48,847 nt of DNA, from contig DASTHW010000006.1 in NCBI GenBank assembly GCA_035717985.1, forward strand, positions 1-48,847. Direction: 5' to 3'. Numbering within the stretch: position 1 is the first letter of the stretch; each line of letters begins with the position of its first letter. The DNA comes from Candidatus Saccharimonadales bacterium (GTDB lineage: Bacteria; Patescibacteriota; Saccharimonadia; Saccharimonadales; UBA10212). The position numbers were made by a program, and so were the translations under genes. Below the pieces are notes generated by a model. The model saw only the letters and a list, made by a program, of their open reading frames with translations. It did no database searches and was not told the DNA's origin. This document shows positions 1-48,847 of this stretch, piece after piece.

Positions 1-2226
1 ACCGTCTTCAGCTGGTAGGCTTAGGCTGTAGCTAGTAGAGGTAGGATTTAGGGGGACTAGGGAGATAAAGCCAGTACTGCCGCCATAGGCAAAGCTTAGC
101 TTACCATTGAGACCACCGGCCCCAGCCGTACCGAGTAGGACCTGCTCCTCCCCCGTGCTGGTATCCACCGCCAGGACGCCGGTATTGGAACTATTCTGAA
201 CCTGGAAAGCGCTAGAGTTATCAACTTTAACAGTAACAGCGCCGTTAAGGCTAGAGGTGCCGGAAGTCACCGTAAAATTACTGCCGGAACCAATGGTTGT
301 CGAGCCGTTTAAGCCGATTCCCCCAGAACCAGCATTGATAGTAGTTGTATTAGTACCGCTGGCTTTACCGATAGTTATGTTATTAGCATTGGTTGTACCG
401 ATGTTTAAGTTTTGTCCGGAAGAGACATCAATGCTGGCCGTACTGGCTGAGCCAAAGGTTAGAGTATTACTGTTGAAGGTATTGGTGTTATAGGTACCGG
501 TGGCGGTGATGGAGCCGCCTACAGCTACACCGCTGGTAGTTACTTCTAAATATTTAGTTGAACCGTTAACTGAATTCTCTTCCACGCTTAGTAAATCGCC
601 CCCGACAGGAGTAACTGCGTCCTGAATAACTAGTCCGCCAGCGCCAGGAGAGTTATCTAATGTTATTTGTGGAGAAGTAACGGAGGCGTCATAGACCGCT
701 TGAAAAGTCGGTGTTAAACCGCCGGACGAAGGTGAAGTGCAGGTACCGCCGGTAACGATGCCGCCGGAAACGGTTTGGCTAACGACTATCTGACCAGCAT
801 TACAAGTAAGCCCTGCGCCACTTGTACCATTGGTAGCAAAGCCGCTGGTAGCGTCCACTAAACCGCTAACCTGCAGGGTGGCTCCACTGTTTGAGGGGCT
901 AAGGCCAATACCAACTTTGCCATTAAGGGTATCAGCTACAAACAGCCCGCTACCGGTAGCGTTTTGAATTTGAAAGGCGGTCGCCGAGTTGGTGGAACTC
1001 CTGAGTGCGGCCGAGCCGCTAGCAGTTACATAAAAGGCCTGGTTATGTACAGCATAGCCCTGATTGGATTCGGTACCGCTAGCTGAAGCTGTGATCTGTG
1101 TATCACTATTAACACTACTGACGGTGTACTTATCGCCATTAGCGAATATAAATTCCATACCAGCGGCTACACTACTGGTCCAGCTGGTACCAACGCCGGT
1201 TATCGTCGAGCCGCTCATGGAGGCTGTACCAGCGTTATATATAGCCGGCGAGACGCTGAAAGTATTACTAGGCGAGCCAGTGCCAACACCAACCCGGCTA
1301 TTGACGGTGTCCACATCCAGAACAAAATTATTGTTCGAATCGGCTACGCTAAGAGCGCCCGTGGAGTTAACCGTCGTTTTTAAAGTAACCTTACCGTTGG
1401 CACCAAACGCCGCTACCGGCACCCCGTTGCCGTCTTGCAATTGAAATATGTCAGCAATAGCTCCGCTGGCCGCCTGTATAATGCCGCCGATATCACTAGC
1501 GCCTGCTGATTGAATATGAAAATTGGCCGGCGTCTGGAGCGATGTACCGTTCAGAATAAAACTGCCGCCGCCGCCCCCAGAAGTTAGGAAGCCACAATTA
1601 TTGCTATTCTCTAGACAAACAGTTCCGCCCTCATCCGGCAGTAATATGTCTCTGTTGGCGGTCATGGTGCTGAAGTTTAGCGTGCCGGTAAATGAGCCGA
1701 TGGTTCTCGACAAAGACGCCGATCGAAAGGCATATGGAACACTGGTCAACTGGATTCTAGGGCTCATTTCTCCATCCCAACCGGGCGTGCCGGTACCGCC
1801 GATATTCATGGTTAGCCATAACTGCTGGTCCCAGGGCATAGTCGAGGGAAAAGCCGTTATGCTACCAAGGTTGGCTGTCAAATAGCCGTCGACAACCCGG
1901 ACTTTATTGGCTCCGGTATAAGTCTCAACCCATTGACAATGGCTATCGCCAGTACAGCTTCCCTGACTAGATCCACTAGAGCTGGAGGCGTCATAAATTT
2001 TGAACTCTACGTTGTAGTAGCCGTCCGGCACCACTGCACCAGCGGCATTCAAGAGCCGAGCCTGGAAGTTTAAAACGTCGCTGGTTGAAGCTTGAGCTTT
2101 AGGCGCTAGGCTCCCCCACATGACCAAAAGTACACCAACTAGACCCAGCAGGGGGCCCAAACGTGAGAAGTTATTTCTCACGCGCGTGCGCGCGTGCGCG
2201 CGGCGGCGCAGGAAAATATCCGGCAT
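1..2226 (-). CDS. Giant secreted/membrane-anchored fibre-like surface protein, N-terminal part only (3' end beyond left edge; missing from the ORF track)
   Basis: Hand translation from ATG at 2226: MPDIFLRRRAHARTRVRNNFSRLGPLLGLVGVLLVMWGSLAPKAQA-STSDVLNFQARLLNAAGAVVPDGYYNVEFKIYD...WDGEMSPRIQLTSVPYAF..., with no stop found to position 1 (742 codons). Basic N-region, hydrophobic helix, AQA signal peptidase I site, three 'NSxxAFQxQN' shaft repeats. Confidence 0.9.
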   Translation of the reverse strand, partial: MPDIFLRRRAHARTRVRNNFSRLGPLLGLVGVLLVMWGSLAPKAQASTSDVLNFQARLLNAAGAVVPDGYYNVEFKIYDASSSSGSSQGSCTGDSHCQWVETYTGANKVRVVDGYLTANLGSITAFPSTMPWDQQLWLTMNIGGTGTPGWDGEMSPRIQLTSVPYAFRSASLSRTIGSFTGTLNFSTMTANRDILLPDEGGTVCLENSNNCGFLTSGGGGGSFILNGTSLQTPANFHIQSAGASDIGGIIQAASGAIADIFQLQDGNGVPVAAFGANGKVTLKTTVNSTGALSVADSNNNFVLDVDTVNSRVGVGTGSPSNTFSVSPAIYNAGTASMSGSTITGVGTSWTSSVAAGMEFIFANGDKYTVSSVNSDTQITASASGTESNQGYAVHNQAFYVTASGSAALRSSTNSATAFQIQNATGSGLFVADTLNGKVGIGLSPSNSGATLQVSGLVDATSGFATNGTSGAGLTCNAGQIVVSQTVSGGIVTGGTCTSPSSGGLTPTFQAVYDASVTSPQITLDNSPGAGGLVIQDAVTPVGGDLLSVEENSVNGSTKYLEVTTSGVAVGGSITATGTYNTNTFNSNTLTFGSASTASIDVSSGQNLNIGTTNANNITIGKASGTNTTTINAGSGGIGLNGSTTIGSGSNFTVTSGTSSLNGAVTVKVDNSSAFQVQNSSNTGVLAVDTSTGEEQVLLGTAGAGGLNGKLSFAYGGSTGFISLVPLNPTSTSYSLSLPAEDG
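2181..2202. repeat. 8-bp tandem repeat (CGCGCGTG)x2.75, alternating purine-pyrimidine tract inside the 5' end of the giant CDS
   Basis: Sequence cgcgcgtg cgcgcgtg cgcgcg at 2181-2202, adjoining the inverted repeat cgtgagaa-N5-ttctcacg at 2162-2182. Confidence 0.9.
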
Positions 2227-2305
2227 CTATTTTTGGTTTTTGGTTTTTTATTTTTGCCGCTGAAGTTCCGGCTAGTTTTGCCTAAAATCAGCTAAGGCTA
2301 TTAAC

Positions 2306-2334
2306 AGATTACGCTTATCTGTTATAGCTGTCAA
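2306..2334 (-). promoter_or_regulatory. sigma70-type promoter for the left giant gene
   Basis: Minus strand TTGACA (2329-2334), 17 bp, TAATCT (2306-2311); overlapped by inverted repeat TAACAGAT-N7-ATCTGTTA (2302-2324). Confidence 0.7.
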
Positions 2335-2353
2335 TAAAACGCTTGTGGATAAA

Positions 2354-2674
2354 CTAGGCTATTTTAGTAATTTTGATTTTGGTCAAAAGTTGGCGATGCC
2401 CGCGGACTTTACGGACCCGCTTTTTGGCTTTATATCGAATGGCGGTTACTTTAGGTGCCTTAATGACTGAATCTAGAATGTCAGCAGTTACCTTATGGCT
2501 CGTCAAGCTAGGCGTGCCTACTTCAATCTTATCGCTATCAATAACCAGCAGAGGCTCAAAACTAACAGTTTTTTCAGCGTTAAGTTTATCGACCTCTAGT
2601 TCTTGGCCCTCAGATACCAGGTACTGCCTAGCACCTACTGCTACGACTGCTCTCTTATCAGATTTGTTTGCCAT
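2354..2674 (-). CDS. rplU: 50S ribosomal protein L21
   Basis: AVVAVGARQYLVSEG start and KVTAIRYKAKKRVRKVRGHRQLLTKIKITKI C-terminal L21 signature. Confidence 0.97.
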   Translation of the reverse strand: MANKSDKRAVVAVGARQYLVSEGQELEVDKLNAEKTVSFEPLLVIDSDKIEVGTPSLTSHKVTADILDSVIKAPKVTAIRYKAKKRVRKVRGHRQLLTKIKITKIA

Positions 2675-2706
2675 TTTAGCCTTAATTTCTCAAAAGTTAC
2701 CAATAG

Positions 2707-2735
2707 AGATTAACAGATACAGCCCTATCTGTAAA
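2707..2735 (-). promoter_or_regulatory. Putative rplU promoter with extended -10
   Basis: Minus strand TTTACA, 17 bp, TAATCT preceded by TG-T; overlapped by inverted repeat TAACAGAT-N8-ATCTGTAA (2711-2734). Confidence 0.55.
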
Positions 2736-2798
2736 GACGGCTAGACTAGAGAAACCTCTAATCTTCATATCTCTTCAAGATTATGGATAGCTGTATAA

Positions 2799-2820
2799 AG
2801 CTAGCCGTTTACGGCTAGTT
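2799..2820 (-). terminator. Intrinsic terminator after ileS
   Basis: Minus strand CTAGCCG-TAAA-CGGCTAG followed by CTTTAT, 8 nt after the ileS stop. Confidence 0.6.
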
Positions 2821-2827
2821 ACATCTG

Positions 2828-5731
2828 TTAGTTGACTTTGGCGAGTGAGAGACTCAGGCTCTCTTTATCGATTTTAATGGTTTGGGAATAGTCGGCCTCG
2901 CCAGCAAGCTCCCCTACCGCTAAAGTCTCAGCAAAGATAATAGTCCTAAACTTATCCCAAGCCTGCTGTATGCCGGTAGATTCGGTCTTAATAACTAGCT
3001 GAATGCGGTCATCAACGCTCAGTCCTGCCTTTTTGCGAGCGGCCTGGATATGACGGATGAGTTCCCTAGACAGTCCTTCCACCTTTAGATCATCACTAAT
3101 CTCTAAATCAAGCTCTGTTTTTGGCAAGGCCTTAGTGGTTAGTTTTAGCCACTTCACAGCCTTTACGTTAAGCTCTTCTTTGATTATCTCGAGTATTTCA
3201 GGACTAAATTCAGCTTTAGAGTACACTACAGCGGATTTTAGGGGCTGGCGGACCTTTATGCCAGCCTCGGCCCGTTGGGCTAACCCCTGCGCAATAAGTT
3301 CGCGAGCCTCCGCCATCTCTTTAAGCACAAGTCCATTCACCTGACCAGCCGGCGGCCAGTCGCTTAAGTGAACCGACTCCCCACCGGTTAGTTTCTGGTA
3401 GAGTTCTTCTGCCAGAAAAGGTGTAAAGGGGGCTAAAACGAGGCTTAAGCGAATTAAAACGTAATGAAGGGTTTTATAGGCCTCATCTTTATCCATATCG
3501 TTGTCGCTTTTCCAGAAACGCTTGCGACTCCGCCTGATGTACCAGTTGCTGGCGTCGTCGATAAACAGTAGAACACCTTTAAGGGCGCCAGGTATGTCAT
3601 AGCGGTCCATGCCGCTTTCAATTTCAGCGGTCAATTGATGGGCCCGCGAAACGACCCATTGATCCAAAGGATGAGTTAACTGCTGATAAGGGTCTTCTAC
3701 CTTCCCGTCCCACTGCCAACCGTCCACCTCGGCATAGAGAGTGAAAAAGTCGAACATATTCCAAATCATATTTAATTTACGGGCCGTATCAGATACATCC
3801 TTATCTTTTAAGGAAAAATCTTCACCATTTAAAAGCGGCGAGGAGAGGAACAAAAACCGTAGGGCATCGGCGCTATATCGGTCCATTAGCTCGTTGGGGT
3901 CAGTGTAATTACCGTAGTTTTTGCTCATCTTACGCCCGTCATTGCCGGCGATGGTGCCAGTAACGATAACATTTTTAAAGGAGTTAGTTCCAAACAAACC
4001 AATTGATACAACGTGCAGGTAATAAAACCAGGCCCGTACCTGGCCCACATACTCAGCAATGAAGTCCCCGGGGAAGTTTTGCTCGAATTTTTGCTGATTT
4101 TCAAACGGATAATGAAACTGGGCAAACGGCATAGAGCCAGCCTCAAACCAGCTGTCCATTACTTTATCTATTCGCTTATACTGCACGCCGTCAATTTCAA
4201 AAGTTACTTCATCTATCCAGGGCCGATGGTAGTCCTCTAGCTCAACGCCAGAGAGCTCTTTTAGCTCGGCGTAACTGCCAACTACCTTAACCAGTTCGTG
4301 GCCGTTTTTATCTTTACCCTTCCAGACCGGCAGAGCCGTAGCCCAAAAGCGGTCGCGGCTAAGGTTCCAATCGGGTGCCTGGACGATGTTTTTCGAAAAT
4401 CGGCCATTTTTAAAGTGTTCCGGGAACCAATAGATGTTTTTATTTTCTTCGAGCATAGTCTCGCGCTGGCCGTCGATGTCCATGAACCAGCTGGGGTGGG
4501 CCCGGTACATCAAGCGGGTGCCACAGCGGTGACAATGCGGATAGGAGTGAGTTATGTATTCAATTTTCCAGACCCTGCCGTCTTCTTGCAGTTTTTTGGC
4601 TATATCTTTGTTAACATCCCAAACTAGCCGACCTTTCCAGGCTCCCTCGGTGTAAAAACCGTTGTCGTCAATCAAGCTAACAACCGGGAAGTCTTTTTCT
4701 TTAGCTAGCTGGTAGTCTTCTTCACCGTAGGCCGGTGCCAGATGGACAATACCGGTGCCCTCTTCAGTACTGAGGCCTGGGTAATGCCAGACTTTATGAG
4801 CATTCTGGCCACGGTCTACAAATAATGGCTCGTATTCTTGGCCAATTAACTGATCGCCAGTTATACCTGATTTGATTAACTTATAGCTTAACAGCCTATG
4901 CTTATCGTCAGTAAGCACCTTAGCGACCAAGTCATTGAGAAGTATCAGGACCTCTCCGGATTCAAGTTCGATCTGGGCGTAGCGCTGGTTTTTACCGACT
5001 CCCACCGCCGTGTTAGCTGGTAGGGTCCAGGGAGTAGTAGTCCAAGCCAAAAGATATATCGGCTTACTTTCATGGCTCACATTTTTTAGCTTAAATTTGA
5101 CGTAAACCGAGGGGTCTGTCACATCTTGATAGGAGTTATCCATGGCCACTTCGGCTTTGGCTATGGGCGTGGCATCACGCGTACAATAAAGTAAAACTTT
5201 CTCACCTTCGTAAATTTTGCCGTCATCATAAAGCTTTTTAAAAGCCCACCAAACCGACTCCATGTAGGGCTTATCCATGGTTTTATAGGCGCCTTTAAAA
5301 TCTACCCAGCGGCCAATCCGAGCGATAGTGTCTTCCCATTCACTGCCGGTTTGGACCATATTCTGACGACAGGTTTTAATGTAGTCTTCTAGGCTAATTT
5401 TGGTGCCAATGTCACGTTTATCAACTATCCCTAGTTTGCGCTCGGTAAAAACTTCGGCCGGCAAACCGTGGCAGTCCCAGCCCCAAACCCGCTCTACCCT
5501 TTTACCTTTCATGGTTTGGTAACGCGGTACGGCGTCTTTTACGATAGACGACAAAAGGGTTCCGTGGTGTGGTACACCGGTGATAAAAGGCGGTCCGTCA
5601 TAAAAAACATAACTGTCAGAGGCTGGCCGGGACTGGACCGATTTCTCAAAAATCTGATGGTCGCGCCAGTATTTAATTAGAGCCTTTTCGTACTCAATCG
5701 GCTTACGGCGCTGGTTGGCTTTAAATTTCAC
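2828..5731 (-). CDS. ileS: Isoleucine--tRNA ligase, type 2 (IleRS2)
   Basis: FYDGPPF..G.PHHGT (HIGH equivalent), GWDCHGLPAE, DWNLSRDRFW, KMSKN, type-2 C-terminal EGLSRELIRHIQAARK; GTG start with GGAG Shine-Dalgarno. Confidence 0.97.
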   Translation of the reverse strand: MKFKANQRRKPIEYEKALIKYWRDHQIFEKSVQSRPASDSYVFYDGPPFITGVPHHGTLLSSIVKDAVPRYQTMKGKRVERVWGWDCHGLPAEVFTERKLGIVDKRDIGTKISLEDYIKTCRQNMVQTGSEWEDTIARIGRWVDFKGAYKTMDKPYMESVWWAFKKLYDDGKIYEGEKVLLYCTRDATPIAKAEVAMDNSYQDVTDPSVYVKFKLKNVSHESKPIYLLAWTTTPWTLPANTAVGVGKNQRYAQIELESGEVLILLNDLVAKVLTDDKHRLLSYKLIKSGITGDQLIGQEYEPLFVDRGQNAHKVWHYPGLSTEEGTGIVHLAPAYGEEDYQLAKEKDFPVVSLIDDNGFYTEGAWKGRLVWDVNKDIAKKLQEDGRVWKIEYITHSYPHCHRCGTRLMYRAHPSWFMDIDGQRETMLEENKNIYWFPEHFKNGRFSKNIVQAPDWNLSRDRFWATALPVWKGKDKNGHELVKVVGSYAELKELSGVELEDYHRPWIDEVTFEIDGVQYKRIDKVMDSWFEAGSMPFAQFHYPFENQQKFEQNFPGDFIAEYVGQVRAWFYYLHVVSIGLFGTNSFKNVIVTGTIAGNDGRKMSKNYGNYTDPNELMDRYSADALRFLFLSSPLLNGEDFSLKDKDVSDTARKLNMIWNMFDFFTLYAEVDGWQWDGKVEDPYQQLTHPLDQWVVSRAHQLTAEIESGMDRYDIPGALKGVLLFIDDASNWYIRRSRKRFWKSDNDMDKDEAYKTLHYVLIRLSLVLAPFTPFLAEELYQKLTGGESVHLSDWPPAGQVNGLVLKEMAEARELIAQGLAQRAEAGIKVRQPLKSAVVYSKAEFSPEILEIIKEELNVKAVKWLKLTTKALPKTELDLEISDDLKVEGLSRELIRHIQAARKKAGLSVDDRIQLVIKTESTGIQQAWDKFRTIIFAETLAVGELAGEADYSQTIKIDKESLSLSLAKVN

Positions 5732-5752
5732 TGGGGCTCCTTAAAAAGTATT

Positions 5753-5940
5753 AGCCCTCAAAGGCTTCTGGATTCCGCGCCCAGCGGAAGGTACCATCCA
5801 GATTCCTTTGAGGGCTTTTTATAAGTCTCTCAAAAGCACTTTTTTACGGTTTCGGACCGTTGACCGCCAGGTTCTACTAAGCCGTAGGTTTCTATCCGAC
5901 CGTTCTTCCTAAGTAGCTTCGCGGGTGATAGCCGCTCATT
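5753..5940 (-). ncRNA. T-box riboswitch, ileS class with ultrashort stem I
   Basis: Minus strand: stem I GAGCGG-CUAUCAC-CCGCGAAGC with AUC at 5927-5929; stem II AGGAAGAAC...AGUAGAACCU (5869-5910); stem IIA/B-like CGGUCAACGGUCCGAAACCGU; antiterminator UCUGGA-[UGGUACC]-UUCCGC...GCGGAA-UCCAGA (5767-5802). Confidence 0.88.
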
Positions 5941-6020
5941 CGCCTGCTCAGGGGCGAAGCGCTTTAACTCTATTTTACAGTTTAATTTTACCGAAAAAAG
6001 GTTAAAATTACAACCTTATA

Positions 6021-6290
6021 CTAATAGGAGTAGGCGTAGGCGTCTAGATCTTGCATTAAGGGCAATTGCTCTTCTTGCCACAACTGCTGAAGCCGGCCAT
6101 CGCGGCTAATTATCAAGATAGCTGGATAACTAGTGACGTCATAAAGCCGTGCCATTTCGGCACCCTGGACTGTCTCTAGGCTTAACATTTCTGGTTCGGT
6201 CTCTTGGTGGCGGCGGTGATACTCATGAGCATAGTCCATAATCTTGCCGGCATGTTCGCTTTCGGGATGGTATAGAAAAACTATGCGCAT
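6021..6290 (-). CDS. Small hypothetical protein, thioredoxin-like fold without cysteines
   Basis: 89 aa; ARLYDVTSYPAILII resembles the cis-Pro strand of Trx folds; no CxxC. Fold call is inference. Confidence 0.65.
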   Translation of the reverse strand: MRIVFLYHPESEHAGKIMDYAHEYHRRHQETEPEMLSLETVQGAEMARLYDVTSYPAILIISRDGRLQQLWQEEQLPLMQDLDAYAYSY

Positions 6291-6305
6291 GAGCTTATGA
6301 TATCA
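6288..6305 (-). promoter_or_regulatory. Extended -10 promoter, probable leaderless transcript
   Basis: TG-A-TATCAT (-10 at 6297-6302), then 6 nt, then ATG; no SD. Confidence 0.55.
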
Positions 6306-6848
6306 CTCTTCCATTGAAGGCGCCCGCCACTGCACATCGTCGCCTAAATAATATACGATTTCATCTTCTAGCTTCTTGAAGTCGGCTTCATCGGGTTTTA
6401 CAGTTTTAACACCAAAGCGGGTCCGAAGTACTATTTCTAATGGATGTTGATAGGTGCCGGCCGGAGCCAGACCGTCGGGCAGGAACAGTGAGACGCTACG
6501 CTGGCTTTTATCCTGAGCGGTTACGACTTCCAGCTTTAAGCCTTTAATCCGGTCTGTAGTCTGCCACTCTTTGTGAGACGATATGTAGGGCGTCCCCAGA
6601 TTCTCAAACACTTCCCGGTATTCTCGCCTGGTAAAATACTCACTACGGGCAATTATCTCAGCACCGCTTTCGGATGTGCCGGCGAGTACTTTGTCATCTC
6701 GGAGATTCTCCGATTTCTCTGACCTATGCATATCTCGCTCAATAGCCGCGCCTTGCCAAATAGGATCGTCTCGGTCTAACAACGCTTGAAGTACTTCTGA
6801 TCCGGTCGCGGATTCCCCTCCCCGTTTTGCCTCAGCTGGGTCGACCAT
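6303..6848 (-). CDS. Hypothetical protein (181 aa)
   Basis: Open frame filling the gap between nrdJ and the 89-aa gene, same strand, 7 nt after the nrdJ stop; no recognised motif. Confidence 0.65.
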   Translation of the reverse strand: MVDPAEAKRGGESATGSEVLQALLDRDDPIWQGAAIERDMHRSEKSENLRDDKVLAGTSESGAEIIARSEYFTRREYREVFENLGTPYISSHKEWQTTDRIKGLKLEVVTAQDKSQRSVSLFLPDGLAPAGTYQHPLEIVLRTRFGVKTVKPDEADFKKLEDEIVYYLGDDVQWRAPSMEE

Positions 6849-6855
6849 TTATGAC

Positions 6856-9696
6856 TTAGCTACAGCCGGTGGTGCTACCGCAAGAGGTGCAGACGTAGCA
6901 GGAGCCAGACCGTTGAGTTTGATTGCCGCAGTTATAGCACATTGGGGCACCCTCGTCAGCCGCCGGCTGAGGGGTTTTTCTAATCTCGGCAGAGGCAGAG
7001 GCTTTCTGAGACACCTGCGGACCGGCGGCAGAACTGGTACTGGCGGTTTTAATTACCTCTTCAATTTGGCTCTTAGCACTAGCCTCTTCATTAGCCGCCG
7101 CTTCTAGTAGAGTAATCTGGTTGACGGGCATATCCTCTATGGAGGCAAGGCCCAGCTCTAGCCTATCGTCAAAGCTCAAGTATGTGGCGGCGAGCCGTCG
7201 AAAGACATAGTCGACTATTGAGCTAGCTGTACGTAGTTCCGGATCGTCGGTTATGCCACTAGGAGCAAAACTCATGTGCGAGAAGGCTCGCACATAGCTC
7301 TTTAGCGGTACGCCATATTGCAAACCGTAGCTAATTGATATGGCGAAGGCGTCCATTAAGCCCCGCAGGGTAGAGCCCATCTTAGATACGCTAATGAATA
7401 GCTCTCCCGGGGTGCCGTCGTCATATTCGCCGACGGTAAAGAAACCTCGGCTATCAGACACCCTAAAACTAAAGGTTTTACTGATGCGCATTTTAGGTAG
7501 TTCGTGGCGTATGGCTCCGTAGCTGACGACCGCGTCTTTGACGGCCTCTGCTATCTCGACTGGGGTGGTCGCAGTATGCGCGGCGGGCGCAGGAATAGGC
7601 TCTTTGGTGTCCCCTTCTTTTTTGGCCATAGAAAGCGGTTGAGCCACTTTACAGTTATCACGGTAAATAGCTACAGCTTTGAGTCCCATCTTCCAGGCGT
7701 CCATGTGTAACTGTTCGACATCTTCAACGCTGACATCTTCGGGCATGTTAACGGTTTTAGAAATGGCGCCGGACAAAAATGGCTGAACGGCGGACATCAT
7801 CTTTACATGACCCAGGTAGTGGATAGCGTTATCACCCATTGAGCAAGCAAAAACATCAAGATGCTCTTCCTTGAGTTGCGGCGCGCCGATGATTGTCTTT
7901 TCGCTATCAATATAGCCGACAATGGCATCTATCTGCTCTTTGGTATAGCCCAGCGTTTTAAGGGCCCGTGGCACTGTCTGGTTAACAATACTCATAGTAC
8001 CGCCGCCAACTAATTTTTTAACCTTAACCAGACCTAGATCAGGTTCAATCCCGGTGGTGTCGCAGTCCATCATTAAACCAATGGTGCCGGTGGGTGCCAG
8101 AACCGTTGCCTGAGAATTACGCACCCCGTAAGCCGCGGCTAGTTCAACAGCTTCATCCCAAGCACTGGCCGCCGCCGACAGCAGTTCCTCTGAAACTTTA
8201 GCGGCGTCTATTTTATCGACTTCGGCCCGATGCATTTTGAGAACTTTGTTCATCCCTGCCCGGTCTTTATGATAGCCGGCAAACGGGCCAACCTTTTTAG
8301 CGATACGCGCGCTGGTGGCATAGGCTGTACCGGTCATAAGGGCGGTGACGGCCGCTGCCTGAGCCCGGCCTTCATCAGAATCATATGGTAGCCCCTGGGC
8401 CATTAGTAAAGCGCCCAGATTGGCGTAGCCTAGGCCCAGTTCACGGTAAGCCTTAGCATTTCGAGTAATATTTTTGGTTGGATATTCACTGTAGCCCACC
8501 AAAATCTCTTGGGCCGTAAATATCAGCTCGACGGTATGTTTAAAGGCTGAAATATCAAAACTGCCATCTTCATTCAAATACTTTAGAAGGTTAATAGAGG
8601 CCAGATTGCAGGCTGAATTATCTAGGTGCATATACTCGCTACAGGGGTTAGAGGCGTTAATTCGGCCGGCATTGGGCGCAGTATGCCATCGGTTGATAGT
8701 AGTATCAAACTGCATGCCGGGGTCAGCGCATTCCCAAGCGGCCTCGGCTATTTGGCGGAAAATATCCCGCGCCTTAACCGTTTGGATGGATTTACTGGTT
8801 GTGACGGCCTTCAGCTCCCAGTCCTCATCATTCTCAACGGCTTTCATGAAGTCATCAGTTACCCGCACAGAATTGTTAGCGTTCTGATATTGGACACTGA
8901 ATGAGTCTTTGCCGTCTAGGCTCATATCAAAACCAGCCTGCTCTAGTACTCGGGCCTTGCGCTCTTCGATAGCCTTACACCAAATAAACTCCTCAACATC
9001 CGGATGGCTGGCGTTTAGAATGACCATTTTGGCGGCCCGGCGGGTTTTACCACCGCTTTTGATAGCACCAGCACTGGCGTCGGCACCACGCATAAAGCTC
9101 AAAGGTCCAGAGGCCGTACCGGCGCTTTTACCCAGGCGCTCTTTAGAACTGCGTAGACTGCTAACATTAATGCCGGAGCCAGAACCACCTTTAAAAATCA
9201 TTCCCTCTTCGGCATACCAGTTTAAGATAGCCGGCATGGTATCTTCTACAGCCAAGATAAAGCAGGCGCTAGCCTGCTGAGCCCGGCCAGGGGCACCGAT
9301 ATTGAACCAAACCGGTGAGTTAAAAGCCGCTCTTTGGGTAGCTAGGATATACTTAAGCTCTTCGCGAAAATCTTCTGCCTCAACTTCGCTGGTAAAGTAG
9401 CCCTCTCTGCTACCTTGACGCGTAACTGTATCTATAACCCGATTTATTAATTGTTTGAGGCTAGCCTCGCGCTCTGGAGTACCGGGTGTACCGGAAAAAT
9501 ATTTTTGAGCCACAATGTTTATGGCGTTTAAGCTCCAGCCCTCTGGAAAATCAACGTCCTTCTGTTCAAAAACCACTTTGCCGGTACCAGGATTGGCAAT
9601 CAGTGAGTGCCTTTTTGTCCATTTAAGCTGGTCATAGGCTTTACTTTTAGCTGGTGTGAACAGTCTTTTAACCCGTAGATTTGCTGTTTGCGCCAT
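6856..9696 (-). CDS. nrdJ: Class II adenosylcobalamin-dependent ribonucleotide reductase
   Basis: FNSPVWFN, QASACFI, NPCSEY catalytic motif, APTGTIG, GAISKTVN, C-terminal TSCPD-like domain and CYNCG...CTSCG zinc ribbon; no intein insertion seen. Confidence 0.96.
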   Translation of the reverse strand: MAQTANLRVKRLFTPAKSKAYDQLKWTKRHSLIANPGTGKVVFEQKDVDFPEGWSLNAINIVAQKYFSGTPGTPEREASLKQLINRVIDTVTRQGSREGYFTSEVEAEDFREELKYILATQRAAFNSPVWFNIGAPGRAQQASACFILAVEDTMPAILNWYAEEGMIFKGGSGSGINVSSLRSSKERLGKSAGTASGPLSFMRGADASAGAIKSGGKTRRAAKMVILNASHPDVEEFIWCKAIEERKARVLEQAGFDMSLDGKDSFSVQYQNANNSVRVTDDFMKAVENDEDWELKAVTTSKSIQTVKARDIFRQIAEAAWECADPGMQFDTTINRWHTAPNAGRINASNPCSEYMHLDNSACNLASINLLKYLNEDGSFDISAFKHTVELIFTAQEILVGYSEYPTKNITRNAKAYRELGLGYANLGALLMAQGLPYDSDEGRAQAAAVTALMTGTAYATSARIAKKVGPFAGYHKDRAGMNKVLKMHRAEVDKIDAAKVSEELLSAAASAWDEAVELAAAYGVRNSQATVLAPTGTIGLMMDCDTTGIEPDLGLVKVKKLVGGGTMSIVNQTVPRALKTLGYTKEQIDAIVGYIDSEKTIIGAPQLKEEHLDVFACSMGDNAIHYLGHVKMMSAVQPFLSGAISKTVNMPEDVSVEDVEQLHMDAWKMGLKAVAIYRDNCKVAQPLSMAKKEGDTKEPIPAPAAHTATTPVEIAEAVKDAVVSYGAIRHELPKMRISKTFSFRVSDSRGFFTVGEYDDGTPGELFISVSKMGSTLRGLMDAFAISISYGLQYGVPLKSYVRAFSHMSFAPSGITDDPELRTASSIVDYVFRRLAATYLSFDDRLELGLASIEDMPVNQITLLEAAANEEASAKSQIEEVIKTASTSSAAGPQVSQKASASAEIRKTPQPAADEGAPMCYNCGNQTQRSGSCYVCTSCGSTTGCS

Positions 9697-9875
9697 AATT
9701 ATTTTCCCCTCTTTTTAATTATTATTTTTTATCTTTTTGAATTTTTATTTAGAGCTTTTAAAAGCCTAGAAAGTTCCCGCCCTTTGCAAAACCGAGCTGG
9801 CCCTTTTCTTAGACCTCTCCTGCTCCTTTGTCTAGCCTCATAATAGCCTAGGCCGTGAGCCAAGGCAATAATTAG

Positions 9876-10388
9876 CTAGACTACTTTTTTGATCTTTGTT
9901 TTCTTAGAAGAAAGCTCATCGCCATCTTGCTGTTTGCTTTCGCGGATACGGGTTAGCTCTTTTTCAAAACCAGTAATATCGCGAAATTTGCGGTAAACAC
10001 TAGCAAAGCGCACATAGGCCACTTCGCTAAGTTTTGGCAAACCAGCCATCACCAGTTCGCCAATATCTGTGCTAGATATTTCCGGCTCGCCGCGCTCATA
10101 TAAATCGCGCTCAATGCTGGCTACGAAGTTCTCTAACTGCAGGCTAGTGACGCTAGTTTTTTCGCAGGCATGTTGCAGGCCGGCTAATAATTTATCCCGG
10201 CTGAACAACTGCCTAGTGCCGTTACGTTTAACCACTGCTAAACTGGGGCGCTCTAAGCGTTCGTAAGTTGTAAATCTATGGCCGCATTTAAGGCACTCGC
10301 GGCGGCGGCGAATGGCTTCGCCTTCAGCTACGTCGCGTGATTCTATTACTTTACTATCGCAGGACCCACAGTGGTGACACTTCATCAA
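9876..10388 (-). CDS. nrdR: Transcriptional repressor NrdR
   Basis: MKCHHCG...KVIESR...IRRRRECLKCGHRFTTYER zinc ribbon plus ATP-cone and EVAYVRFASVYRKF; true start may be ATG at 10385. Confidence 0.97.
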   Translation of the reverse strand: MMKCHHCGSCDSKVIESRDVAEGEAIRRRRECLKCGHRFTTYERLERPSLAVVKRNGTRQLFSRDKLLAGLQHACEKTSVTSLQLENFVASIERDLYERGEPEISSTDIGELVMAGLPKLSEVAYVRFASVYRKFRDITGFEKELTRIRESKQQDGDELSSKKTKIKKVV

Positions 10389-10421
10389 CTTTCCTCTATG
10401 AAATTTTTATTTAAGGTGCTA

Positions 10422-10437
10422 TCACCATATTTAGTGT
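10422..10437. promoter_or_regulatory. NrdR box 1
   Basis: tcaCcAtATtTaGtgt fits the 16-bp NrdR-box palindrome consensus (acaCwAtATaTwGtgt). Confidence 0.75.
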
Positions 10438-10448
10438 TAGTAATTCTT

Positions 10449-10477
10449 ATAGTAGCGCTACTTATAGCGCTTAGCAA
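10449..10477 (-). promoter_or_regulatory. nrdR(-nrdJ) promoter
   Basis: Minus strand TTGCTA, 17 bp, TACTAT. Confidence 0.6.
10455..10470. promoter_or_regulatory. NrdR box 2, inside the nrdR promoter spacer
   Basis: gcgCtActTaTaGcgc, near-perfect palindrome, 33 bp from box 1. Confidence 0.65.
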
Positions 10478-10525
10478 ATATTTTCTGGTGTAATAATCAC
10501 AAAAAAATTTCAGGGGCAAAATCTG

Positions 10526-11905
10526 TTATTTCTTCTTAGATTTTTTTGATTTTTTGACTGATTTATCAGCTGGCTCTAGCTCGTCGTCCTGGTCTTCAGC
10601 CTCATCTATGTCCACGTCATCCCCGTCATCAGTATTATCACTATCATCAGCGTTATCATCCTTGACGCCTCCGCCTACTCTAGAGGTAAAGCGACGCAAA
10701 AATGATGGCTTCTCCAGTTCATTATCTGCTTCATTTTGGTCGCTATTCATGTTTTCATCATCCGGCAGAGCCCAGATGTTTGGCGTATCGTCGTCCTTAG
10801 TGAACTCGTGGTTCTCTTCTTCCTCTTTAAGTTCCATATCAATGCCGGCCATAGCCTCTTCATCTACTTGATGATCGGGTCTAAAGCTTGGATCTTCCTC
10901 GGCCGCCCGCCTCAGTAGATCGGCCGCCCGGTTATCTCGAGTAGCAAAGTAAGAATTATCAAAACCAGTGGCCACTACCGTAACAATTATTTCGCCTTCT
11001 AGATCAGGATTAATTGTAGCTCCGAAAATAATATTGGCTTCTGGGTCAGCCGCCGCCGTAATCGTTTCAGCTACCGTGTTAATTTCGTGCATGCTCATAT
11101 CTTGACCGCCAATGACGTTAAACAAAATCCCACGAGCACCGTCAATTGAGACCTCTAACAGCGGTGAGCTGATGGCCTGCTGAGCGGCATCCACCGCTCG
11201 GTTTTCGCCGCTAGCCCGGCCAATGCCCATCAGGGCCGAGCCGGCATTGCTCATTACAGCTTTAACATCGGCAAAATCGAGGTTAACCAAACCATGAACC
11301 GTAATTAAATCCGAGATACCTTGCACACCTTGGCGCAAAACATCATCAGCCACCTTGAAAGCTTCCATTAGGGGCGTCCGGCGGTCAATGGTCTGAAGCA
11401 GTCGGTCGTTGGGAATTGTAATCATAGTGTCAACGTTATGCCTTAGCTTCTCCACCGCCGTGTCAGCATTGCGGCGCCGCTTCTCACCCTCAAAGGCAAA
11501 GGGCTTGGTGGCAAAACCAACTACCAGCGCTCCGCTTTCTTGGGCTAATTTAGCTACCACGTGGCCAGCCCCGCTACCCGTACCGCCGCCAGCACCAAAA
11601 GTTACAAACACCATGTCGGCGCCCTTAACGGCATTTTTGATTTCTTCCTCTGACTCTAGAGCCGATTTTTCACCCATTTCCGGGTCGGCCCCAGCCCCCA
11701 AACCTTTAGTGGTTTGACTACCGATATGGACCTTGGTTTGAGCTTTAGAATGGTGGAGAGCTTGGGCGTCGGTATTAACGGCTATAAAATCAACTCCTGA
11801 TACGCCAGCTTCAACCATGCGGTTTACGGCCGCACTTCCGGCACCACCCACGCCGACTACTTTTATTCTGGCAAAGGTTTCAATTGCGGGTTCTACTTGA
11901 GGCAT
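10526..11905 (-). CDS. ftsZ: Cell division protein FtsZ
   Basis: [26 protein letters not shown] tubulin motif, [12 protein letters not shown]-terminal [10 protein letters not shown] peptide. Confidence 0.99.
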
Positions 11906-11934
11906 AGTCTCTCCACTTAAAAAATCGTGCCTTC

Positions 11935-11964
11935 ATTATAAGCAATTAGGACTTTTGAATGCAA
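11935..11964 (-). promoter_or_regulatory. Putative ftsZ promoter
   Basis: Minus strand TTGCAT, 18 bp, TATAAT; GGAG SD before the ATG. Confidence 0.55.
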
Positions 11965-12037
11965 TTAATACTCAAGTTAAAAAAGCTAAATGTTTTTTGA
12001 ATAAATAATTGGTTCCCTCAGACTAAGTTAAATTGTG

Positions 12038-13282
12038 TTATTTTTTAAGTCGTCTAAAAAGACTGTTCAATCCGCTATCCATGGTCTTTTTAAGGAGTCC
12101 GGGCTCTATATCGGCAAAGGCTCCACTCTGAGTAGGACCCAAATATAAATCGAGTAGCATTAAGCCGACGGCCGGTGCAAAACTATGATCATCCAGTCCG
12201 TCAACCACTCGCTTAATATGCTTCCAGCTACCAACCCGGGCCGGTAGTTCCAGGCAGTCTTTAGCCGCTTCTACTAGGCCGGGCAATTTAGAAGTGCCAC
12301 CGGTCAGTACTATCCCTCCCGGTAGTTTGCGGGAACGGTGAATTTTCTTAAGCTCTCTATCTACGTATTCAAATAATTCTTCGGCCCGTGCCAACGCAAT
12401 CATTCTAATGGTGGCCCTATCAAACTTTAGTTCCTCACCATTTTTGACAAAGCTGGTTTCACCTACGGCTGACGGCAATAGACTAGCGTGCTTAACTTTT
12501 ACCAGCTCAGCCACATCAAGATCGGTTTTTAGGCCAATAGCTAAGTCATTAGTAATATGATTGCCACCCATCGGAATGACGGCAATGTGCTCAACTTCCC
12601 CGTCTTCAATAACGACAATATTAGTGGTGGCTGAGCCGATATCCACTACGGCCACACCTGATTCTTTTTGTTTGCGGTTCAGTAGCGCTTCAGCCGCCGC
12701 TAGGCTAGCGACAGTATGATGCGAAGGGCCAATCTCGGCCTTTTCCAGGGCCTGATCCAGGCTCCGGAGAGCCGGCGTAGAGGCTAAAACTATATGGGTA
12801 TCTACTTCTAGACGAACACCATGCATACCCACCGGGTCTTTTATATTTTCTTGGCCATCTAGGCGGTAGTTCTTAGCAAAAACCTGAATAATATCTTTGT
12901 TAGGCGGTAGTTGAACGATAGTTGCCGCCTCTTCTACCCGAGCTCTATCTTCGTCAGTTATTTGGCGATCGGCTGAGCTGATAGCAATTACCCCTTTTGA
13001 GTTAATACCCTCGAGGTGAGAGCCATTAACATTAACCGTAGCGTGGCTAATCTCGCGGCCAGATATCCGTTCAGCCTCCGAGACAGCTTTAACGATGGCT
13101 TCGGCCACCTCGTCTACATGGGCTACGTTACCTTTTCTCATTCCAGAATTTTCAGCGCTAGAAAAGCCAATGATAGCCGGCATTTCGTCTTCGGGCCCCA
13201 GCTCGCCGACAACACAGCGCACAGCGGTGGTGCCAATATCAATGCCTACATAATATGAAAGTTTTTGTTCTTGCATTTTCAA
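12038..13282 (-). CDS. ftsA: Cell division protein FtsA
   Basis: VGIDIGTTAVRCVVG, VVDIGSATTNI, GGIVLTGGTSKLPG actin-like motifs; upstream of ftsZ. Start may be ATG at 13276. Confidence 0.97.
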   Translation of the reverse strand: MKMQEQKLSYYVGIDIGTTAVRCVVGELGPEDEMPAIIGFSSAENSGMRKGNVAHVDEVAEAIVKAVSEAERISGREISHATVNVNGSHLEGINSKGVIAISSADRQITDEDRARVEEAATIVQLPPNKDIIQVFAKNYRLDGQENIKDPVGMHGVRLEVDTHIVLASTPALRSLDQALEKAEIGPSHHTVASLAAAEALLNRKQKESGVAVVDIGSATTNIVVIEDGEVEHIAVIPMGGNHITNDLAIGLKTDLDVAELVKVKHASLLPSAVGETSFVKNGEELKFDRATIRMIALARAEELFEYVDRELKKIHRSRKLPGGIVLTGGTSKLPGLVEAAKDCLELPARVGSWKHIKRVVDGLDDHSFAPAVGLMLLDLYLGPTQSGAFADIEPGLLKKTMDSGLNSLFRRLKK

Positions 13283-13299
13283 GCTAAATCTATAGCGGC

Positions 13300-13329
13300 A
13301 GTATACCGCTTGGGCTAAGAAGAAAGCAA
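13300..13329 (-). promoter_or_regulatory. Putative ftsA promoter
   Basis: Minus strand TTGCTT, 18 bp, TATACT. Confidence 0.5.
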
Positions 13330-13333
13330 GGAG

Positions 13334-14083
13334 CTAGGCAAGCGTCAGAATTTCGGCGCCGTCGTCAGTAATTAAAACGGTGTGCTCAAAGTGAGCACCC
13401 AGCGAATGGTCGCGCATGGCGATTGTCCAGCCATCTTTCAATACATCAATTTGCCAGTCGCCCAGCGAGGCCATGGGCTCGATGGCAATGGTGGCACCAG
13501 CTGGCAAAACCGGCCCCGTCCCTTTTAGACCATAGTTTGGTACATTTGGATCTTCATGAATACCATGACCCACGCCGTGGCCGACTAAATCACGAATGAT
13601 GCCTAGTTTATAGCTGTTTAAAACATCTTGGACAGCATTAGCAATATCGCCTACCCGAGTGCCCTCGCCCTTGATGGCCGAAATACCCCTGTCCAGAGCT
13701 TTTTTAGTCCCACCTATCAAGCGTTTAACATCAGCTGGCGGATTATTACCGACGAAGACTGTAATTGCTGAATCTATCACCATTCCGCGGTTGGCTACAG
13801 TTAAATCTAGCTTTACTAAATCACCTTCTTTAAATCGAGTTTTAGTAGGCACACCATGAACTATAGAGTCGTTCACGGAGATGCAAATAACGTCCGGAAA
13901 GCCGTCGTACCCCAGTAGTACCGGCTGGAGTTTGGCCTCCTTGACTTTTTGAGCCGCTAACCCGGCTATATCTTTACCGCTTACACCTGGCTTAACTTCT
14001 TGACTCAGCTCCTTTAAGATACGGCCCAGCTGGCGGCCGCCTTGGCGCATCCACTCTGTTTCTTGGGCAGTCTTTGGCGTCAT
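13334..14083 (-). CDS. map: Methionine aminopeptidase type I
   Basis: CISVNDSIVHGVP, DSAIT, GHGVGHGIHEDPNVPN, IEPM, AHFEHTVLIT. Confidence 0.98.
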   Translation of the reverse strand: MTPKTAQETEWMRQGGRQLGRILKELSQEVKPGVSGKDIAGLAAQKVKEAKLQPVLLGYDGFPDVICISVNDSIVHGVPTKTRFKEGDLVKLDLTVANRGMVIDSAITVFVGNNPPADVKRLIGGTKKALDRGISAIKGEGTRVGDIANAVQDVLNSYKLGIIRDLVGHGVGHGIHEDPNVPNYGLKGTGPVLPAGATIAIEPMASLGDWQIDVLKDGWTIAMRDHSLGAHFEHTVLITDDGAEILTLA

Positions 14084-14629
14084 TTAAGCTATCCCTAACG
14101 CCTCTCGGATACTGCCGGCAATTTCTTCTATTGAGCCATCGGCACTAACTTCATGCACTGCCACACCGTTCTGCTTTAAGAAGTCTAAGGTAGGCGTGAT
14201 TGAGCGCTGATATTCTTCGAACCGAGTTTCAATGACATTATCGTCATGATCATCCAGCCGGCCGCGCTTGAGCATCCTTTTCTTAGCTATAGATAGCTGG
14301 GCTGTCAGGTGTATGACTCCTAAGATTTTGAAGCGGCCCTCCCGCACCTGCTCTAGCCACCACTGCGCCTGAGAAATACTGCGTGGGTTACCTTCAAAAA
14401 CACATTCTTCTTTAGAAGTATCAAAGCCGGCCAGGGTTTTGTCGATAATACCAATGGTGGCCCTGTCACTGATAATCTTACCGGCCAGCATGTCTTTCCT
14501 TTCTTGTCCGGTAACTTCATTTCTGATTAGCTCGCCCATTGAGAAACATCTGCAGTTAAGATGTTCTGCCAGCAGTCTGCTTTGAGTCGTTTTACCGGCA
14601 CCCGGTGTACCTAGAATAATTATCATCAA
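14084..14629 (-). CDS. adk: Adenylate/nucleoside monophosphate kinase, short-LID type
   Basis: P-loop GTPGAGKTTQ, SMGELIR, EGNPR (for DGFPR), RGRLDD short LID; adjacent to map. Confidence 0.88.
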   Translation of the reverse strand: MMIIILGTPGAGKTTQSRLLAEHLNCRCFSMGELIRNEVTGQERKDMLAGKIISDRATIGIIDKTLAGFDTSKEECVFEGNPRSISQAQWWLEQVREGRFKILGVIHLTAQLSIAKKRMLKRGRLDDHDDNVIETRFEEYQRSITPTLDFLKQNGVAVHEVSADGSIEEIAGSIREALGIA

Positions 14630-15076
14630 CTACTCAAGTTTTTCCTTAACCAATTTAGCTATTAGAGCACCATCGGCCTGGCCGCCAGTGCGAGCTTTAA
14701 CGGCCCCTATAAGCCGGCCCATATCTTTAAGGCCTACGTCTCCGGCCCGCCCTACCTCTTCGTCTACTATTTTAGCCACTTCAGTTTCATCTAGCTGTTC
14801 CGGCAGGTAGCTATCAATTAATTCTTTTTCGGCCTGCTCTTTATCGGCTCTAGCCTGCTCGCCAGCCCCGGCATAAAGTTGTGCCGTCTCATGACGTTTT
14901 TTAGATTCCCGCCTTAGCACCTGCTCTATTTGCTCTGGTGGCAATTCATTCAGTTTGAGTTTTTTAGCTACGGCCTCATACTGCAGAGCGCTTTTTATGG
15001 TTTTTAGAGTCTCCGCTTTAACTTTATCACCGGCCAGCAGGGCGGTTTTGATGTCCCGCTCAATTTGCTCTACCAT
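14630..15076 (-). CDS. yqeY: GatB/YqeY domain protein
   Basis: IKTALLAGDK...REsKKRHETAQLY..AG...E..LI..YLPEQL...KDMGRLIGAVK; downstream of rpsU as commonly seen. Confidence 0.92.
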   Translation of the reverse strand: MVEQIERDIKTALLAGDKVKAETLKTIKSALQYEAVAKKLKLNELPPEQIEQVLRRESKKRHETAQLYAGAGEQARADKEQAEKELIDSYLPEQLDETEVAKIVDEEVGRAGDVGLKDMGRLIGAVKARTGGQADGALIAKLVKEKLE

Positions 15077-15087
15077 GGCCGGGCCGC

Positions 15088-15300
15088 CTATCTTCCCAGT
15101 CTCAGTTTCTGGACTTTGGCCAGCTTACGTTCGCGGCGGATTATAGCCCGAAAGCGGCGCTCCCGGCGGCTCATAGCTTTTTCATGGTATTGAGACTGCT
15201 TAGCGGTAGCCAAAACGCCAGACTGCTGAACCTTACGGTTAAACCGGCGCAATAAATTTTCGACTGATTCCTTAGAGTCTTTACGAGTAACTTGTATCAT
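15088..15300 (-). CDS. rpsU: 30S ribosomal protein S21
   Basis: ESVENLLRRFNRKVQQSGVLATAKQSQYHEK..SRRERR. Confidence 0.92.
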   Translation of the reverse strand: MIQVTRKDSKESVENLLRRFNRKVQQSGVLATAKQSQYHEKAMSRRERRFRAIIRRERKLAKVQKLRLGR

Positions 15301-15307
15301 CTGCTGT

Positions 15308-15336
15308 ATTCTAAATTAACAGATAAGAAAAAGCAA
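15308..15336 (-). promoter_or_regulatory. rpsU promoter, probable leaderless transcript
   Basis: TTGCTT, 17 bp, TAGAAT, then 7 nt, then ATG; no SD. Confidence 0.65.
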
Positions 15337-15346
15337 TCTTTCTGGT

Positions 15347-15634
15347 TTAAAGTGTATGGCGGCGCTGGCTGGCCCGCTGGGATTTTAAAACAATACTTTG
15401 GAGTTCTTTAAAAATTGGAAAGTGCTTATTGGTGTAATAAATCTTGGTATTGCCTTGCCGCTCAGAGATTAAAAAGCCGATTTTTTCTAAACGCTTCAGT
15501 TCTCTTTGAATATTGCCGGCGTCTTCTTTTATAAGTTTAGCCAGGCCACGCACGTGCGTTTTAAAATCCGGATACTTGGCGTAAACGACAATTATCTTTC
15601 TCCTGACCCTCGACGTGATAAACGTATCAAGCAT
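15347..15634 (-). CDS. Stand-alone winged helix-turn-helix protein (95 aa)
   Basis: HVRGLAKLIKEDAGNIQRELKRLEKIGFLISERQGNTKIYYTN wHTH pattern. Start placed at ATG 15634 (AAGGTG SD) rather than 15697 because a promoter lies at 15665-15694. Confidence 0.8.
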   Translation of the reverse strand: MLDTFITSRVRRKIIVVYAKYPDFKTHVRGLAKLIKEDAGNIQRELKRLEKIGFLISERQGNTKIYYTNKHFPIFKELQSIVLKSQRASQRRHTL

Positions 15635-15664
15635 AAGCACCTTATTGTTATTCAGACAACGTAA

Positions 15665-15716
15665 AGTATAAACCAAATGGTGCAATCTTTGCAACATCTA
15701 GTTTAGCCTTTACAAT
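15665..15716. promoter_or_regulatory. Divergent promoters sharing one palindromic -35 hexamer
   Basis: TTGCAA (15689-15694): plus strand 16 bp then TACAAT (15711-15716), 6 nt, priA ATG; minus strand 18 bp then TATACT (15665-15670). Confidence 0.55.
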
Positions 15717-15722
15717 TAATTT

Positions 15723-17660
15723 ATGTACTACCACGAGGTGCTGATTGCCGATAGCCAATACCACAGCAAAGCCCCGCTGACTTATAGTTTCGAGCGCAAA
15801 TTGCCGGCTAATAGCGTCGTCTCAGTGAGGCTTAAAAACCGGCTAGTGACCGGCTTCGTTACCACTCATGTTAGTAAACCTAATTTCAGCGTTAAACCGA
15901 TTCAGGCTCTTTTGAGCGGCCAGCCCCTGCCCGCCCACGCATTCAAACTGGCCGAGTGGCTGAGCGATTATTATGCCTGCGAGCTGAGCGCAGTCTTAAG
16001 GCAGTTTGCGCCATCGTCTTTGACGACCGGCCAGCTGGATGAGTTAGCCGAACTGCCGGCCATTCAAACAGACATAGATTTAGACAGTCCACTAACAGCT
16101 GAACAAAAAAAAGCTATAAATTTTATAGATAACTACAAAGGAACTACTGTTTTACTGCATGGCGAAACCGCTAGCGGCAAAACTAGAGTTTATCTCGAGC
16201 TAGTTAAAACCTCTCTGAAAAGGGGTAAATCATCAATTATTTTGACACCGGAAATAGCCCTGACTACTCAATTAGAGCGTGCGGCCAAGCAGAAAATAAA
16301 AGCCGATATTTATGTACTGCACTCTCAATTGACGCCATCTAGCCGTAGAAAAATTTGGTTCAGCATTTTAACGGCCAACCGGCCTGTACTAATTATTGGT
16401 CCAAGGTCAGCCTTGTTTGCGCCGGTAGCCGATTTAGGCCTGGTGGTAGTTGATGAAGCCCACGAACCAGCCTATAAGCAAGAGCAGACTCCCCGCTACC
16501 ACGCTGTGCGCACGGCCAGCCAGCTAGGTATCATTAGCGGCGCAAAAGTTATTCTCGGCACCGCTACGCCAGCCATAAGCGATTATTACTTAGCCAGTCA
16601 AAAGTCAGCCATTGCGACCATGCAAGGAGCCGCTAAAACTAGTCAGAAAAATTTACCGATACTGGTAGTTGATAGCCGGGATAAGGCTAATTTTTCCAGG
16701 AATAGCTACATTAGCAATAAATTGATTGATGAAATTAGCACAACGTTATCTTTAGGCAAGCAAAGCCTTATTTTTTATAATCGACGCGGCTCAGCAAGAT
16801 TAATTCTCTGCCATCACTGCGGCTGGCAAGACATTTGCCCCAACTGCGATGTGCCATTGATATACCATGGCGATTTGCACAAAGTACAGTGCCATATTTG
16901 CGGCTTTAAAAAGAACCCGCCGACTGTCTGCCCGTCTTGTGGCCGGAGTGATGTAATTTATAGGGGTATTGGCACTAAAACGCTTGCCGAAATAGTCCAA
17001 AAGCTGTTCCCCGCCGCCCGCATAGCCCGCTTCGACAGCGACAGTCCTAGCGGCCAAAGGTTAAATGAAATTTACGATGAGCTAGCGGCTGGTAAAATTG
17101 ACATTTTGATTGGCACTCAACAGGTAGCCAAGGGGCTAGACTTACCAAATCTGGCTCGGGTTGGTATCTTGGGGGCCGAGACGGCCTTTACCCTGCCGGA
17201 TTACACCTCAGAAGAAAGGGCCTTCCAGCTGTTATACCAGGTGGCTGGGCGAGTAGGCCGAGGTCACGGCGACGGTATGGTTATCGTTCAGGCTTATACC
17301 CCAGATAATCCGGCTATAAAACAGGCAATTAACAGAGATTATCTAACTTTCTATAACCATATGCTCAGAGAGAGGAAGGCCTACAATTGGCCGCCTTTTT
17401 GCTATTTAGCAAAGTTAGTTTGCCGCCGGGCCAGCCCAGCCGGCGCCGAACGGGCGGCCATTAGCTTAAAAGCCAGCTTAGCCGCTCAAGGCTTGCCCGT
17501 CCAGATAATCGGCCCGACACCTGCCTTTTATGCCCGCAGAGGCAAATATTATTACTGGCAATTAGTAATTAAAGCTAAACAGCGTAGTCATCTAACCCAG
17601 CTGGCTAAAAGTGTGCCGGCTGGCTGGAGTATCGATTTAGACCCTATAGATTTACTCTAG
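15723..17660 (+). CDS. priA: Primosomal protein N' (replication restart helicase PriA)
   Basis: LLHGETASGKT, DEAH, two CxxC pairs (CHHCG, CPNC, CHICG, CPSC), IGTQQVAKGLD, QVAGRVGR. Confidence 0.97.
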   Translation: MYYHEVLIADSQYHSKAPLTYSFERKLPANSVVSVRLKNRLVTGFVTTHVSKPNFSVKPIQALLSGQPLPAHAFKLAEWLSDYYACELSAVLRQFAPSSLTTGQLDELAELPAIQTDIDLDSPLTAEQKKAINFIDNYKGTTVLLHGETASGKTRVYLELVKTSLKRGKSSIILTPEIALTTQLERAAKQKIKADIYVLHSQLTPSSRRKIWFSILTANRPVLIIGPRSALFAPVADLGLVVVDEAHEPAYKQEQTPRYHAVRTASQLGIISGAKVILGTATPAISDYYLASQKSAIATMQGAAKTSQKNLPILVVDSRDKANFSRNSYISNKLIDEISTTLSLGKQSLIFYNRRGSARLILCHHCGWQDICPNCDVPLIYHGDLHKVQCHICGFKKNPPTVCPSCGRSDVIYRGIGTKTLAEIVQKLFPAARIARFDSDSPSGQRLNEIYDELAAGKIDILIGTQQVAKGLDLPNLARVGILGAETAFTLPDYTSEERAFQLLYQVAGRVGRGHGDGMVIVQAYTPDNPAIKQAINRDYLTFYNHMLRERKAYNWPPFCYLAKLVCRRASPAGAERAAISLKASLAAQGLPVQIIGPTPAFYARRGKYYYWQLVIKAKQRSHLTQLAKSVPAGWSIDLDPIDLL

Positions 17661-17704
17661 TTTTATAGTTTTATAGTTAAGCTGGGCCCGTTATACTGTT
17701 TTTT

Positions 17705-18280
17705 ATGTCCGCTAAAGATAAAATCATCGTGCTACCAAATTCCCAGCTGAGGCAAAAGTCTCAGAAAATTACGGTTTTGACACCTGAAATTAAGCGTTTA
17801 ATCGCTAATATGAAGGCCGCCACCCTAGACTGGGAGGCTAGCCGCGAGCATGAAGTCGGCGTAGCTTTGGCGGCCATTCAGCTAGGCCAACCCTATAGGG
17901 TCATCATCATCCGTAATCATTTTGACGACAAAGAAAATCACGACTTTAGCGTTTTCATTAATCCAGAGATAGTGAAACTAGAGGGCGAGATTGAGGAAGA
18001 TTATGAGGGCTGTTTAAGCGTCCGTGACATATACGGCAAGGTCCCCCGTCACTCTAAGGTCCGCCTGCGGGCCGTCGATGAGCAGGGCCGTGAAGTAAGA
18101 GTTAAGGCTGAGGGCTTTTTAGCTCGAGTTCTACAACACGAAGTAGACCACACTAAAGGGATTATGTATGTCGATCACATAGAAGATCAGCGGTCTGCTT
18201 TTTATAAGTTGACCGATGAAGGCAAATTAGAAAGCATGGCATATAGCGATGTCCAAAAGGCTGATATTTTTCGGCAATGA
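17705..18280 (+). CDS. def: Peptide deformylase
   Basis: GVALAAIQ, EGCLS, QHEVDH motifs; TATACT 7 nt before the ATG (17692-17697). Confidence 0.97.
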   Translation: MSAKDKIIVLPNSQLRQKSQKITVLTPEIKRLIANMKAATLDWEASREHEVGVALAAIQLGQPYRVIIIRNHFDDKENHDFSVFINPEIVKLEGEIEEDYEGCLSVRDIYGKVPRHSKVRLRAVDEQGREVRVKAEGFLARVLQHEVDHTKGIMYVDHIEDQRSAFYKLTDEGKLESMAYSDVQKADIFRQ

Positions 18281-19139
18281 ACGCCTAGCTACTGGTGTTA
18301 GTACCACCACTCCCATCCTGCGCGGCCTAACCGAGGCTGGTTGGCCGGTGGCCGCAGTGGTTACTAATTACACTAACCCGCTATCAAGAAACGCTAGAGC
18401 ACTTGAAATTGCCCAAACGGCCGAGCAAAATAGCATTCCCCTGCTCACACCGCGGCGAACCGTCGAAATCAAGGATAAGCTCGCTAGTTTGAAGGCTGAA
18501 GCCGGTATTTTGGTGGCTTACGGCCAGATTATTCCTCAGGATATTATTGATATCTTCCCGGCCGGCATAATCAATTTGCACCCCTCATTACTACCGGCTT
18601 ATAGAGGCCCTACGCCAATCGAGACAGCTATTTTAGACGGCGTCAGCGAGACGGGCGTCTCGCTGATGGCCTTGCAGGCCAAAATGGATGCCGGGCCGGT
18701 TTATGCTCAAAAGCCTACCGCTGTAAAAGCTGGTATTACCAAGCAAGAGCTAGCCGACCAGCTAGCTAGCGCCGGTGCGAGTCTGCTTTTGGATAATCTG
18801 CCCGCTATTTTGGACGGTTCGATCGAGCCAAAAACTCAGGCCGAAAAGCTTGCTAGTTATACTAGCCTTATTAAAAAAGGCAGTGGACGAATAGATTGGC
18901 TGGCACCAGCGGCAGTAATTGAGCGCCAAGTGCGGGCCTACGCCGGCTGGCCCAAAAGCCAAGCTGAGGTCTTTGGCCAAAAGATTGTCATCATTAAAGC
19001 CCGAGAGGCTGAAAACGCCTCAGACGGCAGTTTAGTAATGGCCGCACGTCCTGGCTGGCTGGAAATTGAAGAGCTTATCGGCCCGTCCGGGCGGACTATG
19101 AGTGGGGCAGATTTTATAAGAGGTTACAGGCGGGCTTAA
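18249..19139 (+). CDS. fmt: Methionyl-tRNA formyltransferase
   Basis: LVAYGQII, INLHPSLLPAYRGPTPI, MDAGP, GRIDW; follows def. Confidence 0.97.
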   Translation: MSKRLIFFGNERLATGVSTTTPILRGLTEAGWPVAAVVTNYTNPLSRNARALEIAQTAEQNSIPLLTPRRTVEIKDKLASLKAEAGILVAYGQIIPQDIIDIFPAGIINLHPSLLPAYRGPTPIETAILDGVSETGVSLMALQAKMDAGPVYAQKPTAVKAGITKQELADQLASAGASLLLDNLPAILDGSIEPKTQAEKLASYTSLIKKGSGRIDWLAPAAVIERQVRAYAGWPKSQAEVFGQKIVIIKAREAENASDGSLVMAARPGWLEIEELIGPSGRTMSGADFIRGYRRA

Positions 19140-19537
19140 AGACCGCTCGTAGGCGTGTTAGGGTCAGCCGGCGGAGGCGCCTGCTGAGGCGGCTCGGCTT
19201 GGGGCGGCTGGGCCGACTGGCGGGCGCCCATAGTAGCCTCAACAATAGCCGGCGCTTGGGCCTTGATTTCACCTTTAAGCTTATTCAGCTCTTCGGCTAC
19301 GGTGTCTTTATAGTTGGGGAAATTAGTCTCCAGCCAATGCAGGGCACCCTCTTCATCGTTTTTATCAATAAAAGCTTCAAACTCATCTAGCTGGGCATCG
19401 GTCATTTTTTCGGCTAGGCGCATACCGACACGCAGTTCCAGCGTCTCATAAATATGAGCCAGCATTTTGTTCTTTTCGTCTGGCGGCAAAGACCCTAGCC
19501 CTAGCTCCTGTAACAGATTGTCATCAAGCTGAAACAT
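19136..19537 (-). CDS. DUF5663-like small acidic helical protein with Pro/Gln tail
   Basis: LDDNLLQELGLGSLPPDEKNKMLAHIYETLELRVGMRLAEKMTDAQLDEF..W L..NFPNY; family name from recall. Confidence 0.8.
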   Translation of the reverse strand: MFQLDDNLLQELGLGSLPPDEKNKMLAHIYETLELRVGMRLAEKMTDAQLDEFEAFIDKNDEEGALHWLETNFPNYKDTVAEELNKLKGEIKAQAPAIVEATMGARQSAQPPQAEPPQQAPPPADPNTPTSGL

Positions 19538-19545
19538 AACCAGTT

Positions 19546-19902
19546 TTATTGTAGCACAGGGGCCCCTTCGCCGGCCGCTTTTTGCCCAGGCTCAGCGTTC
19601 ATAACTTTATCGGTAATTGATAATGCTTGGTCGCGCATTTTTTCAGCCTCTTCGCCGATTAGCTGAGCGTAGTTTGGTACATTGTTTTTTAGCCATTCGG
19701 TTAAAGTTTGCTCGTCATAATCACCTTCGGTTAGACGGTCAAACTCCTCTAACTGCTGGTCGGATAATTGGTCGGCTACCCTCATGCCAACATTGACATT
19801 CAGCGTATAAAGAATGTTGGCTAGGGCCTCTTTTTTATCGTCGTCGCTGAGGTTCTTAAGGCCCATGGCCCCTAAAAATTTATCATCATCGGTATCTTGC
19901 AT
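19546..19902 (-). CDS. Second DUF5663-like paralog
   Basis: FLGAMGLKNLSDDDKKEALANILYTLNVNVGMRVADQLSDQQLEEF..WLKNNVPNY aligns by eye with 19136-19537. Confidence 0.8.
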   Translation of the reverse strand: MQDTDDDKFLGAMGLKNLSDDDKKEALANILYTLNVNVGMRVADQLSDQQLEEFDRLTEGDYDEQTLTEWLKNNVPNYAQLIGEEAEKMRDQALSITDKVMNAEPGQKAAGEGAPVLQ

Positions 19903-19912
19903 GCCCTTCCCC

Positions 19913-21664
19913 TTATGTCCTTAGCGTTTCTGGCACACTAAATTGATAATTGACCGGCAGGTGCCTAGCCTGCTCCCAGCTTAGACCATTCTTATTTAAA
20001 ATCTGCTGGGTAGCATCCCAAACTTCGTGGTTATTAGGCGTCCGGCCTAGCTGATTAGCTAGATCAGCCCTGGCATGATACCAGATTGTATCGCCGTAGT
20101 GTGTTAGGCTTTCGCCGTGGGATAAGCCGGGCGGGGTCCCGCCGCCGTTTTCAACTCCCGGATGCCCTAAGCCGCCATGGCCGTGTTCAACCCCTGGGCC
20201 GCCGTGGTGGCCGCCGCCGAACATGTGCTCGCCGTGGTGTACGCCGCCTTCAACGGCGTGCTCCAGATGGTGGACGCCGTCCATTACACTTGGTATTAGC
20301 TCAACACCGCCGGCGCTAAGACCAAACAGAACGCCAGAGGCCACCATGACAGCGCTACCTATCTTATTGCGCCGCTGGGCTTTTTTAATCTGCTCGTCAA
20401 CATTACCCTCAGTACTATCAATTAGTGCCAGCAGGCGGCTCTCCAGTTGGTTAGGGTCATCGCCCAATAAATTAGCCATAGTTTCCTGAAATTCTTTATC
20501 CAGGCCGCCCTTATATTTTCTAAGGTGGTTCTTGCTGTCATTCATTAAACTTGCCTTGCGGTTCATTAAGCCCATAGACAGTCTGGCCGTAGCGCCGGCG
20601 GCTAAAACAGCTAGGCCCACCCCAGCAGTACCGCTGGCTATGCCTACTGCAATTACCGGAACAGCGGCCATTAATATCTTCTTTTTCAGGCTAGCGTCAG
20701 CGTATTTTCGAAGGAATTTTCGTATAGGCCGCGTAACGACATTGCTGTTTTCAATACTATCGTTAAGTAATTGATTGTTGAGGGCCACTTCCTGATCGGC
20801 TAGCTTGGTCTGCTCTTCATAGACAAATTTAGTAATAGCTTGCCGTATAGCTTCTGGATCGATCTCTCCCGTTTCTTTTTGCATTTGCTCTTCCAGCTTT
20901 TGCCGCAGATAGCCAGCGTTAAACATAACCATGTCAAGGTATTCTTTCATGGCCTGATCATAAAGTTCTTTGTCTGCCTGGCCTCTGTCCGGCCTAAATG
21001 TAAACTTATCTCCCATCCTCCCCCTTCGGCGGATAACGATTTCTAGGAGTTTCTGGCGAGCTTCACCGAGAGCTTTTTCTATAATCTTATCGTTATTTTC
21101 TTCTTCGGTTTTTTTACGGGCCTCTTCTTCCTCCTCGGCCCTTTTTCGCTCTTCTTCCTCTTTTTTCTTCTTTTCCTCTTCATCCGGGTCTGGTTCCGGT
21201 TCAGTTGGGTCTTTTGGTTTGGGTTCAGTAGGTTCAGTGGGCTCCGTGGGCTCTTTTTTTTGCTCTAACAGTTGTTTAAGTAGCTTATTTTGCGCTTTTA
21301 GGGCACTAGCTAAGCCTTTTATAGCCTTTGTTTGCTCGTCCTGCTGGCGTTTACGCTCTTCTTGCTCTTGAGCTAGCTGGGCTCTTAACTCTTCTATTTG
21401 CTGTTTTAGCTCGGCTGTTTCACCGTTTTGCTCCGGCGCCGTTGTTGGCGTTTCGCCAGGAGCTGGGCCGGCCGGCACTTCGGCCACCGGTATTTGGCGG
21501 ACCGTCCCGGGGGCGGCTTCACCACCATTGGTCTGAGTCATAACCGGTTGAAAATTAATAACGTTACCACCGTTGTCGGGAAGATACATACCCTTGTCGC
21601 CATCATAGCGCATTGGTATAGGTTGTTCAGCGGTTTGCGTAGCCTCTGAGGCAGTTTCAGGCAT
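19913..21664 (-). CDS. Hypothetical coiled-coil membrane protein with C-terminal LysM-like domain (583 aa)
   Basis: Coiled coil, PTEP repeats, two hydrophobic Gly/Ala segments, His/Gly-rich linker, YGDTIW..A...ILNKNGL...LPVNYQFSVP LysM-like end. Confidence 0.8.
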   Translation of the reverse strand: MPETASEATQTAEQPIPMRYDGDKGMYLPDNGGNVINFQPVMTQTNGGEAAPGTVRQIPVAEVPAGPAPGETPTTAPEQNGETAELKQQIEELRAQLAQEQEERKRQQDEQTKAIKGLASALKAQNKLLKQLLEQKKEPTEPTEPTEPKPKDPTEPEPDPDEEEKKKKEEEERKRAEEEEEARKKTEEENNDKIIEKALGEARQKLLEIVIRRRGRMGDKFTFRPDRGQADKELYDQAMKEYLDMVMFNAGYLRQKLEEQMQKETGEIDPEAIRQAITKFVYEEQTKLADQEVALNNQLLNDSIENSNVVTRPIRKFLRKYADASLKKKILMAAVPVIAVGIASGTAGVGLAVLAAGATARLSMGLMNRKASLMNDSKNHLRKYKGGLDKEFQETMANLLGDDPNQLESRLLALIDSTEGNVDEQIKKAQRRNKIGSAVMVASGVLFGLSAGGVELIPSVMDGVHHLEHAVEGGVHHGEHMFGGGHHGGPGVEHGHGGLGHPGVENGGGTPPGLSHGESLTHYGDTIWYHARADLANQLGRTPNNHEVWDATQQILNKNGLSWEQARHLPVNYQFSVPETLRT

Positions 21665-21691
21665 TTTTATTTTCTTTTTACGCTTAAGCTA

Positions 21692-21720
21692 AAACTACCA
21701 GTTTGCAAACAATAGTGCAA
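21692..21720 (-). promoter_or_regulatory. Putative promoter for the 583-aa gene
   Basis: Minus strand TTGCAC, 17 bp, TAGTTT; palindrome GTTTGCAAAC in the spacer. Confidence 0.45.
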
Positions 21721-21772
21721 GGAGATTAAAGCAGTTATCCACACTGTCCTAACAGGAATAATTTTCAGCGAG

Positions 21773-23533
21773 CTAGAGAGTCCGCTGTATAGTTTGCCGG
21801 CTAAATAGCTCTAGCCGGTCATTTTCTTGGACATCTACCCTTTGCTCGGTTTTAAAACTAAGGCCGCACATTTCGCCTTTGGGTACCTCTTTAACATCTT
21901 GAGGTCCACGCTTTAAGCCGACCACTTCCAGCTCATCGGCTACTAATTTATCGTCCCGGTATAGTCTACCTAGCGCCGGGGCGGCCAACTTACCATCTGT
22001 AACTTCGCCGCCACAAATAACTTCAGTTTTTGTAATCTTAAATATACCCTTAACGGTTAATTTACCTAACTGCTGTTCTACGATCTCCGGTGCCAGGCGT
22101 GTCTCCAGTTCTTTTTTAACATCATTAATCAGCTCGTAAATCACTTTAAAGATCCGGACTGAAACTTTATCACGCAGAGCCAGTTGTTTAATCGGCTGAG
22201 GCAAGTTGACATTAAAGCCATAAATAATTGCTCCGCTGGTGGCCGCAGTGTGTACATCATTTTCGCTGATAACGCCTACACCGGAGCTGACCACCTTAAC
22301 TGCTACTTCGTCTGTGGCTAAGGCTTTTAGGCTGTCGACTACAGAAGTTAGTGAACCTTGAACATCGGCTTTAATAACCGCGTTTAATTCAGTTAATTTG
22401 GCCTCGCGGTTGATGAGTCTAATTAGTTCACTGCCGGATGTAGCCGTAGCCGGGCCGGCCGATTTGCGGCTGGCGGCCATAGCGATAGCCCGGTCTTTAG
22501 CAATTTTCTCGCTAGCCTGAACACTAAATTCATCACCAAATTCAGGAAGTGCTTTTAGGCCGGTGATGATTACCGGTGTTGACGGGTCGGCTGAAGTTAT
22601 AGACTGGCCATCGGTTGATGCTAGGGTCCGGACTTTGCCGTACGTTGCCCCCACAGTTATAAAGTCACCAGTTTTTAAAGTCCCTTGCTCTACCAAAGCC
22701 TCGGCCTCCGGGCCGCGGCCCTTTTCCATATGGGCTTCGATAACTAGGCCTTCAGCCGGTCCAGCTGACTCGGCTTTTAACTCTTCAACGTCAGCTACCA
22801 GCAAAATCATATCTAGTAGTTCTTTTAGGCCCTCTTTGGTCTTAGCCGACACCGGCATAACTATGGTGTCACCACCCCAGTCTTCCGGTAGTAGCTCATT
22901 TTCGGCTAACTGCTGTTTTAGCCGGTTAATATCGGCCTCTGGCCGGTCCATTTTATTGGCGGCTACCACCATTTTAACGCCGGCTTGGCGGGCAAAGCGG
23001 ATAGCCTCCAGTGTCTGTGGCTTTATGCCATCATCGGCGGCAATCACTATAACCACTAAGTCCGTCAGGCGAGCACCGTGCTCGCGCAGGGCGGCAAAGG
23101 CCTCATGGCCGGGCGTATCTAGAAATGTTATCAGTCGCTTATCGTGTTTTATCTGATAGGCACTTAGGTGCTGAGTAATGCCACCGGCTTCGTCTTTAGT
23201 AGTCTGTTCACCGCGGATAGCATCCAGCAGGCTGGTTTTACCATGGTCAACGTGGCCCATCATCGCCACCACCGGCGGGCGGGGCTGGCCTTTACCGCTT
23301 AAGCCTCTTTTAGGGCGGGCCTGCAGAGGCGCGGCCGTTTTTTTAGCCAATTCTACATCCGGCAGTTCAAGCTCAGACACAATTATCTGGGCAGTATCAA
23401 AATCAATCTTCTCGTTAACTGTCGCCATTATGCCGTTTTTTAACAGCTCGGCAATCAGTTTAGAGACCGGCAAAGCCAGCAGTTCGGCCAGGGCGCCAAC
23501 AGTTACAAAATCGTCGATTTCAATCCTGGCCAT
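21773..23533 (-). CDS. infB: Translation initiation factor IF-2, short form
   Basis: RPPVVAMMGHVDHGKTSLLD, DTPGHEAF, NKMD, IKADVQGS; AAGGAG SD. Confidence 0.99.
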   Translation of the reverse strand: MARIEIDDFVTVGALAELLALPVSKLIAELLKNGIMATVNEKIDFDTAQIIVSELELPDVELAKKTAAPLQARPKRGLSGKGQPRPPVVAMMGHVDHGKTSLLDAIRGEQTTKDEAGGITQHLSAYQIKHDKRLITFLDTPGHEAFAALREHGARLTDLVVIVIAADDGIKPQTLEAIRFARQAGVKMVVAANKMDRPEADINRLKQQLAENELLPEDWGGDTIVMPVSAKTKEGLKELLDMILLVADVEELKAESAGPAEGLVIEAHMEKGRGPEAEALVEQGTLKTGDFITVGATYGKVRTLASTDGQSITSADPSTPVIITGLKALPEFGDEFSVQASEKIAKDRAIAMAASRKSAGPATATSGSELIRLINREAKLTELNAVIKADVQGSLTSVVDSLKALATDEVAVKVVSSGVGVISENDVHTAATSGAIIYGFNVNLPQPIKQLALRDKVSVRIFKVIYELINDVKKELETRLAPEIVEQQLGKLTVKGIFKITKTEVICGGEVTDGKLAAPALGRLYRDDKLVADELEVVGLKRGPQDVKEVPKGEMCGLSFKTEQRVDVQENDRLELFSRQTIQRTL

Positions 23534-23559
23534 ACTGCTCCTTTGCTTAATTTACATTG

Positions 23560-24630
23560 CTATTTCTTCGCCGAGTTAACGTCTTTTAGACTCAGGGCAA
23601 TTTTGCGGTTGCTAGTATCAATTTCCAGAACTTTGAACTTTTTACGTTCGTTAAGTTTAAAGATCTCTTCAGGGTCAATGCTCTCGTCGCTACTCATTTC
23701 CGAGACGTGCACCAGAGCCTCTACCGACGGGCTTAGCTGAACAAAGGCGCCAAACGGGGTGATACGGGTAATTTTACCTTCCACAATTGAGCCTTCTTTA
23801 AACTGCTTAACCTCACTAAGCCAGGGATCGTCACTCATTTGCTTGATAGACAGGCTTAGACGGTCTTTATCGATGGAGATGATTTTAGCCTTAACCGTTT
23901 CGCCAACTTTAACGTACTTTCTGGGGTCTTCTACACGCTCCCAAGAGATTTCGCTAATGTGCACCAGCCCCTCGATACCGTCTACGTTAACGAAGGCGCC
24001 AAAGTCAATTACGCCGGTTACAACACCTTCAACCACGTCGCCCACCTTTAGTTCTGCTAGCCGCGAGGCCATATCATCGCGCACCGCCTCTTTCTCGGAG
24101 AAAATCAGTTTATTGTCTTTACGGCTAACGTCCAAAATGCGAACCCGCAGGGGCTTGCCGGTTAGAGCATTTAGTTTGGTTAAAATCTCATCCTTATCGG
24201 CATCAGACACTCTAGGGTAATGCTCGGCCGCTAACTGGCTGACCGGCAAAAAGCCGCGGATACCTTCCAGCTCTATCAGCAGTCCGCCGCGGTTAGCGTC
24301 ATAAGACGATACTTCTACAATCTCCTGCTCGTCAAAAATGCGCTGAAGCTCGCCCCAGCCACGTTCTTTGGCGGCCTTACGCAGAGACAGTAGGGCCCAG
24401 CCCTCATCCATCTCTGGTTCTACCACGCTGGCGGTTATGGTCTCACCCTCTTTTAGAGGGCTTCCGGCGGCCTCCCGGCGATATATAACACCTATACCAT
24501 TGGCGCCCAGGTCTACCCAGATTTCGTGCTTGCGCACGCTGGTGACTATTCCTTCCACCATGTCGCCGGCTTTCACCCGAGCTGGCGAGCCAGCCAGTAA
24601 ATCATCCATCGTTAAATTAGTATTTGCCAC
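23560..24630 (-). CDS. rpsA: 30S ribosomal protein S1, short form
   Basis: Repeated S1 domains (VEGVVTGVIDFGAFV, GLVHISEISW, GKITRITPFGAFV); GTG start with AGGAGG SD. Confidence 0.96.
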   Translation of the reverse strand: MANTNLTMDDLLAGSPARVKAGDMVEGIVTSVRKHEIWVDLGANGIGVIYRREAAGSPLKEGETITASVVEPEMDEGWALLSLRKAAKERGWGELQRIFDEQEIVEVSSYDANRGGLLIELEGIRGFLPVSQLAAEHYPRVSDADKDEILTKLNALTGKPLRVRILDVSRKDNKLIFSEKEAVRDDMASRLAELKVGDVVEGVVTGVIDFGAFVNVDGIEGLVHISEISWERVEDPRKYVKVGETVKAKIISIDKDRLSLSIKQMSDDPWLSEVKQFKEGSIVEGKITRITPFGAFVQLSPSVEALVHVSEMSSDESIDPEEIFKLNERKKFKVLEIDTSNRKIALSLKDVNSAKK

Positions 24631-24770
24631 TTTTCTAAAACCTCCTACCGCCGCCGCCAGCCTGGCACGGCTAGAAACGGCTGAATATTTCCGCAGGGTG
24701 CAAGCTCAGTTGGCCCGCCAAAATTTGGCGGCCATAACCTAAAAACTAGCGCACGCGCAGATTTAATTAT

Positions 24771-24799
24771 ATTTTAAGGGGCGAGAACTGTTTTGTCTA
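24771..24799 (-). promoter_or_regulatory. rpsA promoter
   Basis: Minus strand TAGACA, 17 bp, TAAAAT; implies a ~130-nt leader. Confidence 0.55.
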
Positions 24800-24844
24800 G
24801 CTAAAACTTCGGGCTGACCGATATATTTGCTTTATACTTTAAAT

Positions 24845-25660
24845 ATGGATTTGGCGATTGATATAGGCGGCACCAAAACACTAATTGCCGTCTTTGACGG
24901 GAGCGGCCGCAAGATAGCTGAATATAAGTTTCCCACTAGTAAAAACTATGAGCAGTTCACCAAAGAACTAGACGCCGCCCTGAGCGCCAACTTTGCTAAT
25001 TACCAGATAAAGGCCGTTTGCTGTGCCGCCCCCGGCGAGTTAGACCGGAGCCGCGGCATAGGCGTAGTTTTCGGCAACCTGCCCTGGAAAAATGTACCCT
25101 TAAAGCAGGACCTGCAAAAGCTATTCCCCGGCGCGGCCGTTTTTATAGAAAATGACGCCAAACTGGCTGGGTTATCGGAAGCTGTATTACTCCAAAAAAA
25201 GTATAAAAAAGTACTTTATTTAACCATAAGCACTGGAATCGGTGATGGCATTATCATAGATGATAAAATCGACCCCGACTTCACTGACAGCGAGCCCGGC
25301 CAAATGGTGCTTGAATATAACGGCCAGCTACAAAAGTGGGAAGATTTTGCCTCCGGCAGGGCTTTGGTAAAGCGTTATGGCAAAAAAGCTAGCGAAATTG
25401 ATGATCCAGTTATATGGGAGGCCTACGCTAAGGGCATAGCCCGTGGCTTAAATGAACTTTTAGCTATTCTGCAACCGGATGTAGTAGTCATTGGTGGCGG
25501 TGTAGGCACGCATTTTGATAAATTTAGTAGTTATTTGCTGGCCGAACTGGCCAAGATGGAAAACGACATGGTAAAAACGCCGCCGATAATTAAGGCCCAG
25601 CGGCCTGAGGAGGCAGTAATCTATGGGTGTTATGAGCTCATCAGGCAAACCCAGCAGTAG
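24845..25660 (+). CDS. ROK family sugar kinase
   Basis: AIDIGGTK, NLPW, IENDAKLAGLSEA, LTISTGIGDG, VIGGGV. ATG at 24845 with TATACT 6 nt upstream. Lacks the Cys-rich zinc motif. Confidence 0.92.
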   Translation: MDLAIDIGGTKTLIAVFDGSGRKIAEYKFPTSKNYEQFTKELDAALSANFANYQIKAVCCAAPGELDRSRGIGVVFGNLPWKNVPLKQDLQKLFPGAAVFIENDAKLAGLSEAVLLQKKYKKVLYLTISTGIGDGIIIDDKIDPDFTDSEPGQMVLEYNGQLQKWEDFASGRALVKRYGKKASEIDDPVIWEAYAKGIARGLNELLAILQPDVVVIGGGVGTHFDKFSSYLLAELAKMENDMVKTPPIIKAQRPEEAVIYGCYELIRQTQQ

Positions 25661-26150
25661 TTCCCCCGCCAAGAAAACAAATAAATCTAAGGCTCAGCCC
25701 GACCAGCTGATAGCCCGTTTAAGCCAAGATTACCCTCAATTTAAGTTCCGGCCAGGCAAAAGTGCTCACTGGTCGCCCCGATTTAAGGCTATTTTCTATA
25801 ACCAGTCTGGTGAGGCCCACCAGCGTCACTGCGGCATCTTGCACGAACTCGCCCACGCTATTTTGGGCCACGCCAGCTATGGCGGCGATTTTGAGCTAAT
25901 TAAACTAGAAAGCGAAGCCTGGGTACTGGCCGCCAAGCTGGGCAAAAAATACGGGATTGCTATCAGTGACGACTATATTCAAAACTGCCTTGATACTTAC
26001 CGCGACTGGCTACATCGGCGCAGTACCTGCCCCGCTTGCGGAACTCATGTATTACAGAAAAGTACCGAAAATTATCAATGCTATAATTGCCAGACTAGCT
26101 GGCACGTTACCAGTGGCCGCTTCGCCCGACCCTACCGCCGCCAGGCCTGA
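25623..26150 (+). CDS. HExxH metallopeptidase (ImmA/IrrE-like) with C-terminal zinc ribbon
   Basis: ILHELAHAILGH, downstream ESEAW, CPACG...CYNC; start uncertain. Confidence 0.8.
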   Translation: MGVMSSSGKPSSSSPAKKTNKSKAQPDQLIARLSQDYPQFKFRPGKSAHWSPRFKAIFYNQSGEAHQRHCGILHELAHAILGHASYGGDFELIKLESEAWVLAAKLGKKYGIAISDDYIQNCLDTYRDWLHRRSTCPACGTHVLQKSTENYQCYNCQTSWHVTSGRFARPYRRQA

Positions 26151-26176
26151 CTAATCAGTCCCGGAAGACCGAAACA

Positions 26177-29100
26177 CTAATGAACCCTGATTGGATGGAC
26201 TCTTAGGCGTAGATACGAAACTTGGCCGCCGCTTACATTCGCATAACGCGTTTGAACTTTAACAATATCGTTAATTAAGGCGCCCGTACATCTCTTACTT
26301 GTCGTGCCCGTTATTTGAATAATGCCTGATGGGGTTGAGTATGCCTGAATACCGTCGGAATCTTGTGTAGCAGAAGACCCACACTCAATGGCCACAATGT
26401 CTTGGGAGTTTGAACCTCCAGGATTTTGGACTGTTGCGTTAAGCGTAATATCATAATCACCCGCCAGAGGTAAGGTAATAGATACATTGTTGGCCGGGTC
26501 AGCATAAGTAGTACTAGTAATGGTTGAGGCGGTATCATTTACAGATAGTAAGTCATCGCCGCCTAAATACTCCCAGTAGCCGCTAGTCGAGTTATAGCGC
26601 AAATGCCAGACAATGCCATTCGTGGCATCGGCTACAAAGTAATATTCTTGGCCGTTTACCGGGCTCGCCGGCAGGCTGGTGCCATACATACTTGTACTGC
26701 TAGTAATCAAGGAGCCCGAACTTATAGTCAAATTCCCAGCTACATTTAAAGCTCCGTTGATAGTTATAGTCATGCCGGAGGTATCCACCGTTAGCAGACT
26801 GGTACCGGCGGCGTTCTGCACCTGGAAGGCAGACGCAGAATCTACGGCATTGCGGAAGGAGGTATCACCGTTTTGCGTCAATTGCTGGCCGGAATATATA
26901 GTGTTTGTGCCTGTGTCGCTGATAGACGCAGAGTTGGTACCGTCACCGACGAAGTGATTAGAAGCTAGATAATTATTGGTACCAGCGGCCACATTAATCG
27001 CATAGCAAGTAGTAGTACAGGAGCTATCAGTAATATCGTTGTCAACAATCGAGTTTTGATTAACCCCAGCCCATATGTAAATTCCATTGTTAGCCGCTAC
27101 ACCACCACTATCGTAAATCTTATTAGACGAAATTATGTTCGAGCTGGCTGAAATATTAATCCCATAATTGGTACTGTTCGAGATAGTATTACCACTTATA
27201 GTATTGTTTGTAGAGCTGGCGCCAGAAACACGGACGCCATTATAATTCCCCTGGCTAGTGTTACCAGTTACTGTATTGCCCGCCGAATTATTCATATAAA
27301 TACCCTCTAAACTATTTCCCTGAACAGTGTTGGCTGACACATTATTATTGTTAGCCAGATAAATGAATACTCCCTCGGTGCCATTGCCCTGCACAGTATT
27401 ACCTGTAATTGTATTGTTAGAAGAAGTGTTATAGATGTAAATGCCCGGCCCGGCATCGGACTCGATAGTACTGCCACTGATAATGTTGTTTGAAGAACTA
27501 AATAGTTCAATGCCGTAACCGCTACTACCATATAGGTTTCTTACCTGCGTGTTGGCGATCTTGCCGCCAGACCGGGCACTACTACCCGAGCCGGAGCCCA
27601 CTTTATTAAAGTAAATTCCGGTCATACTGCCAGCTGTCTGATTCGCCTTATTCCCGTCTACTAGCAGGTTCTGGATAGTGACATTGGTACCCGTAGTCGT
27701 ATCTGAGTTAGTGATCATGCTATAGGTACCGTTCTGGGCATTGGGGATAGTGATGATAGTGCTGGTTCCAGCACCGGATAGGGTAGTGTTATCTGGAACA
27801 TTAATGGAACCACTTATGGTATAGGTACCCTCCATAAGGTAGACACTACAGCCGGTGGTAGTACAAGGAGTTGAGGTAAAGAAGGAGTTGATGGTAGTTT
27901 GGTCGGCACTGCCACTGGCTACTGCGTCGGCCGCATCCTTCTCGGCTTGGGTGGAATTAGAGGCGGCTACTATGAAGGTATTGCTCTTAGAGGGAGCTTG
28001 CCACTTAGAGCCGTTATATTGAACCAGCTGGTTAGTAGAAGTGTCATAGAATAGAGTGCCTTTGGTGGGAGTAGCTGGGCGGCTTACCGTAACACCGCCT
28101 GTAAAGGTAATGGTGGATGGGTTAGTGGCATTACCTATGGTTATATTGCCGTTACCAGTAGCGTCTATAGCTAGGAGGTTACTGCCGCCTGAATTTTGTA
28201 CCTGGAGTATTTTAGATGAGTTATTAAACGTCTTTAGAGTAAGTCCGCTATTCACTAACTGCATATTGGTGTTACCTGCCTGAATATTAATATATGTACT
28301 AGGGCTACTAGAGCCTCCAGTGGCACCGGTGCCACCTATGTACACAGTTTGTGCCGCGCCATTGTTATTGGCAATATTAACAGTGGTAGATAACCCCAGA
28401 CTGCCCAAGTGTCCAATATTGACTTCGGTGTCTGTGGTATCGACGGTGAAGAGACTGAATCCTCCTGAGTTCTGGACCTGGAAAGAAGTGGTGGAGTTGG
28501 TTGTGGTTTGTATAGCAGTATCCCCCGCCACCGATAAATTGCCACCAATGCCTACACCTTGAGCAAAGTTGGCCTGCCCCTGAACCTGAAAACCGCCTAC
28601 GGCAGTAATGTTACCGGCGGTAATTGAACCACCCGTACTACCCTGCCCAATTCCGCCGGCATCTGCTGTGGTACCGCCCTGTAGGCCTACAAGGTCAAGG
28701 TTAGCGCCAACCTGTACTCGCGAGGTTGATGCGTAATAAACCTTATTACCAGCCCCGCCTAATATGTATACGTAACCATTAGCTAGGGTAGCAGTATCTG
28801 AGGCGCTCGTAATAGGAGCATTATTTATATTTGTCTGCCAGGCGCCGGTGGAGCCGTCAGCATCAAGCTTGGCATAGTAGATAGTTTGCACAGTCCCACT
28901 GCCGAGAATATAGATATACCCGTTTGAGGTGACCACTGCCGTTCCCTGCATGCCAACCGGCAGGGGGTTAGTGCTAGTAGTCCAGCCGCTTAGGCTACCG
29001 TCAGAGTTAAATTTGGCATAATAAACTGTTGAATCGGGTGCAGAGCTACCTATTACATATATATATCCATTGGCCGTTGCCGTATATCCCCAGTACCGGG

Positions 29101-32100
29101 CGGTTGGCAAAGAGCTCGTGGTACCCCACGCCCCTAGAGTTCCGTCGCTATTAAGCTTGGCATAATATGAAGTTAAAAATGCGGAACCATTAAAGCCACC
29201 TATTACGTACACGTAGCCGTTGTTTGAAGTTGAGTATGCATACCCCCTGCTCCCCGGAAGTGAACTGGTAGTTCGCCATACCCCAGTGGAACCGTCAGCA
29301 TTGAGCTTAGAGTAGTAAACGGTAGCTACGTAACTAGACCCATTAATGCCGCCTATTACATACAAATACCCATTGGCGGTTATCGAAGAGGCGGCCGATA
29401 TCCCAGTAGGCAGAGTATTTGGGCTAGTTTGCCAGGCGCCGGTGGAGCCGTCAGCATTAAGCTTGGCATAATATATGTTAGCGCTACCTGGACTACATGA
29501 TGGAGTGCACCCTCCTATAGCATAGATGTACCCGTTTGCTACTACTGTGGTCTGACTAGTCAAGATCGAAGGAAGATTATTAGAGCTCATTATCCATTGG
29601 CCAAGTTGACCACTGGTATTGCCATCTAGGGTAATTATTGAATTGCTCGAATCAACTTTAATTAAGCTACCGCCGCTGGCATTTTGCACCTGGAAGGCAG
29701 TTGTATTATCCGTAGCCGGCTTGAAGAGTGTCTGGCTAGAGTAGGCTGTAAAATTACCAGTTGTATTAACGGTTGGCGAACTACCGGAGCCCACCAGTCC
29801 AGTGTCGTTAAAGTAGCCCCCGTAAGCTGTGCCGATTAAGCCCGTGGTACTAGGAGTACCGGCGCTTGCTGTTCTATATACTTTGTAGGCCACTGCTCCG
29901 CTAACAGCTGGCCAAGTTAATTGGTTATAGTTATTGGTATCTAGGGTAGCATTGCCGGTAGAGGTAGAACCTATAGCTGAAGCTGTCGCCTCGCCCCCGC
30001 TGGCGCTGATGGCCGTAACGCTATATGAGTAGTTAGTAGAACCTGCTGTGCCTTGCTGAGTAATAGTAGGCGCACCCGGACTGCTAAGAGAATTAATACT
30101 TACTCCGCCCAAGAGAGCCCCGGCTAATGATGTAGTACCTTGGACAAAAAGATTACCGCTGGTAGCCAGACTGCCTGATATTTGAGCACTTTGTCCTACT
30201 TGCAGTCCGCCAGAGATAGAGGCGCCACCGGCAAAGCTTGCATTGCTAACTACATTAAGAGTACCGATTTCCGCCCCGCCAGCTTCCAGCTGTTGGGAAT
30301 AGGTGCCGCCAAGATCAAAGACTTGGAGCTTGTTGGAAGCTTCATTATCAATATAAGCATAGCGGCCGTTTATCGTAGCTTTGATGGGTTGATTTAGAGT
30401 AGCCACCCCACCGCCTGATACATCGACCGGGGTTGAGGGGTTGGATATGTCAAAGACCTGGAGCTTGCCTGGCATCGTAAAGCCCACCACATAGGCATAC
30501 TGGCCTTGGACGCTAATGCCATTGGGGTTTGATACTGTAGCTACTCCGCCGGCAGTCACATCAACTGGTAAAGCAGGATTAGATATATCAAAAACTTGGA
30601 GCATACCCGGTGATGAGCTAATCAAATATGCGTAGCGACCAATAACATATACATCGGCAGGAGAGGTATCTGTGGCTACGCCACCGCCTGATACATCGAC
30701 CGGGACTGAGGGGTTGGATATGTCAAAGACCTGGAGCTTATTATCAAAGGTTGCTGGTAGGTAAAGATACCTGCCTGAAATAAACATTCTTTCGGGACCG
30801 CTAGCAGTATTAACTACAGATACAGCGGTAGGATGAGATGGGTTAGATACATCAAAGACTTGGAGTTGATTATTACCAAAAATATCCACATAGGCATAAT
30901 GGCCGGATACTATTACGCTTACCGGGTGACCCCGTAAAGAGACCCCCCCAGCGGTTATGTCTATAGGGGCTGAGGGGTTGGATATGTCAAAGACCTGGAG
31001 TGTACTATTAGTGCTATAAGTAACAACGTATGCGTAATGGCTCTGCACATAAACATCAAAGGGTCCACTATTTGTAGCTACCCCACCGCCTGATACATCG
31101 ACCGGGGTTGAGGGGTTGGATATGTCAAAGACCTGGAGCTTGTTAGAGAGTTGGCTCACTACATATGCATAATGTCCCTGAATAGCTATTTCCATAGGGT
31201 CGCCGCCAGTGGTCACACCCCCTCCCGAGACATTTTTGGGGAGGCTACCGCCTACAAAAAGCTGGCCAGTGGCTGTACCTAGACCTCCAATATTAACTCT
31301 TTGATCTGTAGTATCTACCGCTAAGACATTAGCGCCCCCGGCACTCTGAACCTGGAAGGCGGTTGTGGAATCAGAGTCGTTCTTAAATAAAGCGGCGCCG
31401 GAGTTGGCCACCGAGGCCACTACGTTGCCCGTATCCCCATTAACTAGCTGTAGTAAAGAAGCGCTTTGTCCGGAGGCGCCGCGGATTAAAGCCACTATGT
31501 CGTTGGGGTTGGCGCTTTGGATAGCGTAGTTGGCTGTCTGCAGAGTTGTGCCGTTTTGAATATAGTCACCAGAGCCGGAGGCCGTAGTACATCCGGTAGA
31601 ATTACACACTAGATTTCCGCCTACATATAGACCGGTTGTGCTGTTGATGTCCCCACCCACGTCTAATGTATAGCTGGCCGTAGGCTGGGCAATGGCTATA
31701 CGGGCATTTACGGTGTCAGCTTCAAACAGGTGGCTAGTGCCATTGGCATTTTGAATCTGGAAAGCAGTGGTTGAGTCCGTTGCACTCTGAAAAGTGTTAG
31801 AGCCGGTAAAGATTTGGTTGGCGTTAAGCTTGGCGATATTGCTGGAGTCAGATAGCTGGCTCGATGAATAAGTGCAGTTACCGCTGGCGTCGCAAACCTG
31901 GCTACCGTTCTGAAAGATAGTTGAACTATTTATGGAGGCAAAACTGTTACTGCCAGTAAAGTTATTGTTTTTATTCAAAAAGGCTACGGCGGCCGGTAGA
32001 CGGTTAACGTCCAGCACGCCGCTAGATAGGTTTCCGGCATTGGTATAAAATCCGCCACTCTGGCCGTTTAGCGCCACAGCGTTAACATTGATTAAAGAAG

Positions 32101-32893
32101 AGCCGTTACCGGCAAATTTGTTTTGCAGATTGTTGAATTGATTAGCGCCGCTAAAGGTTTGATTACCCGTAAGCGAGGCAGAGCCCGTACCAGCTTTGGC
32201 TATACAGCCGGAGGTATCACAGATCAGTACTGAGTTAATTTTAAGCCCGCTATTACTGAGCGAGGACGTACCACCGTCAGCTAATAGCTGGCCGGTAGAA
32301 GAGATATCTCCACCTACCTGGAGGACGGCACCATTTGCCTGTGGCGCGGTGCCCACTCCTATTTTTTGATTAGCCGTATCGGCTACCAGCAATTGCTTGC
32401 CGCTAGCGTTTTGAATCATAAAAGCGTTCTGCGAATCGGCTTCGTTTTGGATGGCCACCTGGCCAGTAGCGGTCAGGCTTTTACCGCCAGTGATAGTAGT
32501 GTCTCGGTTTAAGTTTATTTTGCTAATTGACGGCGAGGTGCTCATGATGTTTTGAGCTATCAAGTCCTGAGATTTGGCTACCTGGTTATTCTGGGCATTT
32601 TGGTGATTAGTAGTAACCATTAGCCAGCCGAAGGCTATAGCCAACAAGCCTATAAGCGCGCCGGCCGATATCCAAAAATTCCTGGTTTTAAAAATGATAG
32701 CCGGCGGCGCCTGCGGCGCCTGGATAACAATGGTTTTGGGTGACTGGCCGGAGCTTAAATTCTCCTCGGTGCTGGCAGAGATTTGGCTAGCTGGAGCTGT
32801 TTTTTGGCTAGCCTCATAAAACCCGTAAGCCGGCCTAGACTCCGCCGCCTGGCTGATAGGATTTTTAAAGTCGATTTTGCCTTTATCGTCCAT
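26177..32893 (-). CDS. Giant membrane-anchored multidomain surface protein (~2238 aa): shaft repeats, 7-blade LVIVD propeller, Fn3-like domain, 6-blade Kelch-like propeller, right-handed beta-helix
   Basis: ATG at 32893 with AAGGAGG SD at 7 nt; TM helix FWISAGALIGLLAIAFGWLMV; 7 'YAY...LQVFDISNP' repeats; 6 'NGYxYxxG' repeats; NosD-like 'NNTITGNTVQGN'; 7 'DSTTAFQVQN' shaft units. Confidence 0.92.
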   Translation of the reverse strand: MDDKGKIDFKNPISQAAESRPAYGFYEASQKTAPASQISASTEENLSSGQSPKTIVIQAPQAPPAIIFKTRNFWISAGALIGLLAIAFGWLMVTTNHQNAQNNQVAKSQDLIAQNIMSTSPSISKINLNRDTTITGGKSLTATGQVAIQNEADSQNAFMIQNASGKQLLVADTANQKIGVGTAPQANGAVLQVGGDISSTGQLLADGGTSSLSNSGLKINSVLICDTSGCIAKAGTGSASLTGNQTFSGANQFNNLQNKFAGNGSSLINVNAVALNGQSGGFYTNAGNLSSGVLDVNRLPAAVAFLNKNNNFTGSNSFASINSSTIFQNGSQVCDASGNCTYSSSQLSDSSNIAKLNANQIFTGSNTFQSATDSTTAFQIQNANGTSHLFEADTVNARIAIAQPTASYTLDVGGDINSTTGLYVGGNLVCNSTGCTTASGSGDYIQNGTTLQTANYAIQSANPNDIVALIRGASGQSASLLQLVNGDTGNVVASVANSGAALFKNDSDSTTAFQVQSAGGANVLAVDTTDQRVNIGGLGTATGQLFVGGSLPKNVSGGGVTTGGDPMEIAIQGHYAYVVSQLSNKLQVFDISNPSTPVDVSGGGVATNSGPFDVYVQSHYAYVVTYSTNSTLQVFDISNPSAPIDITAGGVSLRGHPVSVIVSGHYAYVDIFGNNQLQVFDVSNPSHPTAVSVVNTASGPERMFISGRYLYLPATFDNKLQVFDISNPSVPVDVSGGGVATDTSPADVYVIGRYAYLISSSPGMLQVFDISNPALPVDVTAGGVATVSNPNGISVQGQYAYVVGFTMPGKLQVFDISNPSTPVDVSGGGVATLNQPIKATINGRYAYIDNEASNKLQVFDLGGTYSQQLEAGGAEIGTLNVVSNASFAGGASISGGLQVGQSAQISGSLATSGNLFVQGTTSLAGALLGGVSINSLSSPGAPTITQQGTAGSTNYSYSVTAISASGGEATASAIGSTSTGNATLDTNNYNQLTWPAVSGAVAYKVYRTASAGTPSTTGLIGTAYGGYFNDTGLVGSGSSPTVNTTGNFTAYSSQTLFKPATDNTTAFQVQNASGGSLIKVDSSNSIITLDGNTSGQLGQWIMSSNNLPSILTSQTTVVANGYIYAIGGCTPSCSPGSANIYYAKLNADGSTGAWQTSPNTLPTGISAASSITANGYLYVIGGINGSSYVATVYYSKLNADGSTGVWRTTSSLPGSRGYAYSTSNNGYVYVIGGFNGSAFLTSYYAKLNSDGTLGAWGTTSSLPTARYWGYTATANGYIYVIGSSAPDSTVYYAKFNSDGSLSGWTTSTNPLPVGMQGTAVVTSNGYIYILGSGTVQTIYYAKLDADGSTGAWQTNINNAPITSASDTATLANGYVYILGGAGNKVYYASTSRVQVGANLDLVGLQGGTTADAGGIGQGSTGGSITAGNITAVGGFQVQGQANFAQGVGIGGNLSVAGDTAIQTTTNSTTSFQVQNSGGFSLFTVDTTDTEVNIGHLGSLGLSTTVNIANNNGAAQTVYIGGTGATGGSSSPSTYINIQAGNTNMQLVNSGLTLKTFNNSSKILQVQNSGGSNLLAIDATGNGNITIGNATNPSTITFTGGVTVSRPATPTKGTLFYDTSTNQLVQYNGSKWQAPSKSNTFIVAASNSTQAEKDAADAVASGSADQTTINSFFTSTPCTTTGCSVYLMEGTYTISGSINVPDNTTLSGAGTSTIITIPNAQNGTYSMITNSDTTTGTNVTIQNLLVDGNKANQTAGSMTGIYFNKVGSGSGSSARSGGKIANTQVRNLYGSSGYGIELFSSSNNIISGSTIESDAGPGIYIYNTSSNNTITGNTVQGNGTEGVFIYLANNNNVSANTVQGNSLEGIYMNNSAGNTVTGNTSQGNYNGVRVSGASSTNNTISGNTISNSTNYGINISASSNIISSNKIYDSGGVAANNGIYIWAGVNQNSIVDNDITDSSCTTTCYAINVAAGTNNYLASNHFVGDGTNSASISDTGTNTIYSGQQLTQNGDTSFRNAVDSASAFQVQNAAGTSLLTVDTSGMTITINGALNVAGNLTISSGSLITSSTSMYGTSLPASPVNGQEYYFVADATNGIVWHLRYNSTSGYWEYLGGDDLLSVNDTASTITSTTYADPANNVSITLPLAGDYDITLNATVQNPGGSNSQDIVAIECGSSATQDSDGIQAYSTPSGIIQITGTTSKRCTGALINDIVKVQTRYANVSGGQVSYLRLRVHPIRVH
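30405..31142. repeat. Identical 63-bp direct repeats in LVIVD blades (30405-30467 and 31080-31142)
   Basis: accccaccgcctgatacatcgaccggggttgaggggttggatatgtcaaagacctggagcttg at both sites; further partial copies near 30685 and 30975. Confidence 0.9.
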
Positions 32894-33101
32894 GGCGGGC
32901 CCTCCTTGATGAGAGGTGTTGTGTGCCATAGCTAACCGCACCGCTGGTCCAGTCAGAAGAGTCTAAATCAATACCGGCCAGGTAAGATTCCCTGGCCCGC
33001 TGAAACCGCTTTCGGCACCGCGGCGAACAAGTTTTGGCGTCTTTTCGTGCTGTAAAAACACGCTGACAGCCCAGGCAGATTTTAGCCTTACTACGGGACA
33101 T
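32883..33101 (-). CDS. Small zinc-finger-like protein (72 aa)
   Basis: ICLGCQRVFTARKDAKTCSPRCRKRFQR (CxxC...CxxxC, basic); A-rich region before the ATG; stop overlaps the giant gene start by 11 nt. Confidence 0.65.
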   Translation of the reverse strand: MSRSKAKICLGCQRVFTARKDAKTCSPRCRKRFQRARESYLAGIDLDSSDWTSGAVSYGTQHLSSRRARHGR

Positions 33102-33146
33102 TTTGTTTTGGTTTTTATCTTTGGTAAGACAAACTTAAGTATTATG

Positions 33147-33187
33147 AAAACTGTGACCGCTGTCAAGGGATAAAACTGTGACGGCTA
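33147..33187. repeat. Direct repeat AAAACTGTGAC x2 flanking a TTGACA -35
   Basis: aaaactgtgaccgctg (33147) and aaaactgtgacggcta (33172); minus-strand TTGACA at 33161-33166. Confidence 0.7.
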
Positions 33188-33283
33188 AAGAGATAAAGAG
33201 CAAAACATAGTGCTCAAAATTCATTTAACTAGCCATATATTGCTAGTTAAATACTGCCTTTAACAGATTAGCTTGATTACTAA

Positions 33284-33313
33284 TAAATAAAGCCTCCAAG
33301 CGGAGGCCTTATT
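33284..33313 (-). terminator. Intrinsic terminator after the KGG gene
   Basis: Minus strand GCCTCC-GCTT-GGAGGC followed by TTTATTT. Confidence 0.75.
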
Positions 33314-33334
33314 TCTTCTGCCGTTAAGCTTAAC

Positions 33335-33532
33335 TTAGGCAGTTTTCTTGGTGCGCCGAGAGATACGGCCGCCAACGGCGCCAGCTTTGCGGGCTAGGTC
33401 GCGGTTAGCGTAAAAACCACCGGTGTGGCCCATCTTGCCGCCCATCTGGCCAATCTTGGCGTAAAAATCTTTACCGTACTTGCTCTTGTTGGTGGCGGCG
33501 GCTTTCTGGCCGCCATTTTTTGTTCCAGCCAT
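33335..33532 (-). CDS. KGG-repeat general stress / LEA-like small protein (65 aa)
   Basis: MAGTKNGGQKAAATNKSKYGKDFYAKIGQMGGKMG..GGF..NRDLARKAGAVGG; AAGGAG SD 7 nt before the ATG at 33532 (the ORF-track start at 33637 is too far upstream). Confidence 0.88.
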   Translation of the reverse strand: MAGTKNGGQKAAATNKSKYGKDFYAKIGQMGGKMGHTGGFYANRDLARKAGAVGGRISRRTKKTA

Positions 33533-33639
33533 GTTAATTCTCCTTATCAGCCACCAAAGATATTTCGGTAGGCTATTTAATGATATTTCCACCCCTTGCC
33601 TGCCTAACTTTGCAAAAGTTTTGGCGGGTGATGGCAAAC

Positions 33640-33660
33640 AAAAAAGGGCTTCTGCCCTCT
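33640..33660 (-). terminator. Intrinsic terminator between the giant-protein operon and the KGG gene
   Basis: Minus strand AGAGGGC-AGAA-GCCCTTTTTT. Confidence 0.7.
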
Positions 33661-33685
33661 AGTTTTTGCTCACCAAACTACGCTT

Positions 33686-33714
33686 ATGGTATCACCTCAA
33701 CACGCTAGTGTCAA
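33686..33714 (-). promoter_or_regulatory. Near-consensus sigma70 promoter
   Basis: TTGACA (33709-33714), 17 bp, TACCAT (33686-33691). Confidence 0.65.
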
Positions 33715-33745
33715 TCTATATTATTACAAACCTTAAGCGTCATAC

Positions 33746-36700
33746 CTAAAGCGTTACATTGCCTTGGATTTTTACGTTTCCTTGGATGTGGGTCTCTGTA
33801 GGCGCAGTTACAAAAGACTGGATGGCAGAGGCGTAGCTCCACCTGTTACTTCCCCCTGGATCTATAGCATAGGCACGCCACCAATATGTGGCATTAGAGT
33901 TTAGATAAGGTGCTTGGTAGCTATGTGTAGCTAGCTGAGATGAATTTACATTAGGATTACCGCTGTAAGCCGTGCCACTTAGGGCGTTCTGACCGCCCCA
34001 GCCAGCCTGGGAGGCCGTACAAGTCCCGGGTACACCTGTGCCGCCGTTATACTGGCAGATACTACGAACTATCGTATTGCACGAACTATCAGCACAAACA
34101 TCTATCCAGTACTCTAGATAGTCAGAATCATATTCGGCTGAGCGTAGCTGGAAAGTTGTATAAACACTATTGCCGCTACTACTGCTGACGGGGTACAAAA
34201 GTGTAGGCGGTGCCGGCGGCGTATCGCCTGTAGTAAAGGTGCTGATGGTGGAGGCGGGGCTCCAGGTATCTGTGCCACCGGGGTCTATGGCGTAGGCCTC
34301 CCACCAATATTGTGTATTCTTGGTTAGAGGTGGCAGTTGGAAATTATAAGTGGCCATTGTGGATGAGGTAATTACACTACTACCGGCATAGGCCGTGCCG
34401 CCCTGCTGGTCTTGGCCGCTCCAGCCGGTTTGAGATGATGCTTGATCCACGGTACGTATAACAGAGTTGCAGGCGCTATCGCTACAAATATTTATCTTGT
34501 ACTGTAAATAGTCACTATCAGCATCAGTAGTTCTTAACTGCAAAGAGGGCATATCAGACACTCCGGTAGACCCGCTGGTTGGAGAGAATAAGATTGGCGC
34601 CGCCGGCGTGGTGTTATACGTAACTGTGAAGTCAGTTATTTGGCTTTGAGTACCGCAGGTAGCATCATCCATCTTGAACTGGACCCATAAGTATCTGCCG
34701 GCCTGATTAATGTTATAGGTGGTGGCAGGCAGGCCGTAGGGTATGGTATTAACAGAGCTAAAGTTACCAGAGGCATCGCCTACTCTATAGTTTATCTGCA
34801 TACCGCAGACAGCTTGGCCGCTGAAGGAGAGATTTGTAATCTTGTAAGCGCCACCAATATCGACAGTTTTTTCATATATGGCGGACTGATCTGGAGAATT
34901 AATAGAAATAAATTGAACGCCACTGCAAGGATCGGCCAGACCCGTACAGTCATTGGCAGAGGAGCCACCTTCACCGCCTACGATATAGAGGTAGCCATTA
35001 TAGGAAGCTAGAGCAAACCCATATCGAGGCTGGGTAAAGCCGGATACGAAAGTTGTGCCATCATTTGTGGAATTATGAGTATAGTTCCAGGTGCCAATGG
35101 TGCCGTTTGAATTAATTTGGGCGAACTGGACACCATTACAGTAAATTCCAGTAGATGTGCAGTCATCGCTTGAAGTATATGCGGCACCTCCCATGATATA
35201 TAGGTATCCATTATAGGAGATGGCGGCTAGCCCATATCGGGGCTGGGTGAAGCCGGCCACAAAAGTACTGCCATTATTGGCCGAGTTACTGGTATAGTTC
35301 CAGGTGCCGATAGTGCCGTTTGAATTAATTTGGGCGAACTGGACACCGTTGCAGAAGTCATTGCCACCCGTAGTGCAGTCATTAGCCGGAGCACCGCTCC
35401 TGCCGCCTATAATATAGAGATAGTTATTGTAGGTAGCGACGGCTAGGTCATACCGGTTAGATGCGAAGCCCGCCACAAAGCTTGTACCGTCGTTTGTAGA
35501 GTTATGAGTGAAATTCCAAGCGCCTATAGTGCCATCGGGATTAATCTTGGCAAATTGGACATCATCGCACCCACCACCGTTACAGTAGGTACTTGAGCCT
35601 CCCAAGCCACCTATAATATATAGGTAGCCGTTGTAGGCGGCGGTGGCAAGAGAATACCTAGGAAGAATAAAGCCAGCCACAAAGGTACTGCCATTATTGG
35701 CCGAGTTACTGGTATAGTTCCAGGTACCGATAGTGCCGTCTGAGTTTATTTTGGCAAATTGGACGCCGTTGCAGATGCCGCTAGGGATTGCCGTACAGTC
35801 ATTGCCGGAACCCTCATTAGACATATATCCTCCGATCACATATAGATAGCCACCGTAGGCGACAGAGGCAAAATCAGCCCTAGGTTCTGTAAAGCCGTCC
35901 ACAAAGGTCGTGCCGTCGTTAGTGGAGTTGTGGGTATAGCTCCAGGCTCCAACAGTGCCATCGGAGTTTATTTTGGCAAATTGGACGCCATTACATATAC
36001 GATAAACATTGTCAGAACTTGTAGTACAATCATCGCCCGATGTGTCATATATTTCACCACCCAGTACGTACAAGTAGCCATTGTACGCCACTGAAGCTTG
36101 ACCATAGCGGGGCCGGGTAAACCCACCCGAGAAAGTACTGCCGTCATTGGTAGAATTATGTGTATAGTTCCAGGTGCCGTCGGTACCGAAGGAGGGAGTA
36201 GTGCCGGCATATATAGAGGTATACTGAACCCCATTACAGGAATATGGAACACCACCGAGGTTATCAGTGGTGCAATCTTGGCCACTGATGGTGTAATCTC
36301 CACCTATGACATATATATAACCGTTATGTATGACTGCGTCAGCAAATTCACGTCGGGTTATCAGGCCCGCATTAAAACTACTGCCGTCATCCGTACCGTT
36401 ATGCGTATAATGCCAGGCCCCGACAGTACCATTGTTATTTAGCTTAGCGAATTCGACACCACTGCAGTATGTAACGCAGTCGTTACCCGTATTGCTCCTA
36501 CCGCCAACAATATATATGTAGCCATTGTATGCCACTGCCGTGAAAGAAAAACGAGGCTGAATAAAACCAGCGGAAAAAGTTGTGCCGTCACTGACTGAAC
36601 TGTGGGTATAATTCCAATCACTTACTGTACCGTCGGCGTTAATCTTCGCGAATTGGACGCCACTGCAAATGCTTGACGGACATTCGGAATTAACTGAAGC

Positions 36701-39700
36701 ATAGCCGCCTAAGACATAGAGGTAGCCCTTATACGCTACTGATGCGAGATCTTGGCGAGCGGCAGTGAACCCAGCCACGAATGCTGTGCCGTCGTTGGTG
36801 GAGTTATGGGTGTAGTTCCAGGTGCCAATGGTCCCATCACTGTTTATCTTGGCGAACTGGACGCCAGAGCACATGCCAAATGTACAGTCATTGGCACTAG
36901 TGTTAGACGAATAACCGCCCATGACATAAAGGTAGCCATTATATGTTGCCGCACCAAACCACTCCCGAGCCTTGATAAAACCGGCCACGAAGGTCGTACC
37001 GTCATCTGTAGAGTTATGAGTGTAGTTCCAGGTGCCAATGGTTCCATCACTGTTTATCTTGGCGAACTGGACGCCGTTGCAGTATTGGGAATCCGTACAG
37101 TCGTTGGTCCCATCACCAGAACCGCCAAGAATATATAAGTAGCCATTGTAGGCCAGTGCGGAGTGGCCAGAGCGGGGGCTTATAAAACCGGCCACGAAGG
37201 TCGTACCGTCATCTGTAGAGTTATGAGTGTAATGCCAGGTGCCAATGGTTCCATCACTATTTATCTTGGCGAACTGGACGCCAGAGCAAAAACCGTTACA
37301 GTCATCACTACTAATACTAGAGTCCCCTCCAATAACGTAGAGATAGCCATTATATACGACTGAAGACTTATGTTTACGGGGGTGGATAAAGCCGTTCGAA
37401 AATGTTGTCCCGTTATTGGTTGAGTTGCTGGTGTAGTTCCAAGCACCAACCGGGCCGGCGGTGGCGCGCAATGTAGTTAGTGAAGCGAACTGGACGCCAT
37501 TGCAGAAATAACTACTAAACCCGTCATAGGTAGTACAATCATAAGAATTTGTAACACCGCTCCCTCCTAGAATGTAAATATAGCCATTATAGACAATCGA
37601 GGTGTGTTCACTCCTAGCAGTAAAAAACCCACTACTACATGGTGCGACCCAGGTAGCGCATGAGCTACCTCCTGCCGTGTAATTCCATGCACCGATTGTA
37701 CCGTTAGCGTTGATGGGGGCATACTGGACGCCATTGCAGTAAGATGGGTTAGCACCAGATGTACAATCGCTGGCACTAACCCAGGTATTACCACCGATGA
37801 TGTATAGATAACCGTTGTAGGCAACAGAGGTATGGCTTTCTCTGGCGGTATTAAAACTACTACTACATGGTGCGACCCAGGTAGCGCATGAGCTACCTCC
37901 TGCCGTGTAATTCCATGCACCGATTGTACCGTTAGCGTTGATGGGGGCATACTGGACGCCATTGCACAAAAAAACAGTCGAGGTGGTACAGTCATTGGCG
38001 CTGGCATTACTGGCACCACCGGATATATATAAGTAACCGTTATAGGCTACTGATTCATGAAACCACCGCGCCTGGGTGAATCCGGCCACAAAGGTAGTGC
38101 CGTCATCTGTCCCGTTATGGGTGTAGTGCCAGGCGCCAACGGTGCCGTTAGCGTTGATGGGGGCATACTGGACGCCATTGCAGTAATTGTTATTAGCAGA
38201 TGCGCAGTCATTCCCTGCCGTAGCACCAGAGCTCCCGCCGATAACATACAAATAGCCATTGTAGGCTACTGTTGTATGACCTCTTCGTGGTTGGATAAAC
38301 CCAGCTACGAAAGTAGTACCGTCATCGGTGGAATTGTGGGTATAGTGCCAGGCGCCAACGGTGCCATTAGCGTTGATGGGGGCATACTGGACACCATTGC
38401 AGAGGCTACTACAATCGTTACCATTTGTCCCTGGATAGCCTCCTAATATATAGAGGTACCCATTATAGGCAACTGAGGTTTGTTGGGTGCGGGCCTGGAT
38501 AAAACCAGCTACGAAAGTGGTGCCGTCATCGGTGGAATTGTGGGTATAGTGCCAGGCGCCAACGGTGCCATTAGCGTTGATGGGGGCATACTGGACGCCG
38601 CTACAGTAACCGCTATCAGTCGACACGCAATCGTTACTAGTGCCGCCAGTACCATCACTGCCACCTATGATGTATAGGTATCCATTGTAGGCAACTACCG
38701 AACTGTTGCTTCTTGCAGTCATGAAACCGGATGAGAAAGTAGTGCCATTGTTGGTGGAATTGCTGGTGTAGTTCCAGGCACCTACCGTCCCGGTACCAAT
38801 ACCTGCCCGGTCGATCTCATCCGCAGTGGAATAGTCTATATTGCCGTCGTCGTAGCCGGTAGCGAAGTCTGCTGTAGTTGTCACCACTACAGTAGGGTCT
38901 ATGGTTAGCGGGTAGTTTTTATTTTTAAGACCAGCGGCAGTCAGAGTTAAGATATCGCCGCTTAAGCTAAACTTTACTCCGCTAGTAGAGAGTTTGCCCT
39001 TAGCGTCCTTTATATACGGAGCTGGGATGATGAATTCTAGGTTGTCTTTTTTGGCGTTTTGGCGGGCCTTTGTTATCAACGCCTGGCTTTTGGCATCGCC
39101 AATCTGCAAGTTTGAACTAAATAAAGTTGGGTCCGGCGAGTAAATTCCTACCCCGCCGTCGGCCATCATTTTGGCCGTAAGCTGGCTACCCAGCTCCAGC
39201 TTCCAGCGAAAAGTAAAACTATCAACAGGGGCTTTGGGTAGTAAAATATCTTCCTTTATGCCGTTACGCTTTAGCGTTAAAACTTGGTGCGTGCCGTGTG
39301 CGCCAGCAAAAATAGTCTGCCCACTACCAGTGTATTTGCCTGAAGATAGACCATCTAGCGGCACCATATTAAAACTAAAATCACTTTGCCCATCGCCAAA
39401 AGTTACACCGGCTGAGGCTTTTTTGTTAATGATAGCTTTATACGGCATTTTGCCGGTAGAGTCAGCCGGCCCGGAGACATTTAGCTGGCGATCGCCTGGT
39501 GCATTGACCTGGTCTTGGGCATTATAGCTAATGGCGGCCTTGGTAAGTTTTACGTATTTAAGGTCGACCGAGCTTTTACTTAACAGCGATTTTTCTTTAG
39601 CCGTTAAATCATACCGGTGGCCGGCCTGGTAAAAAAAGTTGGCGGCTAGGCCGGCGATAACTATTACAGAAAATGCTACCGCCGTTTGCCATTTATATTT

Positions 39701-39772
39701 CTTTAGCCAAGACAGTTTAGCTAGCTTAGTTAATTTTTCTGTTGGTATTTGCTTAAATAATTTTCTCATCAT
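33746..39772 (-). CDS. Giant membrane-anchored protein (2008 aa): Rhs/WapA-like N-terminal domain, 18 Cys-containing Kelch-like blades, two Fn3-like domains
   Basis: TM WQTAVAFSVIVIAGLAANFFY; GIKEDILL...YPLTIDPT; 18 x 'R....SVAYNGYLYxxGG...DC(x3-11)CNGVQFAxIN'; 2 x 'YWWxAYAIDPGG'; ATGA overlap with the upstream gene. Confidence 0.93.
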   Translation of the reverse strand: MMRKLFKQIPTEKLTKLAKLSWLKKYKWQTAVAFSVIVIAGLAANFFYQAGHRYDLTAKEKSLLSKSSVDLKYVKLTKAAISYNAQDQVNAPGDRQLNVSGPADSTGKMPYKAIINKKASAGVTFGDGQSDFSFNMVPLDGLSSGKYTGSGQTIFAGAHGTHQVLTLKRNGIKEDILLPKAPVDSFTFRWKLELGSQLTAKMMADGGVGIYSPDPTLFSSNLQIGDAKSQALITKARQNAKKDNLEFIIPAPYIKDAKGKLSTSGVKFSLSGDILTLTAAGLKNKNYPLTIDPTVVVTTTADFATGYDDGNIDYSTADEIDRAGIGTGTVGAWNYTSNSTNNGTTFSSGFMTARSNSSVVAYNGYLYIIGGSDGTGGTSNDCVSTDSGYCSGVQYAPINANGTVGAWHYTHNSTDDGTTFVAGFIQARTQQTSVAYNGYLYILGGYPGTNGNDCSSLCNGVQYAPINANGTVGAWHYTHNSTDDGTTFVAGFIQPRRGHTTVAYNGYLYVIGGSSGATAGNDCASANNNYCNGVQYAPINANGTVGAWHYTHNGTDDGTTFVAGFTQARWFHESVAYNGYLYISGGASNASANDCTTSTVFLCNGVQYAPINANGTIGAWNYTAGGSSCATWVAPCSSSFNTARESHTSVAYNGYLYIIGGNTWVSASDCTSGANPSYCNGVQYAPINANGTIGAWNYTAGGSSCATWVAPCSSGFFTARSEHTSIVYNGYIYILGGSGVTNSYDCTTYDGFSSYFCNGVQFASLTTLRATAGPVGAWNYTSNSTNNGTTFSNGFIHPRKHKSSVVYNGYLYVIGGDSSISSDDCNGFCSGVQFAKINSDGTIGTWHYTHNSTDDGTTFVAGFISPRSGHSALAYNGYLYILGGSGDGTNDCTDSQYCNGVQFAKINSDGTIGTWNYTHNSTDDGTTFVAGFIKAREWFGAATYNGYLYVMGGYSSNTSANDCTFGMCSGVQFAKINSDGTIGTWNYTHNSTNDGTAFVAGFTAARQDLASVAYKGYLYVLGGYASVNSECPSSICSGVQFAKINADGTVSDWNYTHSSVSDGTTFSAGFIQPRFSFTAVAYNGYIYIVGGRSNTGNDCVTYCSGVEFAKLNNNGTVGAWHYTHNGTDDGSSFNAGLITRREFADAVIHNGYIYVIGGDYTISGQDCTTDNLGGVPYSCNGVQYTSIYAGTTPSFGTDGTWNYTHNSTNDGSTFSGGFTRPRYGQASVAYNGYLYVLGGEIYDTSGDDCTTSSDNVYRICNGVQFAKINSDGTVGAWSYTHNSTNDGTTFVDGFTEPRADFASVAYGGYLYVIGGYMSNEGSGNDCTAIPSGICNGVQFAKINSDGTIGTWNYTSNSANNGSTFVAGFILPRYSLATAAYNGYLYIIGGLGGSSTYCNGGGCDDVQFAKINPDGTIGAWNFTHNSTNDGTSFVAGFASNRYDLAVATYNNYLYIIGGRSGAPANDCTTGGNDFCNGVQFAQINSNGTIGTWNYTSNSANNGSTFVAGFTQPRYGLAAISYNGYLYIMGGAAYTSSDDCTSTGIYCNGVQFAQINSNGTIGTWNYTHNSTNDGTTFVSGFTQPRYGFALASYNGYLYIVGGEGGSSANDCTGLADPCSGVQFISINSPDQSAIYEKTVDIGGAYKITNLSFSGQAVCGMQINYRVGDASGNFSSVNTIPYGLPATTYNINQAGRYLWVQFKMDDATCGTQSQITDFTVTYNTTPAAPILFSPTSGSTGVSDMPSLQLRTTDADSDYLQYKINICSDSACNSVIRTVDQASSQTGWSGQDQQGGTAYAGSSVITSSTMATYNFQLPPLTKNTQYWWEAYAIDPGGTDTWSPASTISTFTTGDTPPAPPTLLYPVSSSSGNSVYTTFQLRSAEYDSDYLEYWIDVCADSSCNTIVRSICQYNGGTGVPGTCTASQAGWGGQNALSGTAYSGNPNVNSSQLATHSYQAPYLNSNATYWWRAYAIDPGGSNRWSYASAIQSFVTAPTETHIQGNVKIQGNVTL
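37631..37966. repeat. Identical 108-bp direct repeats (37631-37738 and 37859-37966)
   Basis: actactacatggtgcgacccagg...ggacgccattgca at both sites, 228 bp (76 codons) apart. Confidence 0.92.
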
Positions 39773-41067
39773 TGTGCCCAGAAGTATGATTGCTTAACTC
39801 CGCCGGTAAACCATTCCCCGCCCCGCATGACCTGGTCTGTTGTAGGCCCGGGCGGAACGATAGTCGCAGAACCCGATATTGCTACCACAGTGGCCGGCGT
39901 TACACTGCCCACTGAAGCTAAAACATCTGTAGCCGGATCGGTAATTTGGAACTTAAGTGTGCTACCGCTGATAGCGCCAGAGCCAACATCTATCTTGGCG
40001 TAAAAACAATACTGCGAGGTGCTGACACTAAGAGAGCCAGTAACCGTAGCATCACCGCTAGCATTAAAACTGCCTGGAGTTGAATTAAACTGCGTGGTAC
40101 CGGAAGTTGGGAAGGTCGCCTCGCAAGTAGCCTCCTGCTTGTAGTACAAAGTGAGGTTGGCCAGATTGGTTTGGGCGTTAACGGTGCCGCTGTTATGAAC
40201 TTTTATGCTGGTGATGTTGGCCGAACCCACATCGCGCACAAAGGTAAACGCACCGCCCACATAATTGCCGGTTGTGCCAATGGTTAAGCTAGCTACGTGG
40301 GTGCCAAACGTGCCGGCAGTTATAGCTGGGGAGGCTAATATCTCAATTACAATGCTGGCATAGTTAGCGCTGGCACTAAAACCGGTAACATTTGTAGATG
40401 GCCAGTTGGTGCCGGTAGGACCATTGGTGTCGTTAGCCGCCGCTACGGGTGTAGCCGGCGACGTGGCCCTGCTAACCATGCCGGTAGGCGCCGTGGCCAT
40501 ACGAGTATCGGCCGTGTTTCTGACGGCTACTCCGGCAAACCAAGATGAGCCATCAGTAGCTGTTAAACTATCTGCGGCATAGGTGACAGAAGTAGCACTA
40601 CCGGTAGAGGTAATACTGCTACCCACCGGCGAGGCCGCCTGGCCGCGAAAGACTTGCATAACAACATTGGTCGCGCCCGTCCACGTGCCGCTGGTAGAAC
40701 TGGCACTGGCGGCCGTGCTCCAGCCAGCCGTTATAGCGTTCCTGTTACTGCCTGGGCCGCTACTGGTACTAGCCGTGTTTATACTCGTGAAACCACTGGC
40801 CGTAGTGGGGACTGTGCTACTGCCGGTGATAGAGGCACTAACGAGTAGCAGATCACCAGCTTGCTCGCCACTACAGGCCGCTGTGCTGGTGCTGGCCGCC
40901 GAGCTGGCGCAGACAAAGCTTAAAGCCGAGGCGTCTGCCTTGGGGGCAAACAAGGTGCCTGGGCCAAAAAGTACTACAGCAATCAACAGTATGGTTATCA
41001 TGCTTAGGCTGGTAATTTTTTGGGGCCAGCCTGATTCTTTTTGCTTTTTAAAGTAATGATTTGCCAT
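39769..41067 (-). CDS. Secreted Ser/Thr/Ala-rich surface protein (432 aa)
   Basis: Signal-like ITILLIAVVLFGPGTLFAPKADA, two beta-rich domains, C-terminal PTTDQVMRGGEWFTGGVKQSYFWAQ; 7 nt from the upstream giant stop. Confidence 0.88.
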   Translation of the reverse strand: MANHYFKKQKESGWPQKITSLSMITILLIAVVLFGPGTLFAPKADASALSFVCASSAASTSTAACSGEQAGDLLLVSASITGSSTVPTTASGFTSINTASTSSGPGSNRNAITAGWSTAASASSTSGTWTGATNVVMQVFRGQAASPVGSSITSTGSATSVTYAADSLTATDGSSWFAGVAVRNTADTRMATAPTGMVSRATSPATPVAAANDTNGPTGTNWPSTNVTGFSASANYASIVIEILASPAITAGTFGTHVASLTIGTTGNYVGGAFTFVRDVGSANITSIKVHNSGTVNAQTNLANLTLYYKQEATCEATFPTSGTTQFNSTPGSFNASGDATVTGSLSVSTSQYCFYAKIDVGSGAISGSTLKFQITDPATDVLASVGSVTPATVVAISGSATIVPPGPTTDQVMRGGEWFTGGVKQSYFWAQ

Positions 41068-41074
41068 AGTCAGT

Positions 41075-44000
41075 TTACTTCCTGTTGTATATGATGTTTA
41101 TCTCACCCGCCCTGGCATAATCACCGCTTGCCGCGACTTTCAGGCTCACATCTAACACAATCGTGTCTCCAGCGTTTACCGTACAGCTACCAAAGCCGGG
41201 GTTGGCGGTTCCCCAAGTCGCCGTCGTGCTGACCGTTCCGGCGGTACCGCAGGCAGTACTACCCTTGTAAATCGTAATCTTAGCCAGATCTGATGTAGTG
41301 CTGGTCCAGCCGTTGAATGTAATGCTGTTAAAGCTACTGAAGTCGGTCGGTGCCCGCCACTGGACAAAAATGTCATAGTCATTAGTGCCGGCGATGCTCT
41401 CGGTCCAAGAATAGTAACTATGCTGGTCGCTGGCACCACAGGGGTTGGGACTTGGGATAATATTTAGCAGACTGGAGCCCGAGCAAAAGTCGCTGGTCAT
41501 ACTGCCCGTATGGGTATTGCCGGTGTTGTTGTTTGGGGTCATGACGGCATTCACGTATTCGGGTGCCAGCGTTACCGTAGCCGTACTACTGCCGCCGCCG
41601 CAAGCACCCCATGTTAATACACCGGGCGTACCAGTATTCATTAGGCATTGGTTCGCACTGCCAGAGCTACCCGGTAGTGTTATAGCATATTGCGTGGTTC
41701 CGCCGGCCGCCTGAATAGATACATTGTTGGCACCGTTCCAAAATGCTAGCTTGCCGGAATTATCAACACTTAGAACTGTGCTACTGGCCGATTGGGCATT
41801 TATAAGATATCCGGTAGCCGCACTGTCGCTCTGATTCAGTAATAGAACGTTAGCTGTATTTGCTAGGCCTGTGGGCGAGAGGTCTTGGACTCTCATTACG
41901 CTACCCTGCAGTGTACTACCTGCCCCGGCACTTACCGTGCGCGAGAAATCGAAGTCATTGGTGGTATAGCTAATTGTACTGGCGGTAGTAAAGTTTTTAC
42001 TGCCCACAAGTTGGTCTGTTTGGCCGGACAAGGCTACTGTTACCGTACCTGTGCCACTACCCACTTGGGTAGTTCCGCTTGATGCCGCAAAGATAGCCGT
42101 CCCGCCGCTATAACTTATAGAGGCATAGTTAGTACCTGTACCGTCGTAAACCTTCAATGCAGGCTGAGCACCAGAGGTATCTAGCGCCAGCTCTTTGGCA
42201 TTGCTACCATTTTGAATCAAGAAAGCTGAAGCGGAGCTACCAGCTGTTTGCAAATAATACCCATTTAAGCCTAAATTGCCATTAACATCCACGCCACCGC
42301 CTACACTTAATCCTCCGGCGACGGAGGCGTCACCAGCAGTTTGCATATTTGAATCAACTGCAAGAGTTCCAAATTCAGCCCCACCGGCTTCTAATTGCTG
42401 TGTGTATGTACCGCCGAGGTCGAAGACATACAAACCATTAGCGTCTGCTGAGGCGTATGCATATCTGCCTTCGACAGAGACGTCAACAATACCGGGTGCA
42501 CTACCACTGGCAGTAACAAAAACTGGTGAGTAAGGATTACTTATGTCGACTACCGTTAGAGTGTCATTGCCGATACTAGCTATGTATGCATAGCGGCCCT
42601 GGATCGTAATTCCATCCGAACCAGAAAGTCCAGTAGTTAAAGTTGTAACCAAAGACGGGCTGGATGGCGTTGAGACATCTATTACGTATAGTGCTCCACT
42701 TTGGCTAGTAACATATGCATAGTGACCTTTAACATATACGCCGAAAGGATTTGATAAACCTGTTGATATAGAACCCGCCAGAGAGAGGCTGTTTGGGTTC
42801 GATATATCTATTATGGACAGTGTATGTGGTGATCCGCTGGTAACATAAGCATAATTACCTGCAACATAGATATTCCCGGGGAACGATGCCATGCTAAGCG
42901 ATCCAAGAGCCACTGGGCTTGATGGGTTAGAGATGTTATAGACTTCTATGGCCGGACTACCCGCAACGGTGATATAGGCATACTGCCCGCGTATATAGAT
43001 GTCCTGTGGCGCCGAACCGATAGACACTGAGCCTAAATATGATGGAGAAGTTGGAACGCTTATATTGTAAATGGCTAAGGTGCCGCTACCATTATTAACT
43101 ATGTAAGCATACTGGCCTTGGACATATACTTGATAAGGACTATTAATCCCAGTAGTGGATGTGGCGACTACTATAGGCGCAATAGGATTTGATATATCTG
43201 TAACGTAGAATTTATTACCAGTATTGTCTATGGAATATAAGTAACGACCTACAACAAATGAGCTCACTACATACGACCCTTTAAGCATGGAACCGACGAG
43301 CTTTGGCTGTGTTCCACTGACATACACCTGCCCAGTAGGAGTACCTAGACCGCCAACTGAAAGTTGGAGAGAAGAATTGGATTTATTGCTACTAGTATAG
43401 GCACTGCTTGAAGTTGGGGGTGTGGCTGTGCCAGCAGTAATCGAACCATTATCAGTGAATGAGGAACTAAGAACTGTGGTCAAATAGACCTCGCTACCAG
43501 CTACGCCGTTAGCGGCTGAACGATAGATTCTATAACCACTAGCTCCCGTTACAGCCGTCCAGGAAATACCAATGGTCTGATTACCAGACGTAAGGGTGGT
43601 GGTGTTCTCATCAAAAGTAGAAGTTTCGCCACCAGCAGAATCTATAGCCGTTACTTCATAGTAGTACTTAGCTAGTGCCGTCAGTGAGCCACCGGCTGAT
43701 TGAGTTAAAGTTAGAGTTCCCGGGGAACTCATCTGGTTATATATCACGTCAACACTTATGCGCATGTTGCTTGTATCACCCGTGAGTAGCGTCGCGCCGG
43801 AGGAGTTCTGTAACGTAAAGCCACTGGTAGAATTAGTTTTTGTTATAAATTGAGACTGCCCTAAGACCTTCAGCTGGGGAGGGCTAGACAAGCTACCAAC
43901 TAAATTTATGCCCGTATCATTGAATGTGGTGCCACTAGTATTACCGACCCAGCCCGTAGAACTCGGATTGCCACCAGTGGCATAGGTGCGGTAGATATTA

Positions 44001-47000
44001 TAGCTCACGGCACCGCCAACCGAACTCCACGAGATAAGGTTGTTATTCCCAGCGGTTAGGGTGGTATTGCCCAAGCTAGTAGTCCCCGCTGGTGACATAG
44101 GCCCTTCATCTCCGTAACTGTCAACCGCGGTAATTGCGTAGTCCCAGCGCTGGGAGCCGCCGGTTCCTTGGGGGGTTACAGTGGGAGCCGCGGGAATGGA
44201 AGGCTGGCTTGTGTCGCCGCCAATCACCACTTTACCTGCTAGACTAGCAGAGCCGGAAATACCTAGATCGCCAGCCGTTTGTATATTCTGGCCCACCTGT
44301 AGAGCACCCTGCACATTAAAGTCACCAGCAATCTGAGCATTTGTATCAACTTGTAACGACCCAACCTCCGCACCGCCAGCCTCTAGCTGTTGGGTATAGG
44401 TACCGCCAAGATCGTACACGTTAAGCTTACTGCCACTCCCTACTACATAGGCATATCTACCAGAAATGTATAATCCTTGTGGCGATGAAAGATTAGTGTC
44501 TGGGTTTTGAGTTAATAAATTCGGAGCGGCTGGATTAGAGATATCATAAACCACCAGTTTGTTATTGCCGCTACTGGCAACGTAGGCATAGCGACCTTGG
44601 ACATAGACAGAACTTGGGCTACTTAAAGTTGTATCAGAATTGTTTACGCAACTCATGCTATATGGATTAGAAATATTGCAGACTGCTAATTTACTATTCC
44701 CGGCGTTGGTTATATAAGCATAGTTACCCTGAACGTATATACTGTTCGGAGCTGATATAATACCCCCGCTATAATTACTCAGCCAGGTTGGATTGTGAGG
44801 ATTACTGATATCGTAAGTGGCGATTACATTGTTATTGGTGCCGGTAACAAACGCATATCGTCCTTGGACGTAAACAGAGCTAGGGCCACTTATTTCATCG
44901 TAGCCGGCGCTAGCGGCGATATAAGTAGGGGAGGCTGGGTTGGAGATGTCATAGATCTCTAATTTGTTGTTCCCATAACTGGTTATGTAGGCGTAGTGGC
45001 CGGATACTTTAACGCTAGTTGGTTCATTTAAGTTAGAGTCAGAATTTTCGCCTATGAAAGTTGGTGTAGTCGGCTTCGTAATATCATAAACATCCAGCTT
45101 ATTGTTAGAATAGTTGGCTACGTAAGCGTACCTACCCTGCACATATACACTCTTAGGGTTATTTAGTTTTGTGTCTGAGTTCTGACCGATATATGTCGGC
45201 GCCATTCCCCCTACATACACCTGCCCTACAGCAGTTCCTAATGAGCCTACCGAGACCCTCATATTTGTAGTGTCAGCCGTTATTAAAGAGCTCCCCGTAG
45301 AATTCTGAACTTGGAAGGCTGAGGCGGAGTCAGCAAGTGGCTTGAATAAGGCCGAGCCATCAGACCCTACAGAGAAGGTGCCAAGATTAATGGCCTTGGC
45401 ATATATCTGGCCATAGGGATTCGTAACTGTGCCGATGGAGGAGCCACTTATCATATATCCTGGGCTACTATCAGCTGTAGTACGAAAGGCGAATTTCAAG
45501 TCAAGGTTAGTGGCGTCATAGTAGCTGATTCTGGCAAAGCCGTCTGAGCCAATAGCCATAGAAGCCTCTTGGCCAACATTCCCTACAGTGTCGACGGTAG
45601 TGATATTATGCGTTGAACATGTGGCGTTGGTGCACTGGGCGAACCTAAGATCGGCATCAGGAAGTCCGTCCCAATAAGCAATTCTTGCAAAACCATCAGA
45701 GCCCATCCCGATGGAGGAAAACAGACCGTCACTTCCCGATGCATCTACGGTGATAATGTTGCTAGTGGTACAAGTGGCGTTGGTGCACTGGGCGAACTTA
45801 AGGGCGGCGTTGGTGTTATCGTAGTAACTAATTCTAGCAAAACCATCAGAGCCGAGAGCAATGGAGGTGTTATCACCGACATTTCCAGTTGTATCAACGC
45901 TGGTGATATTGCTGATAGTACAGGCGGCGTTGGTGCACTGGGCGAACTTAAGATCGCCATTAGTGTTGTCGTAATAGCTGATTCTGGCAAAGCCATCAGA
46001 GCCGAGAACCATTGAAACCCCTTGTCCAACATCGCCAGTAGAGTCAACTGTTCTGATGTTGCTAGTAGTACAGGCGTCGTTGGTGCACTGGGCGAACTTA
46101 AGAACGCCGCTTGAACCGTTATTGTCATAATAGGCAATCCTGGCAAAGCCATCTGGACCCACGGCAATTGATGTAGGTCCAGGTATGATAAGGCCGGTAT
46201 CAACGGTAGTTATGTTAAATGTTGTGCAGGCGGCGTTGATGCACCGGGCGAATTTAAGGTAGCCATTAGTGACATCGTAGTAGCTTATTCTGGCGAAACC
46301 GTCTGAGCCAATTGCTATGGACGTATACCGTCCGACGTTCCCAGATGTATCTACGGTGGTAATGTTGCTGGTGGTACAGGCGGCGTTGGTGCACTGGGCG
46401 AACTTAAGATCGCCATTAGTGTTGTCGTAATAGCTGATTCTGGCAAAGCCATCAGAGCCGAGAGCAATGGATGAATAGTTCCCAACGTCTCCAGTTGTAT
46501 CTACAGAAGTCAGTGAGTTATGTCCTGCACTGCCCGGGTTTTGGGCGGCTAGGGTAGCAGTTATTATTTGAGTATTCTGAGTATCCGCCGTCAGTATCGC
46601 TGAACCTGATGAATTTTGTACCTGAAAAGCAGTAGCGGAATTGGTGGTGGTCTTGATTGAGGTTTCGCCCTTGTCGCTGACATTGAATAGCGCAGTGCCT
46701 AACGTGGTGTTGTTGACAGCTTTATCCCGTACAGCAAACAGCGAAGCGCCAGTTATAGAAGCACTCGACTTGTTCTGGATGTCTACTCCGGTCGTGTTAG
46801 TAACCGCACCAATGACTATCTCCGGAGTAGTGCCGGCCGCAGAAGCATCATAGGCCTGCTGTAAGGTAGTAGAATTACCACCGCACGAAGCATCAGTCTT
46901 ATTACATAGAACCTTAACCACCCCATTCTCTACTATAGAAACTTTTCCAGTAGTGGAGTTATAGAACAAACCGCCGTTTAGGGAGGCTAAGTTAGTGGTC

Positions 47001-48847
47001 GGGTCAGCAGTGGCAGAGTCAAGGACTAGGACAGTAGTATTAGTATCTGTGCCTGTGCTATTCCCTACTTTCAAGATATTACCGGCTACCCCAGCCGCGC
47101 GGGTCAGAGTGTTGGCGGCCAATAGACTTGCGCCAGAAGAATCCTGCACCTGAAAGGCGGTGGTGCTATTGGCGGCGTTACGGAAGCTGGCATCACCGTT
47201 TTCAGTCAATGGTTGATTAGAGTAGGTGTTCCCACCAGTTGTAGCATCATTAATGCTAGCGGCATAGGTGCCGTCACCCAGTAAGTGGTTAGATGCTAGG
47301 TAGTTACCCGTACTACCAGCGTCAGAGATATTAATGGCGTAGCAAGTGGTGGTACAGGAAGTGTCAGTGATGTCATTGCTGGTGATGGAGTTTTTAGTAG
47401 AGGAGGAGCTTAGGTAAATGCCATTATTGTTGGTGCTACCGCCATTATCGTGAACTTTATTGGACGAGACAGTATTATTGGAGGAATTATTGAAACTTAT
47501 ACCAATGCTACCGTTGCCCTGGGCGGTATTGCCGGTAATGGTGTTGTTAGAGGAGGAGGAAGAGAGATCAATGCCTCCAAGATTGCCCTGGGCGGTATTG
47601 CCGGTAATGGTGTTGTTAGAGGAGGAAGAAGAAAGTTCAATGCCCTCGCTACCATTGCCCTGGGCGGTATTGCCGGTAATGGTGTTGTTAGAGGAGGAAG
47701 AGAAAAGCTCAATACCGTATAGGCCGTTGCCCTGGGCGGTATTGCCGGTAATGGTGTTGTTAGAGGAGGAAGAGAAAAGGTAGACTCCAGAACCAACGTT
47801 GCCCTCGGCAATGTTACCCGTGACAGTATTATTCGAGGAGGAGAAAGCCATATAAATGCCCGAGCCACCGTTGCCCTGGGCGGTATTGCCGGTAATGGTG
47901 TTGTTAGAGGAGGAAGAAAGGTAAACGCCTCCAGCATTGCTGTATAAATTTTTGACTACTATATTAGTAATTTTGCCGCCGTCTCTGGCGCTACTACCAG
48001 AACCACTGCCCATATGATTGAAATAGACGCCGTAAAAAAAGCCAGCCGACTGGTTTGATTTATTCCCATCAATCAATAGGTTCTGGATGTTGATATGGGT
48101 ACCAGTAGTAGTATCTGAGTTAGTAATAGCGTAGTAAGTTCCGGAGCCAACATTGTCGGCAAACTTAATGATGGTTCCCTCTCCAACACCTTGTAGAGTG
48201 ACATTATTAGGGATAGTTATAGCGTTCGTAGAGATTATGTAGGTTCCCTCTTCCAGGTAGACCATCCCTCCGCCGGCTGAACCAACTGCCTTTAGGGCGG
48301 CATTGATGGTATTGGGAGTGGAGCCGTCAGTAGCACCAGCCGCATCAGTACAGGAAGTTACTACATAATCGGCTCCATCTGGATTTTGGCTGGCTACTGG
48401 GGATGTACCGGTACAGCCGGTAGCCGTGCCCATAGCGACTATCTTAGTGGAGGTAGTTCTATCCCCTATCCACTTACTACCGTTATATTGAACTAGTTGG
48501 TTAGTAGAGGTGTCATAGTAAAGAGTTCCTTTGGTTGGGGAAGCTGGGCGGGAGGCGGTGGTGCCGCCGGCCATGGTGATGGTTTGGTTAGCGGCTACGG
48601 AGATACCGCCATTGGCAGTTATTAATCCAGAGGAAGTAAGAGTAGATACGGTTACGCCACTAGAAGCTACTTGCAGGTACTTAGTAGAGCCGCCATTACT
48701 CTGGATAGTGAATAGATTGCCCACCAGTGGAGTAGCATTATCCTGGACTACCAGTCCCCCTGCTCCAGGAGAAGAATCTAGAGTTATTTGGGGGGAGGTG
48801 GTGCTATAGTCATAGGCTTGTTGCAGAGTGGTGCTACCACCTACTCC
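41075..48847 (-). CDS. Giant multidomain surface protein (>2591 aa, start beyond the right edge): beta-helix, 7-blade 'GFARI' propeller, two LVIVD propellers, Fn3-like domains, shaft repeats
   Basis: Frame is open from 48847 (GVGGSTTLQQAYDYSTTSPQITLDSSPGAGGLVVQDNATPLVGNLF...), so the ORF-track start at 48724 is internal; 7 x 'SDGFARISYYD...KFAQCTNAAC'; 6 + 7 LVIVD blades; 'SSNNTITGNTAQGN' coils. Confidence 0.93.
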   Translation of the reverse strand, partial: GVGGSTTLQQAYDYSTTSPQITLDSSPGAGGLVVQDNATPLVGNLFTIQSNGGSTKYLQVASSGVTVSTLTSSGLITANGGISVAANQTITMAGGTTASRPASPTKGTLYYDTSTNQLVQYNGSKWIGDRTTSTKIVAMGTATGCTGTSPVASQNPDGADYVVTSCTDAAGATDGSTPNTINAALKAVGSAGGGMVYLEEGTYIISTNAITIPNNVTLQGVGEGTIIKFADNVGSGTYYAITNSDTTTGTHINIQNLLIDGNKSNQSAGFFYGVYFNHMGSGSGSSARDGGKITNIVVKNLYSNAGGVYLSSSSNNTITGNTAQGNGGSGIYMAFSSSNNTVTGNIAEGNVGSGVYLFSSSSNNTITGNTAQGNGLYGIELFSSSSNNTITGNTAQGNGSEGIELSSSSSNNTITGNTAQGNLGGIDLSSSSSNNTITGNTAQGNGSIGISFNNSSNNTVSSNKVHDNGGSTNNNGIYLSSSSTKNSITSNDITDTSCTTTCYAINISDAGSTGNYLASNHLLGDGTYAASINDATTGGNTYSNQPLTENGDASFRNAANSTTAFQVQDSSGASLLAANTLTRAAGVAGNILKVGNSTGTDTNTTVLVLDSATADPTTNLASLNGGLFYNSTTGKVSIVENGVVKVLCNKTDASCGGNSTTLQQAYDASAAGTTPEIVIGAVTNTTGVDIQNKSSASITGASLFAVRDKAVNNTTLGTALFNVSDKGETSIKTTTNSATAFQVQNSSGSAILTADTQNTQIITATLAAQNPGSAGHNSLTSVDTTGDVGNYSSIALGSDGFARISYYDNTNGDLKFAQCTNAACTTSNITTVDTSGNVGRYTSIAIGSDGFARISYYDVTNGYLKFARCINAACTTFNITTVDTGLIIPGPTSIAVGPDGFARIAYYDNNGSSGVLKFAQCTNDACTTSNIRTVDSTGDVGQGVSMVLGSDGFARISYYDNTNGDLKFAQCTNAACTISNITSVDTTGNVGDNTSIALGSDGFARISYYDNTNAALKFAQCTNATCTTSNIITVDASGSDGLFSSIGMGSDGFARIAYWDGLPDADLRFAQCTNATCSTHNITTVDTVGNVGQEASMAIGSDGFARISYYDATNLDLKFAFRTTADSSPGYMISGSSIGTVTNPYGQIYAKAINLGTFSVGSDGSALFKPLADSASAFQVQNSTGSSLITADTTNMRVSVGSLGTAVGQVYVGGMAPTYIGQNSDTKLNNPKSVYVQGRYAYVANYSNNKLDVYDITKPTTPTFIGENSDSNLNEPTSVKVSGHYAYITSYGNNKLEIYDISNPASPTYIAASAGYDEISGPSSVYVQGRYAFVTGTNNNVIATYDISNPHNPTWLSNYSGGIISAPNSIYVQGNYAYITNAGNSKLAVCNISNPYSMSCVNNSDTTLSSPSSVYVQGRYAYVASSGNNKLVVYDISNPAAPNLLTQNPDTNLSSPQGLYISGRYAYVVGSGSKLNVYDLGGTYTQQLEAGGAEVGSLQVDTNAQIAGDFNVQGALQVGQNIQTAGDLGISGSASLAGKVVIGGDTSQPSIPAAPTVTPQGTGGSQRWDYAITAVDSYGDEGPMSPAGTTSLGNTTLTAGNNNLISWSSVGGAVSYNIYRTYATGGNPSSTGWVGNTSGTTFNDTGINLVGSLSSPPQLKVLGQSQFITKTNSTSGFTLQNSSGATLLTGDTSNMRISVDVIYNQMSSPGTLTLTQSAGGSLTALAKYYYEVTAIDSAGGETSTFDENTTTLTSGNQTIGISWTAVTGASGYRIYRSAANGVAGSEVYLTTVLSSSFTDNGSITAGTATPPTSSSAYTSSNKSNSSLQLSVGGLGTPTGQVYVSGTQPKLVGSMLKGSYVVSSFVVGRYLYSIDNTGNKFYVTDISNPIAPIVVATSTTGINSPYQVYVQGQYAYIVNNGSGTLAIYNISVPTSPSYLGSVSIGSAPQDIYIRGQYAYITVAGSPAIEVYNISNPSSPVALGSLSMASFPGNIYVAGNYAYVTSGSPHTLSIIDISNPNSLSLAGSISTGLSNPFGVYVKGHYAYVTSQSGALYVIDVSTPSSPSLVTTLTTGLSGSDGITIQGRYAYIASIGNDTLTVVDISNPYSPVFVTASGSAPGIVDVSVEGRYAYASADANGLYVFDLGGTYTQQLEAGGAEFGTLAVDSNMQTAGDASVAGGLSVGGGVDVNGNLGLNGYYLQTAGSSASAFLIQNGSNAKELALDTSGAQPALKVYDGTGTNYASISYSGGTAIFAASSGTTQVGSGTGTVTVALSGQTDQLVGSKNFTTASTISYTTNDFDFSRTVSAGAGSTLQGSVMRVQDLSPTGLANTANVLLLNQSDSAATGYLINAQSASSTVLSVDNSGKLAFWNGANNVSIQAAGGTTQYAITLPGSSGSANQCLMNTGTPGVLTWGACGGGSSTATVTLAPEYVNAVMTPNNNTGNTHTGSMTSDFCSGSSLLNIIPSPNPCGASDQHSYYSWTESIAGTNDYDIFVQWRAPTDFSSFNSITFNGWTSTTSDLAKITIYKGSTACGTAGTVSTTATWGTANPGFGSCTVNAGDTIVLDVSLKVAASGDYARAGEINIIYNRK
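45918..46463. repeat. Identical 90-bp direct repeats (45918-46007 and 46374-46463) in the GFARI propeller
   Basis: gtacaggcggcgttggtgcactggg...catcagagccgaga at both sites. Confidence 0.9.
47445..47920. repeat. 69-72-bp coding tandem repeat (beta-helix coils) with an identical 44-bp core
   Basis: Core ttgccctgggcggtattgccggtaatggtgttgttagaggagga at 47514, 47583, 47655, 47727, 47871; diverged copy at 47799. Confidence 0.92.

Follow-up and report, generated by a model that had tools for sequence, protein, structure and literature searches.

A T-box leader with an ultrashort Stem I ahead of ileS in a Saccharimonadales genome, and a proposed terminator built on Stem III strand exchange

The ileS locus and identification of its leader

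The window, i.e. the whole stretch of DNA that was analysed (48,847 nucleotides of contig DASTHW010000006.1, from a Candidatus Saccharimonadales bacterium), carries on its minus strand an open reading frame that was assigned to ileS by TIGR00392 (774 bits against a cut-off of 621) and by the Pfam domains tRNA-synt_1, Anticodon_1 and DUF5915. Between this gene and a gene of 89 aa (6021-6290) lies a T-box leader, the extent of which was matched nearly exactly by the interval of the initial annotation (5753-5940). The features of the locus are:

6013-5985, minus strand: promoter-like site, a prediction; TTGTAA (6013-6008), 17-nt spacer, TAAAAT (5990-5985)
5944-5743, minus strand: T-box leader, immediately upstream of ileS
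5742-5737, minus strand: Shine-Dalgarno (SD) sequence AAGGAG, read from the sequence
2828-5731, minus strand: ileS, 967 aa, with a GUG start codon at 5731-5729

The promoter-like site has 9 of 12 consensus matches in a consensus scan and would place the transcript start at about 5978. The fold of the leader is more stable than that of its shuffled versions (z = -3.2). The genome assembly amounts to 835 kb at a completeness of 96% and is akin to hundreds of genomes of 0.5-1.8 Mb; these sizes and this kinship agree with the label CPR/Saccharibacteria. At 5939-5958 of the minus strand, immediately 5' of Stem I, there is also a hairpin, UUCGCC-CCUGAGCA-GGCGAA, which overlaps the GGCGAAUGA flank; it could either lend stability to the 5' end or be a competitor of the base of Stem I. 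The relatives G024, G012 and G047 have comparable hairpins on the 5' side of their Stem I.

The upstream regions of ileS were taken from 52 relatives, and the same element was found by motif in 21 of them. From the leaders of relatives only, we built a covariance model (R1) that runs from Stem I through A1' (145 positions, 23 pairs); as MAFFT misaligned helix A2, the seed used A2 trimmed to 4 bp with a 4-nt loop. R1 recovered the leader in the window with 93.7 bits (E 1.5e-19), as the single match in the 835-kb genome. Covariation was counted on real sequences realigned to R1: across 82 leaders 99.1% of cells were paired, and 20 of the 23 pairs had changed on both sides. In 500 shuffles of the columns no observed measure was ever reached, and sliding the partners by 1-3 columns brought pairing to 28-48%. 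Because the alignment was fitted to R1, these covariation figures lean towards the R1 structure, although the margin is very large.

Rfam gave no match at the gathering threshold anywhere in the window, and a search of the whole genome with RF00230 gave none either. In a permissive search of 501 nt the latter reached 19 bits (E 0.044) against a cut-off of 93, and so comparison with the Rfam T-box model, which had been proposed as a check on the initial annotation, fell short. Yet the same model detected just 8 of 20 CPR and actinobacterial leaders, all of them below 93 (33-40 bits for actinobacterial leaders, 32-52 bits for the five CPR leaders detected, 32-52 bits overall). Since known actinobacterial ileS T-boxes also fail, the failure reflects the model and not the RNA, and annotation misses both the CPR and the actinobacterial classes. 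Standard annotation thus overlooks the whole class, its Rfam scores lying far under threshold. Comparative sequence analysis confirms this leader as a genuine T-box riboswitch upstream of ileS, predicted to read tRNA-Ile. The initial annotation had called a complete ileS T-box, and indeed all of the elements that it named are present on the minus strand. It had made no mention of Stem III (5836-5805), the purine motif AAGUG (5841-5837) or the 12-bp helix P0 (5816-5805 with 5764-5753).

Predicted recognition of tRNA-Ile by the decoding and discriminator elements

The decoding half and the discriminator are composed of the following elements:

5944-5936, minus strand: Stem I 5' flank GGC-GAAUGA, possible partner GAA-GCU (5920-5915)
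5935-5921, minus strand: ultrashort Stem I, 4 bp (GCGG/CCGC) with the 7-nt loop CUAUCAC
5929-5927, minus strand: specifier AUC in the Stem I terminal loop; the next base is A, a purine
5912-5867, minus strand: Stem II with S-turn, AAGAA of the 5' strand opposite AGUAGAA of the 3' strand, flanked by an outer helix
5866-5846, minus strand: Stem IIA/B pseudoknot, IIA CGG/CCG, IIB formed by loop ACGGU with downstream ACCGU
5841-5837, minus strand: purine motif AAGUG, corresponding to the RRRxG string before Stem III
5836-5805, minus strand: Stem III, CUUUUGAG / CUCAAAGG, loop of 16 nt; AA and A1 come next
5802-5767, minus strand: acceptor-end binding hairpin, A1 UCUGGA/UCCAGA (5802-5797 with 5772-5767) and A2 (5789-5773)
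5796-5790, minus strand: 7-nt T-box bulge UGGUACC, between A1 and A2

Stem I is a hairpin of 15 nt, in place of a long Stem I with a distal platform for the tRNA elbow, and its specifier, AUC followed by A, agrees with the regulated gene, ileS. All four of its pairs covary in the 82 leaders (e.g. UA:42 and CG:40 at one pair), with 99.4% of cells paired. Stem II begins 9 nt past Stem I; compensatory changes occur at all 4 pairs of its outer helix, and the S-turn motifs are near-invariant (alignment A2). The IIA pairs are formed in 99.2% of cells, and the IIB pairing, which as a pseudoknot lies outside the modelled pairs, is a direct reading of the sequence. The leader therefore combines a specifier in the loop of a short hairpin with Stem II, its S-turn and a IIA/B pseudoknot, an arrangement of actinobacterial type. 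The initial annotation had placed AUC in the terminal loop of an ultrashort Stem I and an S-turn in Stem II, both of which are upheld by the covarying pairs around them, and the element that it described as IIA/B-like proves to be a true pseudoknot. The flank GGC-GAAUGA and GAA-GCU may, tentatively, form a GA/K-turn-like base of Stem I. A simple test found a 3-bp lower Stem I helix in 34 of 77 leaders within the order, and outside the order such a helix covaries by eye (GGC/GCC, GAC/GUC, AAC/GUU, AGC/GCU, UGC/GCA).

In T-box discriminators a purine string, RRRxG, precedes Stem III (PMC7583486). Here, too, the purine motif, Stem III and AA stand in this order ahead of A1, and the AAG of the motif is invariant in alignment A2. 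The Stem III hairpin, which we propose as the anti-terminator element, was found in 73 of 80 related leaders and is absent from 7. Covariation was seen at five of the six A1 pairs and all four A2 pairs in the 82 leaders. The bulge between the two helices reads UGGUACC in 71 of 80 leaders; the variants are UGGAACC (5), UGGCACC (2) and UGGUAUC (2).

In five genomes of the same order, the anticodon loop of tRNA-Ile(GAU) reads CUGAUAA and the tRNA ends in ...GCCC-A-CCA (A73), which fits AUC-A in Stem I and UGGU in the bulge. The fourth base of the bulge is thus complementary to the discriminator base of the relatives' tRNA, as the initial annotation had anticipated for U and A73. ARAGORN found 44 tRNAs in the assembly of the window, tRNA-Ile(GAU) and tRNA-Ala(UGC) not among them, so A73 is verified from the five same-order genomes only. 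These two tRNAs are usually located in the rRNA operon, which is probably missing from the assembly and would account for their absence. Three CAU tRNAs are clustered on contig 5 (C5:67599-68878); one of them (C5:68802-68878) closely resembles those CAU tRNAs of relatives that an E. coli tRNA-Ile query matched best, and may be a lysidine-type tRNA-Ile2. Among the variant leaders, UGGAACC (L017 in G016, L021 in G054, L027 in G042, L100 in G316 and L139 in G188) and UGGCACC (L118 in G213 and L144 in G265) would require discriminators U73 and G73, respectively. The assemblies with these UGGA and UGGC variants likewise yielded no tRNA-Ile(GAU), and their CAU tRNA-Ile2-like genes have A73.

Helix P0, the U-tract and the proposed switch

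Past the acceptor-end hairpin, two further elements lead up to the SD:

5764-5753, minus strand: P0 3' strand CCUUUGAGGGCU, pairing with AGCCCUCAAAGG (5816-5805)
5752-5743, minus strand: AAUAC followed by UUUUU, the U-rich tract (5747-5743) being displaced from P0

The segment AGCCCUCAAAGG is made up of the loop end and the 3' strand of Stem III, and P0 is a perfect 12-bp helix that encloses the intact A1/bulge/A2 hairpin. When the downstream strand is left out, the minimum free energy fold of the window's leader contains Stem III and A1/A2 (-24.3 kcal/mol); when it is included, the fold contains P0 and A1/A2 (-42.0 kcal/mol). We counted P0 in 80 leaders with a recognisable U-tract, using a bounded helix finder because RNAduplex-style scoring over-extended into the A/U tails. 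P0 was of at least 8 bp in 66 of these leaders and ended 0-1 nt from the U-tract in 72, and its 5' strand was overlapped by the Stem III 3' strand in 65. Its median length in the family is 11.5 bp when bounded and 15 bp if extension into the A/U tail is allowed, against 12 bp in the window. In two outliers, one of them the window, the U-run lies away from P0; the window reads GGGCU-AAUAC-UUUUU, with a gap of about 5-6 nt that was scored as 6 nt. P0 5' strands fell into 35 sequence clusters, for which the cognate partner scored 20.1 compared to 12.8 +/- 3.5 for non-cognate ones; it ranked first in 14 of the 35 clusters and among the top three in 23.

In the canonical design it is the 3' half of A1/A2 that serves as the terminator 5' strand. 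Here, the downstream strand pairs with the A1/A2 3' strand over 5 bp at best (family median 7 bp), and the ordinary terminator is confined to a minority of leaders (L023, L031, L012, L018, L036), several of them lacking Stem III; in G041 this ordinary design reads UCUCAGC-GAUAAGA-GCUGAGA-U6. The nested layout, with P0 around A1/A2, recurs outside the order. Since P0 abuts the U-tract in 72 of 80 leaders, we read it as a nested terminator that would compete with Stem III, and since one strand has two conserved, mutually exclusive pairings, the stabler of which lies by the U-tract, we read the whole as an attenuator.

The initial annotation had instead described the acceptor-end hairpin as an antisequestrator, which implies an action on translation. 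On such a reading, which follows the actinobacterial model, the change of fold would alter access to the ribosome-binding region (U-rich tract and AAGGAG, 5747-5737), and no transcript would end prematurely. The decoding module is indeed of the actinobacterial translational type, and the published view links an ultrashort Stem I to translational control; moreover, the U-tract of this copy is offset from P0 and directly adjoins the SD, and in the absence of P0, GGGCU (5757-5753) could by sequence reading pair with AGCCC (5738-5734) beside the SD. However, neither the A1/A2 3' strand nor P0 holds a complement to AAGGAG that could sequester the SD, and P0 ends 10 nt ahead of the SD and leaves it free. 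Near the SD we saw a single pairing, and its logic is wrong, since it would form when the tRNA is bound. Furthermore, 72 of 80 relatives have U5-8 directly behind a helix, the mark of an intrinsic terminator, whereas the actinobacterial leaders have no U-tract. A translational mode of action was therefore not borne out, and we consider it unlikely for this leader.

We think it reasonably probable that a tRNA-Ile-responsive T-box controls ileS through strand exchange at Stem III, with P0 and the U-tract as the terminator. Motifs, covariation and the tRNAs of relatives suggest that uncharged tRNA-Ile(GAU) would be read by AUC in the terminal loop of the ultrashort Stem I, a codon-anticodon contact that would be supported by the S-turn of Stem II and by the IIA/B pseudoknot, and that the A73-CCA end of the tRNA would pair with UGGU of the A1/A2 bulge. 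From the covarying alternative pairings, the switch itself would be a three-strand exchange at Stem III and not at the antiterminator. With the tRNA holding the discriminator (AAGUG, Stem III, AA, A1/A2), Stem III would retain its 3' strand. When uncharged tRNA is lacking, the strand made after A1 would capture the Stem III loop and 3' strand to give P0, which would enclose an intact A1/A2 and, abutting the U-tract as it does in the family, form an intrinsic terminator just ahead of the SD. Read-through into ileS would then occur only with uncharged tRNA-Ile, and the element protected by the tRNA would be Stem III, not A1/A2. If true, the downstream strand of the terminator replaces the 5' strand of Stem III. 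Judged by its sequence, the off-switch resembles a transcription terminator of a construction not described before.

Several points stand against this proposal. In the window AAUAC comes between P0 and the U-tract, an arrangement ill suited to intrinsic termination, and with 5-6 nt between them termination may be weaker in this copy. As to the strand exchange, 7 of 80 relatives have no Stem III and some have the ordinary A1/A2 terminator. P0 also keeps A1/A2 and the bulge, and would stack under A1 at the place expected of Stem III; there is hence no evident reason why the tRNA could not bind the P0 form as well, and the sequence by itself does not account for how the tRNA would prevent P0, least of all where Stem III is lacking. 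Finally, transcriptional T-boxes are generally said to need a long Stem I platform for the elbow, an ultrashort Stem I going with translational control (PMC7583486), and this published requirement speaks against a transcriptional reading.

P0 could also be thought of as a long-range substitute for Stem III in the tRNA-bound state, with the U-rich tract serving another role, e.g. in ribosome loading. It would stack under A1 at the site of Stem III with the same strand running into A1, several members of the phylum have, in place of a Stem III hairpin, just the 5' strand of P0 to link the purine motif with A1, and Stem III is reported as required for binding of the 3' end (PMC7583486). But Stem III (73/80) and P0 are mutually exclusive and both conserved, the hallmark of a switch, and a U-tract helix stabilised by uncharged tRNA would have the wrong sign, shutting ileS off in starvation. 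Such a substitute role is, in our view, very improbable. The strand-exchange model that we prefer makes the role of Stem III as the tRNA-locked element directly testable, in that the terminator would capture Stem III and leave the antiterminator zipped.

Distribution in the phylum and comparison with known T-boxes

R1 matched 335 of 401 genomes of the order (84%; 216 of 256 genera), nearly always as a single copy, and 144 of 401 genomes sampled across the phylum (36%), about 120 of them outside the order and with up to four copies per genome. Infernal's stricter filters were used for these large scans, so the frequencies are lower bounds. Outside the order, 59 of 60 matches precede genes for aminoacyl-tRNA synthetases (ileS 29, valS 21, aspS 8, thrS 1), and throughout the phylum the loop codon tracks the gene: AUC with ileS, GUC with valS and GAC or AAC with aspS. 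The aspS leaders L160, L177, L194, L199, L203 and L209, all outside the order, have the specifier GAC (Asp) or AAC (Asn), and some of these aspS genes encode non-discriminating Asp-tRNA(Asn) ligases; in genomes with an AAC-type leader or non-discriminating aspS, the supply of the enzyme may be tuned to tRNA-Asn. In four leaders of the window's own order (L108 in G043, L117 in G232, L093 in G341 and L102 in G113) the T-box is followed not by ileS but by a small unrelated ORF. In G043 ileS comes about 660 nt later, and in genomes of this type the leader may control a short operon.

The window's own family departs from this pattern, and the element is being lost there: 17 of 24 same-family genomes of the order sample have no R1 match, and in G036 and G015, the relatives with the most similar IleRS (89% identity), ileS is preceded by a short spacer of roughly 35-80 nt. 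The same upstream gene (C-terminal ...YPAILV...DG..QMWQ...) is kept in the relatives without a T-box (L009 in G036, L010 in G015, L015 in G008 and L020 in G044), and in this family clean deletions of the entire leader seem to have happened repeatedly. The copy in the window could thus be a decaying relic that no longer regulates. Its score of 93.7 bits is among the lowest in the order (mostly 100-129), its IIA/B linker has lost the usual CCGUUACAGC motif, and its U-tract is interrupted. Against this, no helix is broken, P0 pairs perfectly over 12 bp, IIB has 5 bp and compensates for the changed linker, and AUC, AAGUG, AA and UGGUACC are all kept. Neutral decay would not retain two alternative pairings of one strand, and that both are intact together with all helices argues against simple decay, making a relic quite improbable.

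Was the element acquired from a host? The initial annotation had pointed to a host-like design that was possibly acquired, and the distribution does not bear this out, as the class is found in 84% of the genomes sampled from the order and in 36% of those sampled from the phylum, where valS, aspS and thrS are served by it too. Such breadth and diversification within the phylum make recent uptake from actinobacterial hosts unlikely and argue for a long residence of the class in the phylum. The N-terminal identities of IleRS are uninformative on transfer, the window's enzyme having about 51-56% identity to actinobacterial fragments and 42-76% to other members of the phylum. Within the order and family the IleRS N-termini fall into two groups, with 68-89% and about 40% identity to that of the window, and both carry the leader; G012, G053 and G060 are examples of the latter group behind the same T-box. 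From these sequences, replacement of the synthetase gene behind a retained leader is suggested.

In the library of full texts that was searched, there was no paper linking T-boxes with Saccharibacteria, Patescibacteria, the candidate phyla radiation or TM7. TBDB applied its translational Ile model to Actinobacteria only, and a 2024 perspective on Patescibacteria mentions riboswitches solely as tools for import. For the Patescibacteria/CPR as a whole, we see an even chance that there is an unannotated T-box class which combines transcription attenuation without elbow contact, strand exchange at Stem III (A1/A2 being kept inside the terminator) and diversification to Ile, Val, Asp/Asn and Thr. 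The ultrashort Stem I has so far been described as a translational, ileS-only speciality of Actinobacteria; if the phylum-wide class is true, that translational ileS T-box would be one branch of a wider and older ultrashort lineage. A family that joins a miniature decoding arm to a terminator would also challenge the rule that co-transcriptional control needs a long Stem I. Genome-reduced episymbionts would, moreover, keep RNA-based feedback on their aminoacyl-tRNA synthetases, and the genetics now emerging for Patescibacteria would have in this family a source of native regulatory parts.

Among known systems, the closest is the ileS T-box of Actinobacteria (Mycobacterium tuberculosis / M. smegmatis / Nocardia farcinica type), whose ultrashort Stem I was described by Seliverstov 2005 (PMC1262725) and, as cited in PMC7583486, by Sherwood 2015. 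In 301 genomes of the phylum of Streptomyces avidinii, R1 gave 32 matches at E <= 0.1, one per genome, the best at 55 bits and aligning across the whole model (positions 1-145); 19 of the 20 matches that were re-scored are ileS-type leaders of 33-55 bits. The high-GC matches lie upstream of ileS and read GAUCCGGCYAUCACCGGGGAGCCUUCGGAAGAA...AGUAGAACCGAACGGGU.GGCCCGUCACAGCC...GAGCG, Stem III, AAGCGGGGUGGUACCGCG. These leaders have no U-tract, with GGAG 35-110 nt further on, which is the layout of the published translational class (PMC1262725, PMC7583486). One actinobacterial sequence also has an M-box (Mg2+) riboswitch (RF00380, 152.7 bits; L258:682-851) about 650 nt upstream of its ileS T-box.

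The label actinobacterial-type therefore holds for the decoding half, in which R1 aligns end to end and motifs are shared, but not for the output half, with its U-tract and its lack of an SD sequestrator. Both systems have AUC in the loop of a 4-bp hairpin and no elbow platform, the S-turn GGAAGAA / AGUAGAACC and a near-identical ACGGG..CCCGUCACAGC motif, the IIA/B element ACGGG..CCCGU.ACAGC, the order purine motif, Stem III, AA, A1, UGGUACC, A2, and a position upstream of a type-2 ileS. They differ in that R1 scores at most 55 bits in Actinobacteria compared to 84-129 for all but one of the 82 leaders of the order, and in the Stem I loop (6 nt there, 7 nt in the window). In Actinobacteria the SD is sequestered by the A1 3' strand (PMC1262725), whereas here P0 encloses the antiterminator ahead of a U-rich tract; and in the phylum of the window the class serves valS, aspS and thrS as well. 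With the canonical transcriptional T-box (RF00230; tyrS and glyQS of Bacillus subtilis) the leader shares the sensing logic, Stem II and IIA/B, the discriminator motifs, UGGNACC and, immediately before the gene, a hairpin with a U-tract behind it. Unlike it, the window has no long Stem I with an elbow platform, and the terminator 5' strand would come from Stem III and not from the 3' halves of A1/A2, so that A1 and A2 would persist inside the terminator.

Follow-up and report, generated by a model that had tools for sequence, protein, structure and literature searches.

A 44-residue unit marks the module boundaries of three fibre-like proteins, candidate members of a surface family of Saccharibacteria

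The window analyzed here is one entire contig (48,847 nucleotides) of the 835,603-bp genome, in 16 contigs, of a tiny, host-dependent soil bacterium of the Saccharimonadales. Three of its genes, A, B and E, carry copies of a 44-residue unit with the core TAFQVQN..G..L..VDT (the FQVQN unit), and all three lie on the minus strand. B is complete, and genes A and E are truncated by the contig ends. We rejected the possibility that A and E are a single gene of a circular contig because the contig holds core housekeeping genes; the neighbors of the fibre genes in the window are ileS, nrd, ftsZ, ftsA, priA, infB and rpsA. ORFs of the family, including fragments on contigs C1, C2, C4, C8 and C16, amount to approximately 40 kb, or 4.8% of the genome. 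The original prediction devoted about 22 kb of the window, plus the left-edge gene, to a fibre kit; the 22.7-kb range also includes C and D, two genes that lack the unit. The features are given below by position in the window; units were located with a 44-position HMM.

1..2226, minus strand: gene A, N-terminal 742 aa of a fibre protein, C-terminus lost at the contig end
Residues 20-44 of A, minus strand: hydrophobic segment, predicted signal peptide or anchor
1702..2094, minus strand: 'base' domain of A, residues 45-175, conserved, N-terminal, directly after the signal peptide
1270..1401, minus strand: unit A1, residues 276-319
892..1026, minus strand: unit A2, residues 401-445, then VGIGLSPSNSGATLQV
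124..258, minus strand: unit A3, residues 657-701
26177..32941, minus strand: gene B, complete fibre protein of 2254 aa; alternative ATG start at 32893
32606..32677, minus strand: single N-terminal transmembrane segment of B, residues 89-112, preceded by a predicted cytoplasmic tail of ~88 aa
32345..32473, minus strand: unit B1, residues 157-199
31676..31807, minus strand: unit B2, residues 379-422
31274..31405, minus strand: unit B3, residues 513-556
30287..31219, minus strand: LVIVD propeller of B, seven blades (Pfam, blade count)
30047..30286, minus strand: post-propeller connector 'p' of B, GGTYSQQLEAGGAE, then Gly-rich repeats
29744..30046, minus strand: Fn3-like domain of B (profile match to PDB 3mpc)
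29612..29743, minus strand: unit B4, residues 1067-1110
28712..29611, minus strand: Kelch propeller of B, six blades (Pfam; AF2 model)
28400..28531, minus strand: unit B5, residues 1471-1514
28121..28252, minus strand: unit B6, residues 1564-1607, more divergent than any other copy in B
27992..28120, minus strand: 'y' motif of B, RPATPTKGTLFYDTSTNQLVQYNGSKW, before the beta-helix; matches phrog_20787 ('virion structural protein')
26879..27991, minus strand: right-handed parallel beta-helix of B (Beta_helix/NosD)
26747..26878, minus strand: unit B7, residues 2022-2065
26180..26746, minus strand: tipB, C-terminal tip domain of ~189 aa, without family match
33746..39772, minus strand: gene C, membrane-anchored protein of 2008 aa, ~18 Kelch blades, no unit
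39769..41067, minus strand: gene D, 432 aa, one N-terminal transmembrane segment, no unit
41075..48847, minus strand: gene E, C-terminal 2590 aa of a fibre protein, N-terminus lost at the contig end
48452-48577, minus strand: y motif of E, adjoining the beta-helix and before it
47207..48451, minus strand: parallel beta-helix of E (Beta_helix/NosD)
47075..47206, minus strand: unit E1, residues 548-591
46541..46675, minus strand: unit E2, residues 725-769
45443..46540, minus strand: 'GFARI' propeller, seven blades (blade count); neither a credible Pfam match nor a match to a PDB sequence
45233..45364, minus strand: unit E3, residues 1162-1205
44387..45232, minus strand: LVIVD propeller of E, six blades (Pfam, blade count)
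43868..44152, minus strand: Fn3-like domain 1 of E (profile match to PDB 3mpc)
43733..43867, minus strand: unit E4, residues 1661-1705
43358..43732, minus strand: Fn3-like domain 2 of E (profile match to PDB 3mpc)
42395..43357, minus strand: LVIVD propeller of E, seven blades (Pfam, blade count)
42140..42268, minus strand: unit E5, residues 2194-2236, more divergent than all other copies, missed by a B-only model
41078..42139, minus strand: tipE, C-terminal tip region of 354 aa, without family match

With u for the unit, the architectures read base-u-u-q-u (A), TM-u-u-u-LVIVD7-p-Fn3-u-Kelch6-u-u-y-betahelix-u-tipB (B) and q-y-betahelix-u-q-u-GFARI7-u-LVIVD6-p-Fn3-u-Fn3-LVIVD7-p-u-tipE (E).

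The HMM found exactly 15 copies of the unit (three in A, seven in B and five in E), the very counts originally predicted for the three giants, with E-values of 3e-7 to 1e-21 per copy. A model built from B only regained 7 of the 8 copies of A and E (1e-6 to 1e-16), and no match below 1e-3 arose in 300 shuffled versions of A, B and E with matched composition. Furthermore, a six-frame scan showed that the motif is confined within the window to the frames of these three genes. The unit had been described as the repeating element of a shaft. It does form the conserved core of longer stalk modules, as illustrated by the B copies starting at residues 379 and 513, 134 residues apart, but it is better described as a connector marking module boundaries, since it occurs mostly once per junction and makes up a small part, about 12%, of the residues in A, B and E. 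Pfam, NCBIfam and PHROGs contain no model for the unit, the stalk, the base, the GFARI propeller or the tips, and PDB sequence searches with profiles of the unit and of the stalk module, and with A, B and E in full, returned only Kelch and weak AlgG matches. Our literature search found no description of the 44-residue unit, in line with the original remark that no description of this specific grammar was known.

The known cassettes exceeded the thresholds of their families. LVIVD repeats (PF08309) scored 114 bits in B and 189 bits in E (cut-off 20.2), whereas the six-bladed Kelch propeller of B scored 26.8 bits with Kelch_1 (PF01344; related PF13964) against a cut-off of 20.1, and matched KLHL12 in the PDB at 1.8e-16. 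The beta-helices (PF13229/PF05048, PbH1 repeats) reached 60 bits in B and 100 bits in E (cut-off 25.9), and also contain TIGR03804 repeats. A profile of the three Fn3-like segments matched the PDB 'Fn3-like protein' 3mpc at E = 1.9e-5. These searches confirmed the LVIVD, Kelch and beta-helix identities proposed earlier and lent support to the Fn3-like assignment; the proposed blade counts (LVIVD, 7 in B and 6 + 7 in E; Kelch, 6; GFARI, 7) also hold, and the cassette orders of B and E are exactly those claimed. Neither catalytic residues nor enzyme families above threshold were found, AlgG and galacturonidase matches falling far under their cut-offs.

A single N-terminal hydrophobic segment was found in each of A, B, C and D, and likewise in 145 of 176 complete homologues. 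Ser, Thr, Gly and Asn are abundant in the proteins, and charged residues are scarce. Judged from such sequence features, the fibre proteins are probably exported or anchored, and their surface exposure is plausible. The base domain of A, absent from B, has 272 homologues in proteins of 408-1298 aa, with 52-84% identity among the 120 listed of the 272 matches; the distal Pfam domains vary among the proteins that share it. It is N-terminal in 83 of 235 family proteins. One homologue was named 'trimeric autotransporter adhesin' by its source, a name that we regard as a label only. At the opposite end, tipB is also C-terminal in P0005, P0006, P0007, P0014 and P0088, and tipE is the commonest terminal module among family members, including the smallest ones (~975 aa, base-u-u-q-tipE).

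The stop codon of D and the start codon of C overlap by 4 nt. The sole curated-library match of D is phrog_36177, a PHROG of unknown function. In 4 of 6 relatives, a unit-bearing ORF is followed immediately downstream by a homologue of the N-terminal module of C, and the membrane-anchored, 18-blade Kelch protein C may act together with fibre gene E as its conserved downstream partner.

The unit profile retrieved 2,824 protein clusters (representatives) among 1.84 billion, with up to 25 units per protein. Within the bacterium's own taxonomic family or order, 29 of 41 genomes encode such proteins, often in several copies, compared to 21 of 301 across the phylum. A scan of 185,579 species genomes with a degenerate DNA pattern of the motif revealed at least 120 loci; those with a named taxon belong to Saccharibacteria or Patescibacteria, with the sole exception of a 4.5-kb contig labelled Nanoarchaeia. 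The unit is thus real and lineage-specific, and it marks module boundaries. The best explanation for A, B and E is that they are members of a large modular cell-surface fibre family nearly confined to Saccharibacteria.

Tabulation of cassette order, proposed as a check at the outset, showed that it is variable rather than fixed among relatives, with 95 distinct architectures among 100 unit-bearing homologues and 145 in a larger set of 199. For each cassette of B and E, the best match lies in a different protein and at a different position. Despite this variety, local rules recur. A unit stands before 83 of 87 Kelch propellers (median gap 13 aa) and after 78 of the 87 (median gap 62 aa). Among the homologues, 44 of 48 beta-helices have the y motif before them and 32 of 48 have a unit after them, while connector p follows LVIVD in 42 of 53 cases. 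Units flank 127 of 162 Kelch or GFARI propellers on both sides, versus 78 ± 6 when tokens were permuted within each protein (1000 shuffles, maximum 104). At the DNA level, identity between paralogous cassettes is only 65-85%, and blastn detected no unit-to-unit DNA similarity (E ≤ 1e-10); for these reasons no recent cassette exchange is visible, and recent transfer of cassettes between paralogues is without support.

Whether the shaft is oligomeric was approached through relatives and models. A Peptidase_S74 chaperone domain is terminal in unit-bearing P0016, P0095, P0167 and P0201, with a visible SDxxxK motif in P0016 and P0095, and P0037 and P0139 contain 13-16 collagen GXY triplets. Pfam detected neither an S74 domain nor a collagen run in the proteins of the window; about 2% of the sampled relatives have them. 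In AF2 single-chain models, the Kelch propeller of B reached a pLDDT of 74-94 with both flanking units below 50, and the unit strands of a stalk module reached ~80-85. The stalk-module model matched BFVD entries with E of 1e-3 to 1e-1 and TM-scores of 0.2-0.3, the named neighbors being mostly tail-fibre, minor-tail or S74 proteins, and a Foldseek search of the PDB yielded no significant match (E ≥ 1 throughout). The S74 and collagen elements of relatives, the borderline BFVD neighbors and the low confidence of the units beside the propeller are indirect hints of a trimeric assembly of the shaft. The proteins could instead be monomeric 'beads on a string' adhesins, each chain one extended polypeptide in which the unit is a small autonomous beta linker between domains that fold independently, comparable to giant repeat adhesins known from other bacteria. 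The pLDDT of the unit strands in a single chain, which implies that the unit may fold without partner chains, agrees with such monomers, as do the window proteins, which have neither S74 nor collagen elements, and the lack of a significant fold match to a solved trimeric fibre. However, 44 residues with three or four strands are too small for a stand-alone domain, the confidence of the unit collapses beside a well-predicted propeller, some unit-bearing relatives have obligate trimer-forming elements, and the BFVD neighbors are largely of the tail-fibre class. We therefore consider monomers unlikely, and a trimeric shaft remains the reading that we prefer.

The closest known design is that of the mosaic adhesive trimer (MAT) fibres of Bdellovibrio bacteriovorus (Caulton et al. 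2024, PMC10769870). The design logic is shared: both would be multi-copy families of long fibres on the surface of a bacterium that depends on attaching to other bacteria, and in both an S74 chaperone is terminal in some members. A relaxed form of the MAT capping-loop motif, VGIG..P...L.V, comes after 3 of the 15 units in the window and 231 of 1447 in relatives (16%), whereas the strict motif V-G-G/N-pi-x-x-P-x-x-x-L, which in MATs lies on the edges of the beta-helix, is absent from A, B and E and from 235 relatives. MATs have a conserved, beta-rich N-terminal domain of ~130 aa right after the signal peptide; in A, the conserved base occupies residues 45-175. Sequence searches of A, B, E, the unit and the stalk detected no similarity to solved MAT fragments or phage fibres. 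Furthermore, MATs measure ~600-1000 aa and carry a single terminal tip, either an S74 chaperone or an alternative independently folding tip, whereas the family described here reaches 2,000-7,600 aa, contains several internal globular cassettes and ends, in B and E, with tips that match no family. B also differs from MATs in being anchored by a transmembrane segment, and the FQVQN unit in its restriction to Saccharibacteria/Patescibacteria in the taxon-named loci, bar the Nanoarchaeia-labelled contig.

Phage S74 tail fibres and tailspikes (T5 pb1, K1F endosialidase) offer a second comparison, with their beta-rich shafts and parallel beta-helix modules, the S74 terminus shared with four unit-bearing relatives, a virion-protein motif before the beta-helix and borderline fold neighbors of the tail-fibre class. 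The genes described here are chromosomal, however, and their products are probably membrane-anchored, are several times longer and have propeller cassettes inserted along the shaft. Assignment to the S74-class phage fibres is contradicted by the lack of S74 in the window proteins, by the housekeeping neighbors and by negative phage tblastn searches. That A, B and E are prophage or phage-derived tail-fibre genes lying in the chromosome could be argued from the y motif, which matches a phage virion structural protein family, from the match of the LVIVD segments to phrog_22523 and from the unit's presence in tail-fibre-sized ORFs on two predicted viral contigs, one of them with a weak tail-fibre PHROG match. 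Membrane anchoring and flanking housekeeping genes speak against it, as do the lack of further phage genes within the window and the often multicopy presence of the family in related genomes. We rejected a phage origin, which we deem highly improbable, as tblastn of the stalk module and the base domain was negative in 50,697 phage records. Pfam also detected no C-terminal beta-barrel membrane anchor of the YadA type, and the predicted anchoring is N-terminal instead, which separates these proteins from YadA-type trimeric autotransporters.

Among episymbiotic Patescibacteria, Vampirococcus lugosii encodes giant membrane surface proteins proposed to function in host contact (PMC8080830), and putative VCBS, dockerin or Fn3 adhesins are essential for epibiotic growth of Southlakia epibionticum, a cultured Saccharibacterium (PMC10633639). 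These are likewise large, N-terminally anchored proteins rich in adhesion domains and with a proposed part in host contact, but the reports give domain contents only, without a common connector, a cassette grammar or a conserved base. The general idea is already known, from giant CPR surface proteins (PMC8080830), essential Saccharibacteria adhesins (PMC10633639) and predator mosaic fibres (PMC10769870).

We infer trimerization, surface display and host binding of the fibres, and propose that they work as follows. Attachment would be N-terminal and would take two modes, an uncleaved membrane anchor in B, and a signal peptide with a highly conserved base of ~130 residues in A. From there a beta-rich shaft, composed of stalk modules and Gly-rich connectors, would project away from the cell, with globular cassettes between them (LVIVD, Kelch and GFARI propellers, tailspike-like parallel beta-helices and Fn3-like domains) and the tip last. 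The FQVQN unit, presumably a beta-hairpin meander, would be the standard connector at module boundaries, placed just before a propeller, ~60 residues after it, after a beta-helix and before the tip. Such a common joint on every module would let modules duplicate, vanish or reorder while the shaft stays intact, and would account for the near-unique architecture of almost every relative. By analogy with phage tail fibres and Bdellovibrio MAT fibres, the shaft may assemble as a homotrimer, which would show each cassette three times round the axis. The cassettes may bind glycans of the actinobacterial host envelope, which the beta-helices could perhaps also cleave. The result would be a multivalent attachment able to diversify, and the proteins are probably a kit for gripping host cells. 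Taken as a whole, an N-anchored modular fibre with the unit as connector, a trimeric shaft and host-gripping cassettes is a reading to which we give fair but guarded credence.

The same proteins could be construed as a general envelope coat, the cell's fibrous outer layer, or as a nutrient-harvesting array that binds and degrades polysaccharides from the environment, with no part in choosing or holding a host. Beta_helix/NosD cassettes occur in the window proteins, and relatives carry Pectate_lyase_3-type, CBM_4_9, GH85_C-like and H-lectin domains, all of them typical of carbohydrate-active proteins; moreover, a fibrous coat was ascribed to giant proteins in another CPR bacterium (PMC8080830). 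Yet fast architectural change upon a conserved base is expected of recognition devices and not of a structural coat, and no catalytic residues or above-threshold enzyme matches were found. A coat or feeding array thus seems improbable, though less so than a phage origin, and host-gripping fibres are the interpretation that we retain.

More tentatively, the unit, essentially confined to Saccharibacteria and a few other Patescibacteria, could be a universal 'socket' in a trimeric shaft, such that any unit-flanked globular cassette could be added, copied or relocated along the fibre. Every added cassette would then give rise, at a fixed level of the shaft, to a three-fold rosette of propellers or beta-helices, and the set of cassettes, together with C, would determine which host envelopes the epibiont is able to hold. 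This extension is possible but rather doubtful. If true, the fibre would be a cellular, multi-storey counterpart of the fibres with which phages bind their receptors, and would offer a natural plug-and-play standard for the construction of protein fibres.

To our knowledge, how ultra-small episymbionts recognize and hold their hosts is little understood apart from type IV pili. The family described here occupies ~5% of a ~0.8-Mb genome, appears to be diversifying fast and has the layout, conserved at the base and variable at the distal end, that is expected for a recognition device. Were the shaft trimeric and tolerant of cassette insertion at the unit, it would make a useful natural scaffold for protein engineering. 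A single 44-position profile detects the family and parses its modules, and permits cassette repertoires to be compared across strains and against host range.

Contig C6, one of 16 in an assembled genome of 835,603 bp, makes up the entire window. The source names attached to close homologues put this genome among soil Saccharimonadales (Saccharibacteria/TM7, Patescibacteria). Three of its genes encode fibre-like proteins (A, B and E) in which a 44-residue FQVQN motif (core TAFQVQN..G..L..VDT, hereafter the unit) recurs, and two further genes (C and D) lie between B and E.

1-2226, minus strand: gene A, 742 aa, truncated C-terminally at the contig end
26177-32941, minus strand: gene B, 2254 aa, complete
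32678-32941, minus strand: cytoplasmic tail of B (residues 1-88), ahead of the membrane anchor
27992-28120 and 48452-48577, minus strand: y motif, RPxxPTKGTL[FY]YDTSTNQLVQYNGSKW, directly before each parallel beta-helix
33746-39772, minus strand: gene C, 2008 aa
39769-41067, minus strand: gene D, 432 aa, its stop overlapping the start of C by 4 nt
41075-48847, minus strand: gene E, 2590 aa, truncated N-terminally at the contig end
45443-46540, minus strand: seven-bladed GFARI propeller, E residues 770-1135
Window positions 1 and 48847, and on other contigs of this genome C1 (whole), C2:2-898, C4:1-1944, C8 (whole) and C16:129120-132680: breaks in fibre genes

The remainder of the contig consists of housekeeping genes (ileS, class II RNR, ftsZ, ftsA, priA, infB, rpsA and a ROK kinase), so the fibre genes are chromosomal and a prophage location was ruled out. 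ORFs with family modules sum to ~40 kb over all contigs, or 4.8% of the genome, a total that takes in fragments filling or ending contigs C1, C2, C4, C8 and C16. Assembly breaks evidently fall inside fibre genes, of which this genome probably holds at least four.

A 44-position HMM located three copies of the unit in A, seven in B and five in E, each with an E-value of 3e-7 to 1e-21, and none in C or D. Furthermore, an HMM built from the seven copies of B only regained 3/3 copies in A and 4/5 in E (1e-6 to 1e-16), while 300 composition-matched shuffles gave nothing below 1e-3. These results confirmed the original prediction of at least 15 copies in three giants. The unit has no model in Pfam, NCBIfam or PHROGs, and no PDB chain is similar in sequence to it or to the longer stalk module. 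When its profile was searched against 1.84 billion cluster representatives, 2,824 proteins matched with E <= 1e-3, of which 277 reached E <= 1e-30; they are almost exclusively giants, and a single protein can contain as many as 25 copies. Within the same family or order, 29 of 41 genomes carry the unit (one open frame there has 7,644 aa), whereas in an even sample of 301 genomes from the whole phylum only 21 have it. We also scanned one genome per species (185,579 species) with a degenerate DNA pattern for [DN]xTTAFQ[VI]QN, for which we estimate about two chance matches, and obtained at least 120 loci. All taxon-named records were Saccharibacteria, Saccharimonadales/Saccharimonadia or 'Patescibacteria group', the one exception being a 4.5-kb contig with the label Nanoarchaeia. 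This distribution marks the unit as a building block specific to the lineage.

Two IMG/VR predicted viral contigs each encode a protein of tail-fibre size with a single unit: 962 aa at L134:3518-6403 (plus strand; E 3.6e-16), which also weakly matches phrog_31660 'tail fiber protein', and 750 aa at L133:5792-8041 (minus strand; E 3e-14). These contigs may be Saccharibacteria phages with the same connector, or misclassified cellular contigs.

We then read the architectures with a small library of home-made HMMs (u, unit; p, connector conserved after LVIVD; y, motif of ~40 residues; q, QQAYD module of ~75 residues; tipB and tipE, C-terminal regions of B and E).

A: u-u-q-u
B: u-u-u-LVIVD7-p-Fn3-u-Kelch6-u-u-y-betahelix-u-tipB
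E: q-y-betahelix-u-q-u-GFARI7-u-LVIVD6-p-Fn3-u-Fn3-LVIVD7-p-(u)-tipE

Blade counts (LVIVD 7, 6 and 7; Kelch 6; GFARI 7) were exactly those first proposed. The LVIVD, Kelch and parallel beta-helix assignments were verified by Pfam and NCBIfam, and a profile of the three 'Fn3-like' segments matches the PDB 'Fn3-like protein' 3mpc (1.9e-5). GFARI blades have the form G[SP]DGFARI[AS]Y[YW]D...L[KR]FA.C....C, with the Cys pair conserved in most of them; this propeller matches no PDB entry by sequence and nothing credible in Pfam, and relatives carrying it include P0046, P0093, P0096, P0110, P0270 and P0274. Elsewhere in the genome, contig C1 (6 kb) is a single open frame of 2008 aa (q-y-BH-BH-u-q-y-BH-u-q-Lv7-p-u) with two places ~81% identical to the 5' end of E, and C8:1543-1719 shares 95% DNA identity with A 317-493.

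The original prediction had named a fixed domain order across relatives as one outcome that would speak against a combinatorial kit. The order is clearly not fixed: 100 unit-bearing homologues of B display 95 distinct architectures, and P0005, the nearest relative of B overall, has the Kelch and beta-helix cassettes in reverse order. For the individual cassettes of B and E, the best matches (40-66% identity) lie in different proteins and at different positions. Position rules are strict. A unit stands before the Kelch propeller in 83 of 87 cases (median gap 13 residues) and after it in 78 of 87, where the median gap of 62 residues is a conserved connector; the beta-helix has y before it in 44/48 and a unit after it in 32/48; after LVIVD comes p in 42/53, and before it Fn3 in 24 cases or a unit in 22. 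A larger set of 199 proteins contains 162 Kelch or GFARI propellers, of which 127 are flanked by units on both sides, versus 78 +/- 6 (maximum 104) in 1000 within-protein token shufflings. The interpretation in the original prediction is partly supported: the combinatorial, modular make-up of the family is well supported, and the 'shaft unit', which does recur between modules as proposed, is better read as a standard connector. Units share no detectable DNA-level identity with one another and paralogous modules are 65-85% identical, so shuffling is not visibly recent in this genome.

The start of A comprises a signal-peptide-like segment ending in AQA and a ~130-residue base domain far more conserved than all else in the family. 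This domain matches 272 proteins of 408-1298 aa (52-84% identity among the 120 matches listed), followed by varied modules (CBM_4_9, Kelch, LVIVD, beta-helix, S74, DUF4082, FG-GAP), and is N-terminal in 83 of 235 sampled family proteins. Since the shortest members (~975 aa; P0244, P0251, P0252 and P0255) read signal-base-u-u-q-tipE, the giants look like a minimal fibre enlarged by cassette insertion. B starts instead with a ~88-residue cytoplasmic tail, which has no homologue in the 235-protein sample, and then has one transmembrane segment. A, B, C and D contain exactly one hydrophobic segment each, at the N-terminus, a feature shared by 145 of 176 complete homologues. Ser, Thr, Gly and Asn make up ~45% of residues and charged residues are very scarce. 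These sequence features support export of the family proteins and make a surface location plausible.

Whether the chain forms an oligomeric fibre was approached indirectly, from single chains and from relatives. Single-chain AlphaFold2 rendered the stalk module B 372-562 as an extended all-beta chain (mean pLDDT 70), with the unit strands and the preceding hairpin pair at 80-85. For B 1060-1520 (u-Kelch6-connector-u), the propeller reached 74-94 and both units and the connector stayed below 50, suggesting that the unit does not pack onto the Kelch propeller and is not fixed in an isolated chain. Foldseek gave no significant match in the PDB and borderline ones among predicted viral structures (E 1e-3 to 1e-1, TM 0.2-0.3), those with names being mostly tail-fibre, minor-tail, short-tail-fibre and S74-containing proteins. 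The strongest indirect evidence for a trimer lies in relatives: P0016, P0095, P0167 and P0201 combine 6-10 units with a C-terminal Peptidase_S74 intramolecular chaperone domain (SDxxxK motif seen in P0016 and P0095), and close to the base of P0037 and P0139 there are 13-16 collagen triplets. In phage fibres, S74 chaperone and collagen elements are active only in trimers (PMC10769870), and by this analogy we lean modestly towards a trimeric shaft, with a monomeric 'beads on a string' chain as a live rival.

Of the systems already described, the MAT fibre family of Bdellovibrio (PMC10769870) comes closest. It likewise has many paralogous surface fibres, diversified distal ends and S74 in some members; its conserved ~130-residue N-terminal domain after a signal peptide resembles that of A, by description only. 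However, the present family is much longer, carries several internal propeller and beta-helix cassettes instead of a single tip, and uses a connector found only in Saccharibacteria/Patescibacteria, barring the Nanoarchaeia-labelled contig. No sequence similarity to solved MAT fragments was detected, and neither the window proteins nor 235 relatives contain the MAT capping-loop motif in its strict form; 16% of units are followed by a relaxed one, VGIG..P...L.V. Membership in the MAT family is not established. Phage fibres share with this family beta-helices, S74 and the y motif (phrog_20787, 'virion structural protein'), but neither the stalk module nor the base domain had a tblastn match in 50,697 phage genomes. 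Giant surface proteins (PMC8080830) and essential adhesins (PMC10633639) are reported in the CPR literature. Neither unit nor grammar is described in the literature searched, in keeping with the original prediction, which knew of no such description. The family is a variant of an already known kind, mosaic adhesive fibres and giant CPR adhesins, in which fibre oligomerisation and host recognition are reasonable inferences. It is large and uncharacterised, and of moderate to good interest because the unit offers a concrete, searchable handle on a credible host-attachment device.

Downstream of fibre gene E come D and C, in that order. The C protein is anchored in the membrane and has ~18 Kelch blades. 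Six relatives have homologues of its N-terminal module, and in G003, G009, G016 and G021 these lie directly downstream of a same-strand unit-bearing ORF. D, a rare gene, encodes one N-terminal transmembrane segment; its product is rich in Ser, Thr and Ala, and matches only phrog_36177, a PHROG of unknown function; its one homologue among 40 relatives (G004 C5:5961-7001) again directly follows a fibre ORF. Between B and C, a 100-aa ORF (33335-33637, minus strand) contains Gly/Lys-rich repeats (GGQKAAATNKSKYGKDFYAKIGQMGGKMGHTGGF...), which may resemble those of small general-stress KGG-repeat proteins. Finally, a 175-aa ORF (25623-26150, plus strand), weakly similar to Peptidase_M78/IrrE, faces the 3' end of B and overlaps the ROK kinase gene at the latter's end.

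Follow-up and report, generated by a model that had tools for sequence, protein, structure and literature searches.

The closest described systems are the Kelch domains of the BTB-Kelch and KLHDC adaptors (LZTR1, 9mez; KLHL12; KLHL20; Keap1) and the designed SAKe6 scaffolds. In these proteins six four-stranded blades of about 47 aa, marked by a GG doublet, an Arg ahead of strand A and a Trp within strand D, build a propeller whose ligand face consists of protruding B-C loops, D-A loops and the residues at the entry of strand A; in KLHL20 the substrate-binding face is shaped by the B-C and D-A loops (PMC6720452). Variable lymphocyte receptors and other repeat-protein binders present variable residues on one face of a constant repeat scaffold with recombining repeats, and the lymphocyte receptors are solenoids with a repertoire that arises by somatic or cassette assembly. 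DGR targets are common in CPR bacteria. Cultivated Saccharibacteria live as obligate epibionts and depend on adhesins (PMC10633639). In the literature searched we found no mention of Kelch proteins of Saccharibacteria.

In the window, the 48,847-nt stretch of Saccharibacteria DNA analysed here, a single ORF on the minus strand (33746..39772) encodes a protein of 2008 aa. The ATG of this Kelch gene overlaps the stop codon of an upstream 432-aa ORF (ATGA), and the gene lies between two genes for giant LVIVD/beta-helix surface proteins. The gene is present as a single copy in a genome of 835 kb (96% complete), and the locus is syntenic in one relative, with P0003 as the syntenic orthologue. All features described below are located on the minus strand. 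Residues 1-48 (39629..39772) comprise a Lys/Arg-rich cytoplasmic tail and one hydrophobic helix (TAVAFSVIVIAGLAANFFY), read from the sequence using the positive-inside rule. The helix is predicted to be an N-terminal membrane anchor or signal anchor, and because of this anchor and the same rule the residues C-terminal to the helix should be extracytoplasmic. The next part is a Cys-free N-terminal domain (residues ~51-320, 38813..39622), which was delimited by the family consensus and a profile search, shows family-wide conservation (consensus ...KEDI.L...LEAR...GIYSADP...YPLSIDPSVVVTSTSDF) and matched no Pfam family.

Three propellers were delimited by repeat splitting, AF2 and Foldseek, and the first additionally by alignment: propeller 1 with blades 1-6 (residues ~328-767, 37472..38791), propeller 2 with blades 7-12 (residues ~775-1188, 36206..37450) and propeller 3 with blades 13-18 (residues ~1197-1625, 34898..36184). 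A beta-sandwich domain with one Cys pair is located C-terminal to the propellers (residues ~1630-1722, 34607..34885; family consensus and AF2); it is conserved across the family and matched no Pfam family. The protein ends with two tandem Ig-like beta-sandwich repeats containing 2 and 4 Cys (residues ~1727-1990, 33803..34594; Pfam and AF2), which match the Rha78A N-terminal Ig-like family PF25788 with 30.3 bits (cut-off 27.4). The Pfam profile Kelch_1 (PF01344) reached 175.9 bits (cut-off 20.1), and the scores of other profiles of the Kelch clan were 159.2 (Kelch_6), 64.9 (Kelch_2) and 85.9 bits (PF24681). A BTB-Kelch ubiquitin-ligase adaptor was rejected as an identity, since Pfam found neither a BTB nor a BACK domain in the protein and the N-terminus is an anchor plus a domain without a Pfam family.

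Splitting the repeat region at the W[NHS][YF]T motif resulted in 18 units of 67-82 aa, with unit starts from residue 333 to residue 1562, which span window positions ~38776 down to ~34865. This agrees well with the first-pass annotation, which had placed 18 blades at 34880-38800 and distinct linkers after blades 6, 12 and 18: the units after blade 6 (LTTLRATAGP) and blade 12 (YAGTTPSFGTDGT) are longer, and the repeat stops after blade 18. The linker preceding propeller 2 is LRATAGP, with a pLDDT below 50, and the linker preceding propeller 3 is AGTTPSFGTDGT. All 18 blades show the consensus W.YT...GF..pR....vaYNGYLYi.GG, and the Kelch motif is present with its GG after a hydrophobic strand, its conserved aromatic residue, the Arg that precedes strand A and the Trp of strand D. 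When the 18 units were aligned with MAFFT, every blade (18 of 18) had a Cys in both Cys columns, and the Cys pairs enclose 3-11 residues, as had been noted in the annotation (lengths in blades 1-18: 7,3,7,7,8,10,3,5,4,4,3,11,10,7,4,7,6,6). The loops quoted there (SSL, TTYDGFSSYF, TTDNLGGVPYS and TAIPSGI) and the quartets following the conserved Arg (RSNS, RTQQ, RWFH, REWF, RFSF, RYGQ and RADF) were all recovered from the protein. Column entropy is highest at the four positions after this Arg (R+1..4), at GG+1..5 and in the Cys loop, which bears out the described combination of a near-constant scaffold with variable positions. The R+1..4 residues are chemically diverse (H, Y, F, Q, E, L, W) and different in every blade, and all 18 Cys loops differ from one another. 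Blades 5 and 6 have an extra C-x7-C pair in the D-A loop (C-ATWVAP-C). The 48 Cys of the protein all occur as close pairs. The B-C loops hold 36 of them and the extra pairs of blades 5 and 6 another 4; the remaining 8 belong to the C-terminal domains, and the N-terminal domain has none. Cys makes up 0.8% of the residues in the housekeeping ORFs of the window, and the pattern of Cys pairs is far beyond chance.

Two AF2 models with pLDDT values of 83.7 and 84.3, in which the linkers between the propellers are of low confidence, resolve all 18 units into strands A-D. The top Foldseek matches for both models were six-bladed Kelch domains (LZTR1, SAKe6, KLHL12 and Keap1) with a target-normalised TMt of about 0.8 (0.75-0.81) over 350-430 aligned columns. 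Together with the breaks after blades 6 and 12, these results uphold the earlier proposal of three six-bladed Kelch propellers, each of them closed, as a prediction for an unsolved structure. The adaptors and SAKe6 are not only the best fold matches but also the best PDB sequence matches, at 14-20% identity, and have the six four-stranded blades and the GG, Arg and Trp landmarks named above in common with this protein. In contrast to these proteins, the blades are about 70 aa long, with a conserved D-A loop of about 18 residues and a Cys-bracketed insertion between B and C, and three propellers stand in tandem in a bacterial protein predicted to be extracytoplasmic and membrane-anchored. A B-C loop bracketed by Cys is an unusual addition to the Kelch fold and, because the SAKe6 designed scaffolds are the closest solved relatives, may interest protein engineers. 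The AF2 models place the Cys loop of every one of the 18 blades between strands B and C, and strand A opens with the post-Arg residues. The Cys loop is thus the B-C loop and, by propeller topology, shares one predicted face with the post-Arg residues, so that the variable loops would be co-facial as previously suggested.

Several lines of evidence make it plausible that the Cys pairs of the B-C loops form disulfides: the predicted extracytoplasmic location, the beta-bridge state that the AF2 model assigns to both loop Cys in 17 of the 18 blades, the number of Cys per loop, and the enzymes encoded in the genome. Among 120 homologues 836 B-C loops contain no Cys and 273 contain two, with a single Cys in only 9, and the genome encodes a VKOR (138 bits) and a DsbA-like Thioredoxin_4 protein (70.6 bits).

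Profile comparison placed the protein in a multi-Kelch family of Saccharibacteria/Saccharimonadales with more than 1454 matches at E<=1e-3. It has the parts common to the family in the same order: the N-terminal anchor, the common N-terminal domain, a blade number divisible by six and the C-terminal beta-sandwich. The two C-terminal Ig-like repeats are a feature of this protein. The closest members (P0002, P0003 and P0004) are 51-59% identical over the full length. The number of propellers differs between members, with two in P0004 and three in P0002 and in this protein; P0003 has twelve regular blades and a few irregular ones. At least half of the blades carry Cys-bracketed B-C loops in 21 of the best 120 matches. 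Loops of 3-11 residues as found here are opposed by a near-constant loop of 8 residues (CKDSGTNQYC) in some relatives, and many members have no Cys loop. A close orthologue was detected in only 3 of 40 related genomes; given this patchy distribution, the lifestyle does not generally depend on the protein.

Comparison with P0002, an 18-blade relative with 55% identity, revealed that R+1..4 (18% identity), the Cys loop (23%) and the post-GG residues (29%) are far less similar than the scaffold (58-70%). Loop similarity was 0.21 at equivalent and 0.21 at non-equivalent blades, and loop length varies between equivalent blades. The loops therefore lack blade-by-blade conservation, in line with their first description as hypervariable, and judged from these alignments they evolve fast relative to the scaffold. 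Fast divergence of surface loops is also expected under relaxed constraint and is by itself no proof of a binding role. The blades themselves are ancient duplicates: the fraction of identical residues in strands A-B encoded by the same codon is 0.40-0.43 compared to 0.38 expected, and the synonymous sites of these strands are randomised.

We slightly favour a surface protein whose putative propeller binding faces function in adhesion or recognition. The single N-terminal helix would anchor the protein in the membrane of the Saccharibacteria (TM7, Patescibacteria) cell, and the N-terminal domain, the three propellers, the beta-sandwich and the two Ig-like domains would project outwards. Each Cys pair, most likely a disulfide introduced by a VKOR/DsbA-type pathway, would pin the base of a B-C loop. 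The top face of each propeller would then be composed of six Cys loops together with the R+1..4 and post-GG residues, and since such top faces are the ligand-binding face in characterised Kelch domains, the protein may possess three different composite binding surfaces. These surfaces would change through ordinary substitutions and indels, much faster than the scaffold, and conversion over short tracts of about 100 nt would prevent neighbouring blades from drifting apart in the longest conserved stretch of the scaffold. The likeliest role would be binding of a ligand on the envelope of another cell (a host glycan or protein) or in the environment.

The loops could instead be mere filler enclosed by disulfides that stabilise the propellers, with the propellers acting as a rigid spacer or coat and any binding left to the N- and C-terminal domains, which are what the family conserves. 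We regard this as unlikely. In its favour, the loops are of low complexity (G 16%, S 16%, T 18%; rich in T, S, G and Y), charged residues are almost absent, and K+R+E+Q+H amount to 1.1% compared to 24.6% in the background; such a composition would also suit spacers under weak constraint or sites of glycosylation. The loop ends have a structural appearance, with T following the first Cys in 34 of 62 loops and an aromatic residue preceding the second in 35 of 62, and the loops of 3-4 residues in 6 of the 18 blades can add little to a binding surface. The near-constant loop of some relatives and the lack of a Cys loop in many others point in the same direction. However, filler leaves aside the diverse R+1..4 residues at the channel mouth, which differ from blade to blade and are classic ligand contacts in Kelch adaptors, and the top-face positions are variable across the whole family, Cys-less members included. 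Furthermore, a propeller would be an odd choice for a mere spacer.

Internal repeat comparison revealed conversion tracts between blades. A tract of 108 nt with 100% identity (37859-37966 and 37631-37738, within 37631..37966) begins with the second loop Cys (CNGVQ...), ends with ...APCSS and fits precisely into the interval that separates the variable regions in blades 4/5 and 5/6. Two tracts of 101 nt are 97% identical: one (38496-38596 and 38292-38392, within 38292..38596) covers VQYAPINANGTVGAWHYTHNSTDDGTTFVAGFIQ, the other (37182-37282 and 36975-37075, within 36975..37282) covers GVQFAKINSDGTIGTW.YTHNSTDDGTTFVAGFI. A fourth tract of 106 nt and 91% identity is found between blades 14/15 and 16/17 (35670-35775 and 35250-35355, within 35250..35775). 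The tracts of 101-108 nt (97-100%) start at the second Cys and end just before the post-Arg residues, so they homogenise the scaffold and leave the variable regions out. The same pattern is present in P0003; P0002 contains no such tracts.

The first-pass annotation had compared the protein with antibodies or variable lymphocyte receptors, as a library of constrained loops. In its strong form, with diversifying selection on the loops, a scaffold kept uniform by recombination and an arms race over host range, we consider this reading very unlikely. Tracts that skip the variable regions in two orthologues, 18 distinct loops, and loops that differ in sequence and length at equivalent blades of P0002 speak in its favour. 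The boundaries of the tracts, though, have a mechanical explanation, because only the C-D-DA stretch of about 105 nt is long and conserved enough to recombine; the 36-nt A-B stretch is unconverted despite its conserved protein sequence. P0002 without tracts, the age of the blades and a single gene copy per genome, which means that there is no repertoire, also argue against it, and no donor cassettes were seen. The shared features, a constant repeat scaffold, variable residues on one face and recombining repeats, are thus found in a propeller encoded by a single gene in which conversion covers the scaffold and not the variable parts. An adaptive-immune-like repertoire was rejected on these grounds. 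DGR targets resemble the protein as surface proteins of ultrasmall symbionts with localised variability, but here the variable sites lie in 18 blades, and they also differ in length, a kind of change that DGRs do not produce. No RVT_1 match was found anywhere in the 96%-complete genome, hence there is no reverse transcriptase and no DGR; no template repeat was seen, and the internal repeats match the scaffold only. Given also the constrained loop composition and the relatives with invariant loops or no Cys, the annotated likeness to antibodies was not substantiated. Another proposal, that the Cys-loop clade is a modular display scaffold setting host range, is quite unlikely in our view. Conversion would keep the framework uniform, while selection would keep 18 disulfide-constrained loops and 18 sets of channel-mouth residues different within the protein and turning over between lineages, with each propeller independently evolvable. 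Such selection could arise in an arms race if hosts remodel their surfaces or carry sensors of epibionts.

A glycan-bearing coat is highly improbable. Ser and Thr make up 34-40% of the Cys loops and post-GG stretches, and up to three conserved N-x-S/T motifs per blade (WNYT, HNST, NGT) could serve as glycosylation sites; yet N, S and T are also typical residues of turns and strand ends of the repeat, and the Cys pairs and the varied R+1..4 residues would be left unexplained. A Kelch-class enzyme, either a sialic-acid mutarotase of the NanM/YjhT type or a galactose-oxidase-like protein, is scarcely credible: some homologues are auto-named 'N-acetylneuraminic acid mutarotase' (JGI) and YjhT (2uvk) is among the fold matches (TMt 0.68), but non-enzymatic binding domains match better, no NCBIfam model matches, top-face residues that differ per blade and between orthologues make a conserved active site unlikely, and three tandem propellers on a membrane anchor are far from the single soluble periplasmic propeller of NanM/YjhT.

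Taken together, the evidence points to no new diversification mechanism, and as far as can be judged from sequence the protein probably functions in binding or adhesion and evolves fast, rather than being an antibody-like diversification system. The large multi-Kelch family to which it belongs is unstudied, and its members are annotated as hypothetical proteins. Saccharibacteria live attached to other bacteria, and the known means of host recognition hardly extend beyond type IV pili. Since the putative binding faces are the fastest-evolving parts of the protein, the family members are reasonable candidates for host or ligand recognition.

The Kelch gene is a single open reading frame on the minus strand (33746-39772) that encodes 2008 aa and is single-copy in the source genome (835 kb, 96%-complete), in which the window forms contig 6. 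Records named Candidatus Saccharibacteria or Saccharimonadales supply the protein's nearest relatives, which makes the organism an ultrasmall bacterium of the Patescibacteria (TM7). To delimit the blades the protein was split at each W[NHS][YF]T, which yielded exactly 18 units of 67-82 aa each from residue 333 to about residue 1636. The consensus of the aligned blades is W.YThNStndGTtFvaGF..pR....vaYNGYLYi.GG......nDC(3-11 aa)CnGVQfA.IN..GTiG. Both cysteine columns are occupied in 18/18 units, and variability is highest at the residues following the conserved arginine (R+1..4), at those following GG (GG+1..5) and in the interior of the loop between the two cysteines, the Cys loop. The 18 blades with a cysteine pair and variable post-Arg residues that the first-pass annotation had described were therefore recovered, and every loop and post-Arg quartet quoted there was found in the protein. 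The linkers after blades 6 and 12, described as distinct at first pass, are longer than the others, and the repeat stops after blade 18.

The Pfam family Kelch_1 matched the protein with 175.9 bits (cut-off 20.1). Using an alignment of about 60 homologues as input, AF2 model 1 (residues 318-1205, mean pLDDT 83.7) contained twelve four-stranded blades, with pLDDT falling below 50 in the LRATAGP linker that follows blade 6, and model 2 (residues 1195-2008, mean pLDDT 84.3) contained six further blades and three beta-sandwich domains. A Foldseek search of the PDB returned for both models the six-bladed Kelch domains of LZTR1, the SAKe6 designs, KLHL12, Keap1 and KLHDC2/3 as top matches, with target-normalised TM-scores of 0.75-0.81 over 350-430 aligned columns. 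The same proteins were the best matches in a PDB sequence search (E 4e-14 or weaker). The blade numbers of two homologues, P0004 (12) and P0002 (18), are likewise multiples of six. The predicted arrangement of three six-bladed propellers, already proposed at first pass, is well supported by these models and comparisons. A FLYWCH zinc-finger match at residues 492-533 (window ~38174-38299; 24.4 bits, cut-off 23.6) falls within a Kelch blade and was rejected. This family is also listed for many homologues, and the match is most likely spurious, a chance fit to the W/Y/C spacing. No sequence match in Pfam, NCBIfam or PDB was obtained for the N-terminal domain or for the first of the C-terminal beta-sandwiches, and the Foldseek match list of model 2 was taken up by Kelch domains.

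The six-bladed Kelch propeller fold itself is of an already known kind and is shared with the solved domains. In contrast to these, the blades of the protein measure ~70 aa, the D-A loop is long and conserved, a Cys-bracketed insertion separates strands B and C, and three propellers follow one another in tandem; the protein is also bacterial and extracytoplasmic with a membrane anchor. No NCBIfam model matches the family, and the literature searched contained no description of comparable Kelch or propeller surface proteins from Saccharibacteria.

For strand assignment the DSSP strings of the AF2 models were laid onto the sequence. Strand D corresponds to W.YT, the D-A loop to the conserved ~18-residue HNSTDDGTTFVAGF..R stretch, strand B to YLYiiGG, the B-C loop to the Cys loop and strand C to GVQYAPI, while strand A begins directly after the arginine. 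A four-stranded antiparallel blade has its B-C and D-A connections on the same face, opposite its A-B and C-D connections. By this topology, applied to the modelled strands, R+1..4, the post-GG residues and the Cys loops are predicted to share one face, as had been claimed for the variable loops. The corresponding face of KLHL20, to which protruding B-C loops and D-A loops give its shape, binds the substrate (PMC6720452). Blades 5 and 6 (37631-37966, minus strand; residues 620-715) carry the D-A loop AGGSSCATWVAPCSS in place of the usual HNSTDDGTTFVAGF. This variant brings a second cysteine pair, C-x7-C, with a short helix in the AF2 model. Since P0002 and the syntenic orthologue P0003 have it in other blades (NGNSCSTFVSPCNGG), it is a mobile blade subtype.

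The protein starts with a Lys/Arg-rich tail followed by a single hydrophobic helix at residues ~30-48, as read from the sequence, and these elements would place the remainder outside the cell. The Kelch gene has on either side, and on its own strand, a giant gene for a surface protein that combines LVIVD repeats with right-handed beta-helix regions (26177-32941, 2254 aa; 41075-48724, 2549 aa). The syntenic loci conserve the C-terminal portion of the upstream giant; the downstream giant also bears a Cys-poor Kelch segment (residues ~1118-1347). Directly upstream lies a Ser-, Thr- and Ala-rich ORF of 432 aa with an N-terminal hydrophobic helix (39769-41067, minus strand), whose stop codon overlaps the ATG of the Kelch gene as ATGA, which suggests translational coupling. 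This ORF has no Pfam family, and a tblastn comparison with the syntenic loci L002, L003 and L015 gave no counterpart. The locus of P0003 is syntenic, with the order giant gene, Kelch gene, small KGG-like gene, ROK kinase, rpsA, infB and DUF5663. In the window, the KGG-like ORF (33335-33637, minus strand; 100 aa, Gly/Lys-rich) lies just downstream of the Kelch gene, with a promoter-like site ahead of it at 33714-33686, and its counterparts in the syntenic loci L003 and L006 share 79-83% identity with it.

All cysteines of the Kelch protein (48/48) occur in close pairs and none in the N-terminal domain. In 17/18 blades the AF2 models assign the beta-bridge state to both cysteines, which stand at the base of a coil loop. 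The genome encodes a VKOR homologue (contig 13: 129607-130008, minus strand; 138 bits) and a DsbA-like thioredoxin (Thioredoxin_4; contig 5: 16404-16874, minus strand; 70.6 bits), which by homology would together make an actinobacterial- or cyanobacterial-type pathway for forming disulfides outside the cytoplasm. In 120 homologues, the blades with a delimitable B-C loop had no cysteine in this loop in 836 cases, two in 273, one in 9 and three or more in 3. On these grounds, and given the predicted location outside the cell, closure of the Cys loops by disulfides is likely. The family is large (>1454 matches); of the best 120 matches, 21 carry Cys loops in half or more of their blades and 43 lack them altogether. 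The family member P0005 has a near-constant CKDSGTNQYC loop, and in Cys-less members the variation falls on the same R+1,2 and GG+1..3 positions. The Cys loop is thus clade-specific and the variability independent of cysteine. A purely structural disulfide staple, with the loops as filler, carries the most weight among four rival readings.

Within the protein 18/18 Cys loops are distinct, with lengths of 3-11 residues. Against P0002 (18 blades, 55% identical), identity was 18% for R+1..4, 23% for the Cys loops and 29% for the post-GG stretch, compared with 58-70% for the scaffold segments. The loops are not conserved blade by blade, in line with the first-pass reading: their likeness was 0.21 at equivalent and 0.21 at non-equivalent blades. 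The scaffold retains a weak positional signal (0.65 vs 0.59; 0/5000 permutations). Gly, Ser and Thr make up 50% of the loop residues and Tyr and Phe 15%; Lys, Arg, Glu, Gln and His account for 1.1%, compared with 24.6% in the housekeeping proteins of the window. Of 62 loops, 34 have Thr right after the first cysteine and 35 an aromatic residue just ahead of the second. The loops are bound by a strict composition rule, which limits the claim of hypervariability, as do the clade specificity of the Cys loop and the lack of diversification machinery described below. A search of 5.8 billion proteins gave no relative closer than 55% identity, and the genus is represented only by this genome among 40 relatives; synonymous sites are therefore saturated in comparisons with orthologues.

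The DNA identity between blades is 44-75%. For each blade pair we determined how often codons for identical residues are the same codon. In strands A-B this fraction was 0.40-0.43 within or between propellers and matches the expectation from the codon usage of the gene (0.38). The blades are therefore ancient and the protein sequence is under purifying selection; a recent blade duplication as origin of the constant scaffold was rejected on this ground. From strand C to the D-A loop the fraction was 0.66 for adjacent blades of one propeller and 0.45 for blades of different propellers. This excess is accounted for by discrete tracts of 101-108 nt with 91-100% identity, which start at the second loop cysteine and end at ...AGF, just ahead of the post-Arg residues (minus strand; 37859-37966 vs 37631-37738, 100% identical; 38496-38596 vs 38292-38392, 97%). 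Tracts of the same kind are present in P0003, and a search of P0002 for tracts of 60 nt or more found none. These tracts represent gene conversion over short stretches, delimited by the variable regions. The tract limits could reflect selection that keeps the loops distinct, but the 36-nt A-B run is likewise unconverted, and a mechanical cause suffices, because no conserved run other than the ~105-nt stretch has the length that homologous recombination needs.

These data bear on the second rival in weight, the selected "library" of the first-pass annotation. No reverse transcriptase was found in the 96%-complete genome, and a DGR was rejected on this ground; the gene is single-copy, and no diversification machinery is evident in this genome. 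The analogy to antibodies or VLRs holds only loosely, in that variable residues are displayed on one side of a constant scaffold, and failed every test of repertoire generation that was run.

Conserved N-x-S/T motifs (WNYT, HNST, NGT) occur up to three times per blade in all 18 blades (window ~34865-38776, minus strand), and Ser and Thr make up 34-40% of the variable stretches. Glycosylation of the propellers is possible on these motifs; a glycan-bearing coat protein is third in weight among the rivals. An enzyme function carries the least weight of the four.

The data are best explained by a surface protein anchored in the membrane, whose three putative binding faces are composite, differ from one another and change quickly through ordinary mutation. 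The Kelch protein probably recognises or adheres to something. Adhesins are needed by the cultivated relatives of the organism, whose life is spent attached to host bacteria (PMC10633639).
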